Shown one piece after another: positions 1 through 64,000 of a stretch of 64,000 bases of DNA (position 1 is the first letter of the stretch; the number at the start of each line of letters is the position of its first letter). Where the stretch lies: contig JANJGN010000034.1 in assembly GCA_026770705.1 (NCBI GenBank), positions 7,316,001-7,380,000 on the forward strand, in the 5' to 3' direction. A model generated the notes under the pieces. It saw only the letters and a list, made by a program, of their open reading frames with translations. It did no database searches and was not told the DNA's origin. The DNA is from Isurus oxyrinchus. Lineage: Eukaryota. The position numbers and the translations under genes are program-made.

Positions 1-1059
1 ATTCCATGGCAACACCACCTATATTTGAATACATGGTGCCATTAAAACTGAAATCAACAGCGTAATTTTCTGATTCGATATGCACAATGAATATAGATTC
101 ACGCAAAGGTGGTGGATCTGGAAGGCGGTTATGAAGCAGGAGCACAAATATATATGGCTTCCTTAGGTGGAAGATTGGTGAATTGGCTAACAATGGAAAA
201 ATGAGCACAGGGACATAGCATTGAAATGCATATATAAGTCCTGTATGGCCTTCGTAAATTTGAAGGAATCCTTCACCATGTATGTGGAAAGATTGGTCAA
301 AAACTGATTGCAACAATTCATCCAACCATTTGGGCAATTCATATTGCACAGAAAAAGTCATAGCTGATATAAGGGGCTTCACTTTTGTGTGCCTAGGGCA
401 GCCTATACATATGTGAACGCAGCGAACTGTGAGGATGAATCCTGTCACATATACCATGTGATGCCTTATCTCTCTTAAGACCAGTACAGAAACCTTTAGT
501 TTAGCTTGCTTTCGAGCAAGGCTCTCCAGCCATGGTCAGCGGCAGGTCCAATAGATAGAAATTTGTACCCAGCATTATGAATGGCGCGAATTTTGTTAAT
601 ATTGTCACGTTGACTATCCCTGTCAATTTTTCTGGTTTACTGACATATATATCTAGGATGGTCTTAAAGTTGTAAGACATTCGTGTTGCATGTGAAAGTC
701 AGACAGGTCATTCAGAATCCTTCAACCAACACGTACTAGATCAGCTAGGCTCACTTTCCAGGTTTCAATGTCTTCAGTGGACGCTGGTTTCTGGTGGCAT
801 CTTGTCAGGAAATACCTTTTGCCGTTTGATTTTCAATGAAGGACATGAAAATAGAAACCACGTGCAAGACTAAACTCCTCGATTTCTTTGAGTGCATGGC
901 CAGGGAGGCTGGTTACCTGTTTGGTGGCATCATTAGTTGTGTTGCTAAGCCGCTTATACTTAAGTGAGGTTAGGGGCAGACGGTTTCTAACCGGTACTGT
1001 TTATAGTTTAGTAACCAGGTGAACCTGTATAGTGGCATAAACAGATCAAATGCACCCTT

Positions 1060-1985
1060 TCGTTCACAATGCAAAGTTGATGCTATAATATGGCGCTGTA
1101 TATCATGCAAACTAATGAACGGGCCAAGAGCGTCATTTTCGGCCATGAATTGTGCCCTCTCGAACTCAGATTACCCTGGAAGGGCAAGTTATCTCAAATA
1201 GTTTTAGCAATAGATGTAGATACCTGATTCACGCCTCTACAGTGCAGTAGCAACATGAATGGTATTCGCCAACAGCAGGACGCTGTCGTCAATTCAAAAA
1301 GATGTTCTGCCTATGAAACAAATGAATAATGTGATACATGAGTTTCAGCGTTAGTGTGATTTTAGGTATGTAGGCCCTGTGCCCCAAAGAGTGGCATGCC
1401 ATACAAATCAGCATGTCACAGCCACTTGTTACAATGGGCATTGTGCAGACAGTACCCAACCAGCCAGTCCTGGCAAAACGCAAATCACAGTATCCAACAT
1501 TAGATGTGATTCGGCGATTGGACAGTATTTGTTAAATACTCCTCAGTGTGCTAACAGTTACGCTGACCACCAATTTCAGATTGTCAGTCGGGCGTGGTTG
1601 TGTGCACTGGGAAATACATATATTAACACAAACAGACCTTGTTCTTTGCAGACAGAAAGATCATGTACACACATTGCAGCAGTTTCAGCCAAACATAATA
1701 AGTTACAGCCATTCGCTGACTCATTCCTCAGGGCCATGCCTTCTACAATCAGTGTCAAACTACTCGGTTTGAATTTCAAGCAATGCTTCGCAGTTAGCTG
1801 TGGGTCAACATCACTGGCGCATTCTCCATGGCAACATCTCCAGCAAACAGAGTTCACTTGCCAAGCAATTATATTTTCTTCACAAACAGATAAACTATTG
1901 TTTCCTCTTATACTGGTATTCTAGATGAGTGTCCAGATGAGCGAAAAACGTAAATCCTTTACATTTCGCTTTTTTCAGCAATACT
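1060..1985 (+). mobile_element. Decayed Penelope-like retroelement, C-terminal GIY-YIG endonuclease region and terminal repeat
   Basis: Translations LRLPWKGK (about 1165-1190) and RCDSAIGQYLLNTPQCANSYADHQFQIVSRA (ORF 1379..1924) resemble PLE RT-thumb/GIY-YIG ends; frameshifted. Confidence 0.7.
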
Positions 1986-3447
1986 CCAGTTCTGTACTAA
2001 CATGCGACCATTTACGTGCATTGTTGCTATTACCATCACCGGGACAGAATCATGCCTTAGGAAATGCGACAGTTCAGCTCTCAGTGCATCAGATATACCA
2101 GCAATTCCAACATTATCCATTCAGGGCCTTTAACTAAAGGAAGTTTCCCAAGGGACATATACAAGCTTGAAGAGAAAAAAAGATCAGATATACCAAGCTA
2201 TACAAAGAGATAATAGGATAGGCACTCACAAATAAGATCAAAGAGGCACGTTTCAAAAAACATCTACAAGGAAGAAAGAGTGATAGAAAGGCCGTGTGTC
2301 TTTCGAAGCGATATCGAGCTCTTTGGGACTTAGCATTGAAAGCTGCTGTTTGGTGGAGCAATTACTGTTACTGAGGACACCAACGCTAGAGTCACACCGA
2401 TATCTTCGAGAAGTTGGAAGGCATGACAGGAATGTGATATCATGCCGAGGTTTGAAAACAATGTTAAGAAATTATAAATTTGGGTGTTGCTTGAGCTCGA
2501 GTAATGTAGGAATGCAAGCAAATGAATAATAGTTCAGCGCAACTTAGAGTCAAAAAGGATACGTGCATCAGAGATTTGGGTGAGCAGAGGATCATTTTGC
2601 TGAAGTCAGATGGAAGATGAATTTCGGCTCCTACCAGGTAACCTGGAGGTAATCCCTCATGCAGGCGACACCAGACAGCAATGAAATAGATTCTATCATA
2701 TTCAGTGGACTAGCTCTATCACTTTGATATAGCATGCAATTTTATTTTAGGCACAGTTAACCAAGTAGCGCTCTGCGACATACATAGCTCGGATTGCAAC
2801 AACCTGTTGCTTTAACATAGCCCCTATAACATTGCACAGTCTCCTTTGGCACTTCTCAGGAGTGTGATCTGTCGAAGTACCATGTAAACTACATGAGGAG
2901 ATCGAGGGGCTAAACGGCCCATTGAAAGACCATCTTTATACGGGTGACAACACGAGTGGCGCCATGTAGATGCAAGTTATTATTTTAAGCAGCCTCAGTA
3001 CCATTTAAAGCACATGTGGGTTTACATTAGTCTGGACCAAAATGCGCAATAACGTTCAAAGCAATTCAACTCAACAGAGTTTAACATCAAGCGGGAGGTA
3101 TGATACCATTCGTCTTTCAGTATCAGCCAAGACCCGTTTTTGCATATTGATATAGTAAAGCAGAAATGCCTTAGTTGCTTTTATTTTTTCACAAGCTTTA
3201 AACGCTATCTCAATGGAGCAATCTGCATATCAAAGCGTTTTTCACTTAGGGCATGCTGCTTATCTTCATTGACTGGATATCAAATTCTACAAGTATCAAT
3301 CCATGCATCTGATTGTGTTCAATCGTATTCGTTCAGACCCATCGAGTACTATGAACCATTATTACATTCCTCCCACTTGCACAATTGTTAATCGTTCCAG
3401 GTGCACGTCAGATAATATTTCAACGTCTCCCTTTTCCTCAACTCCAG

Positions 3448-3483
3448 CTATCGAGAAGCTTAAAGAGAACATTACTGATCTAG
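3448..3483 (+). CDS. Micro-exon E1, 36 nt, [12 protein letters not shown]
   Basis: Acceptor ccttttcctcaactccag, donor gtgggt; paralogous to E7 (KLKENI). Confidence 0.85.
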   Translation, partial: LSRSLKRTLLI

Positions 3484-6400
3484 GTGGGTGAAATTATTGA
3501 GCAATGATCCATTATAAACCTGAAAAGTTGTTTCCTTGATTACTTTATTTGCCATAATTTACGTGGCCACATTGTGGAAAGCAACACATGAGCTGTGAAC
3601 ATTGTGTTACTTATTGCTTCTTAAGAATAAAGCAACCGTTGTGTTCCAATATAGAAATACCAAATGGATGCACAGTTAACAAAATGCTTGGGTCATTTAT
3701 GTCATTCAAAACTGATACATGTATATTTTCATCAGTCATTTGAAGTAGCCTTTGTCTGCCTGTTTTGGCTCTATGGTGTCCTTTTTGACGCTGAGATTAA
3801 AGCTGGTAGGCTTAACCCACTCCAGAGACATGAGCATGCATCACAGGTGAACCGGCCCCCACCTATTATTTCAGCAGCGCTGCATCGTAGATCCTCCATG
3901 TCCCAGTCTGTCCCCTGAGGTGGACACAAAATTATTCACTGCATTATTTCTAAGCTAGCAATGGCGTCCGGCCTCCTGAATTGATCAATAGCCTTTTCCC
4001 CTCAAATAATATCACTAGAAACAGAATGTATGGTAATTCACCTCATCTCTGTTTCAACGAATATAATCTTGATCACCACGTCCTCGAGATCTCCCGACTT
4101 GCGTGCCTGTTCCCAAATTCGGGATATGAAATTGTGCAGCCTTGGTGCTTCCACATTTCACAATTTCGGCAGTGCTCAGTCTGCATCAGGAGATTGGTTG
4201 TTTTTCAACCATTGAATCGCTTTTTCAATCTCACTCCGAGACAGAGTCCAATGGGCTATTGAGGAATGGAGTTGAAAGCGCTCAAGTTAGAGGCTGAATT
4301 AATGTTTAGGAGTCCATTCAAATGTTCTCTCTAGTGGCCACTGACTGTCTCCCTATCCGTGATGAACTTACTTCTAAGCTTGGCTCTCAGCAGGGTGTGC
4401 CTCTGATTGCCCAGGTCATAGACCCTCTTGACAACGATGGAGAAAATACGGATTTTGTTGGTGTCGGTGGGCTGCTGCATCTCACACACTCTTCATAATC
4501 ACCATTGCTCATCATGTTGCGCCCTTAATGCTGTACCGCTGTTTTCAACCACATGTAGGGTTGTTGGATTCCTCTTATGCTGTACTCAAGTTTCCGATCA
4601 ATGAAAGTTTTGAGCATATGCAAGATTAGATCTTGTATCCCTTTGCCACTTTCACCAAACCAGTCATGATGTTTCCTGGTAGAGAAAGTATCTCCACAGA
4701 TATTTGATATGGTCAACTGTAGGTTGATCAACCAGACCGGGCACCCTTGTAGCTCCCTTTGGCTGCACGTTGACATGTTGAAAGTAAGGCGCTGACTGAG
4801 AAGAGCAAAATTATTGGGACCTTTGAGACCTTTGATGTTTATTTTCATACATTATCGTTTTTTTTTTTCCTCCACTATTTGCGGAGAGGTTGGGGTAGCA
4901 TGCAGATTGGATATTGCAGTGGTTGGTTCAGCAGTTGCTAATATCTGACATGGCAGAGTTGATGCGGAGATCTCTGTGAAAGTTGACGTGTAATGTTTGG
5001 GCCATGGGTCTTGCCATGAGAACATTCTCCTCGTATCACTGGCAGCCCAGAGTATTAATTATGGCAAGATCTTGTCCTAGGCATTATCCCAGGAGCACTA
5101 CATTGGGGCTTGCTTTCCTACTCGCTTCTTGTCTATCAAACCCTTCCAGACATTCGTGAACTTCCAGACCCTGGCAATGAAATAACCGAGGATGATCAGA
5201 TTGTCACCTGCTGAGATGCAGGCTAGTGATTGCTCAAGGTTGTTCAACAATCCTTTTTTTTTCTAATCTGTTGACTCAAGTGTAGGAGCATATGAGCCGA
5301 TGACAGAGGCATGCTAATTCTTCGTTAGGGTGAGTCTAGAAGACATAAGGCACACACATATCCCACACGGGTGAGTAGTAAATACGCCAGAGATGTCCAT
5401 TTTTGCTCATGAAGCCAACTCAGTGAAGGGATCTTCATTTATGGACAGTACTTCCAGAAAATGATGTACTGACTGCCTTATTCCTTCAGTTGGCCTTCTC
5501 CCATCAGTTCAGTCTCACTTTTCCACAGAAATATCGATTTCAAAGCTTCAGAAGCACATATTTATCTGTAAATCACATAGGACGTATTGAGGTGTATAAG
5601 ACATTACAAAAATTGAGGCCTATCTATCTTGGCTTCTTTCTTTTTTTTAGCTATTCTTACGTTTTTCAGTTACTTTCTTTCCTTCCAGGATACCATCTTT
5701 CTGCCTACTCTTCTCTCTTATTTTATTTTGTAAGTTACTGGACAATTGCCAGCCATCCTCCAAGCATTGACTGAAATTATATGCCAGCCGCAAACAATGC
5801 AAATGTCTACACGGTGACTGTGAGTAATCTTGCTGTTCATAAACTCATGCCATATTGCATATGTTTCAATTAGGTCTAAAATTGAGCCGTAAGGACACGG
5901 GTAAATATGTGCATAAAGTTCATTATCTTAAATAAAACGTGAAAATGTAACTGAAATGTTAATAATTCTATCCAAGGTGCTTGCACTTGGCCCAGAGTTT
6001 TATGTTTTTTCTTTATGATTCACTTACCTTGCAACGCACTGTTCTGTTGATACAAATGGACACTTCCCCTGATAGAATCAGTAGTAAGAAATGCAAAAGA
6101 AGATAACAGTTTATTTATGCAGGTTCTCTTTCTTTGAAATTGCAATTACACCTCATTCACTTCAATCACGTACAGAGGGAGATGACATTTCATAATGACA
6201 AGGCCACAAAGCCGGCAGAATTGCATTGAGATTTCATTGTAAATGGTACCCAACAAGAAATCGCTTTTTCCTTTGTGGACTTTAACTCACGTCATATATC
6301 AGAAAGATTGTGGTGGGAGTGATGATCCCATTTATTCTGCTTACTTGGCCGTGTCAAATTTCACACCTCTATATCCCAAGCACATTAAGAGTCAAGGACA

Positions 6401-9400
6401 GAGGACAGTGGTTATTCGAACAATGACCTTTGTTTCAAAAGCATGTAGTTGACTTTCTAGTTAACCAGTAAGGGACTTGAAGAGAACAAATCCTTCAAGG
6501 TAGCAAGGCAGGTGGACAATGTGTTTAAGGAGGCATATGGAGCCCATTAATTTATTTGCCAAGGCACAGGGTAAAAGAACATGAAGGTTATGTTGGAAAT
6601 ATGCAAAACGTTATTTAAGCCACAACTTGAGTAACGTGTGAAGTAATGGTCACCTCAGTACAGAAAAAATGTATTGCATTTGGCAAGGTAGAGAGGGGAT
6701 TCACACGGATGTTGCTAACATTGTAAATGTACAGCTCTAAAAGGTGATTAAATGGGTTAGGGTTGTTCTCTTTGGAACAGCGAAGCTGAGGGCAGATTCA
6801 ATTGGCATGTACTAAATTGTGAGGGGCCTGGAAACTGTGGATGTGTATGGCAGAATTACTTCAGCAGGGATGAGGCGGGCAAGATTTCAATTGATTGGCA
6901 GTCGTATTAGCGATGGACTGAGTGGAGGTGGGAACACCCAGAGAGTTGTAGGGGTCTGGAACTCACTGTTTGATAAGCTTGTGGAGCTGGAAACCCTCAA
7001 CTCATTTAAAAAAAATTTGGATATGTACCTGAACTGCTTTGAACTGCAGGGTCACCGAACAAATTCTGGGAAATGGGATTAGGGGCTACGTGGCATTATT
7101 TTTCGGCCAGCACCATGGGCCAAGTGGCACCTTTTCGTGCCAGAACCGTTCTAAGATTCTAACTTGCTATGATGTCGTTACATGCATTTGACTATCGGTA
7201 ACATCATTTTCTTTCCCATTCTCCAACAAAGATCGTCTGTTTTGGTGCAGTTTCGGAGATTTTTCAAGCGTGTTCATCCATCTAAAGAATCTCAGTGTGC
7301 TAACAGTCCTCCTCAGTACAATTTTCAAAACCTGCAGCATAATCTGCTGATAAATAAAGGCAAAGTATGTGGAGTCAAGGGCCTAATGCCAGAATGGATT
7401 GCTCGTTGGCTTCAATACATAAAACAAAGTCTGGATTCAAACGGTAGTTAGTCAGGGTGACAAAACGCACGAGCTGGTTTTCCATAAGGATTAGCAAAGG
7501 GACTATTACTGTTCACAAATCACATTCATGATTTGAACAATGAAATCCAAAGAATTTCTAAATGTGCAGATGGCACAGAATTTGGGCGGGGTGGTGGGGG
7601 GGGTGGGGTGGGATATTTGGGATACAGAGAAGGACGGCAACAAATTACAGGATGTTATTACTAAAATTGTATTCCGTGCATATAACTGACAAATGAGCTT
7701 CAAAGCGTGAGAGCATCATTAGGGCATACAGAAAGACTATTGGGGCTATCAAGTGCGGGCTGGTTCTCTGCATCACAATCTGGGCAGTCCTCCTGTACCA
7801 TTCCATTGTCAAATCTCTCCAAGTGTATTTCACTGAAGTATCCATCAAATTCATTTTTGAAATAATTGATCGCCTCTGCTTCCAACATATCACTAGAGCT
7901 CGAGCTCAATTCAACAGTGTTCTCAGTATAAAAATAAAACTTCCCTTCATTCCCTCTGCCCCTCTTATTCAAAACGGCAGAACTGTGGCTCAAAGTCCTT
8001 CTATAATCGAATACTGAGAACAGCCTCTCTTTCTGTCCAACTTTTTGAATCCTTTAATTATCTTTTCCAATTGATGCAAGGCGAACGGGAGTTTCTTCGA
8101 CCTCCAAGATAATGCCAAAAAAAAGTAAAAAAACTGCCACAAGAGAAATGCTGGAAAACATCAGCAGGCTTGGCCGCATCTGTACTGTTATGAACAGAGT
8201 TCAAGTTTCGAATCCAACATGGCTCTTGCTCGTAAATGCATTGGGGACATTTGCAATCCGTTTTGGCTCATTTAATTAAGTTTAAAACTTTGCAAGAGTC
8301 TGCAAACTTTCCCCATGTTTATTACCTCTAAAAGCTTATTCGAAATATATATGAAACCAAATGATCAACAAAGTGCATCACAGGTTAAGTCAAGTTTCTA
8401 GTCAAATGTGGAGGTCAATTATAGAAAGTACAAGTCCAACTGAGGTAGAAGAGTTAGGAATTTGGAAGTGAAAATGCACCAATCACTTCAGGTTGCGTCA
8501 CAGGCTAGCAGTGCCATAACAAGAAGCAAATCACTGCACTTTTTTTCCAAAAGGAGAGCATTCAAAAGTAGGGCTATTTTGCTGAACTGACAATGAATCT
8601 TGGTTAGGCCATGAGTAGAGTTTTGTATACATTTTGTCGCTGCATTATTAAAAAATGGGGGCATTGTGTAGGGTGCATTGAAGTTTTACAAGGATCATAG
8701 CAGGAGTGCCTGGGTTTGTATGTGAGGAAAGGATAAAGAGCTTTGTTCTCTCTGGTCTTCAAAGAGAATTCTGAGAGGGAACGAATAGAGGTTTTTATAA
8801 TGATGGTCAGTGTTGTTAGAGTGAATACGGAGACAATTCTTCCTCTTGGGATAGGTGCATCTTTAGAGGCCATTGACATGAGATAGTAACAAATAAATTC
8901 AATAGGGAATTTCGAGGAATCTTCTTTTCTCAAAGAGTGATGAGAACGTAGCACAGGCTACAACAGAGGTGATCAAAGCGAGCGGCATTGATGCATGAAA
9001 TGGGCAGCCGATGAGACATGGGTGGGAGAGGGTAACGGAGAGTTACGATGCCAGATGTGGAAAGATGCAAGGAGACTTCAGTTATCTCTAACAGCTGCAT
9101 GCTCTCAGTGGGCCTTATGGCCTCTATCAGCGCCTTATATCTTTCCTAATTCTATGTGTCGTCAAGAAGTGTCTATTTCTGATCCATAATCCCGTCTTCA
9201 ATATTGGGACTGGAATGCTACATCTAATTGTATGCGTGGTGCTGACATTGAGTTCGCTGCTTGCACTAAATAACATTAAACTGTGTTTATCTTCCAACTG
9301 GACGTGTGTGCGAATGTATCAACGTACTTACATTCTTTTCAACTCAAAGGACCATTTCTATTTCGAAAACGTATGGTAGACAAATATGGGTTAAGCTATA

Positions 9401-12400
9401 TGCAGCAGAATAATCTAAGTGCAAACGCAAACACACATACTCTCTCTCTCTCCATTTTTCTCTCTCTCTTTCTCCCTCTCCCTCACCCGCACACACACAG
9501 AAACATTGACACTCACGCACATACACAGAAACATTGACACACGCACACAGAAACATTGACAGACGCATGCACACACACACAGAAACATTGACACACACAC
9601 CGCACACACACAGAAACATTGACACATACACGCACAAAAAGTGATAGAGAGAAACGGACACACACACACACACAAACACAGAATGATAGACAAACACACA
9701 TATACACTTAGTCACCCTTTTTACAGTTATGGTAGAATAGAAACTTTCGAAAACACAAAACAATCACTATCCTGCAACCAAAATCATTTCCATTCAAATG
9801 CACATCCCGAGAGTCTCATGTTGATTAAGTTTCTGTTCCAGGATAATTGCGAATGATTCATTTTAGTTTGTAAATGTGGCATCCGTAATCTCAATAGTAA
9901 AGCATGTTGCCATAACAATAACACATGCCTTTCATTGCCATTGGAGGTCTATATTATTCTGACCTTCAGAGGAGAAGAGCCTTCCTTTATGTGGTTCCAA
10001 ATTCCAGTCCACGTCCTTCATGCATGCACCACGTATCTGCTTGAGTTTGTTGTCTGATTTCTAGTAACCATTCGGGATCATAATTCCTATTACCCCTAAC
10101 CACTGTGCCTCTAGTTGATTCCCGATTTACTGACACCACAATCCTGAAAAATGTCCATGAATAGATGCATTGATTCTGGATTACTCATCATGAGTTTTAT
10201 AGTTTCCTACCAGTTCTGCCAGTAACAGGGATGCCACGAAATGTATCCAGATTAGAGGGACACTGAATGAAATTGTAATGTTTTACGCTGTTTCAATAAA
10301 ATAAACTTGCATTAACTTGTGCCTTTGATGAAGCACCACAATTTAAAGTGCGTGACAACTGAGTTATCTGCATAAACATATTCAATATGTCTCAATAGAT
10401 GCCCAAACTTGGCCAACGACGTGGGTTTAAAGCAGCAACACAGTATTACGTCGACCACTCATCATGTCGGTGGATGTGTATAATGCACTTGTCCAGGCAG
10501 AAGCAACAAAAGCAAGTTGGAAAATGTTAAATTTCAAACCAATTTGCCTATCCACATAACGGTTTATGGAGCAATTCATTTTTTTACATATACTGTGCAG
10601 TTAATTACTTGCACGAGCCATCAACTCATTTGATCCCACAGAACATAATGCCCACTTAACGTTTTAATCCCCCAGAATGCCAAGACTTAAGGGACAGCCT
10701 TGAAGCTAAAGGTACATGAATGCATTGTTCAGAATTGTTTGTTACTGTCGTTAAAATCCAGCTTCGAAAATTCTTACAAGTCGTAGTTTTCGTTAAAATG
10801 CAAGCAACGCAGTAGAGTTCACTTGTGGATGAGTGAAATTAACAAGCATATAAATTAAATTAAATGTACTTAGAGACTTGGTGAGCAAATTTGAATATTA
10901 TGTGAATCGGAGGAGAGGGCGATGGTGGGTGATGGCGGGCAGGTGGTGCCGAATCTTCACACTGGTTGGAGCCATGCCAAGTTAGATACAAGACTGTTAT
11001 GCTTTTTCTGAAACTGATCATGTTACCCCCAGGACAGAGTTTCAGGGGATTTCAGCAGTAATATTGGAGTCGCAGATATAGTCAGCCACCCAACATAATC
11101 TCATGAGTGAAACTGTTTAGTGATGGTGGCAACTTCGCACCTGGCAGATACTCAAACATTCGCACAGTGAGAAGCGGAAATCATTTAGTTCTGTGTTAAT
11201 GATTCTCAAGGAACGTCCACAGCACAAAAACGCCAGAGAAAGGCCATCTCCAAGAAAATGGATGCTAAGAATCTCGTCTTGATATTTAATGGCATAACCA
11301 TCGTTGACTCCCCATCATGAACTTACTAGGAATTACCAGTGGTAAGCGATTTATCGAGATAAGCCATGTAAATACTGTGGCTGTATTAAAAAGGTCAGAT
11401 GATGGTAATTTTTTCCCCAAATAAATCACCTCCTGATCTCTCAAAGCAAGTCCACCATCGACAATGTTCATGCATGGAGTGTGTTGGAATATGTATTCTC
11501 TCCAGCAGCCTAGAAGATTGTAGGTCAAGGACAATCAAAATCGGCATCATCCTGAATAATAACAGAAAGTGCTGGATTTGCTTAGCAGGTCCACCATAGA
11601 GGTATTGTGGCAGCAATGTGAACTACCTACAAGATGCAGTACAACATCTCGTCAAGGCTCCTTCAGCAGGCCCTTCCAATTCCGACACATCTACGAGTTA
11701 GAAAAGCCAGGGCAGTAGCCGTGTGTAATATCACTGTCTTTGTGATTTCATTTATGTCCCACAAAAACATGACTTGTGCTGATATCACCGTTTGCTCACT
11801 ACCACTTAGCCAAAATCCTGGAACTCACCGCCTAATAGCACTCTGACTGTACCTCCATCACATGCACTGCAGTGGTTGAACAAAACAGTTAGGTACCATG
11901 TTATCGAGGTAATTATGGAGACTCTAAATGTCAGCAATGCTCAAATCCAAAGAACGATTAAAAAAAGAGACCACACTTGGTGTGCTGCACAGAATTGTGC
12001 CCTCCGTACAATTCAGCAGGTCCACAGTTGGAGCACTGTTCACATTTCTGGCCAACAAATAATAGAAAATAATACATGGCTGTCTGAAGTGCAGAAAATC
12101 ATTGACAAGGATGATTCTAGAGCAGGGAGAAAACAATGAATGAGCTGAGGTAATATTCTCCAACAGAGGAGACATAATAGAGGTTTCAAAAATTATGAAA
12201 CAGTTTGATCGGCTAGTAGTATGGAATTTACTTCTATAATTGGGAGAAAATAAACTAGCAGAGATAGCGGAGCTATCATAAGGTAGTCATGAATAAACTA
12301 AAGAAGGAAGTCAGGCTAAACATATTTATGTGGAGAGTGTAGCCACATTGGAATGTTCTACTAAATGGAGTGTTTGTGGGAATAAATACAGCAAGTACTA

Positions 12401-15400
12401 GGAAAACCCAAACGGCCTGACAGCACTTGTAGAGAGAGAAACACGGTTGAAGTTTCGAGTCAAATATGACTCTTCGGAACTGCACAAGTAGAAATGTGAA
12501 TGTTCTAATTATTTTGAAAAAGTGGGTAGAGACAGGTGGAGCAAAACTGAAAGTCAGAGATAGGTTAGAGAGAGCGGGAGAAAAAATAACAGTAATATCA
12601 TGGAACATCAGTTAAGGCAATGGTAATGGTTTTAAAGGAACAAAGCTTGGTCGGAGTCGGTGCTTATAGCAGAATAAAAATTGGAGCAGAATAATATGAG
12701 CATTTGCAACATGAGGCTGAGAGGTAGAGCTGGTTAAAAAAATGTCATAGAGAAGAAAAGAATGGGTATGGCCACTGAGTAAGATGAAATAGCTTTAGAG
12801 GAGTGCAGTCGAAAATATAATTATCAAGAAACACTTGCTGTGCTGAATTACAAAAACTGTATTTATTTCCACTAATAACAACTCTCACACCATAAGCTAA
12901 CATAATTATGATAGAATGATGGAATATTCAAAACGGAATGATCCCATATCTGCCCAGTCTTCTTGAAATTATTTCCCCTTTACCGTGCATTTTTCTCAAC
13001 TTCAAGTATTTATTTAGCTCCCTTTTGAAAGTTCCTGTTGAATTTGCTTCCACCGCCTTTCAGACAATCTATTCTAGATCATAATAAATCACTATGCTTA
13101 TGGCATTTCCTAATCTTAGCTCTCGTTCCTCTCAGAAACCTTTAAACTGGCCTCCATTGGTTACTGACAATTCTGCATATAGAAAAATTTCTCCGTTTCA
13201 GCATCCCAAAATGTGATGATTTAACAATCCTATTGTAGATGGTTTAAACGTGCTCTGCATGGATAAATACCAATTTGCCCCCTATCCCAAAGTAATCAAT
13301 TTCTCAATTCTGCCATCATTCTAGTACCTTCCCTCTGCACAGTAAGCTCATCCTCGACATCCCTCTGAATGTGTAGTGGAAATAATCGGAAATAATATCC
13401 AAATATAGCTGAGGCCGAAGACATGAGTTATTCGATATATGCATTGCAGACTAAGATTTTCCAGTTCCTCAAATTAAAAAAATCGACTTGGCATGATAAT
13501 CAAGTAATGAGGTATTTTTTGTACACGAAGCTGAACACACTTGCTTCAAATATTATTAACATGATGAATATGCTTTGTTCCTATTAGACCAAGCATTAGC
13601 AAAGAAAGACAAAGGTGAGTATTTTCTATTATTCCATATATTGCATAAAACTTTCAGTGTTGAAACTTTTGTATTTTTTTCTTTGTTTTTGTTTCCTGGG
13701 TTATGGGCATCGCAGCAAAGTCCAGCATTTGGCTTCCATCCTTAGTAGCACTTGAGTTAAAAAAAAAACAATCACAGTGCTGGGAGTCTCATTTTGGTCA
13801 GAGCCGGTAAGGAAGACATATTTGCTTGCCTAATGGGCATCCCTGACACTTACCAATGTCATTGACACCATGACTAACTCAAGCTTCATATTCCAGGTTT
13901 ATGAATGTAATTTAAACTTGCAGGAACTACCACAGTGGGATTTCAATCTATCTTCCCGGAGTATAACTAAGCCAGTTGAAATTCCACCCAGCTAGAAGAT
14001 CAACGTTTTGTTGCAGGTTATCAGATAATGGGGTTAGAAACAGTCGTGTTCCTTTAGCCTTATCTTTTGTTCCATTATTATTAGAAAAAAATATATTGTT
14101 CTGATTCCATTTCCTCGTTCACATTCTCCCTTTGGTGGTCATCGCTACTTTATACACATACTTAACACGTGTTTGCATTTTGTGTTTCTTGCGATGGTCG
14201 ACCGTAGTTAGTAGAATAAACACATGGAAAAATATTTTATAATGCTGATGAAAAATTAGCCTTTTCACGAAGGGGGCATGGATTGCGAAAAGCTGTAAGC
14301 TCATTTCACAGGCGTGCAAATCTCGGGTTTCACAGTTTTTATATCATTCAGTTAACTTCAGGGAAACAAACATCAGGAAGGATATGCTCAGTTTCAAATA
14401 AATGCAGCTGTTATTCATTAGAACAAACCTGGACTAAAGGTGCTGAACACAAACCTGCTTAACGATAAGCTTTTCTCAAAAAAAGGAAAGATCTTGGTGA
14501 GTTGCATTGCAGCATCTTCCAATCACTTGACCCCGTCAACCTAGCAGGACAAGGGCTGTAGTTGCATGGAAACACCATCACCTGCAGGTTTCCCTCCAAG
14601 CCACACAACATCCTGACTTGGAAATAGGTTGCAGTTCCTTCACCGTCACTAGACCAAAATCCTGGATTCCCTCCCTAACAACACTACATGTGTACCTGCA
14701 CCAAATGGACTGCAGCAGTTCAAGAAGATGGCACACCATTGCTTTTTCAAAGGCAATTAGGGAAGGGTAATAAATGCTGGCCTAACCAGCGACACCCACA
14801 CCCAATGAAAGAAGAATAAAAAGAAAAGACATGGACCATAACTGCCTCATTGAACAATTAATTGCAGCATCTCTTCCAATATGTCTAGCATTAACTCTTT
14901 CACGAATAATTACCAGACAAACAGTACCTCTCACATAATGTACATCACACCCTCACACAAGTTATGCTAACTCTTATGCCATGGTTGTGTCTCATTATTT
15001 CCCACAACACTGTTTTACTGATGCCCCTGGCTGATATATGCAGGTTCCTTCTCTCACAAGGTGGTGAGTTAAGAGAAACCATATCCACATTTGAACATGT
15101 CCAACTTAATTCCTATATCACAAAAATGACTTCTGAGAGGACTATTCAAAACGTTGCCAAGCCAACCGTCAAACAAACATTTCCCATTTTCCTAACAGAC
15201 TTAGAGAAACTACGAAAGAGTAATTTGGACTATGGTGAGTGCAAGAATATCGGGATCAGTGTTGTTATTCAAAGCCGGGCAACTAGCACATTCATTTGTC
15301 GGCCATGACATGTGCATCTTTCTCTCGGAAATGTGTTTTTGCTAGGCTACTGGGAGGGTTTGTGTATCAGTTGCAATTGTGTATTATTCCATGAAATCGA

Positions 15401-18400
15401 ATATTTTAAGAAACAGAACTACAAAGGTTACAAATATTCAGTCAAAAATCAGTGGGTAACTCCGAGCGACAGTGATCTCATTATGGTAGAACTTTGTATT
15501 GGGCAGAAGCATAAAAATGTTGTTATTTGATTGACTGCAGTAATTTCCGTCAATGCTAAAGTCCAATGGCTGCAATGGATCTGAATATTGGGCAGGATGT
15601 GATACGGTAACTGGCAATGAAAATAATTTGTCTTAATATCGATTTCCTTCGTCTAAGGAAAGTCTCCACAAATGACTTAAAGCAGCAAAAGTGTGACTGC
15701 ACATCTCAGATGGAGCAATTAGGAAACATTGTCAAAATCTTGTTCAACAAGAATTATCTGTTTGACCATCTGAAAGAAGCAGGGCGAAAGTGGAGAATTT
15801 TAGGGAAGGCATTCTAAAGCTTGGACCCTAGGGACCTGAAGGGTCTACCAACAATATTGCAGCCATGATTTTTTTGGATAGCTGCAGTACAAATTGGAAG
15901 ATTGAGAAATCGTAAGGACGTTAAATGATTGGGGTGGTGTGCGTGTGTTTGTTGCAGGGTGGCTGGTGACCTCTGAGAGAGTTGAATATGACAATCACAG
16001 GCAATGTCGGGCACTACACTACAGATCAGTAAGCACAAAGGCACATATGTGAAAAGGACTTGTGCTTTTGGATAAGAAAGCAATTTTGGCTGTGATAGGC
16101 CTCACGATGTGAAAGGCTGGCCAGCAAATAGGGTCGAATTTCACCACAATTCAAGCCCCACTGTGAATGACTAATATAACGTAATTGGCCTAATTTAGTT
16201 TCTCCAGAATAATGCACACAATCACAGATTCCAAATCTTATGGACTCATTAGCACTGTGAGCGTGGAAGAAGGGCATTTAACCGATTCTGATCTCTTTGG
16301 CTGGCAAGGAGCCTTACGGCGTAAGTGAATTTTCCAGCTCTAGGAATAAAGACTCATGATTTCCAATACTTCAAGTGGGCATGCGAGGAATTCTTTAAAA
16401 TGTTAGAAGTGTTTCTGCCTCTGCCATTCCTTCAAACATTGGCTTCCAGTTCCCCAACAACCTTTAAGTGGAAGAATTTCCCCTAATATTTCTTAATCTG
16501 AATTTATGCCCCATGGTTGTGGATGGCTGAAATGTGGTAAATAGACCCGTTGTATCCACTTTACTTGGACGTTAAATAATTTTAGGCACTTTACTTAGGC
16601 CTCGCTTAGCCTCTTCTGTTCCAAAATAAAGATCGATAGCCTAGACACTCCCTGCTAATTACTAAACTTTTCCAGTCCAATTATCTGGTATCTTCAAAAC
16701 CTGTCAGAAGGTCTGGGAAACTCTTGCACTTTAATTACACACCTCGGTTTATTATTTATCAGAAATACCAACGGCCGTTTGACTGGCAACCTAAAATCAT
16801 GCAATCGGTGAACAAAGAGTCATGTAGCTTTCCGATTGGCTTGACAAAGATAGGGAGGTTAATGTAGAGAGGCACGACTATAGAAACGCCAGATGAATAA
16901 AGGCGGGAGCGTGAGGCATGGATGTGTTAGGCCAGTGATGCAATACAATGAACTGTGCAAAGTTCCAGGCAACATAATATAAAAATAACACAGACATACT
17001 GAGAAAGTTATAAATAAAAATGGAATTAAAATAAAAGTCTTGCATTTATACTTCACTTGTCACATCTACCTGATGCCTTAAAGTGTATTTTTTAATGCCA
17101 GTAGAGCACACATTTCAAAGGTAGAACCAGAAGTAAAATGGTACAAATATTATGAACGTCAGTACAGACTGAGATTTTTTTCTCTGGAAACCCAGTTCCT
17201 GACAGGTGAGCTGATCAAGGTTTTTAGAATGATGAATTACCTGAAAAGAGAGACTTATAGAAATTTGCTCCTGGTCTCATGGAGACTAAATCCTGGGGTC
17301 ATCAATATAAGATGAACTTTACAAATGTAACAAATAATTGGGTCGAATATTATCCAACCAAATACTGGTGAAAATGTGGAAGGCGGTAGTTCAGTATTAC
17401 TACAAATACAGTTACAATAAATTATCCAATATTATTATAAGGGATTAATCAATACGACGAAATTAATGAATTAATATGAACAGCCATTTATTGGCTAAAC
17501 TCAAATTCGTGCTTGACTAATTGGATATTTTGATGTTGTATATGATATGCATTTCACATATATTATTACATTAGACAACAAGTATTGAGGCAATGCTGCT
17601 GAGAGCATAACTGCACTGGGTAGGGGGCGCAATGAGAATGGCGCTCATCGCATTCCGACTCAGCAGCTGCATGGAGAGTTAGTGTCTGGTACAATATACC
17701 ATGGCCAGCTGTACAAGAGCTGGAAAGAAATGCCTAAGAAAAATCTGAATTGTTGTGGCCTAAAGCCTAATGAGCTGCAAAACCAGCGTCAGAAGCAACT
17801 CCTCAGAGACCGCTGACTTGCAGAGCTTCTGACAATTTTGAAGAAGATCGATGTTAACGTCTTACTGTTGCTGGTGAACAATGTCGTAGAGCAGCATTTG
17901 TCCACACCACATCATATGAGTTCCAAATCCCAAAGGTGACTGTGAGGCAAGGCTGGGACTACATTGTCATATCCTTTTTCAGTTTGGACATTTATCGTCT
18001 TCGGGAACTAGAAGGAAAACCATCACCATCATTATCATAATTATCATTATCCGTAAAGTGCTAATATTTGCAACCTTAGTGGGAATTAATATAGTGTCGC
18101 AGATCGTAGGTGTATTTAAGAGGAGGTTCCATAGATGCATGTGAGCAGAACAGAAAGAAAATCTTACAAATAGGATAATATGTATTCAGTTGATAGATGG
18201 CTCTTCTCTTTCATAAATAACAGCATCAACAGTTAGAGCGAATGGTCTGTTCGTCCTCTGTAAATTCCATGTTTGCATTAAATCTCACGTAATAACTCAA
18301 ACAACTGTTTGTATTGCTCCTTCCAAGTCTCAGTGATTGTGTTCCGTCATTCTTCACACTATATATTTCTTAAATCCTTGTTCATTACAGAAGAAAGCGT

Positions 18401-21400
18401 GAGCACGAAAAACAAAGGTAAGCTAGCCAATATGTTTCAAGTTGATCAACGATTTTTTTTCTACTTATAAAATCTGCACTTCGATCAACCATTCTTATAT
18501 GTGACCTCGTGTAGAGTAATAGAGCCAGTAAGTCAGAGAAGTAGGCTAACTGGAAGGTCGAGCCAGTCGTGGATCTCTAGATTATCGCAACACAGTCAGA
18601 CAATTTCTCCCGCCCTATCCCTGTCACCCTGCAATATCCCTTCTGACGAGTTCTCACCCGATTGCCTTTTTGAAATTGTTCATCGTCTCCGTTCCGCCAA
18701 CATAATGAAGTGCGAGTTCCCGGGAATTATCACTATTATTATACAAGGATTCTGCCTCACATCCCCCCTGCATCACATGAAAAATCTTACATGTGAGTCC
18801 CCGAGTCCTTGCATCATCACCCAATGGGCACAGCTTTACTTTGTCTACCTTATGTAAACCTGTCAAATTCTTGTACATCACTATCAAATCGCCATTCAAT
18901 TTAGTCTGCTCCAAGGAGAACAAACCTAGCTCGTACTGCCTGCCCTCTTAGGTTAATCCCACATCGTTCTGATGCATTACTCTGCAATTTGTCAGAAAAA
19001 AGTCAGGTCCTCCATAAAGTTTGGTGATGAAAATTCTTACGCAATGTTTTAATTATGTTCAAACAAGAGCAATATAAATGTTTCGTATATCTTCCATGCT
19101 TTTGTGCTCAAAGCCTGTATTTCTGAAGCTCCACAACCCCAATGCTTTTATTAGTCTTTGCTCACTGCTTCGCACCATATTCACAAATCTATGTGCATGA
19201 ATCCCATTAGATATCTCTTACCTTGTTCGCTTTTCAGAACTGCTCCATTTAGCTAATGTTGTTTCTCCCTACACATCCTGCCCAAACAGCAACGAAATTC
19301 TTTGTATTAAATCACATTTTCCACATTACTGCCCATTTCGCTGGCCTATCAATCGGGTTATCAGTCTTGTTGCAGTCGATTGACATCAGCCTCACCTTAT
19401 GGAACATTACTGCCTGCCATTCTTAAATCTGAAGGATAAACATCCACCATGACTCGTTGTTTCTTGTCCTCAAACCATTTTAAAAAACGAGTTGGCACAG
19501 ATAAATATATTCTGTGACTCAGTTTATTAACTGGCTTTTGATGTGTTAGTTTCTCCCACGCTGTACTGAGCTCCATGTAGTCAATGCCCGATATTTCCCT
19601 TTGATTATGCTTTCACTCACAGTGGTTGTGGTTTGGTTTTGATCTGTTGTTTGTGGAATCACTTAGCTTTGTCTATTGTACCACGCTTCTGCTGTTTGTC
19701 ATGAAAATTGTCCTGTGTTGTAGCTTCACCAGGTTGCTATCTATTTTTTTACGCCTGCTGCTGCTCCTAACAAGCCTACCTGCACTCTTGATTGCACCAG
19801 AGTTGGTCCCTCTGTTTTATGGCAAGGCTGCAGTGAAGGATATGAGGTTAAAGGTTGTGGCTGAAATTAACGTTGCAGCAGCAGTCCCAGAGTGTCCACT
19901 GTTGTGCTGTCCGGCCCAATCTCTGTCTATTACACTTAGATCTGCGGTTATACAACACAGCATGATGAAGTATATGCTCAGTGTTAATATTGGTTATTGT
20001 CTTCTCAAAACCTTTTCAAAAAACGGAGTAAGGATAAGCACACCGATTATTCGCCATGCTTAACAGTTGAAATTCGTTCGTAGGAAAAGGTTTTGAAACA
20101 ATAAATCAGTACAAAATCAGTTGTCAATTGGGTGAATGTGCGTTAATTATGGAACACAAAAGACGATTTCTGAAGACTGTTCGCTTTAGCGCACATTCTT
20201 GAGTCATTTAATGAGGGAACTGAGAGGATTGATAATGGTAAAATTTTTGATCTGACGTGCAGTGACTTCCACATGGCACTTGATATAATACCGAAAAGAG
20301 GCTTGTCAGCAAATTTATAATGTGTGGAATAAACATTGACAGAATATGGACACAAAATTAGCTGACTGACAGGAAACAAATTAATGTTCTTGTGGATGGA
20401 TGAAGCTTTTAAGTTGGGGTGCCCAGGCCTCGGCATTAGAGCCTTTGCTCTTCCTAAAATAATGTAAGGTAGGCCTTGGTGTACAGGGCAGAATTTAAAA
20501 ATGTTGCCTGATGCGAAACTCGGAAGCATTCTGAGAACATTCAGGAGTATAGGATGGAACTTCAAGAGGACATGGATAGGTTAGTGAAATGGACGGACTA
20601 CTGGTGGATTACTTTTAATTCAGATAATTGTGAAGTGATTCATTTTGGTAGGAAGTACTCGGGATGACAATATCATATGAGAGCGCCTGGCAGCACAGAG
20701 CTTGAGTGTTCTGAGATGGTTGTGCTATCTTGGGTTTGGACGCAGGACCTCGTTAGTAGGCAAACTCTAGACATGTCTTGGTATCTGGTTAACATTTGTT
20801 TATTCGTATTACATCTAGACAGGTTACAGAGTTGGATTGCTGCTCATAGGCATTTAGCCAATTTCTCTCTCGAGTTTCGTGCACATGGTGCCAGTGGAAC
20901 CTCATAATTGGCGTCATTAATTACCATATCCCATCTGTTAACCATGTATACTACCATAAATATTGCTGAAATCGGATGTTGTTGAAATTTTTGATTTGCA
21001 CTCATCATTACAGTCACAAGAATTCCAAATTTCAAATATATACTGCATGAGAGAAGGAAGTTTATTCTATGGAAATTGGGCTATGATTGCCCCAGGGGCC
21101 CCCAAAGTTTTTGTTTAAATTGAGAGAAAATTGAAGTTGACTCCCATTAGTCGTGGTGATGAATTGAGCAATGCGTGAAGTTTTGTTTCCGTGAAACAAA
21201 TGTGCAACTGTTGGGCAATAACGCAGAAACGTAGTGTTCAACACAAAAAAATGTGATTTCGAGATTGGTGATCACATAGTGAATAATCCTGAGTGCACTA
21301 AAAGTAACACTAACAAAACGAATTTGAGCTTATCAGTTGGGCTAGCAAAACTGCACACTTACGCTTGAGTTAAGGAACATGCATCCACAATCTGGGCCCT

Positions 21401-24400
21401 GCCATCTGCAAGCAAAAACGCCATGGCCTGGAAGATTGGCTTGGTGGTCTGGCACGCACCTAAACAGAAAGCACATGAAAGGACCAGTTATGTCTATTAA
21501 ATCCCTATTTGCAAATATTTTACATTGCCTGCGCGGTTTTGAGTTCATACCACTGGCAGAACGGGCAGCCGAACAGCATTTTGTTTTTAATCCACTTATC
21601 AGCTGAGGCTGATAAAACACCTCTGGAACAAAAGCACTTATCATTTTGTTTGTTATTTTTTCTGATGTCCTGTTTCTGAATTTTTGCCTTATTTCCCTTT
21701 GCTTGTCCTAGCTTTCTAAGCTGGATCACCTATAAATTTATGCCGATGTTCTGACAAAATAGATCAGCCTATACAAACCCATGGCGAACATTGTCGTTTT
21801 CAAAAGGTTTTGGCCTTGACAATCCACGGCCATTTGGAATATTGCAACTGTGAATCGCCTGGGAGCGATTCTACTTCCGCTTTCGGGCACACTGACCTAG
21901 CTCTGACGCCAAGCTTGAAATTCACGCCCATATCTGGATTTTTCTGCATTAAAATAAAGTGTAAAATTCTAAAGTGTGTACAGGAGCAGACAGACCTGGT
22001 TGTATGTCTGCATGTGTCACTGATGGTGACAGGGTGGATTGTGAGTAATAAAGCTCACTGCCATCCTACGTTTTATAAATAAGGCCATAGATTAGCCAAG
22101 ATAGCAAGTTATGTTAACTTGTGTAGAAAATATGTTCGGGCCCAAATGGAGTATTGTGTCCAATTCCTGTCACCGCACTTTAGAAACGAGGTGAAGTTCT
22201 CAAAAAGAATGAAGAAAAGTGTCGCAAAAATGGTTCCAGGGATGAGGAACTTCAGTTGCGCAGGTTCATTGGAGAGATTTGAATTGTTTTCAGTGGAAAA
22301 TCGAAGATTGCAAGGAGGGTTGATGAAGATATAAAATCATGATGGCATGATTGTGTAGATCGGGAAAGAGCTGTTCATTTTAGGGGAAGGATCGGGAACA
22401 AAATGGCACAGGTTTAAGTTATTTGGCAAAATCAAGCAATGGAGACATGAGCAAAAGCTTTTTAACGCAGTGAATGGTTGGGATTTGTAATGCACTGCCT
22501 GGGCCTCTGCTGGAAGCAGGTTCAATTCAGTAATCTAGGAAATAGTTGGGTCACTATTTCAAAGGAAGAATATGCAGGGCTTCTTGGAGAATGTGGGAAA
22601 GTGGTACTAGGTCAATTGCTCCTTCTGAGAGGCAGTACACACACGTCGCCCCGAATAGCCTCCTGTGCTGTAAACAATCCATGACTGCGTGGTGGTCATT
22701 CCTACCTATGTTGTCATGGCCAGATGAAGCTGCTTCAGGTAGCCTGAGAGCACATGGTCTATTACACCTGCCATGGGCCGCGTATTCGACCAGTGGTGTC
22801 AGTAGTGATGCTACACTTGATGTTGGTCATTGAAGCCGTCCCTCACCTAGAATGCATTCTATGTGGTTGCCACCCTCAGTGCTTCCTCCAAGTGGTATCT
22901 GGGATGGAGTTCTGATTCAACGCCTGAGGGAGGACCGGAGGTCATAATCAGTCGGACCACGTTTCACGTGATTAATTGAGCCTCCATGTGGTTCGAAGCC
23001 AATGTGCAGGACTCCCATGCAGCTTCCTCCTTACTATAAGTCAGCGGTGGTGATGTTGTTTTCTGGGACATTTGCTCTAAGTGATGATTCCTTGAACATG
23101 ACGATGGCAGGCTATTGTTCAACTGATCTGTAGGAGAGCTCCTCTTTTTTGGCACAACCCTCCGAGAATTATAAGGAGAGCTTTGCAGTGTTGACATGTT
23201 TCCCTGTGCCATGGACGTTTCCTGTGCTTAAGTCGATGCCAGGTGGCCGGTCCAGTTTTATTCCTTTTTGACTTTTCTGTAAATGTTTGTTACGTCCCTG
23301 GCTTGCTAGTCCATTTCAGTAGGCAGTTCAGAATAACTCTGAAGTCACATTTAAGCCAGGGAAAGCATGGGTAGTTCATCTCCTACATAAAAAAACATCA
23401 TTGAACCAAAAGGAATTATGACAGTGAATGATAAATTATTCGCACCACGCTAAGTCTACCTTCCAATTGCGTTTTTTAAAGAAACAGAAACAATGTCGTT
23501 TAGAAGTTGTGACCTCAATGCAATTAATCTGGGTCACTGGTTTACTCCTGCAATGACATCACAACCATGCCTCCATCTCCCACTTAGCAAAAGGAGGAAA
23601 AAGTAAAATGGGTCACATCCAATTATCTAATTAAAGTGAAGTACTGCAGTTGCTGGAAATCTGAAATAAAAATAGGGAATGCTGAAAGAACCCAGCAGGT
23701 CTTACAACATCTGTGGAAAAAGAACTGACTTAATATTTCGAGTCTAAGATGACTCTTGATCAGAACAATTATATTGGATAAGGTCAAATGTTGGCCTGGG
23801 TCAAAGCAAGATGGTGACATCTGCTTTGAATTAGCGCCCAGTTGATCTCCTCAGTGAGAGAGGAGATGGGACATTGATCTAACCACTGATCCAAAGAGTC
23901 AGCCCCATCAATGCATTGCTCTCTCATTAGTGTCCCAGTGATGGTGCGGTACCCGTTCAGGACGAACATTGGGAGTTTCGGTGCAATTGGTGGTTAATGT
24001 CTTCGAAATGAGGCTTGTCACCACAGCGCTGAAGTCAAAAATATTGGATCTAAGGTACAAGGGTATTACAGGCAATAATTCCATTCTGTTGCTCAAGGCG
24101 GATTTCAAAACCAATTTTTAATGCACATCTTGTTTCTGAGATAAATCAGTTGATTTCACTTCTCACCCCATCAAATGTTTAGTCTCAGTGAATTAATGGA
24201 AGTCAGTATTGGGATTCGACCATCGCAGGTGATCAAATTAATCTGGACTATTGCAATTCAATGAACTTTCGCCACCCTATTTCAATTTGGCATGTTGCAA
24301 ACAGACATTATCTAACGTTACCTACATGAAGATTCCCACAATACATGGGTTAAAGTTCCAGACATTCCCATTTATGTAACCGGCATATTTGTTACTTCTG

Positions 24401-27400
24401 CCCTGCGATCCTTCTGCTAACCAACCATGCCACATGTTTTTTTCTTATTCCTTCTCTGTAGACATCCTGAAACTGAAAGAAAACATCAATGATCAAGGTG
24501 AGCGTTAATTGTTCCTCTCCAGATGGTTTACCAGATGTTTTGTGTCTCTACCTTCCACATGTGGCTTCCTCATTTAATCCTGTGTCATCATGATGCAGAA
24601 TCAATCTGAACATTGTTTCAGTTGATTCCCTCATTGTGCAAGCCGATCGCCTGAATGTTAATGTACAATTAACTGATATGGACTTGAATGAGGAGAGATC
24701 GAAAGAAGCAGAAATACTGTGGACAGTTGTTTTGTTTCCCGGAACTCACTCCTCACTTTTCATCTCGTTAACACCAAAAGAAACAACTGTCAGAGGTGTA
24801 ATTTAATGTGGGAGAAAAGTGACTGCGACTGTTTCATGACCCCTTGCTGGGATGAATCTGAGAAATCTGTGAATTCTGTTTGGGATTCAGATTGCACCAT
24901 TGTGCCGTTCAGCACATGCTTAAAAAAAATCACAGCACAATGGATCCGTTTGGACACATATTACTTGCAATGGTTTGCAATTTGATTGCTTATAATTGCA
25001 TTTACACCACACAGAAGCAGGCCATTCGGTCGAAATAAATCAGATCTATCTCCATGCTCCACACGAGTCTTTCCCAACATTCCCATATCAGTTTATTGGA
25101 CCACCCATCGGTTCTTTTCCCCTTAATGCATCAGCTCTCCACCCTTTACATGGACCTCTGTTATTTTCCTCAAATATCCTTCGGGTAGGAAGCTCCACTG
25201 TCTTACCACTCTCTCGGTAAAGAATGTTTACCCTGAATGTTTTATTAGATTTATTAACAACCGTGTTATCTTTATATTGACTAATGGTGAACTCTACGCA
25301 TGTGAAAATAATTTTCAGCGTCAATATTGCCTGCCTGCTTCACAATTTTAGGCACTTTTGTTTTGTCACCCCTCGGTCTCGTGCTTATTGAGAAAAATAT
25401 CCTTTCCTAATATATATAACCTCGTAGTTCTAGTATCAACTTAGGGGGTATTGCTTTCACCTTTTCTGATGCCTCAACATTATTCTGCCTATTTGTTTTT
25501 TTTTGAGACATGGAGGGAGGAACTGCGCAAATGCGTTTTGTATAACCAAGGCATGTGAAGTCCAGCATTGTGCCTCATGGTCCAAATGTGGTTTGAACAA
25601 TCTTTCTCATGACTTTACATTTAATCTTTCTTCAATTTAGTTCTATTGGTGATGATTCGGATAACTTGTGAAATTATCAAATCATTCTCAGGCTACAATG
25701 TAACATTACATTGCCTGAAGTGCGTGAACATGTCCCTGCTGTTCATACAATTGTGAATGTAATGCATTAATCCATCAATATTCCTATTAGAACAAGAAAT
25801 GGCCAAGAAGGACAGAGGTAATGTTATTACCCTTTATACTGGAAAATATTTGTTCCAAATATGTTCTGCTTTTGCTCACGGCCATACAATTGCATTTCAC
25901 ATGGAGAGGTTAATTTGATCCTCCAGATAACTCCTTACGTGTATCTTGTTTTACCACAGTGAAGTGATTGCTGGGGTGTTTATCAGTATCTCAATATTAG
26001 CACCAATGTCGGTTCGCCGATAAAATTACCTGAACATTCTAGTGCATCACTTTCTCGCATGTATGGAGATTATGAAAAGAGACAAGGAACTCAGCAACAA
26101 CGAAGTTATCCTAAATATCCATAAATCAAAATCTGTGATCCACATGGACAAATCACTGGATTTATGAGTGCCACACTTTCATAAGGATTCCATGGAATTG
26201 GGCAGCAAGAAAATGAGATTTAACAGAATGGAACCAGTTGTCTGGAAACTTTAGAGTAGATGAGCTTATTTTGCTTGGAGCATTTTTTGAGGACATTTTT
26301 GAGGACAGTTTTACGAACTTTTTGAAAATTAGAATTAATATTGAAAAATTGCACAGACAGAAACTATTCACATTGAAAATAAGTCGACAACAACAACACT
26401 TTATGGTAATTAGCAAAATGTGGAAGATAGCTTGTTGCTTATTCAGGTACTTCTCAGCTCTGGAATGCACCACCGAAAGAGAGATGGTCGCAGGATCAGT
26501 ACTAGCTGGCAAAAGAGTATTTGGCAGATGCTTTGAGACAAATAATTGGAGGATACAAAGGAATTGATTCCACAGCGTTTTCAAAGAGCTGTCTCAATCA
26601 GGGTGGCTGTAGGAGTAAACATGTTGTTGTGTTGAGCGGCTTTTGTGCTTTTTGCTTCATATTTAATTCCATTGATTAGAAAACTGGGCAGAAAATGTAA
26701 CCCCTGAACAACTCTGTATCGCCCCTTTTGTGCTACTGATGATGTTTTATGTATCTGTATCCAGTTGGAATCACCGAGCGAAGATTTTTCTATGTACCAT
26801 CAGAATAAATTAACACCTCTTTCCTGTTCTCCCACTCCTGCCCCAAGAACTGGAGAAGCTAAGGAAGAAGCTTCAAGATTGTGGTGAGCACAGAAAAAAA
26901 GAAAATCCATTGCTTTGTACTTTGAATATCATTGCATGGAGCGGCGACCTGATCGAGGTGTCCAAGATTATGAGGGGCATGTACATGGTGGATAGGGGGC
27001 AGCTGTTCCCCTTAGTTGAAGGGTCAGTCGGGAGGAGACATAAATACAAGGTGAGGGGCAGGAGGTTTAGGGGGGATGTGAGGAAAATCGTTTTTACCCA
27101 GAGGGTGGTGATGGTCTTGAATGTGCTGACTGGGAGGGTGGTGGAGGCGGGTTGCTTCACATCCCTTAGAAAGCACCTGGATGAGTACTTAGCACGTCAT
27201 AACATACAAGGCTGCGCGCCAAGTGCTGGTAAATCAGATTAGGTAAGTAGATCAGGTGTTGCTCAGGTGTGGGTGCAGACTCGTTGGGCCAAAGATCCTC
27301 TTATGCATTGTGTGTTTCTGTGATTCTGTGATTTATCACACACATGTATCAACTGCGTCATCCCTAAAGCAGTACAGGTGAAATTAAGCACTGTTGCAAG

Positions 27401-30400
27401 GCCTCTCCTCTGGAATCCATTATCTGGTATAAACCCACTCCATATTTAATTCAGTTGACATTAACACAACTCAACATTGTCTGCCAGAATTGATTCTGCT
27501 CAGTTAATGCTTCAGACCACATCGCATTTACACACCGTTAAGCTGACAGTCATCAATACTGAAGTAACAGTAAGGTTTAAGCAAAATAACAAACAAAGAA
27601 ACAAACAACAAACAGCAGAAGCTAAACCGGTTGAGCTATGAGGTGAGATTGAACAGTCGAACCTTATATGCCCTTAATAATAAAAGTTATTTTTTCCCCA
27701 GTGACCCAAATGTGTTTTCCAATTTGATTAGTTCATGGGTAGAGATGTACAGAGGAACTATTTCCTCTGGTTTAGTGTCCAGAACAAGGTCATAACATAA
27801 ATTGAAATACAATCCTTTAATATGTCTGCATACATTTCCCCCGCAAAGCTGTCGTGAAAATCAGGCAGGGTCTCCCCACAAGTTGCGGCGGCAGCAAGTT
27901 CAATACAGAGCTTCAAAACTGAGAGTGATAGATTGCTGTTAGGTTAAGTGAGTTATGTTTTCTTCTGCTAAGGGGGGTAGGTAAAGTTACGACAAAGATC
28001 AGTCATGGTATAATTGAAGAACTGAGCTGCGTATCAGTCTGGCAGCTGCTGGATGGATTACCCAGGTTCCAATATCTTGGAATTGCCATGCCAGCATCGC
28101 AGAACTTGGCCACTGCATCAGCTCATCTGCTGCAGGTGCATTCCTTCCTGTTTTAATCAACCTTAAAATTGACTATTCAGACTCTAAAACAAAAACAGAA
28201 TTACCTGGAAAAACTCAGCAGGTCCGGCAGCATCGGCGGAGAAGAAAGGAGTTGACGTTTCGAGTCCTCATGAGGACTCGAAACGTCAACTCTTTTCTTC
28301 TCCACCGATGCTGCCGGACCTGCTGAGTTTTTCCAGGTAATTCTGTTTTTGTTTTGGATTTCCAGCATCCGCATTTTTTTTGTTTTATTCAAACTCTAGC
28401 CTGGTCTCCCACATTCTACCTTCCATACACCCGGGGTTCCCTAAAACTCGACGACCCAGATCCTAACTGACTCACAGCATCCCAGTAACTTTACTGTGCA
28501 TAAGGAGGCCATTCAGCCCGTCGTATCCGTACTGGCTCTCTAAAAGAGAATTCCACCTAAACCTACTTGCCTGCCTTATCCCTGTAACTTTGCGCACTCT
28601 TTCTTTTCAGCTAGTATTCCAATTCACTTATGGATATTTCAATCGAACCTGCCTGCACCACCCCCTCAGTTGAAGTTGAACCAAGTTCGATTTAATGATC
28701 ACTCCCAGTGATCGTTAACCTATATTTGCTCCCGGTTCAAACAAAGGATCCATTTTGAAATGCTCACCGAAATGCCGCCATGGCCTGTCCTCATCCTATC
28801 CCCCTTATCTCTTTCAGCCACACAATTCTTAAAGATTGGCCTTCTGCCAATTTGTCCTCCTGACACGGACAGATATTAATTGCTGGACCATTGGGAACCA
28901 TGGGCGAAGTTAGCACAGACCAAAGCTGTGACATTCCATCCTAAAAAACTTTCTGACTGACTAAGTTTCATTCATCGTTGAAGACGATTCTTAAAACATA
29001 CCCCTTTGAACAAGAGTTTGCCAATCTGTCTTAATATGTGGTTCCTTCTTGTATTGCCATTGTTAAACACTCTTGTAGAATGTTTATTAATTTAACTGAT
29101 TGTTTACGTACATGTTCTGTTGTTATGATCTAAAGCATCATTCATGTCCATTTTAGAACAAAAACTACTCATAGAAGGAAAAGGTAAAAAGAGAGAATGA
29201 ATTCATTATGACATTTTTTCTTTTTTTCTTGATTACTTTAGTTAATTCCAACTCCCATTATCTGAAATAACTTTACAATCAGGTTTTCGATTGCAGTTAT
29301 CAGGTTTTTCAATCAATCTATAGAAAACGCATGGAGGTCTTTTTGTCCCTGAGCAAGAAGCTGGAGGTTCAAGACTTACTTGAGGATTTGATGCCCACAC
29401 AATATGCGTCCATGGCGTGGCCAAGGAGGTTGGTTAGCAGCCTGTAAATCCCTCCATTCCACTTGATGACAGTCTATAAGAGAAAGAGAGTTTCCTGGTC
29501 GGTCATACTGCATAATGAAAGGGCAAACCACTGCAGTAATTTGTCAACAAAAGCATGGAGCAAGCCAATGGCAACAATCTTCAGCATTGCCTGAGGAGAA
29601 AAGATTGTGTTTACCTCATTTTTGAGTTTCCTATTTTCAGCTCTTCTTCCCTGCCACAATTATATATTAGACTTTCCTTTCATGACATTCCCAGGCGCAA
29701 ACCTGGCTGTGCAACCTTTCCTTCTCTAACTAATTGAAGGAATATTTCACATCATGGAAACTCCCAGCATAGACATTCGGTGATTGGCAGCAGTGAAAAA
29801 TCTGGGCTATCGTGTATTGACCCAATGTGTCCACCTCAACCGGAAGTGGGAGTGACCATTATGACTGCACAATGTTCAGTCCCATTCGCAATGTATCAGA
29901 TCCTGAAGGAGCCCTTGTCCATGGACTGAAAATGTGCAAACTACAATGCTACCACATACATGCCAAAAGAAAAAAACTATAAGACAGAATTGGATTAACT
30001 CCTCTTGACATTCAATGGCTTGTGATCGATGAATCCCTAAATATCAACATCCTGAGGGTTAGCCTTCACCAGAAACAGAAATCGACCAGCCATAAAAATA
30101 CGGTGCCCACTAGGGCAGGTCAGAGGTGGGGAACTGCAGCGAGCAACCAACCTCCTGACTCCCAAAGACAGCTCACCATCCCCAAGACACCAGTCAAGAG
30201 TTTTAAAGAATGTTCTCCTGTTGCCTGGATCAATGCAGCTCCAAGAACGCTCAAAAATGACGATTAATTCCAGGGCAGAGCAGTTTGCTTGGCTGGTACT
30301 GCATTCAACACGTTAAACATTCACTCCCTGCACCAGTGACGCAGTATGACAGCATTGATTCCCACACATAAGACGCACTGCAACAATTCAGCAAGAATTC

Positions 30401-33400
30401 TTCAACAACACATTCCAAACCCGTGAACTCTACCACTTTGAGAGACAAGGGTAGCAGATACATGGGCACACCACTTTCTGCCAGTTGCTAACCAAAGCAT
30501 ATGCCACCCTGACTTGGAGCGATATTGGTGTTCCTTCACTGCTACAAGGTCAAAATCATGGAATTCCCTTTTGAGCAACACTTTGGGTGTACTTGCGCGA
30601 CATGGACTGCAGTTTTTTTGAGAAGGCTGCTCACCACGACCTTCTCAGAGGCAACTAGGGACAGGAATTAAATGCAGGCCTATCAGGAGTGCATATAAAT
30701 TTCAATGCGATTAGTTCTAATCCATTTGAAATTCACGGAGTATATGTCCAATTTGCCAAACTTTTCTTCAATGGTCAACACTCTCTCCCCGGAACAAAAC
30801 TAATTGTGACCTTAAATATGAAGACCAAGAACCACACATAGTACCGCGGTGTGGGCTCACCAAAGCTCAGTCCAAATGTATCAAGACACTCTTACGATTG
30901 TACGGCGATATCCTTTAAATCAAGACCAGCATGGCGTTTTTCAGTTTAATTTTCTGATGAACTTTAATGTTCACTTTCTGTTACCCTTGTAGGAGTTGAT
31001 CCAAGTTTCTCTGAGCAATTTCATCTATATTTAAAGACACTTCAACTATTCTGTGTTCCTATTTGTGCTATCAAAGTGGATCATGGCACATTTCGCTACA
31101 TTATACTACATCTGTCATATTGTTTCCAATTCAGTTTTCCCACATATATTCATTTGCAGTCTCTTTGCTTTCTCCTTACCGTTACATTCCAAACTAGTTT
31201 TCAATGGTTCGCAAATTTAAGTTCAATGCTCTTTGTTTCTAAACACAAGCCAATAGTATAGATTGGTTTCTAACTTGAAGTCAATAGCATATATTGGTCT
31301 CTAATTGGAAGTTAATAGTATAGATTGTAAATGGATGCATCCATCACTGTTCCCTGTGACACTATAATTAACTTTCTACTGACTGTATTTTTGAGGTCCT
31401 GATATATCCCACAAACACAATGTTCCTTGCATCAAGCTATGTTCATGAGTGAAATGTCATGGCTTCCAAACTAACGCTTCCAGAATTTCCCAGCGATTAT
31501 TGTGAGTCTAATTGATTTGAATATTTATTTCCTCTACCACATCAGCCCGTACCCCTTTCCTGAATAGTGGGATTACTTTATTTATGTTTGAATATACTGG
31601 GACTATTCTTTAATCTGAGGAACGTTGAAAATTTCTGACCAATTTATCCACCATCTAAGACCAGTAAGTGAAACTCTAGGTTGTCAGCAAGCAGGTCAGC
31701 TTTAGTCCTTTAAATGTATTCAATACATTTTGTCCTCTAGTACTAATTATATTGGGATTCCCTCTTTTCAGAGATATCACATATGTCTTTAGTTTGATGA
31801 CAGACCAAGAAAAATGCCAACAATTTTTCCAGACATGTGATTCTAACCACATGTTATTGCCTTCTGTTTCCATCTCCGCAGTATGGCTGTAGGAAGCTGT
31901 TGCCTCAGTTCATCTGCTAATGAAACCTTCATATTTGCCTGTGTTTCCTCCAGATTCAACTGCTCCAAAACATTTGCATCTGATTCCCACTTTCATCCTT
32001 AAAAACGTGAGATCACAAGAACTCTGCTGGTTGTCTCCTGAGTTGCAGCAAGCCTCGGACTACTCCCGTCCATGCTCATTGCGCTAAATTGGCACCAAAT
32101 AAAGGAACGTGTGGATTTTAAAATGTTAATCCTTGTTTCTAAATCCACCCAAGGACTTGCACCCGATATTTCTGTAGTTTCACCCATACTCTGTTTTATC
32201 TTCCCTCCTCTGGCCTCTTGCGCTCAGCACGTTGAATCAATATGCGACAGATGACGTGCCATCAGATACATCGACCAAAATATCTGGAACACGTCTAAAC
32301 CTCTCTACCTCATGCTGCCCCTGTAAGCGTTCGTCAAAAGCTACCTCCTTGCCTAAGGTGTTCTTGCTGAAATTGTACAGAGCCTTGATGAGAGCGCACC
32401 TGCAGTGTTATGTATAGGCTTCTTGTGCTTATGTTAGGAAGGATATGCTTGTTATAGAGGGAATGCAACAGAGTTTCACCGGAATGGTGTGGTTGCCTTA
32501 TGAGGAGAGATTGAGCAGAATGTCAAGGAATGACAACTGATCTAATTGAAACTTAGAAACTTCTTATAGGGTGTAGTAGGGTAGATGTGGACAGGATGTT
32601 TCCGATTGCTAGTAAGCCTACAACCAGGGAACAGAGTCTCAGAATAGAGGATGGCCATTTAAATGGGATGAGGAGGAATTTATTCACTCAGTTGATAGTG
32701 AGCTTTTGGAATTCTCCACCCCACGGGTCTGTAAAATCTCAATAATTAACTTTGTTCAGAACGGAAGTCGACAGGTTTCCAATCACATTAACGGATATGG
32801 GAATAGCGCAGGAAAATTAAATTGAGATAAGTGATCGGCCATGATCCAAATGAAAGGTGAACCAGGCTCGACGAGCAGAAAGGCCTGCTCCTGCTCCTAC
32901 GTTCTTATGTTCATCTGCCTTAGCATATTCCTATGCAATATAGTGCCATATTTCTGTTTCATAATACGTATAATGTTGTATGTGTAATTAATTTAAGAAA
33001 ATCTGTTAATTCCGTTGTACCACATCTCCGCAATTTCTTCGATCCCTAGAGGAATTTCTTCTGTATCTGTTTCTAGTGCCAACATGTGCTTTAAATTCTC
33101 GCCTTTTCTTGAAACACTCATCTATTTTTCACTTTTTTATGCGCGTTTTTCCTCTCAGCTTATTTCAAAAACACCCTGATCCTCGGACTTCCTATTATCC
33201 TTTGCAACATTGCAGTCTGTCTTTGTTAATATAATACTATTCTTTACTTCCTTAATAAGCCAAATAAATATTTTTCTTACTGAGTATATTTTTAGTTTAT
33301 TGCATACATTTTTGTTGAAAATATTGAACACTTTTTTTTTATTCAATGTTTACCACTGATTATTTACTGTGAAACTATTGGCTAATATTCCAATCAATCC

Positions 33401-36400
33401 TCGTCCTCTCCTTGCCCATGCCTGTGCAATCGGTATTGTTTGAGTTCAAAATTGCATTCTATTTTAAGTGGTGTATGCTGCTTTAAATCCTTATAAGTTA
33501 GTGGATAGCATGATGATGAGGTATCCAGAGGACACGAAATAACCCGGTTCTTTGCAGAATACTAGACCTATAAATTCAAAATCTTGAATGTATTTTATGA
33601 ATCGATCACGTCTCCAGTCCCGAATAGTTGGAACCACCATAATCAGATTCCAAAACCTTAAGAAGGCTCCTAACTCTGGAGCAAATAAATGACTGCAAAA
33701 AAGTTGCCAGAGCGGCAAAGTTTATCTATATCTATAATAGGCCTGGTTGCATTAACTCTTCTTGTTCAATTTAGCACTAAGGATAAACAATGAAAGCAAA
33801 GGTAAGAGTGTGCTTTATCTTCCAGATTTTGCAAAATAAATCTGTCAGTTTAGCATATCCCATTTTGAAGCTCTTTTCTTCCTCTTTATTTTAGCTGAAA
33901 CTCATTGTTAGCTTTTTTGCTTTGAGCCTGAAAGTCGCCAATTTGCGGAATTCTCCAGAGGCTTTTGCTAGATATCTAAGCTCCTCTTCCCAGGACTCAC
34001 ACATGCTGTAGAGGTGGAATATCCTAAGAGCCTTTCGTGCTTCAGGTGAATATAAAAGTTGCCACTTCACTACTTTAAAATAGGCCTCAATGGCCGATTC
34101 CAGATTTTGATTATCGCACTCACTAAAGTAAAACTGTGAACATTATCACATTGTTATCCGTTAGATTAGGCTGCCCCTGAACTTCCTGTATTACTACACT
34201 CAGAACACTATAAAAGACCTATGAAGTGCATTGGAATGCCCTGGGTTCATGAAAGGCGCTATGAAAACGATATATTTCCGTTATTACTTCATTAGCACTT
34301 CCATCTCTTTCAATCTATTTCACTATTATTTACATATTTTAGTCCCTTTTAAAGAATTAAGGATATATTTGAAATTATTAGACCCCCGTTACCACACCCC
34401 CCCCCCCCCCCCCCCCCCCCCCCCCACCAACCGCACACCCACCCCCCTACCCCCAACAACCACAAAAAAGAAAAATAGGATGAAGCACTTTTGGTGCCCA
34501 ATATTGAACATGGCAGACATCAAGTTCGAGTCATTGAATCATAGAAAGACAATGGCACACTCGGTCTGCCACGTCCATGCCTGCCTTCTGAAACAGCATC
34601 TCACCTAATCTCGCTCCACCATCGTAATTTCCAGTGACCCTTTGAGAATATTATCCAATTACTTATTTAAATCTACGTTAGAACTGGCACAACCACATTT
34701 AAAGACGTTAAATTCTGGATAAGGGCCCCACCTCGAATCTTTTGTACCTATGAATTTTCTCAGAAACATGCAATTTTTGAAGACTCCTCTCAAATATTCG
34801 CTCAAGTTCCATTTCTCTAAAAAGACCAACAGCAGCTTGGCCAATGCATCCATGTAACTGAATTTTCTCATACCCAGTACCGTTCTGGCAAATGTTTTCT
34901 GCAACCTCATCAATGGCATAACAATCCTCCAAAAGGTCAGTGCCAAAACTGGACACATAACTCCAACTGAGACCGAACCCTACCTATATTAAGATTTTCA
35001 ATAACGGTAATGACTGTGCACACCAAGCCTCTATTTATAAAGCGAGTTTTTTTTTCTGTACAATTTATTCACCCATTTTCTCAACCTGCCCTGCCGCCTT
35101 CAACATTAGTGCATATAGACCCCAATTTCCTCCAAGCCTTCACCTTCCAATTGCAGCATTTCAGTTATATTTCATTTGCTCATTGCTCATATCAAAAGGC
35201 ATTGCCTCATCTGCCTCTACATTTAGTGCCAGCTTCGACTTTTACAGCCATTTCAACATCAATTCCATGTCCTGCCCAAGCCCACTCCTCACAGTTCACA
35301 ATATTTCCAAGCTTCGGTCAATTTGCAAATTTTGAATTTGCCCCCGTCACACCCGAACCTATATCATTAATATGCATAAAGGTAATGAGGCGGTCTTAGT
35401 ACCAGTTCACTATGACACCCAATATGTTCGTTCCTCCAGCTGCAATGGCCACCGCTCAGATTACCCTGTTTCCTGTCACTCAACTATGTGAATGCTGTTT
35501 ACTGCCTTCGTTTTTTTTTAATTCCATGTGTTTGAAGTTTACTGATAATTCTTATTTGCAGCGCTTTGTAAAACGCCTTATCAAAGCCCATGCACATTAT
35601 ATTAACTGCATTAGCTTCGTCAACCCTCTCTTTTACCTCATAGAAAGGAGCAACGAAATGATTGATCCCCAATTTAGAGTAGATGGATATCTAACGGTTT
35701 TACTTAATGAACACACATTTATGACAGCGAGTGCAAATTTTGTCTCCAACTCTGTTCGCTAAAATTTTGATACTATCGAGGTTAGGCTTACTGACCTGTA
35801 TTTGCTGGGTTTATCCTAAGGCCTTTTCTTGGAAATTCATTTGAAATTCTCCCCTGTCCTCCAACAATAACAATCCATCAAAGGAGGATTGGAAGATCAT
35901 GCCCAATATCTACATAATTTCCCTTCCATTTCCTCTGCTATTCTCATATGCATCTGAGCAGCTCATGCTGACTTGCCAATATGAACTACGGCCAGCCTTC
36001 CCAATTGCTTTGCTTTTTCAAATTTTAGACCATTTCATTACCTTCTCTTTCGCTCCAACATTGACGCAATGCTCTTCATTTGTAAAGAAAGATGCAAAGT
36101 AGTAATTCTGTAGGTCATTCATGCCCACTGTCTCCATACACAAATCAATTTATGTGGTCCAAATTGGGCCCTATACCTCTATTGTCATCTGTTACTAGTT
36201 ATAGACATTTGCATTCCTTCTTCTGTTGTTTGTAAGTTTATTTTCACAGACTTTCTTTGCTGGTCCTATATCTTTTGTATTTAATTTCCCTGTGAAATTT
36301 CGATATACATTTGGCTCCTCACTTGCATCATCAAGCAGACATTTGATCAAGCATGTTTTCAAACAGCGAATAGTTACCATTTGGAATGCACTGCTTTGAA

Positions 36401-39400
36401 GTGTGGTGGAGGCAGGTTCAACTGAGGCATTCAAGAGGGCATTGGATGATTATTTAAGTAGAAACAATGTGCAAGGTTACGGGGAAAAGGCGGGGGTTTG
36501 GCACATATTTAAAATTCTCAGAGATCCTGTACAGACGCAATTGGCCGAATAGCCTCCTTCCACACCATTACAATTCTGTGATTCTGTGCTCTGCCATGAA
36601 TACACATGGTCTACTTGACCTTATTCTTCATCTTATTCGTCTTCCAGGAAACTGTTATTGTTATTTAACGTGCCTAATTTTGCCTTTCATAAGAATGCAT
36701 TTGCTCTGTACTTGGATCATATTCCTTTTTGTAAAGGCAGGCCATTGTCATTTGCAGCTTTCCCTGTGAACCATTGATTCCAACAAACCTGAGCCGGATC
36801 CCATCTCACTACACTGAAGTTGGCTGTCGCCCAATTAATTACTGAACTCTAGGTTGCACCTTGCCCTTTTCCACAATTTAGCTAAACCGCGTTATAATTA
36901 GATCGCAGCCTGTTAAATCCCAGGTGGTTCCTGAGAGCACTTTAAAACAATTATCCCACCTCACCACATATGAAGATATTATGTCAAATGATGAAAATAT
37001 GATCAAATAGGTTTTTACAAGATTATGGTGGGAATATGGAATATTTGTTGTTCATGCCTCATTAGGTATAGGATGGAAAGGCACATGCGGCAGATAGAAT
37101 TTGGAGGATGCAATGACAGGATTAAATGAAATGAGAGGGGATGTGTTTTGTATGGAGCATTAGCATTACGATGCCAAGGTTGAGCGAGCGGCCTGTTTGT
37201 ACAATATGTTCATGTGCTTCTAATAAGAGGGACTGTGTTGCGTTACGTGGTAGAAAGTAAGGTTTCAAGATTTGAAAAGATTCAATTTATATTCCATGAC
37301 ATGAAGGTGTAGAGACAAACAGCTACTTATGCCAGGGCAAATATTACTGCAGGTTATTAAATTGGGTCTTACATGCTTAATCATACACAAGGGTCGATAT
37401 GCTCACCTATTCAATTACTCTGCTTCTTGTAAGGTTCGATTAATAGTGGCAGGCTAGGTTGGAAATGTGTTTAGAAGGCAAACGGGGATTCTGGTCTTTA
37501 TAAGTAGAGGCATGTCACACAAAAACAAGGAAGCTATGAATATTTATATAATATCCGTGCAGCTTCAAAGGTATTGTTGCTTCCAAGGCGTCCGTGAGGG
37601 TGCACAAATTTTACGAGAGTGATCCCAGAGGATTTTGGGCTTCCTTTACGTGCATAGCGTAGATCAGGGGCTGATATTCTTCTTGGAAAAGAAAAGTTGG
37701 AGAGGAAATCTGATAGAAGTATTCATATTCTTGAGTGGTCTTGGCAGAGTTAGTCGAAAAAATTATTGCACCAGGAAAAAATGTCGAGAGCGAGAAATCG
37801 AGAATATAAGGACAATGCAAAATGAGTGATAGCATTTTCAGGGGAAATAGTTTAATGCAGATGATGTTTCGAATTGAAGGAGGAGATTTATTTGACGGTC
37901 AAGACACAGGAAATTTGGTGCGAGAAGTAATGCGGCCACGCTACTGGCATTAGTCTATAGACTTCCATACAATCAGCAGGAGATACAGGTGACTACCTGC
38001 CAGGAACTCACATTAAGTGTGCAAGAAGGCAGAATAGAGAAATCGAGAGCACGCTAATTACCCAAATATCGATTATTATGTTGTTAGTGCAAAATGAAAG
38101 AAAACCTCGAAATATCTTAAATGTTTTCCAGATAACTTCCTTGACCAGGATATCCTTAACACATCTGGAACATAGGGATTGATGAATAGGTTCCTGGAGA
38201 GTGCACTGGGCCATGAGAGCTGAGTGCCTGTCGGTGCACACTTGAGGAAGCCTGATCAGTTTGTTGAAATTTTAGATCAGTAATGGACAAGACCATTGAA
38301 TAATGTAAAATAGGACTTCTAATTTGGAAGGGGGCTAAGTTCATATTGATGAGAAGGGATCAAGTCAGAGTAAATTTGAATCAGATGTCAGGTAGGAATT
38401 CAGGGTAACATGATCTTTTTTCACAGAGAATGCTAAAAATTTGGTAGTTTCGTGGGTAAAAAAAAACGAATATCGTAGATATGTTTAAATTTAAACAGGA
38501 TAAGTACATCAGACAGAAAGAGGAAATAAGATTGAAGCATTAGATTATCAGTAGAGGGGAGGGCTCCTCGTGATGCATACACCTAATCTATAATGTAGCA
38601 GACTGGTTATAATTTTTGATCAGTAATCCAAATCCTTGAGCAATAGCTAGGAAACATGTGATCAAACCCCAGAACAGCAACTTTGGAATTCAATTTCAAA
38701 TAATTCATGCAATAGAAACCAGTATCAGTAATTTGTTTCAATATTATTTCATGGAATATAGGTGTTGCTGGCAAGGCTAGCATTTGTTGGCCATCCCTCA
38801 TCCCTTGCATTGAGAGGCTTGTTGGTCCATTGGTGGGCGAAAGTAAAATCAACCATATTGCTGTGGGTCTGGAGTCACATATGGCCCAGTTAGTGTTACG
38901 ATGGCAGATCTAATTGCCTGAAGGACAGTGTGAGAATGGATGTCATCTCTTTTAATATTTTATGGGGATTATTGTGTGTGTGGGGAGGGAGGGGGGGCGG
39001 TGGCGGGGGAGGGGGTGGAGTGAGGGTGCATAAATGATTTAGTTAAGCTGGGCAAATGTTACTGGCAGACAGATTCTGAGAGAGAGGGTAGGTTAAACAT
39101 TAAAAAGATAAAGGTGTTAGCATTCTTGTACAATTGAATAGGTTTGATCAAAAATTTACATTTTTAGCTAAGCTGAGAGTTTGCTTGAGTATCAAAGGGG
39201 CAAATGAGGTGAAAAAGAAACATGCTTGCATCTTTCAGGAGTTCCATAGGTAAACAGAAGTCGGGACATTGGATTGTATTGACCAGAGGGCAAGACAACA
39301 TGAAGACATTAAGGATGTGATATTTAGAAGATTTTGAGTCACAAAGAGGCGTGGAAAAAATTGAATTGAAGACTAAAGGGGGAGGCATATTAAAGGTAAT

Positions 39401-41982
39401 GTGGAGAGCTGAGGCTGGCTGGCAGATTTAGCTCTTGGCTATAGCTCTGGGCTTGGAGAAGCTACAGGTTTGAATCAGCCATCCAGTAAAGCTAGAGAAG
39501 TGCTGTAAGCTGCAGGGCTATGGGTTGGGTGCAGGAAGGTGTGATTGGAAAGGGCACCTGGGTGTCCTTCAGTTGGCATAGACATGGTGGGCGGAATGGC
39601 CTCCTTCTGTGCCTTAAATTTGCTATGGTTCAATGGTTCTAAGTCTTGGGCTGCAAAGAGCAGTCTTGTTTAGAAGTTTTGGATTTCAATGGCAGAATGA
39701 AAGAGTTAAAGACCATGTGTTGTGCCTTTATTAAATTTGCAGCAGCTTGTCTTATGTAATATTATGGAATTCTTATAGGTAATCGTCTGAAGAGAAGAGT
39801 TGCCTGAAAGTTGTTTACTTATGAGTCTGACCAATTAATCGTTTTTGGATGTTTTGTAAGACTAAATTACACTGTAACTCTAATCTTGTGCGCATATGTT
39901 TTACTTTATTGCTGTAAATAAAACCTTCAGAGTTATTTTCTTAAAATCGAATATGTGTTACTCGACTCATTGCTGCTGAGATCAAAATGCCTCCTTCTCG
40001 TTTGCAGATTATGGCCTGTAAGCCAAATTTCCCTCTGGTGTTTTGTTTACGCAGCAATTAACATTGGCTGTAGTCACAACATCAGTAGTGAACTAGATGT
40101 TTTTTTTTTTCATTGCAATCGATGATGGTCGCCAAGGTCACAAATACTGATACTAACTTTCTATTCCAGATGTTTCTTTTTTTTTAAATTGAAGTTAAAT
40201 TCCATCTACTGCTATCGTGCGATCTAAATCGCTAGCCTGGGACTTTGGATTACTATTTCTCCTGAAACGGCGGCCATGATACTGAAATGTCGGGTGAAAC
40301 AGAACAATATTTTCAAAGCCCTTCACGTGTGCGACAGGCCTAAGCGTCTTCTCTGTGCGCTGGGTCTCTCTGATTATATCGCTAATCACATTCAGTTCTG
40401 GAAAAAAAAAAGCCCATCGACCTGAGATGTTAATTTTATTTATGTTTCTCAAAATGCTTCCAAAATTTGGTGAGAATTAATTTAAATGGCTTTCTCTCAT
40501 TTTATTACAGACGAACAAGTACAGAAATTACAACGTGGTAAGTATCACGGGAGTACTTTCACTAGAGACTGGATATTCATCGCTTGAGTACACAAAACAT
40601 TGGCAACATCAGCAGGGTACGAAAGGGTTGGACTGGGGTTGGAGGGTGCAAACTAAAGTTATAGGGATTGGGAAGTTAGCAGCATATAGAAGTACAAAAG
40701 AGGAATATTACAGAAAGAAGTAGTGCCGTGTTAGCAAGCAACAGACCAGGATGAACTACAAAAAATACCAATGACGGTGTCGAATACATGTATGTAAATG
40801 CACAAAATCCAGTGAAAAAGTTCACCTTCAAGCACAAATAGTCGAGAGGCTATATGCTGAAGGAAACAGAGGAAATTCTGAAAACTGGACACTTAATAGA
40901 AAAGCATGCAAAATGTGTAGACAAATAGGGAAGGAAAATGGAGCTTGGGGAGACAGATTAAAGAAGACATCATCGTGATTGAAAACGAGGATGTCATTGA
41001 CGAGAGGAAGACAGTGTCCAATTGAGTAGAGTTGAGGGAATGATCATATGACATGTGGTATTCCATTAGCATCCAAATTCAGAAAGAAAGACATAGAGAA
41101 AGGGAGAGTGAAAGAGAGAGAGAGTGTGTGTGAGTGTGTGTATGTATCTTTCTGTGCGCCTCTGTGTTTCTGTAAGAATCTGTATTCACTTACGTTCTGT
41201 GTAAGTCAATGGCGGGCATTTTTGATTCCTTATTTTGATTAAATAAAGACCAATGTTTGAATAGAAAAAGATTGTGTGTGTAAGTACTTTCACTTAATTG
41301 TGCATGTGATATTAACTCCAAATATCAATTATTTGCAACAAACATCCAAACCAACACATGACAACATTCCGATCACAACAACTTAGCAAAGGTAACCGGG
41401 CATGTGCCGCTGTTCATAAATAAGGCCTTCAACCATTTATTTGGGAATGATAGATGGTCTTAAATTGGATATATTGCACAGATAATAGCCATTAGCCCCA
41501 TCTAATCCATCCCAGAATTTCGACTCTACCATAAGCTCCTCCATACTTGTGTCATCCAAATGTGGCATCATAACTCTCCATTAATCGCTCCATCTTAGTT
41601 TATTCCCTTGCTTTCCATGCATTCATTAATACTGGTCACTCCACAGTATCTACTGTTATGAGTTCCACATTCTCATCACATGTTGAGTAAAGAAGATTCT
41701 TTCACATTCGGTATTGAATTGCTTGGCGACTATCTTGCATTGATAACCTCTAATGATGCACCTACCGCAAGAGGAAACAATGTCTCCATTTCCATTCCAG
41801 CAACACGGGTCATAATTTTAAACAACTCTGAATATTCCCAGTTCAGCATTATTTCTTCAATACAAAAGAGAATCCTCATGTTCATCCTCTTGTGCTATTG
41901 TATTATCTATTTCTGGCATCTGCCTTGCAAACCTGCCCTGCACCCTCTGCAGTCTCTCTCTCTCTGTCTCCATATTTATATA

Positions 41983-42048
<66 letters not shown>

Positions 42049-45000
42049 GAAATTGGGCAGGCAACTGAGGTGGATGATGTTGGCTACAGAGAACAGGTGG
42101 AAAGTGGAGAACGAACACAGTTGTACTTGCAGGAAGCAGATATAGTCGCTGCAGGTTGAATAGATTTCCCTAAATTCCTGTAAACATTCTATACTCCAAG
42201 GTTTGCTAACATATGAAATCCTTCGCGAATTTGAGAGGCTAGCTTCAGAGAGTTTGTTTCGCGTGATTGCAAGGTCTAGAACAAGGACAATGTGCTCGGA
42301 TAAGTGCCCCGTCATACAAAATAGAGTTGAGCTGACATTTTCTTTCTAAGACGAGTGTACAGATGCAATTGTCTTTTGCAGGGTGTTGTGAATGCTCAAT
42401 AGTTTAGTGTTATAAGACTGATATTGACAGATTGTCGGGGGAGTGTAAGGACTTTAGGGATGTGCAGCAAGGACAAGAAAGTGAATTTTATTCATAAAGT
42501 TCACTCATGATCAGATTCAATGTAGAAGCCAGCTGGAACCATCTATCGGGCCTTTTTATTACGTTCTTCTATCTAGGCTCAAACAGGATACGCGTTGATT
42601 CTTTCAGAAACTGAAGCACTGAAAAGGAAACTGCAAGATTTGGGTGAGTAATTGTTTGTTTCTTCTTTAACCTGCATTTAACACCGAAACTGATTAATGG
42701 AAGTTAATAAGGAATGTGTCCTTTCAGAGATTTCGAAAGTAGATGTCTTAATTGGAAAAGTTATGGAAGGGCTCAATTCAAATAAAGAATGGATATGCGT
42801 GTACAAAATGCTTCTCTACCACACTCCTCCAAAAATAATGTAGAGAACTGCTTCTCCAATTGCAGTACTCTAAGACGGCACTGGCAATGATGGACTTCTA
42901 CAGGATTGCCTTATGTTTATTCTTGGCAAAGCCTTGCATTTGGTGTTGTTACCATTTGCAAAATATCTCTCCAGGAAACTTTCCTGCCATTAGACACATT
43001 GTAAGGACCAACAGGTGGTTAATCGACCATATTTTCCACGTTTTGAGGCAACATAGATGGCTACCAACAATCGGTGTGGAACTTTAAGCCAGTTTCCCTA
43101 AGATAGTGGAGAGAAACTGCCACCACGCCACAAGGCCTCCATTTTTTCCGAACCATCTTAAAGGCAACAAGTCTTAGTTATTGACCTGCTGTCCCTGATC
43201 TATGAGAGGAAACATAGAGAACGGCCCCACAATCGAATATGTGAAGTTAAACAGACAATCTATTGTCTATTTTCGGGGGAAAATACTGGCTCAGCACACC
43301 AGGAAGATATTCCCCACGCTTCTTCAGAAGAAGTGCTCAGGGACCTGAGGATGGGGCTACAGTCTGTTCGAAGTCGCCATCAATTCAACATTCGTGCATC
43401 ACCATTGGTTAATGTTCCTTGACACTGGAAGTGTAACGATGCAACAAGAGAATAAAGCTAAGCAATAATTAGACAAAATAGATGGTTAGAACCAAATGAA
43501 AACATGATGGTAAGGAAAAGGAAGCAAACATATTCAGTGGATACCAGTAGAGAGGGCAATCGCATGAAACCCAAGTGGTTATGTGTGCATTACAACAAAA
43601 TTGGGAAAGCAATAGTAAAATATTGTACAGGGCACATGACAAAAACATGTTTGAGATGGGATTAATACCATTAAGAGAACGGCAGGTTGCATGGCAGGCA
43701 AGGAATGAGGAAATAGTTGTTTGATAGCACGGAGCGTGACTGTTGCTGAAAAAAGGAGACAGCACTCAAAGCTTTTCGTCTTGCAGTAAGCAGGACAGCT
43801 CGCCTGAAATTATCAACTGCAACAAGGGATCAACAATTTATACCCTATGAAAAGAGACCATTCATTGTTCGACAGTGGACAATAATTGTTGGATGCATTT
43901 CCATGCAGAATGCAACATGGGACTGTCACCTGCCCAGCATAGTTCAAATTCAAATCCGATTCTGATTCCTCAAGTTATTGCACCGAGTAATGTTCCAGGG
44001 AATGGCTGCTCCCTAAATGTTTGTTTAGTTGAAAAAGGCCCAAAGTGTCGGCATGTTCCTTCTGTCTGCAAAGAACATGTATTGTGTTTGAATATATGTG
44101 TTTTCTGGCATGCTTAAGTGGGTCACGTTGCAAGCCTGACTGACGCCATTACATTGGTTTTCAGTGTAATTCTTAGCACAATCAGGATTGCTGATCAGGT
44201 GTTATCCAATCTCAGAATCAAACATAATGTTGGACATTATGCTTTAAGTTTTTGAACTCGGACTTGCTGGATACAGTCAGCATTTTGCCTGTTGCAAGTA
44301 GCCGAAGGAGCGTGCTATTTGATACCATCCCCCAACAGTTGGGATGTACGACTTGTATACCTGGCGTCAAACTATCAATGAGTGTCAAATACCACATTGC
44401 TCATTTGTCTGATAGAAAATAGCCGAAATATTCAATATGTTTCTTCCATATTTACATGGTAGGTAAAATGCTATGTATTTCACAATCACCTTCAAAATCA
44501 CTTAATATCTCTTAGACGTTACCTGATTGAGGAGTATGTACAAGATAATGATTATAAGATAGATTAGACAGGGATACCCTGTTTTCCTTAGCGGAGAGGT
44601 CAATTACCAGGCGATAACAATTTAGAGTGATTGCTAGAAGGATTAGAATGGGCATGAGGAAAAACTTAAAACAAAAACAAAAACAGAATTACCTGGAAAA
44701 ACTCAGCAGGTCTGGCAGCATCCAGACCTGCTGAGTTTTTCCAGGTAATTCTGTTTTTGTTTTTGTTTTGGATTTCCAGCATCCGCAGTTTTTTTGTTTT
44801 TATATATGGGGAAAAACTTCTTCATCCAGAGGGTGGTGGGTTTCTGGAATTCGCTGTGTACTGGGGTTGGCGGAGGCAGACAACCTCAACTGATTTAAAA
44901 GCTCTATGAATGTTAATATGAAGTGATGTAACCGAGAAGGCAATGGACTGGGCGCTGGAAATTTGTTTCGAAAGGATTGCTGGTTTATTTGTTTTTTCTT

Positions 45001-48000
45001 TCATGGCCAGAACAATCACAATGATCTGAATGGCCGTTTTCTGTTGCCAGAACTATTCAGCGGTACTGTGGTTCCATATTTAACAATATACTTGAGAATT
45101 GTGGTCAGTGATGTAACGTTGGAAATGCAGCAGTCAATATTGTTTGCAAAAATGCTTCCAAGGGTGATGCAGAAACTGAGTCCAATAGGCTAATTGAATG
45201 CTGCTAAATTTATGCTCGGTGCAAAATGCAAAGAAAACAAGGGGATAAAATTCCGGCTTAAGTTGTACAGAGCCCTGATTACACAACACCTGGAGGACTG
45301 AGTACTTCAGGGCAACTCAGTTTGGCACAGACATAGAAGCCTTGGCGCAATCACAGCATAGGTTTAGGGACTGTTACCGGAACTACGACCATTTGCTTAT
45401 CACAGAACAATATGAATAGTAGCAGATCTAGAATTTAGAATATTAGGCGGGGATTTGATCTAACTTTTAAACATATTAAGCAGACGCACTGGAGTGGATC
45501 AAGTGAAACTATCTCTGCTGGTTAGGAGTCTTAGGCTAAGGGACATAGATTTATTTTTAAAGATCATGATCTTCATGAGCCACATTAGAATCTTAGAGTT
45601 ACAAAATCCTTACTTCACACGAAGAAGCCACATCTATTTCCTATGGGTTTTGTTGTGGGCAATCAAAATCAATAAAGACCTACACAGACAAAGGGTTGTA
45701 GAAATTTGTCATTCTCTTCCAAAAAGTGTAGACATGCCAAGTCAGATTAACAAAAAACTGAGTTTGCAAGGTGTTTGTTAAGCAAAACGGTACGGGTATG
45801 CCGTTCGCTCAGAAATGAGCCTTTTATTCATTACATAGTGAATTGTGCTCAAAAAGCTAAATGTTATACCCCTGTTCTTTTGTTGTACCCAATCAAGAAA
45901 GGATGATTAGGTCATGAATATCAGGTGATTCCCAATAAATCAAGTAGCGAGGATGAAGAGATATCTGTGTGCAAAAGATTAGAGCCGAATATTTGAGGCC
46001 CATTTGATTCATAGCTCTACGAAAAAAGCAATGACGGTAAAGGGCATAGCATGTTTAGCAGGTAGAGTTAGATGGACTGCAGGAGCTCAGTGAATCTCCT
46101 TCGGGAACACCTTTCAAGCCAATGACTTCTACCACTGAGGACCACAAGAAGAGCATGTGCACAGGAACACCACCACCTGATTGTTCTCCTCCAAACTACA
46201 CACCATACTGAATTGGACTACATCACCATTCATTCACTGTTGCTGGGCCAAACTCCTGCAACTTTGCCCCTTGCAGGGATGTGGGTGTGTCCACACCACA
46301 TGGGCTTCAGCGATCAATAAAGGATCCCACCACCGCCTTCTAAATCGCAATTCGGGGCGGACAAAAAAATAAACAAGTGACCCTGCCAGCGACAGCTATA
46401 CTGCTTGAAAGAATAAAGAACAAATAACCCATTTGTCCGCACCACCCCCCCCCCCCACCCCCGACCCCGATTAACCACTTTGAATGCTTGCACGATCTTC
46501 AATTCTACAGAATGCCAAATCCAAATGCTGCCAGCTTATCCTGTTCAACACCCTCCACCTCCAAAACACACCCACACACACCTAAGCTGATGGATCAATA
46601 CTCCTCCCTGTTAAGCGCCATTTGAAAAAAATGAAGCTGGTAAGGGCACTGGATGTAAGAAGAGTGGGACTTCAATGAATATTACAAAGACTGACTTGCT
46701 AGTGCCACTACTGAACGAGGTGGTCGAGACCCAAGGGCACAGCTGCTATGCTGGACTTGCTCGACCGGGGTGGTGGTGAGGTAATCAATCGAGAAGGGAA
46801 GAACAATCTACCCGACATCTTCCTCACAAACCTGCATGTCACAGATGGACCGTCCCTGACAGTATTGGTAGGGCTGACAGCCGCACACTTGTTGTGTTGG
46901 CCATGTCCTGCATTCACTGGGAGGATACCTTCCATCGTGCTGTCATCCTGCTAAATGGGATCACTTTCGAATATGTCTGGCAACCCGGAGCAGTCAGGAG
47001 GCGCTGTGGGCCATCAGAAGCTGGAGAATTGTATCCAAGAACAACTGGACTGATAAGTGGCGAGTGAGTATCTTGCTACACAATTGCCAGACAATGCCAC
47101 TTTCAAAATGAGATTAATTCAAACATTTCCCCTTGACTTTCAACGGAATTACTGTCGCCAAATTCCACACCATCCACATCCCATTATCCTTGGCAGAATC
47201 TCAGCTCCGCCAACCACGTAAATACTTTCCCTAGAAGATCAACGCTGAGAATGGGAATTCAAAAGTGAGTACCTCATCTCCTGACTCCCCAAAATTTTTT
47301 ACCGTCTACAAGGCACACGAATGTGATATTCTCCACTTGTCTCGATGAGGGTATCTCCAAAAGTACTAACAAAGCTTGAAAACATGCAGGGCAACACAAC
47401 TCGATTGACCACCACCCAATCCACCACCTTAAGGAATCCTTAAATAGCTGCTGGCTAAACAAGTGGCGTAATGTTGAAGCAGCATGTACCAGTTAGAAGA
47501 TGCACTGCAGCACCTAATCAAGTTCCCTTTGACTGCATGTTCCAAACCCGGAACCTCTATCACCTGGAAAAAAGAGGGAAAGAGACGCATGAGATGCACG
47601 CACTTTTAACTCTGCCAACAAAGAATGCACCATGCTTACTTAGAACTACTTCTGGGCGTTACTTCACTGCATCAAAAAGAAAAAGTACTGCAACTCCCTT
47701 TCTATCAACACTCTAGCTATATCAACACAATATGGGCTGCTGCAACTTGTTAAAAGAGGGAGGCATCACCTCGCCAGTTTCAAGGGCGATTAATGTCTGG
47801 CAAGCAAAGCTGGCTTTGGCAGAGACGCTCATTTATTTCCTTTGAAGTAACCGTACCCTAGTGATTAACTTCCTTTATCTTACTGTAGGTTATCAAGCAA
47901 CACCCCCATCAAGTCAATGAGTTTCTTCCTGAAGCCCACATCCCTTTCCCTCTATCCTGTTCAGATTAAAATGCTAATCTCCATCTTCCCCTCATGGGCC

Positions 48001-51000
48001 TCATTTTACCCGATATTTAAAATGGTTATATCTTGCCAGCTGTTATGCCCTCTCCCTCAAATCTACGAACATCACTCATCTCCTCAAATGTTCAAACCTT
48101 GACCACCTCAGCCCATGTAAAACATCATCCCATCTCCAAAATCCATTTGCTCCCCAATATCCTTGGGGTACTGTCCACTCCCAATTAGTTGCCACCTTTC
48201 CCAGCATTTCATGACTGAATCCATCAAAGCTGATTTCCAGCAACTCCCACAGTCCCAAAATAATTCTTTCTCAAACTCACGGGTAAATTTAATCTATTCA
48301 AGGGCCGTTGGCTCAATGACATCTAATAAGTTACAAGTAATCTCTGGGTGCAGTGAAAGCAGTACTATCTACTCAGTAGCCAGGACTGGACCTTTATACC
48401 AGTCCTTATTGATACGAATTTCGCTGCAAAATAGGGAACGTTGTAGCACTAAATGATTTTTTCCCCGCATTGGAGTAGGTTTTACAGTAGGAATTTTCAA
48501 TTATACATGTTTCATGGCTGGGGCAGCTCCGTTGTTTAATAATTTATGTCATTTCAACATTACGAACTAAGCACTTGGATTATGCCATCTGCAGCAACTG
48601 ATGGCGATTGCGAAATTTACCAAATGAACATGGGTATTAAAAAAACATGTTGCCTAAATGTGTCGGCCAAGATCTATATGCCAACCTCACATGCAGCTTC
48701 GTTGAATATAGTTGGAGCAAGTAACAGGCAGACCAACAGCAACCTACTTTGTGGTGCCAAAGAAGGCAAATTTATACCCCATGTAACCATGTCGTTCTTT
48801 TTGTTCACACAGAAGAAAAGCTACAGCTGAAAGTGAATGGTGAGTTCTTCAAAAATATTTTGTTTCTTCTTCAAGTATGCAAGCTAATTTAAGAAATCCG
48901 TTCTGTCTTTGTGGTTGAAGACACAAATTGCACACCAGAAACATAGGATAACTTGCGTATTATGACAAAAGAGAAAGTTAAGGATATCAATATAATCAGA
49001 GGGGAAAAAAGTATTGGAGAAGATTAACATCCGGCAAATCCCACGGAATTTAGAGCCTACATTCGAGGGATGTAAAACAGATAGTTCCACAGATACTAGA
49101 TATTCTCTTACAATGTTCCAAAATTCCTAGATTCCGCAAAGATCCCAGCAGTCTGCAAGCTATCAAATGTATTATTGCTAGTCAAACAGGAGGCTGTAAG
49201 AAAACGGGAGCTGCAGGCCAGTTAAAGTGAAAGGTTTTGGGAAAGCTTTGGAATGTATTAACATGGAAACCTTAAAAATGCAATTATAAAATCATAGTGT
49301 GATCAAAGTCAATATGATTTTAAAATAGGGGAATCGTTTTGACCAGAGGTTTATTTCTAAGGATGTAAGTAGCGAAGTACATGAAGGGGAATCAGTCTGT
49401 ATGTTATATCTGGATTTTCAAATTGCGTTCGATAACATGCCAGGCAAAAGGCTCACAGACTGGCTAAACTTCCATGGAATTAGGGGCAATATATTAGCAT
49501 GGTAATGGGACCCGATAATGGGCAGCATGCAATGGATAGGCATAAATGGGACATTCTTAAATTAGAATGCCATAACAAGTGGAGTGCCGCAAGGATCAGT
49601 GAAGGTGCTCATCAATTTATAATCTCTGTGGATGACTCCGGCAAAGACACCGAGACTAGCTTACCTATATTTGTTGGCGATACAAATCTATGTGGAAATG
49701 TAAGCAGCGAGGCAGATGCAGAGAGGTTGCAGAGAAATAAAGGCAGGATAAGTGAGTAGACAAAAGATAGCAGGTGTGGAATAATGCAGGAAGAGTAAGA
49801 CTATACAGATTGGTCCTAACGATAGAAAAGCTGGACATTGTTAGAAGCCACGAATCTTGTAATTACTAATATTCAGAACAACATAGCTGTGCTCGGACAA
49901 AAGAGTCCAAAATTTTGCATTCCAGTACAACAAGCAATCAGTAAGGCAAAGGGCATGGTGGACTTTATAGAACCGCGTTTAGTGTACAAGAATAAGGAAG
50001 CCTTGTATTAAAATTCTACAGGGGGTTTGCGAAGGCCATACCTGGAGAATCCCATGATGTTTTGGCCTCATTATTTAAGGATGAATATAGTTTTATTGGA
50101 GGCGCTGCAGCAAAGATTCACTCCATTGGTCGCTGGGATGAAGGGATGATTCTGTAAGAACATAAGAAAAAGTATTTTGTGCTGTGTCGTTTTCTGCTCC
50201 ACCATTCAATACGATCAAAGCTGATCTTGGGCTTCAACTGCATTTTCCTGCCTGCTCCCCATTTCCCACACGCCTCTGTATATGGCGGGAGTCAAAGTAA
50301 TTTGGGCCTATAGTCCATGGCATTCATAAGAATGAGAGGTGTTCCAATTGAAACATACAACATTCTTAAGGAGTTTGGCGGGTTAGGTACTGTGGCATTG
50401 TTTCTGCTGGCTGGAGGACCGAGAACTTGAGAGGGTGGCAGTGTTCACAGACTTGGAACAATTGGTTGGCCCTTTAGGAATGATATGAGGAGACACTTTA
50501 TTAACTCAAATGTTGCGAATCCTTCGAATTCTCTATCACAATTTTTTTATACACCCTCCAACGTAGACTATGCCGAAGACTGGGATAGACAAACATTTAG
50601 TCTCTCAAAAAATCAAAGGATATGTAGACTGGACACGAAAAATACATTTTGATATCCAACAATCAGCTATAATGCAATTGAATGATGGGACAGACCCTGC
50701 GACACATAATGGCCTATTCTTGCTGCAATGCCTTGTGTTATTGTGTTCTTGTTAGGCTAGGGATGTGCTGACATGCATGCATTTCAGATGCCTTTTACTA
50801 ACCATTGGATTCATATCAAGAAATCTTCACTTTACCGCCCCGTTTTCACCTTCTTCCTTTACCATTGCACAATTCTCCACCCAGTTGCACATCGCAAGTG
50901 ACAAAAATCAATGCCAGTATTCTCCAAAGTTTCGAAGAATGAGAGGTAATGTGGTGGAAACTTACAAAATTCTCACAGGGCTGGGCAGGGCAGATGCAGC

Positions 51001-54000
51001 TGAAACGTTTCTCCTAGCTTATGACTTGACAATCCAGAGGACACAGTCTCAGTATAAGGGGCAGGCCATTTAATACTCAAGTGAGGACGAACCTCTTCAG
51101 CAAAAGTGCGGAGAATCTTCGGAATTCGCCACTCCAGCGGGCTGTGGAACCTCAATCATTGAGCATGTCCAAAACAGAAATCGATGGATTGCTGAATATC
51201 AAAGAAGCAGTGGGATGCGGAGCAGTTGGAGTAAATGGTGTAAACATAGATGATCATCCATAATCTGCTTGAATGCCGGAACAGACCCGATGGGCCATAT
51301 GGCCTACTCCTGTTCCTATATCCCTGGGCACATCTGGCACTGTGGCCGAGTAATCTAAGGTGGTCGTTTATTTTCCAGTCTGATGGATGTGTAGTTCAAA
51401 TCCCTCTGTTTTTTTTAAAATACCAATGACATCATGGGATGCAGGGCAAGATGGCATTGAGGTAGGAGATTGGCCATGATCTAGCTGAATAGTGAGGAAG
51501 ACCAAGGAACAGAATGGTCTAATCCAGCCTCCACGTCCCGATATGCCATTGCTCCTTGCGTCCAGACATTGAGACACGCCAGGTACCAGAAGCTTCTGTG
51601 GTGCTCAAGCATGGCAGGAGCTGATTGGTTAACACATTACACGATTCTGATACAGAAGAAGAAAGGGATGAATTCCCACCTTTACACTTTCAGCACCTGT
51701 GGAAACGAAATGCAAGCTTGGGATCTCAATAAATCTCTTATGCATGTGCCTATATGTTGGTCTCGCTGTGCTATCTGCGGAGTATGAGATAGGTGGCTGA
51801 CGATCCTCTCTGATGGCTTTGGGTGAATTTGGTGGTGGTCATCTGGCTGGCAGAGGCCCAGAGTGCATCAGCATGCTTTGGAGAGTTTGGAATAGTGCAG
51901 TGCCTGCGCCTGTGGCAGTACTGTATCAGTCAGACCCACAGAAAAGATGGAAGATGTAGAAGTCAGGCAATCCTCCGCCCTCGCAAGGCATTCTGGTATT
52001 GCAAGGCTGACCTGAGAATTAACTGAAGATGGTTGGCAGCCCTTCAAAATGGTACCAGACATTGTCACAGCTTGTCCTCATACTTCTCGCTTGCTCTGCA
52101 CACCTCGAATCACATAGTGGTCGGCAGCAGTGTCTGCCAAATTACCATTGGCCAGTGACCGGAAAAACCCCAACGGGTTGAGTTGGACAAATCACTCGGT
52201 GCTGCAGGTTCAGGTCATGACTGCGGGACTTGGGCCCTAGCTGCAGAATACAGCCTACTCTCTTTGGTTCCATTCGCAATCACTACTCGCTAACCACTGC
52301 TAATATTGCTGGCCAATGAAAGTGTATGAAGCTGAACCAGATGTTTTGCAGCACTGTTGTTGTGTCTGACGGCAAATGCATTATCACGTCCATTCCATAA
52401 CTTTGTCCCTGTCTCCGCATTTCTGCTTCAAAATTCTTATCTGCGTGACCTCTGAGCATGAATATTGTAATGTTCTTTTTTTTTAGCCGAGATCCCACCT
52501 GAAAAATCTGCTCCCTGCAAATGAGATGTCATCAAGTCTCTTATTTGATCTTTCATTCCTTCCTGGGAAGTGGGCATCGATCGCTAGATCAGTATTTCTT
52601 GCCCATCCGAATTACCCTTGAGAAGATGGTGGCGAGCCAATTTTTGACCGGCTGCAGGTTAGATCTAGTAGGCATGCCTATCGTATGTTTAGGAAGGGAG
52701 TTCAAAGACTTTGGTCCAGCAGTGATATCGACAACACCTTCAAAACGCGCAAATTCTACCACCGAGAAGGACAAGGGCAGCAGGTGCATGAGAAAGCCAC
52801 CACAAGATGCCCTCCAAGCCACATACCACCCTGACTTGGACCTATATGGTCGTTCCTTCACTATCACTGGGTCAATATCCTGGAACACCTTCTCAAACAG
52901 CACCCTGGGTGTAGTTACACGCATGGACTGCAGTGGTTCAAGGCAGCGGCTCATCAGCACATACTCAAGGGCAATAAGCGACGGGCAATAAAATTGATTG
53001 CCTAGCTAGTGATGCCCATGTCCCATGAATGATGAAATAAATATATATACAGTTCCAAGTCAGGATGATGTGTGGTTTGGAGTAGAGCTTGCATCTGTTG
53101 GTGTTCCCAAACATATGCTGCCTTTGTATTCCTTGGTAAATGTCACTGATTTGGAAGGGACTGTGGAAGCAGTTTTGGCGAGTTGCTGCAATGTATCTTG
53201 CAGATGGTACACACCACTGCCACAATGCGTCGGTGGTGGAGGTGATGATGTTCAAGCAAGCTTCTTTGTCATGGATGGTGTGAAGCTTCTTGAGTGTTGT
53301 GGGAGCTGCACTCATCTAGGCAAATGGAGTGTATTCCATCACACTCTTGAATTGTTGATTGTAGATGCTTTACAGGCTTTGAAGAATCAGGAGTTGAGTT
53401 ATTGGCTGCAGAATTCGCCCAACATCTTATTAATGATGCAAAGCAGGTTCAAATTTGGAGAAAAAAAGCCCCATTGTTAAATTGTCCGCGTTAGTTCTCA
53501 AATACCCCTAAGGCTTCAACTCTCCATACTTCTGAATTTCCTCGAACTCGACAAACCCCTGGGATCTCTGGGTTCTTCAAATTGTGGAAAATTCCATATC
53601 TTCAATGCCATTAGCTACAAAATTCGCCACAATTGCTTTCAGCCATCCCAGCCCAAAACATTGGAGTTTCCTCCCGAAGCATCTCCAACTCTCCCTCTCC
53701 CCATTCTCCTTAAACCATTTTCCATTGAACAATTGTATAGGCATCTGTGCTGATGTTTCCATTTAAGGCTTGGGGCCATTTTTATTCTGCTCTAGTTAAA
53801 TGTCAAGGGCCAATTTAGTAGTTTACAGGTGTTCCCTGATGCATGGTGCATGCATAATTTCCATGCTTATCTATACAATATCCTCCATACATTGCGGCCC
53901 GTGGATTTAGGGTGCAAGCAGCTGCTGGACGGTTAACATCATTAGGAATAAACTAATGAATAAATGTACTCAAGCGCTATTACAGGTTTCACTGACACCT

Positions 54001-57000
54001 CATTCTCCAAATATGAATTCCATGGCATGTTAAAACAAAGCTCCACGTTGGTGATAGGCCCAGAGAACCCCGGGGGATAGTTCAACGGCAGAGGAGGCAT
54101 GGAGAAAATTTGGAGAGTATATCTCTTGACTATACAAGTTCTCGGGGCAAACGGCTATGTTACAGTGCAAGGACTGGCAAAAAGGCCAATGCAATGCATT
54201 GCTCATCTGGTACATTGTGATTCTATCCCCACTGAAGGTTTTATTTGTGGCTCAGTGGACAGCTCACCAGACAGTGAAATTGAAAGACATGGCTAAGATC
54301 TCACTCGTGAAATGTGTTTGCTTATTCTGGGCTGACACTTGCAAAGACAACACTGAGGGAATGCTATTCTGTCAGAGGTGCTGTAATTCAGATGTTACGC
54401 TGAATTAGAACATGCGAAAAGGTTTAGTTCATTAATCTTCCGAACATTTTCAGCTTTTTAATGAGATCATATGGGAATGCTGACCCAAAATCATTGTTAC
54501 TTATTTATTAATATCTTTGGTTAACAAATCTCAATCAATCTCGGCATTGAATTAAACATTGCTTTGGAACAACCACAATATTTTGGGAGAAATTGTCCCA
54601 AAGGTCTCTGTCTATCGGACGTTAAAACCCCCTCTGATTCTTTCTGTGCTTCCCAGTATGTTGAAGAACCGACTAGGAAACGGAATAATTTAGCCCCAAT
54701 ATTATGTAACGAGAAATGGATAATTAATAACCTTGTTGCAAAGGGACCTTTAGGGATGACAAACCAGAATGTGATAGAATATCGCACTATGTTTCAAAGT
54801 GAGGTCATTCGATCTGAAGCCAGTTCTTAAATTTGAACAACGGAAGTTATGAAAATATGAGGGGGAAATTGACTGAAGTAGATTTGGGAAATAGCATAGA
54901 GGTTTTGACGCTATATGGCCAAAGGTTAGTCTTTAAAGGGTTATCATAAAATTTACTGCAATTATGCGCTCCTTCAAGGCACTAAAAGTCCAAAAAGTGA
55001 AGTCAGTTAACTTGGCTAAAAAATGAAGTTAAGTGTTACATAAGAATCACAGAATCACAGCCCAGAAGAGGCCCTTCGGTCCTTCGAGTCTGCACCTACA
55101 CGTGAGAAACACCTGACCTACCTAATCCCATTTACGAACACTTAGCCCATAGCCTTCAATGTCATGACATGCCAAGTGCTCATCCGGGTACTTTTTTAAA
55201 TGATGTGAGGCAACCCGCCTCCACCACCCTCCCTGGCAGCACATTCCAGACCGTCACCACCCTCTAGGTAAAAAAGATTTTTCCTCAACTCCCCCCTAAA
55301 CCTCCTGCCCCTCACCTTGAATTTATACCTCCTTGTGAATGGTTGTTCAACTAAGGGGAACAGCGGCTCCCTATGCACCCTGTCCATGCTCCTCATAATC
55401 TTGTACACCTCAGTCGCCCCTCAGTCTTCTCTCCTCCAACGAAAACAACCCAAGTCTATCCAACCTCTCTTCATAACTTACATTTTTCATCCCAGGCAAC
55501 ATCCTGGTGAATCTCCGCTCCACCACCTCCAGTGCAATCACATTCTTCCTATAATCTGGTGATTAGAACTGCACAGAGTACTCCAGCAGTGGTCTCACTA
55601 AAGTTCTATACAAGTCCAACATGACCTCCCTACTTTTGTAATCTATGGCTCAGTTGATAAAGGCAAGTATCCAATGTGCCTTTTTCATCACACCACTAAC
55701 ATGGCCCTCTGCCTTCAGAGATCTTTGGACACACACGCCAAGGTCCCTTTGTTCCTTGGAACTCCCTATTGTGATGCCGCTCATTGAATACTTCCTTATC
55801 AAATTAATCCTTCCAAAGTGTATCACATTACACCTTTCAGTGTTAATTTAGAAGAAAATGACTATAAATATGTAGGAAATAATAGTAAACCTGATCGTTT
55901 GAAACCATTTATAAATACAGCAGGGGAACACGAAGAAACTGATAGAAAAAGGGGGGAACAGAATATGAGTGAGCAAAATACATTAAAACAGGACAGATAA
56001 AGCTTCTAGAGGTATGTAAAAAGGAAAAGTTTGGCCACGGCAAAGGCAGGTCCATTACAAACAGATTGAGAATAATTTATAATGGGAAACACATAAATGG
56101 CAAATTAGCTAAATGAGTGTTTTGTGTGTGCCTTCACTATGGAAGATAAACTAAATCTCGCAGAGTTAAGATCCAATGAATAGGGAGAATGAGGAATGGA
56201 TGTAAATTAGTATTAGTAAGAATTTTGTAGGACAAATTAATGGGACTGAAGATTGATAAGGCCCCGGGACCCGATATTTTACATCCCACAGTGTTGAAAA
56301 GCGCAGCTAAGAAGATAATGTTTGCCTTGATGATCACCTTCCAAAATATTACAGATTCTGGAGCGGTTCCTGCAGATTGGAAGACAATAAATATCACCTC
56401 ACTATTTAAGAAGAGAGGGGGAGTGAAAACGGGCAACTGTAGACCTGAGAGCCTTACATCAATAGTAGGGAAAATGCAGGAATCTGGCATAAATGATGTG
56501 ATAAATTGGCTCTTACGTAATGATGATCTGTTTGGGCTTAGTCAACATAGATTTATGAATGGGAAACCCAAAAATGTTGTATTTCATTTGAGGATTTTAC
56601 AAACATAATTCATAAAGTGGAGCCATTAGATGAAGTCGACTTTGATTTTCAGAAGGCATTTCGTAAAGTCCATCACATGATCTTGGTTAGTGAAAAGATA
56701 GCACATGGGCTAAGAGGTAAACACACTGACACGGGTAAAGAATTGCTTTTTCAGGAATAAAACAGAGAGTGGGAATAGACGAGTTATTCTCACACTGGCA
56801 GGCTATGCTTAGTGGGGTACCATCGTACTTGAGCCCCAGCTGTTCAAAATACATAGCAATGATTTGGATGTGGGCACCAAATGTAGCATTTCCAAGTTCA
56901 CAAATGACACAAAGTTGGTGGGAATGTATGTTGTGAGGAAGATGCAAAGTGGCTTCAAGCGAATTTGGACAGAATTGATGAGTGGGCCAGAACTTCTCAG

Positions 57001-60000
57001 GTGGAGTATAATGTGCAAACAAGTGTGGAGCGCTCCAGTTTGGTAGTTGGAACAGATGTACAGACTATTGCTTAAATGGTGAGAGATTAGAAAGTGTAGC
57101 TTTGCAAAGATGCATGGGTGTCCTATTCAATAAGTTACTGAAAGCTAACATGCAGATGCAGCAAGCAGATAGAAATGCTGATTGTATAATAGCCGGCATC
57201 GCAGGGGGATTTGAGAACAGGAGTTGCGAAGTCTTGCATCAATTGTATGGAACTTTGGTTACACAGTGCCTTCCCTCCTGCACACAGTTTCGGGGTGTTA
57301 CTTTGGGAAGGATGTCATTGTCACGGAGGGAGTGCAACAAGAGTTCAGCAGACTTGTTCTCCTAATGGCGGGGCTGTCCTATGAAGATAGTTTGCCAAAC
57401 TGAGCCTGTATTCCCCAGTGATTCGGAGGATGAGAGGTGATCTCATTGAAACCTACTAAATACTTAAATGAGTAGACAGGGTAGACACAGGTAAGGTAAT
57501 TCCATTTGTTGAGGAGGTAAAAACCAGGGGACACAATTACAATATAAAGAGGGGGCGGTGGGGCGGGGCACTTAGGACCGAGAAGAGGATGTCTTTTTTC
57601 ACTCATAAGTTTGTCAACCTTGGAATTCTCTACCCCAGAGGACAGTGGAAGCTCAGTTGCTGAGTATGTTTGAGGCAGAGATTGAGAGATTCTTAAATAC
57701 CATGGCAAAGATATCTATGGGGGCAGTTTCGGAAAAAGGCATTGAATGGAAGGATCAGACATAATCATATTGAACAGCGGAGCAGGCTCGATGGGATGGG
57801 CTGAGTGGTCTGCTCCTGCGCCTGTGTTGCTCCATCAGTTTCTCTTACGATATTACAGTCTCACTACATCACCACTCCCTCCATGTTTCTTCGCTGGAGG
57901 AATTACAGGTTGAAGCTATTTTCGCCTTTGAATTGGAAATGAAAAGTTGAAATTTCAACTCATTTACCAACAGGGCAACCGAATTCTTGTTCCAAGGGCT
58001 TTCTGAATAGATCATAGCAAGGGTTTGTGGGTGTTCAAGACTTCCTGAATGGCCACATACCTTGTCCACCTTCGACATCACCACGTCATGCTCAGTGATA
58101 GCTATGGTTCGATGGGTGGAGCTCCTGCCATTTGCACTGGTTGATGCAGAATGCGAGGATGAATTGAGATTTTTGGCTACAGAAGTCCTGTCTGACACCG
58201 CATTGCTGTACAGAGGACCATGGATGGGGGGAGCAGGGGGACTGGGTGGCTGAGCTGATAGGGCCGCATAAGAAACATTACCGGGGTTCCAGTCTGGTCA
58301 CTCCGGCGGGCACAGATGGTCCAATAGTTTTGTTTTTGAAAAACCAGGGAACTCCCTGACTCGGACACACTTACTCCACAAGTAGGATCACTAAAAACAC
58401 AAATAACCACAGTGCAGTTTGTGAATTCTTCTCATGTGCGAATTAACTGCAGCCTTCCCTACGTTATAACATGAGTTGACCGTAAAGCAGTTCATCATAT
58501 GCGGTGCACTTTATAAAATCCTTCTACCCTCAAAGCCACTATAATTCAATCGTTTAAAGGTACAAGCGAGAGAAAAGATAAACATAGCGGCATTCTTAAC
58601 TTGTTGATACCAAGCAGATTGGATTCACTTTTTAATTCCAGATGGGGGTATTTTGCAACAAAAGATCAAAGACTTGGGTAAGCGGAATATTTACTAGTTC
58701 GAGTTAAGAACAGATAATGTGAATTACAAACTTTACCGATGTAACACGCTGGACAACTCTAATATCACTGTGTGCAATTTCGTCTGTTGAGAAGTTTCAC
58801 ATTCAGCTCTTAACCAGACCCGCTGATATAATCTGCATTGTTCACCACAAATAAAAACACGTCACAAACAAGTGTAGGCGAACTTGTCCGAGAAGGTAGG
58901 CCAATTGACTGAAAGTGCATGAGTTACTGGAACGGCACACACCCAGCAAAGTGGATAATATTCAGCAAGGTTATGGGGTTCATCAAGGATCCTTCCAAAC
59001 CCGCGAGCACTACCATCTAGAAAGACAACGGCAACAGATAAATGGGAACACCACCGCCTGGGAGTTCCCCTGCAAGTCACTCACCATCATGACTTGGAAA
59101 TATGTCGCCGTTACTTCACTGTGGCTGGGCCAAAACCCTTGAACTCCCTCCCTAACAGCACTGTGGGTGCACCTACGCCACATAGACTGCAGCGGATCAG
59201 AAAGGCAGCTCACCACCACCTTCTCAAGAACAGCTAGGGATGGGCAATAAATGCTGGTCCAGACAGCTAAGCCCACATGCCGTGAATGATTTTTTTTTAA
59301 ATCAATCTAACGTCTGCTTTCGAAGTAGTGAATTAATAGGCAGATGAATTCTCTGCAATTTACCCGAATGCAATTTCCCTTTGGAAGCCATGCCATTTAT
59401 GTGGCCGATCTAGGCAAGGTTACTGTGAATTACATAATCTAAGATGTTAGTGGCAGATGTTGCTGTTCAGAGAAGGTTAGGGGAAAAAAGTGACCACCAA
59501 GCGGAAATGTTTTGGCTCCCGAAAACGTGAAGTACCGAAACCTGCTGGCCTCCGGTTTCAAAATCACCCATACTTTTTGCTTGTGCTTCTTCAACCAGCT
59601 TCACCTAACTCAGCCTTTACATGATGTCCGAGTGAAACCAGTAATTAGATATTCTCTGCCCTCTCAACAGAAAATAAATTAAAAGAGAAAGTGAAAGGTA
59701 AATGGAAGCAATCAATTGCGTTTCGGGAATATTGACTCGTGCTGCCTGTAGCCTGTTTCACGTGAACATCCTCCAGAGATTAAATAACCCCGTGACTGTT
59801 GCTTTTAGAACTGGAATCTAAAGTCCCGTTTGAAGGTGAACAAAAAGGAATTATAAAATAATACGATGTGGAAAGGGGCCGTTATCCCAATTCCACCGGA
59901 AAATTAACAGGGCGCTCGGTATTTTGACCCTACCAGACAATGCAAGTTGACGCCGAATGCATGACCTGCGACAGCGCCAGGTAGTCGAAACTAAAAGGAA

Positions 60001-61965
60001 TACCTGCTTTTCCAAAACGCAGCTCATGATCTAAGGACATCACAAAGTGCTTTGAAGCTGACAAAGTAAATTTGAGGCGTGGTTGGTTGAGTAATATCGG
60101 AATCTCGGGATCGAATTAGCGCAAAGAAATCCCCCTCAACAAGAAATATGACAATGGAAAATCATCTATTTTAATTGCTTAATTGACTCTTACATATTGG
60201 CCACTGCAATTCCGAGATACTTCCAAGTGGTTTTATTCGCCCAACTGATTGGATATGTTTAAAGTTTAATCGAAAAGATTGCAACTCCAAAAGTGCAGCA
60301 TTCACTCCCGATTCACCCTTCGGCATCGCACAATTACTACAGGACTGCCCTCTGACTCTGCAGCACATCCTTACCATTGCATTGCATTGCCAGTCCAGAT
60401 TAGTAGTCACTGGAGAGGGATTCAGAAACCACAACCTTACGCTTCAGATGCCTCAATGAAACAGCATGAGCCAAAGTTGACGCATCAGCTTGATTGGCAA
60501 CCCGGCCATCTCTTTCAACATTCATTCCTTCTATCACAGACGCACAGTGGTAGCTGTGTGTACCATCTACTAAATGCATGGCAGCAACTCATCAAGGCTC
60601 TTTCGACAAATCATTCCAAACACTCAACCCCCACCACCTAGATGGATAACGGTAGCAGAGACATGGGAACACAACCAAGTGCACCTCAGCCACAAATCAT
60701 CCTTACCTAGAACTATATCGCCGTACCTTAAATTTCGCCGGTCAAAATCCTGGAACTCCTTTGCTAACAGCACTATGGATGTTTCAACAGCAGATGGACA
60801 GCAGACGTTCAGGGAGGCAGCGCACACCAGCTTCTCAAGGGGATTCGGTGGTAAATACTGGTCAAACCAGCAACGCCCACATCCCGTGACAGATACTATT
60901 TTTTTAAGCTGTATCAACAAACGATGGGGAATGTAATGCAAAGGCAAGAGGAGTGGACGTTCATGTAAATCATGAACACAACATAGGCCATCAAGAGATT
61001 GGGAATGCTTTGTAAATAGTAATATTGCTGCCTTTTGCTTTAATGGATGGGGATTGGATTTATCTTCAATATATTTACCTTCTCTATTGCCAAGAAACAG
61101 ATGAGGCTTTACGTGAAAAGACTGCAGGTAATACATTGAAACGCTGAATTTCTGATTTCTGAGCACTTTGGGGAAAGCGTTGGTGATACCAGGCAAAGTT
61201 GCTACACGATATGCTGCCCATGGTTCACACTGTGACAGAGTTGCGCTCCTGCTGTATAAGGTTTCAGTGGGTTACAACATGAAGGGAAAATGTTCCACCT
61301 GGTCTTACCGATTCTTGAGAGGAAAAGGTTAAGTCAAATTGAGAAGTGGACTATTATGATCACATCATTGGCTAGGATTGATAGCCAGTCAACAATCTAA
61401 TGATTTAAATTGAAGTTGCAACTTTGATCACAGTGTGCCTAATATTGGGCAAAGCGTAAGGTAACAATATAATAATGGAGCAGTAAAGAGGCAGAATTAA
61501 ACAAAGAACTTAAGAATTTCAGCAAAAAAGGCGGTGGTATAAAGGACTGTTAAAAAAGGGTCAAGAGATATCCGCTCCCATAGAAGAGAGAAAACAAGCT
61601 GACGGATGTTTGAGGAGAATAGAGGAGACAGTAATCTCCCAGCGCCAATAGTTCTGCTGTTCCAAAATAATATTAAAATAACACTTTTACTGAGAGACTC
61701 ACCGTGTGCAGCACAACCACCCACACCCCCACAATACCCCGACATTCCATAAATATACCTCACTTTAAAGCGGATAACAAATTCAGTGGCAACACCCAAA
61801 GGACTGGTGAGATGTTGAGGGCGAAAACTAAGGACCGTATATATTCTTTTTTCACTCAAAGGTTTTATAACAGCTAAAGACGTTCCTTTTCTCTCTCCAG
61901 AAATTGCGACTCTGAAGAAGTCTCTGAGTGCAGCAGGTCAGAGAAAAACTAAAACATATGGCATA

Positions 61966-62002
<37 letters not shown>

Positions 62003-63553
62003 CGCGTAAATATATTTATATAGATAGATAAATAGATGGACAGGCAGATACACAGACAGATAGACAGAGATATAGAGAGATAGTTAGTAAGGCATGCAGG
62101 TAGTTATGTACTTAGGTAGATAGTTGTCTGTTTAAGAGGCCTCATAATATTTTAGCTTATTTCAATATGTGGAATTCGCTCCCACAAGGAGCAGCACGAG
62201 CTGAAAAGCATAGATGCATTTACATGAAAGCTGGACAACTACACACTATGTAATTATTAGAGTTAACAATGATGCTGCAATATATTTTAACCGTTCATGA
62301 GATGCAGAAGTCGCTTTCAAGGTGCCCGTGCCTAATGAACACCTTGACAGAGGTGGTGAGCCGCCTTCTTGAACAGCTGCAGTCTTCTGGTGTATTTTGT
62401 TAGAAGTGGGTCAATTTGTTCCTCCGCCAAATCCATAGAGACTGCGGCACTAGCATTTCAGGGCATACACCACATCAATGGCTGTGATCGTCTTACGTTT
62501 GGCCTGCTCCATGTAGGTGACCGCATCTCTGAAGAAGTTTCCAGAATACCCTTCAGTATCCTGTGGGGCTCCTCGTAGATCAGACCCAAAACCCGCTTGA
62601 CACCGCCACGGGCTGGTTTGATGATGCCCGGGATCTTCTGGAGTGGGTTCACCTAATGCTTAATTATGGCGGCATTTCAGGATTATCCCAGCCACATTCA
62701 CTTCACGTAACGATGACATCTTTCCAACTCAGCCTTGTGTATGATTTGGAGTGGAATTTCAAGCTGATGGTGCTTTCATGCCCTTGTTTCTCTTGTTGAT
62801 CTAGACATTGGACAACCCTTGCTCGGAAAGTGTTGTCAATTGATGTTGCAGAGTTGTTGGAGTGCCTCTTGCAAATGATACACAGTGTGTGTCGAATTTG
62901 GTGGCAATGAGTTCTTGAAGTCATTGGAGTGACAGTCCAGTGCGATCTTTTGGCCTTGGTGGTGTCGAGCACTGTCAGTTTTGGTTCAGTTGTAATCATC
63001 CAGTCAAGCGGGACCATCCAATCACATCCATGGTTTGTGACCAGCAAATGGTGCACTGTGATTTGGCAGTCACAAGGTGATTTACTTGCCTCAGAATATT
63101 TTGACCTTTTCTTGCGGACACAATATGTTCTGCCTCATTCAACTTTGTTGTTTACAATCCTAAATTTTGCAATTAAATTAAATTAAACTTTTGCAATGCT
63201 AAACGTGTTAGCAGTTAAGGGTTCCACAACTGTGATGGTATTCAACATTAAAGAGGTGTGGCTTTCACTCCCTCTCAGGCCCACTGCCAGACCTATGTTT
63301 TACCCCGTATTTATATACATTTCGTTTTGCTAGTGCATAGAATAAATACAATCCAATAAAACACATATAGCTATATATTGCTGCTTAATTTCTGTACATC
63401 CGCACACATTCATTTGTCCTAAAACATCAGAGAAGTGTTTATTGCAACAAATATGTTTCTTTATTGACCACCTGCGAAATATCTCCACGCTGAACCATTC
63501 TTTTTCTCTCTTATTAAAATTAACAGAGGGGAAGCTGGCCAATATAACGAAAG
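3448..63553 (+). CDS. Internal portion of a micro-exon gene encoding a long coiled coil of 21-aa (3-heptad) units; 18 exons, 558 nt, 186 aa, incomplete at both ends
   Basis: Spliced phase-1 translation: [186 protein letters not shown]. No stops in this frame, while several exons carry stops in frame 0. Only two exon sizes, AG acceptors and GT/GC donors. Introns are 993-9802 nt. Confidence 0.88.
3740..5510 (-). mobile_element. Decayed RTE-clade LINE (APE endonuclease to start of RT)
   Basis: Minus-strand motifs RLTL...[11 protein letters not shown] (about 5280-5340) and [12 protein letters not shown] (ORF 4525..4848), typical of RTE ORF; many stops. Confidence 0.75.
5874..5900 (+). CDS. Micro-exon E2, 27 nt, GLKLSRKDT
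   Basis: Acceptor atgtttcaattag, donor gtaaat; fits 27-nt class pattern (hydrophobic position 4, KD at 7-8). Confidence 0.75.
6450..7165 (+). mobile_element. CR1 LINE 3' fragment
   Basis: ORF 6819..7082 contains [11 protein letters not shown]...[10 protein letters not shown] (CR1 ORF2 C-terminus); ends in ttctaagattcta tail. Confidence 0.85.
7300..8060. mobile_element. CR1 fragments (RT part on +, 3' end on -)
   Basis: [15 protein letters not shown]...WIARWL on +; [16 protein letters not shown] on -. Confidence 0.7.
8490..9160 (+). mobile_element. CR1 LINE 3' fragment
   Basis: Degenerate ORF2 C-terminal and 3' UTR sequence shared with other CR1 copies in the window. Confidence 0.7.
9425..9705. 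repeat. Compound (CT)n/(CA)n microsatellite with embedded ACAGAAACATTGAC minisatellite unit
   Basis: Five copies of cagaaacattgac separated by variable (CA) runs at about 9497-9625, plus degenerate copies. Confidence 0.95.
10676..10711 (+). CDS. Micro-exon E3, 36 nt, [12 protein letters not shown]
   Basis: Acceptor gttttaatcccccag, donor AG/gtacat; Leu at 5 and 9 as in the 36-nt class. Confidence 0.75.
11285..11945. mobile_element. Fragments of an abundant non-LTR retroelement 3' end ('family B' in this report)
   Basis: Shares caaggctccttc..cagcaccttccaa / caaaatcctggaactc motifs with copies at 14530, 29990, 52730, 58975 and 60440. Confidence 0.65.
12900..13420 (-). mobile_element. CR1 LINE 3' fragment
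   Basis: Reverse complement of CR1 3' motifs (ttgaatttgcttccaccgcctttcag). Confidence 0.65.
13588..13614 (+). CDS. Micro-exon E4, 27 nt, DQALAKKDK
   Basis: Acceptor ctttgttcctattag, consensus donor AG/gtgagt; paralogous to E8. Confidence 0.9.
14530..14830 (+). mobile_element. Family B non-LTR 3' end
   Basis: ggacaagggc...aacaccatcacctgcaggtttccctccaagccacac...gcaattagggaagggtaataaatgctggcc; near-identical segments recur more than 8 times in the window. Confidence 0.8.
15199..15234 (+). CDS. Micro-exon E5, 36 nt, [12 protein letters not shown]
   Basis: Acceptor ttcccattttcctaacag, donor gtgagt; paralogous to E9 (LEKLRK). Confidence 0.9.
18391..18417 (+). CDS. Micro-exon E6, 27 nt, EESVSTKNK
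   Basis: Acceptor ccttgttcattacag, donor AG/gtaagc. Confidence 0.87.
18490..19620 (-). mobile_element. CR1 LINE 3' fragment
   Basis: ORF 18654..18923 (-) [26 protein letters not shown] matches the CR1 FSLExRRLRGDLIEVYKI motif. Confidence 0.85.
20040..22690 (+). mobile_element. CR1 LINE (RT to 3' end) interrupted by an about 1.27-kb insertion at about 20676-21945
   Basis: CR1 sequence breaks after cattttggtaggaag...gacaatatcat and resumes at taaaataaagtgtaaaattctaaag; ORF 22119..22334 [16 protein letters not shown]. Confidence 0.75.
23630..23765. mobile_element. Penelope-associated terminal repeat fragment (same family as the hairpins at 28187 and 44668; also about 8115-8235 and 12390-12490)
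   Basis: tactgcagttgctggaaatctgaaataaaaatagggaatgctgaaagaacccagcaggtc...tttcgagtc. Confidence 0.6.
24462..24497 (+). CDS. Micro-exon E7, 36 nt, [12 protein letters not shown]
   Basis: Long polypyrimidine acceptor tttttttcttattccttctctgtag, donor AG/gtgagc. Confidence 0.92.
25791..25817 (+). CDS. Micro-exon E8, 27 nt, EQEMAKKDR
   Basis: Acceptor ttcctattag (last 10 nt identical to E4 acceptor), donor AG/gtaatg. Confidence 0.88.
26848..26883 (+). CDS. Micro-exon E9, 36 nt, [12 protein letters not shown]
   Basis: Pyrimidine tract ctctttcctgttctcccactcctgccccaag (AAG acceptor), donor gtgagc. Confidence 0.87.
26930..27335 (+). mobile_element. Relatively young CR1 3' end
   Basis: ORF 26910..27242 [13 protein letters not shown]...[12 protein letters not shown]; ends in ctgtgattctgtgatt tail. 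Confidence 0.9.
28187..28385. mobile_element. Palindromic Penelope-associated insertion with 13-bp TSD inside an L2-like fragment
   Basis: 85-bp arms 28186-28270 and 28271-28355 with 2 mismatches and no loop, plus a 30-nt unpaired tail; flanks tattcagactcta / tattcaaactcta. Confidence 0.85.
29157..29183 (+). CDS. Micro-exon E10, 27 nt, EQKLLIEGK
   Basis: Acceptor ttcatgtccattttag, donor AG/gtaaaa. Confidence 0.8.
29990..30690 (+). mobile_element. Family B non-LTR 3' fragment
   Basis: Matches the 14530-14830 and 46590-47830 copies. Confidence 0.8.
30700..31740 (-). mobile_element. CR1 LINE fragment
   Basis: Reverse complement of CR1 ORF2 (accagaaccacacatagtac..., ctttcctgaatagtgggattac). 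Confidence 0.65.
31895..32912 (+). mobile_element. L2-like 3' fragment followed by CR1 3' end
   Basis: [21 protein letters not shown] (L2-type LHWLPV..RIDFKILLL motif) then [17 protein letters not shown] (CR1). Confidence 0.75.
33775..33801 (+). CDS. Micro-exon E11, 27 nt, ALRINNESK
   Basis: Acceptor ctcttcttgttcaatttag, donor AG/gtaaga; breaks the 36/27 alternation. Confidence 0.78.
34397..34425. repeat. Poly-C run (29 nt)
   Basis: Seen directly. Confidence 0.97.
34530..36900 (-). mobile_element. Decayed CR1 LINE with a + strand CR1 3' end nested at about 36340-36590
   Basis: ORF 34659..34958 (-) [31 protein letters not shown]; nested copy ends in acaattctgtgattctgtg. Confidence 0.7.
38929..40081. 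mobile_element. Candidate solo LTR (about 1.15 kb) inserted in a SINE-like repeat
   Basis: Starts TGTGA and ends TCACA(ACA); AATAAA near 39917; splits the host motif aaggaca/..agtgaac; TSD only 3 of 4 matching. Confidence 0.4.
40511..40537 (+). CDS. Micro-exon E12, 27 nt, DEQVQKLQR
   Basis: Acceptor ctttctctcattttattacag, donor gtaagt. Confidence 0.85.
41953..42043. repeat. (TC)n then (TA)n microsatellite
   Basis: Seen directly. Confidence 0.97.
42608..42643 (+). CDS. Micro-exon E13, 36 nt, [12 protein letters not shown]
   Basis: Acceptor ttgattctttcag, donor gtgagt; paralogous to E9 (KLQD). Confidence 0.9.
43745..44230 (-). mobile_element. Decayed Penelope-like element 3' part, related to 1060-1985
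   Basis: Reverse complement of the GIY-YIG C-terminal region (ctttgcagacagaaggaacatg) and terminal cttttcgtcttgc motif. Confidence 0.6.
44668..44805. mobile_element. Second palindromic Penelope-associated insertion with 14-bp TSD inside a CR1 3' end (44510-45060)
   Basis: Perfect 48-bp arms 44668-44715 and 44722-44769, 6-nt loop cagcat, unpaired tail; flanks atgaggaaaaactt / atggggaaaaactt. Confidence 0.85.
46590..47830 (+). mobile_element. Family B non-LTR element, internally deleted (endonuclease region plus 3' end)
   Basis: GDFN-like gggacttcaatg and [15 protein letters not shown] (APE C-terminal LDL motif), then family B tail. Confidence 0.65.
48813..48839 (+). CDS. Micro-exon E14, 27 nt, EEKLQLKVN
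   Basis: Acceptor ttctttttgttcacacag, donor gtgagt. Confidence 0.9.
48980..50745 (+). mobile_element. Long decayed CR1 LINE (RT to 3' end)
   Basis: YLDFQIAFD-like tatctggattttcaaattgcgttcgataac; [10 protein letters not shown] (FADDTKL motif) in ORF 49499..49759. Confidence 0.85.
50925..51325 (+). mobile_element. CR1 3' end
   Basis: [22 protein letters not shown]. Confidence 0.85.
51336..51410 (+). pseudogene. Decayed tRNA-Leu-like sequence
   Basis: GGCACTGTGGCCGAGTAATCTAAGG...TCCAGTCT...GTTCAAATCCC aligns by eye to vertebrate tRNA-Leu (GGTAGCGTGGCCGAGCGGTCTAAGGCGCTGGA...TCCAGTCTC...GGTTCGAATCCC); anticodon and acceptor stems broken. Confidence 0.65.
52545..53410. mobile_element. Family B 3' end on - strand with a + strand family B copy nested at about 52730-53035
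   Basis: The minus copy breaks at ccagcagtgatatc and resumes at atatatacagttccaagtcaggatg. Confidence 0.75.
54240..54410 (+). mobile_element. tRNA-headed Deu-domain-type SINE fragment
   Basis: gtggctcagtgg (A-box-like) followed by ggctgacact...cactgagggaatgct...tgtcagaggtgctg...cagatg; family assignment from memory. Confidence 0.5.
54650..57835 (+). mobile_element. Long decayed CR1 LINE ORF2
   Basis: ORF 56240..56608 [14 protein letters not shown]...[16 protein letters not shown]...[14 protein letters not shown]; [12 protein letters not shown] in ORF 56864..57046. Confidence 0.92.
55025..55850 (-). mobile_element. Relatively young CR1 3' end nested in the older CR1
   Basis: ORF 55196..55408 (-) [20 protein letters not shown]; agaatcacagaatcacag tail; same subfamily as 26930-27335. 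Confidence 0.9.
58642..58677 (+). CDS. Micro-exon E15, 36 nt, [12 protein letters not shown]
   Basis: Acceptor ttcactttttaattccag, donor gtaagc. Confidence 0.87.
58975..59295 (+). mobile_element. Family B non-LTR 3' end (another copy at about 60440-60895)
   Basis: Well-preserved match to 14530-14830. Confidence 0.8.
59671..59697 (+). CDS. Micro-exon E16, 27 nt, ENKLKEKVK
   Basis: Acceptor ttctctgccctctcaacag, donor AG/gtaaat; similar to E14 (E.KL..KV). Confidence 0.88.
61901..61936 (+). CDS. Micro-exon E17, 36 nt, [12 protein letters not shown]
   Basis: Acceptor ttccttttctctctccag, donor CAG/gtcaga. Confidence 0.87.
61963..62090. repeat. (TA)n and (GATA/GACA)n microsatellite
   Basis: Seen directly, starting about 27 nt downstream of exon E17. 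Confidence 0.95.
62395..62633 (-). pseudogene. H4: 5'-truncated histone H4 retrocopy inserted in a family B element (about 62310-62930)
   Basis: Minus-strand translation [66 protein letters not shown] matches H4 from about residue 27 to the C-terminus, with a deletion, a frameshift and a stop; flanked by tcttctggtgta / tcttctggagtg. Confidence 0.93.
63527..63553 (+). CDS. Micro-exon E18, 27 nt, EGKLANITK (GC donor)
   Basis: Acceptor ttctttttctctcttattaaaattaacag, donor AAG/gcaagt, the typical context of a GC-AG intron. Confidence 0.78.
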
Positions 63554-64000
63554 GCAAGTACCCATACAACCACGGGGAGGGGCTTGTTGCATATGCTAAC
63601 TTGCCTATTGTGCATAATCGATCATTCCGCGTTACAAAAACCAATTAATTTCATTTCCAGTAGTGCGGCCTCCTGTAATTTGATTCTGGAAGATTCTTTA
63701 GATTTTGAGTGGAGGCAGAAAAAAGGGTTTTGTGTCGGGATCTTATTTTCATTGATAGCAACAATGGAAATTAAACGCAAGTAATGGACATCACGTGTGA
63801 TATTTTATGGCCTGGTCATGCCGGCGGGGCCATAACATGTGGCGAGCTGTTCAAAAGCCCATTGGCGTTGGCATCGCCGGAATCAGAAATTCTCGCTGGC
63901 GTGTGGCTCCAAACAGGTGGGCTATCGGCAATTGCCTCTTGAAGGAAAGTTCTATTAGTTGCGGGGTTGGGGGCGGAGGAAGGTGGCGGCGTGTTGCAGC

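What the first reader, a model, noticed from the sequence alone, without database searches (positions are those of the whole stretch)
3448..63553. Hidden gene built from alternating 36-nt and 27-nt micro-exons, each pair encoding exactly three coiled-coil heptads
Seen: 18 exons in the order 36,27,36,27,36,27,36,27,36,27,27,27,36,27,36,27,36,27, all phase 1-1 with AG and GT/GC splice sites, under 1% of a 60-kb repeat-filled span and not resolved by the ORF track. The spliced frame is open for 186 aa. Within the 21-aa unit, positions 2, 5, 9, 12 and 16 are mostly hydrophobic (position 5 is Leu in all 8 long exons; position 4 of the short exon is L/V/M/I in all 10) and position 19 is usually Lys, a 3-4 heptad register. 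Established: chicken B-G genes and butyrophilin/MOG/ERMAP genes encode heptad tails with 21-33-nt exons, and CD23 encodes 21-aa stalk repeats with 63-nt exons. Inference: this is a lineage-specific, tandemly expanded coiled-coil spacer with a 36+27 split module that I do not recognise from a described gene, possibly an immune-type receptor.
Basis: partly seen in the sequence, partly recalled or inferred. Interest (0 to 1): 0.92.

Follow-up and report, generated by a model that had tools for sequence, protein, structure and literature searches.

The report
Megabase shark micro-exon coiled-coil B30.2 gene
These tiny exons are the middle of a shark gene about a million bases long that appears to spell out a very long rod-shaped protein in some 250 tiny pieces and tips it with an immune-type binding domain; it belongs to an old cartilaginous-fish family that databases hold only under misleading names.

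Summary
All 18 exons are confirmed, in the stated order (558 nt, one open frame). They are a small part of a far larger gene. The 21/27/36-nt phase-1 array runs on one strand for 1.04 Mb and ends in an intact B30.2/SPRY exon 116 kb past the window. I catalogued 134 exons in fully read DNA and found 40 more in samples; the estimate is about 257 exons and 2,600 aa. Duplicated exons keep splice sites and frame beyond neutral expectation. Cys sits at heptad d (39 of 45). Four paralogues lie on the same contig and two near MHC class II. Their B30.2 domains form one clade with chimaera, skate, ray and shark database models. The chimaera (1,697 aa) and skate models show the same 12/9-residue modules behind a signal-peptide-like start, with no Ig or RING. 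It resembles a butyrophilin/BG heptad tail plus B30.2 but fails both memberships: no Ig or TM exon was found. Best reading: a secreted, disulfide-linked rod presenting B30.2 heads (about 0.5). The window's copy has lost 241 kb of 5' exons. Splicing and expression were not shown.

The parts
1..64000 (+). The whole window lies inside the gene. Parts outside it, in contig coordinates G000:C34: ten 21-nt exons at 6459146-6527086; the 36/27 array from 6538882 to 7481193; candidate 24-, 30-, 21- and 27-nt exons to 7495809; terminal B30.2/PRY-SPRY exon at 7496442-7496962, 116 kb past the window's end
   Evidence: Pfam SPRY E 3.4e-12; BTN3A1 B30.2 E 5.8e-20
3448..3483 (+). 36-nt phase 1-1 heptad exon
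   Evidence: intact copies at 81-83% flank identity in the neighbouring paralogue
5874..5900 (+). 27-nt exon (weak acceptor)
10676..10711 (+). 36-nt exon
   Evidence: duplicate 56.5 kb downstream
13588..13614 (+). 27-nt exon
   Evidence: its duplicate has a GC donor
15199..15234 (+). 36-nt exon
18391..18417 (+). 27-nt exon
24462..24497 (+). 36-nt exon
25791..25817 (+). 27-nt exon (weak acceptor)
26848..26883 (+). 36-nt exon (AAG acceptor); its downstream duplicate has lost its donor
29157..29183 (+). 27-nt exon; its downstream duplicate has also lost its donor, so a whole 21-aa unit drops out of that copy
33775..33801 (+). 27-nt exon
40511..40537 (+). 27-nt exon
42608..42643 (+). 36-nt exon
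48813..48839 (+). 27-nt exon
58642..58677 (+). 36-nt exon
59671..59697 (+). 27-nt exon
59809..59835 (+). possible extra 27-nt exon (below the profile threshold; kept in the downstream duplicate with a better donor); uncertain
61901..61936 (+). 36-nt exon
63527..63553 (+). 27-nt exon with GC donor

Best explanation
The exons are coding micro-exons from the middle of one giant gene (about 1.04 Mb, about 257 exons estimated). It belongs to an old, cartilaginous-fish family built as: short hydrophobic leader, linker exon, long heptad rod, B30.2 head. SHOWN from sequence: all rod exons are symmetrical phase 1-1, so any can be duplicated, lost or skipped without a frameshift. A 21-nt exon is one heptad (g-f) and a 36+27 pair is three. 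Leu/Ile fill a positions; Leu, Cys and Lys fill d. The gene grew by tandem duplications of 5-57 kb. INFERRED: the exons are spliced into a rod of about 2,600 aa (about 390 nm at 0.15 nm per residue, figure recalled). The leader is a cleaved signal peptide, so the protein is secreted or luminal. Two chains form a parallel coiled coil stapled by Cys at d positions and present paired B30.2 heads. The rod works as a length-tunable spacer or multimeriser in which register and length matter more than exact residues, like an extracellular version of a butyrophilin/BG heptad tail plus B30.2. An innate-immune or mucosal ligand-binding role is the guess. That the exons are a real gene of this family I put at about 0.9; the confidence given is for the whole mechanism including secretion.
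For: Strand- and length-specific excess of 27/36-nt exons. A profile trained elsewhere finds 42 + strand hits (40 distinct) against 1 - strand hit in 158 kb of held-out samples. 134 catalogued exons (37+97) join with 0 stops; alternation is 75 of 96 steps against a shuffle mean of 48.4, maximum 68. At 36 duplicated exon sites with 10% intron divergence: splice bases changed 3 of 144 (14.5 expected, P 2e-4), indels 0 (5.9 expected, P 0.003), stops 0 (6.5 expected, P 0.0015), a/d residues changed 14 of 108 against 54 of 234 elsewhere (P 0.03). B30.2 dN/dS is 0.45 between paralogues. The B30.2 clade has SH-aLRT 100 (12 of 30 rows). C. milii XP_042192744 scores 236 on the exon-module profile against 100+-16 for shuffles (max 144) and 132 for heptad-block shuffles (max 162); skate XP_055510696 scores 31 against 8+-4 (max 17; block max 27). 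12 of 16 internal indels between database isoforms or versions are 9, 12 or 18 aa. Both full-length relatives begin with a short hydrophobic stretch and have no 19-residue window above 1.0 hydropathy later. Paralogues 2 and 3 share a 111-nt exon that opens with the tail of such a stretch, followed by heptad exons. Cys lies at d in 39 of 45 cases and at a in 2; 16 of 22 Cys in the chimaera rod follow E/D four residues earlier, as in module position 5. Two family members lie about 9-11 Mb from the nearer MHC class II alpha exon on C21.
Against: No spliced read or transcript was seen for any junction. Heptad exons have overall dN/dS 0.97 and 91.0% identity against 89.9% in introns, so residue identity is close to neutral. 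The selection test is biased: each pair has at least one intact copy by construction, and triplicated segments are not independent. The first coding exon was not found in any paralogue. No signal-peptide predictor was available. The chimaera leader is followed by a basic cluster that would also fit a membrane anchor. N-glycosylation sequons are not enriched (6 against 3.7 expected, 1 against 0.6). The window's own copy lacks the 111-nt exon. Module scores were not above shuffles for 2 of 5 clade relatives tested (catshark P0161, P0009), and one TRIM control (P0053) scored just above its plain-shuffle maximum. About 327 of the middle 485 kb were not read. No ligand, tissue or function is known.
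Confidence: 0.5

Rival explanations
1. Same gene family, but the N-terminal hydrophobic stretch is an uncleaved signal-anchor. The rod and B30.2 face the cytosol, as in butyrophilins and BG, making an Ig-less tether or scaffold several hundred nm long.
For: Butyrophilin and BG heptads and B30.2 are cytoplasmic (PMC8813856 and PMC4046983, passages). Basic residues follow the hydrophobic stretch in the chimaera model and in the 111-nt exons. No sequon enrichment.
Against: The hydrophobic stretches are short (best 19-residue mean 1.5-1.6), and the skate leader is followed by acidic residues. The Cys bias to d (39 of 45) suits interchain disulfides (positional preference recalled, not from a paper read here).
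Confidence: 0.22
2. Not exclusive of the others: the window's copy is 5'-damaged. It lost a 241-kb block holding the linker exon and early repeats. It now makes a leaderless cytosolic rod-B30.2 (enterophilin- or zipper-protein-like; its first remaining exon has an in-frame ATG), or it is a recently silenced copy.
For: Paralogue 2 matches this copy at 76-83% on both sides of a clean junction but carries 241 kb more. Paralogue 3 shares exons of that block, so the block is ancestral. The 111-nt exon has 2 copies in the genome, neither in this gene.
Against: Duplications inside this copy (82-94% identical, most of them younger than the gene duplication) still show selection on frame and splice sites. 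The B30.2 exon is intact with dN/dS 0.45. 22 kb of upstream sequence is retained and may hold exon 1. The loss could be specific to this assembly or individual.
Confidence: 0.55
3. An ordinary butyrophilin or BG-like receptor whose IgV/IgC/TM exons lie further upstream or were missed.
For: Best solved relatives are BTN3A1 B30.2 domains. 21- and 27-nt phase-1 exons precede B30.2. An IgV exon lies 35 kb upstream of the array.
Against: That IgV is a broken copy (stop and frameshift) of the IgV beyond the gene's 3' end, carried along in the tandem duplication. 0 of 130 open frames of 80 aa or more at three 5' ends match an Ig, RING or B-box family, while the control IgV scores E 1e-10. For paralogue 2 the whole 42 kb back to the previous gene's last exon was read. 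Database relatives have SPRY/PRY only.
Confidence: 0.07
4. The 1.04-Mb array is two or more genes or transcription units, only the last ending in B30.2.
For: Only 158 of the middle 485 kb were read, and 6 of 23 samples held no exon. Repeat subtypes change along the array.
Against: Exons continue on the same strand in 17 of 23 samples. No further close B30.2 or linker exon was found inside the span. The duplicated unit holds one B30.2 exon.
Confidence: 0.12
5. Chance splice-like motifs or dead pseudo-exons multiplied by segmental duplication.
For: Overall dN/dS near 1 in heptad exons.
Against: Strand and length specificity, selection on frame, and matching modules in chimaera and skate models.
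Confidence: 0.02

Closest known systems
Butyrophilins (BTN1A1, BTN2A, BTN3A)
   Same: Heptad repeats followed by a C-terminal B30.2 (PMC8813856 and PMC4046983, passages). BTN3A1 is the best solved match (E 5.8e-20). Some family members are on the MHC chromosome.
   Different: No IgV, IgC or TM exon found. Hundreds of heptads rather than a few. The B30.2 forms a separate long-branched clade. A 36+27 split module.
Chicken BG proteins, including the zipper protein
   Same: A long coiled coil encoded by many tiny exons, with copy-number variation and alternative splicing of these exons (PMC4046983, passages).
   Different: BG has IgV plus TM, 13-36 exons of 21 or 24 nt and no B30.2. Here there are about 257 exons of 21/27/36 nt, a B30.2 head and no Ig.
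Enterophilin-1 (guinea pig)
   Same: Ig-less heptad repeats plus B30.2 (architecture recalled; PMC13749957 passages only mention its SNX1 interaction).
   Different: Mammalian, cytosolic and about 45 heptads (recalled). No sequence test was possible. The shark family's full-length members start with a hydrophobic leader.
TRIM class IV / 'A33-like' proteins
   Same: Coiled coil plus PRY-SPRY. Databases give the short relatives these names.
   Different: No RING or B-box in any clade member examined. The coiled coil is built of micro-exons.
Vespryns/ohanin and nematode SPRYSECs
   Same: B30.2/SPRY domains that are secreted (PMC12730704, passages; PMC5071358, search listing).
   Different: Short proteins without a rod. 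Not compared by sequence; no relationship is claimed.
C. milii XP_042192744 'nuclear-pore anchor-like' (older XP_007898089 'myosin-2 heavy chain-like') and skate XP_055510696 'TRIM69-like'
   Same: Same B30.2 subclade (SH-aLRT 89), same 12/9-residue modules, leader-rod-B30.2 layout.
   Different: Automatic gene models with misleading names, 1,697 and 295 aa against about 2,600+ here. I found no description of them as a family.

Membership tests
Butyrophilin | C-terminal B30.2/PRY-SPRY domain | tested here: met
   Pfam SPRY E 3.4e-12 over cut-off; BTN3A1 E 5.8e-20; PRY itself not scored by Pfam
Butyrophilin | Heptad repeats before B30.2, in small exons | tested here: met
Butyrophilin | Extracellular IgV and IgC domains | tested here: not met
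   0 of 130 open frames at three 5' ends; regex and tblastn negative (tblastn was insensitive, finding the control only at E 0.007); database relatives lack Ig
Butyrophilin | Transmembrane segment before the heptads | tested here: not met
   No TM exon among candidates; no internal hydrophobic window in full-length relatives. An N-terminal anchor is not excluded.
Butyrophilin | B30.2 grouping with BTN sequences | tested here: not met
   Separate clade, SH-aLRT 100, quick tree, midpoint root; only two outgroup rows are named butyrophilin
Butyrophilin | gamma-delta T-cell or phosphoantigen function | not testable with these tools
   none
BG | Long coiled coil from many 21/24-nt exons | tested here: inconclusive
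   Ten 21-nt exons at the 5' end, but 124 of 134 catalogued exons are 27 or 36 nt
BG | Single IgV plus TM, no B30.2 | tested here: not met
TRIM | RING and B-box N-terminus | tested here: not met
Chondrichthyan leader-rod-B30.2 family (defined here) | B30.2 clade with motif W-x-[LIVM]-[LMV]-[LMV]-W-[NT] | tested here: met
   The motif (derived after seeing the sequences) hits 22 of 168 held proteins, all in or attached to the clade, plus this gene and the C21 member
Chondrichthyan leader-rod-B30.2 family (defined here) | 12/9-residue heptad modules | tested here: met
Chondrichthyan leader-rod-B30.2 family (defined here) | N-terminal hydrophobic leader | tested here: inconclusive
   Present in the chimaera and skate models and partly in paralogues 2 and 3; the exon is missing from the window's copy; exon 1 not found
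Chondrichthyan leader-rod-B30.2 family (defined here) | Secretion and disulfide-linked oligomer | not testable with these tools
   inference only

The most novel reading that the evidence does not exclude
Cartilaginous fishes have kept, since before the chimaera-shark split, an undescribed MHC-linked family of secreted B30.2 proteins on disulfide-stapled coiled-coil rods. Rod length ranges from about 15 to about 400 nm and is set by duplication, loss and skipping of in-frame micro-exons, in genes of up to 1-1.5 Mb with more than 250 exons. This would put a normally cytosolic recognition domain outside the cell on a tunable molecular ruler, and make these among the most exon-rich vertebrate genes.
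Probability: 0.4. Interest if true: 0.88.

Novelty: new variant of a known kind. Interest (0 to 1): 0.74.

Why it matters
It exposes a class of very large genes that standard annotation reduces to stubs named TRIM39-like, A33-like or myosin-like. It is an extreme natural test of micro-exon splicing: about 250 exons of 21-36 nt in 1 Mb, against 13-36 in chicken BG. It offers a basal jawed-vertebrate, Ig-less relative of the butyrophilin/BG heptad-B30.2 module, which bears on where that module came from and on the open question of what BG tails and orphan B30.2 domains do (PMC8813856, passage). If the protein is secreted, it is a new kind of extracellular B30.2 protein with adjustable reach.

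Tried and rejected
RNA evidence: no RNA holder was listed for the B30.2 exon plus UTR. Laying three RNA-guess contig sets and one DNA-like set on window 10400-30000 gave RNA depth mainly at repeats. None of the 15 joints shown (372 more not shown) joined predicted exons. This is no evidence either way. The DNA-like run covered 30 of 30 bins in pieces about 86% alike.

Complex prediction for two copies of C. milii residues 425-560: no answer, score 0.12.

C-type lectin as the downstream domain: 0 of 133 matches lie on C34.

IgV at C34:6424335 as the N-terminus: rejected, it is a broken duplicate. A hydrophobic frame at 6440506 has no splice sites, and the ATG candidate beside it is not conserved in frame.

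Other exon-1 candidates: those at 4840063 and 3968484 look like LINE-tail repeat sequence by eye, and the first is not kept in the paralogue. A hydrophobic, ATG-led frame near C34:4852700 is single-copy, out of phase with the linker exon as assembled, and unresolved.

Word-indexed homologue searches found little: one TRIM25-like hit, only two C. milii models, one bird butyrophilin. The atlas returned generic SPRY clusters. The linker exon has no Pfam match and only a trivial match to the chimaera N-terminus. A protein search with it found only itself.

No decayed 36-nt exon was clearly found in the 27-27-27 run. Whole-chain Fourier analysis was uninformative because of register shifts. A phmmer --max Ig scan timed out.

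Catalogue handling: threshold set at the best minus-strand score; 8 overlapping or implausible rows were dropped and 3 near-threshold rows added by hand, and 1 further overlapping row that caused a false junction stop was dropped.

Literature: searches listed no paper describing this family (only 20 of 1,301 listed). A shark skin-mucus proteome lists one 'A33-like' accession that I could not assign (PMC10707392, passages). Supplements were not read and subscription journals are not covered.

Full report
Observation. The window is G000:C34:7316001-7380000 of a 4.98-Gb genome. It is a shark, most likely a lamniform: a family member's B30.2 lies within 0.07 changes per column of a basking-shark model. 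All 18 exons were recovered in the stated order; their joined phase-1 frame has no stop, against 21 and 14 in the other frames. A generic splice-site scan shows the excess only at 27 and 36 nt and only on the + strand (over 424 kb, 43 of 112 + hits are 27 or 36 nt, while no length exceeds 4 of 81 on the - strand). Heptad claims hold, except that position 12 is hydrophobic in only about half. One further probable exon (61101) and one possible exon (59809) were missed.

Extent. The array continues both ways. Downstream it ends at C34:7481158, followed by candidate 24-, 30-, 21- and 27-nt exons and a terminal 172-codon exon at C34:7496442-7496962. That exon is a SPRY domain over Pfam's cut-off, with BTN3A1 B30.2 as best solved match. 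Upstream the array begins with ten 21-nt exons from C34:6459146. The span is 1.04 Mb. I read both ends in full and 158 of the middle 485 kb. A profile trained on the ends catalogued 37 + 97 exons after hand edits listed under Tried and rejected. On the held-out samples it gave 42 + hits (40 distinct) and 1 - hit; 6 of 23 samples were empty. Extrapolation gives about 257 exons and 2,630 aa. Alternation of 36 and 27 is 75 of 96 steps against a shuffle mean of 48.4, maximum 68; the median intron in the 3' block is 2.1 kb.

Register. A 21-nt exon is one heptad g-f; a 36+27 pair is three. Position a holds mostly Leu/Ile (141 of 191). Position d holds Lys 54, Leu 50 and Cys 39. 39 of 45 Cys are at d and 2 at a, although d is 16% of positions. 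Sequons are not enriched.

Selection. Self-comparison shows nested tandem duplications at 82-94% identity. At 36 aligned exon sites, splice bases changed 3 of 144 times (14.5 expected; one is GT to GC), with no indel (5.9 expected) and no stop (6.5 expected); core residues changed half as often as others (P 0.03). The two lost donors are adjacent, removing one whole 36+27 unit from the duplicate of window 26848 and 29157, which keeps the register (one case only). Against this, overall dN/dS in the rod is 0.97: frame, length and core are constrained, surface residues are not. The test is biased toward intact copies and the pairs are not independent. B30.2 dN/dS between paralogues is 0.45.

Family. 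Five related B30.2 exons lie on C34 (this one and four at 92, 58, 45 and 45% identity) and two on C21 (38 and 35%). A 27-nt exon pattern hits 15 times on C34 and twice on C21, of 19 hits; the control pattern gave 2. The C21 locus has a 36- then 27-nt exon and lies about 9-11 Mb from the nearer MHC class II alpha exon, among more than 120 other B30.2 exons. An exhaustive search returned models from skate, catshark, electric ray, basking, epaulette and whale shark and C. milii under TRIM-like, A33-like, butyrophilin-like or myosin-like names. They form one clade apart from TRIM and BTN domains (SH-aLRT 100, quick trees). The window gene groups with skate XP_055510696 and C. milii XP_042192744 (support 89). 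Both contain the 12/9-residue modules above shuffled and heptad-block-shuffled controls; so does the ray model, while two catshark models do not. 12 of 16 internal indels among 7 isoform or version pairs are 9, 12 or 18 aa. This is indirect support for splicing, since such models usually rest on RNA data (recalled). The family therefore predates the chimaera-elasmobranch split.

N-terminus. The skate and chimaera models start with a short hydrophobic stretch and go straight into the rod. Paralogues 2 and 3 share a 111-nt phase 1-1 exon that opens with eight mostly hydrophobic residues and is followed by heptad exons. No Ig, RING or B-box family matched any of 130 open frames of 80 aa or more at three 5' ends; the control IgV scored E 1e-10. 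Frames crossing fetch boundaries were not covered. The IgV upstream of the window's gene is a broken duplicate of a separate IgV-TM gene downstream. Exon 1 was not identified. The window's copy matches paralogue 2 on both sides of a clean junction but lacks 241 kb that includes the 111-nt exon. This copy may therefore be leaderless or recently silenced, although selection acted on it after the gene duplication.

Mechanism. Shown: symmetrical micro-exons encoding heptad modules, growth by tandem duplication, and a B30.2 head. Inferred: splicing into one rod of about 390 nm, a cleaved signal peptide, a parallel dimer cross-linked through d-position Cys, and avid ligand binding by paired heads in an innate or mucosal role. 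I give this 0.5, a cytosolic N-anchored rod 0.22, a true butyrophilin 0.07, several genes 0.12 and chance 0.02. That the window's copy lacks a working leader is a separate 0.55.

Comparison. It resembles the butyrophilin/BG heptad tail plus B30.2. Butyrophilins have Ig, TM, few heptads and B30.2; BG has IgV, TM, 13-36 exons of 21 or 24 nt and no B30.2 (PMC4046983 and PMC8813856, passages; PMC12841164, passages, reports butyrophilins in cartilaginous fishes and variable heptad numbers in squamates). It fails membership of BTN, BG and TRIM. Enterophilin is the nearest architecture by recall. Seven literature searches listed no description of the family; supplements and subscription journals were not covered. 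One earlier AI report from another genome (e1-8029465) reached a similar reading for a gene of about 300 kb. It is not independent evidence and came after my reading was set.

Verdict. A real feature and a new variant of a known kind. Interest 0.74. The main gaps are direct splicing evidence, the first exon and function.

Noticed in passing
G000:C34:7513578-7513928 and 7524026-7524148 (L035:3578, L036:4026): A separate intact single-IgV plus TM gene (V-set E 1e-10, weak PVRIG-like hit) just downstream. Five related IgV exons cluster at C34:13.07-13.73 Mb, nectin-like by eye.
   Followed up: partly
G000:C34:6424335-6424685 (L079:9335): Broken duplicate of that IgV exon (stop and frameshift); it marks the edge of a tandem duplication of about 1.09 Mb.
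   Followed up: yes
G000:C34:4827827-6396336: Paralogue 2 appears to span about 1.55 Mb, larger than the window's gene. Paralogue 3 spans at least 4005537-4817018. Paralogues 4 and 5 are on the minus strand. None was read in full.
   Followed up: partly
G000:C21:82-118 Mb: More than 120 B30.2 exons in a huge cluster beside MHC class II alpha exons (79.7 and 80.8 Mb), including runs of near-identical copies.
   Followed up: no
G000:C43:0.02-5.96 Mb: About 90 C-type lectin-domain exon matches on one contig, probably an expanded NK-complex-like cluster.
   Followed up: no
G000:C34:7421533-7462531: Youngest internal duplication: a unit of about 13 kb present three times at 92-94% identity, each with an intact 36+27 pair. 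A further exon-like site in two copies lacks a good 27-nt donor.
   Followed up: partly
G000:C34:4852690-4852755 (L117): Single-copy GC-rich stretch with an ATG-led hydrophobic frame ending at a strong donor, 6.7 kb upstream of paralogue 2's linker exon. It is out of phase as assembled, next to a G run; possibly exon 1.
   Followed up: partly
window 15199-15234 and duplicates: Some 36-nt exons have a weak internal donor after 21 nt, and their first seven codons resemble the 21-nt exons. This hints that the 36+27 module and the 21-nt exon share an origin.
   Followed up: no
P0038 residues about 900-1010 (C. milii XP_042192744): A Thr/Asp/Pro-rich 8-residue tandem repeat interrupts the chimaera rod, mucin-like by eye.
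   Followed up: no
window 9443-9636, 31235-31327, 34397-34425, 41972-42044, 61963-62080: Simple tandem repeats in introns. Dispersed high-copy repeats account for the depth peaks.
   Followed up: no
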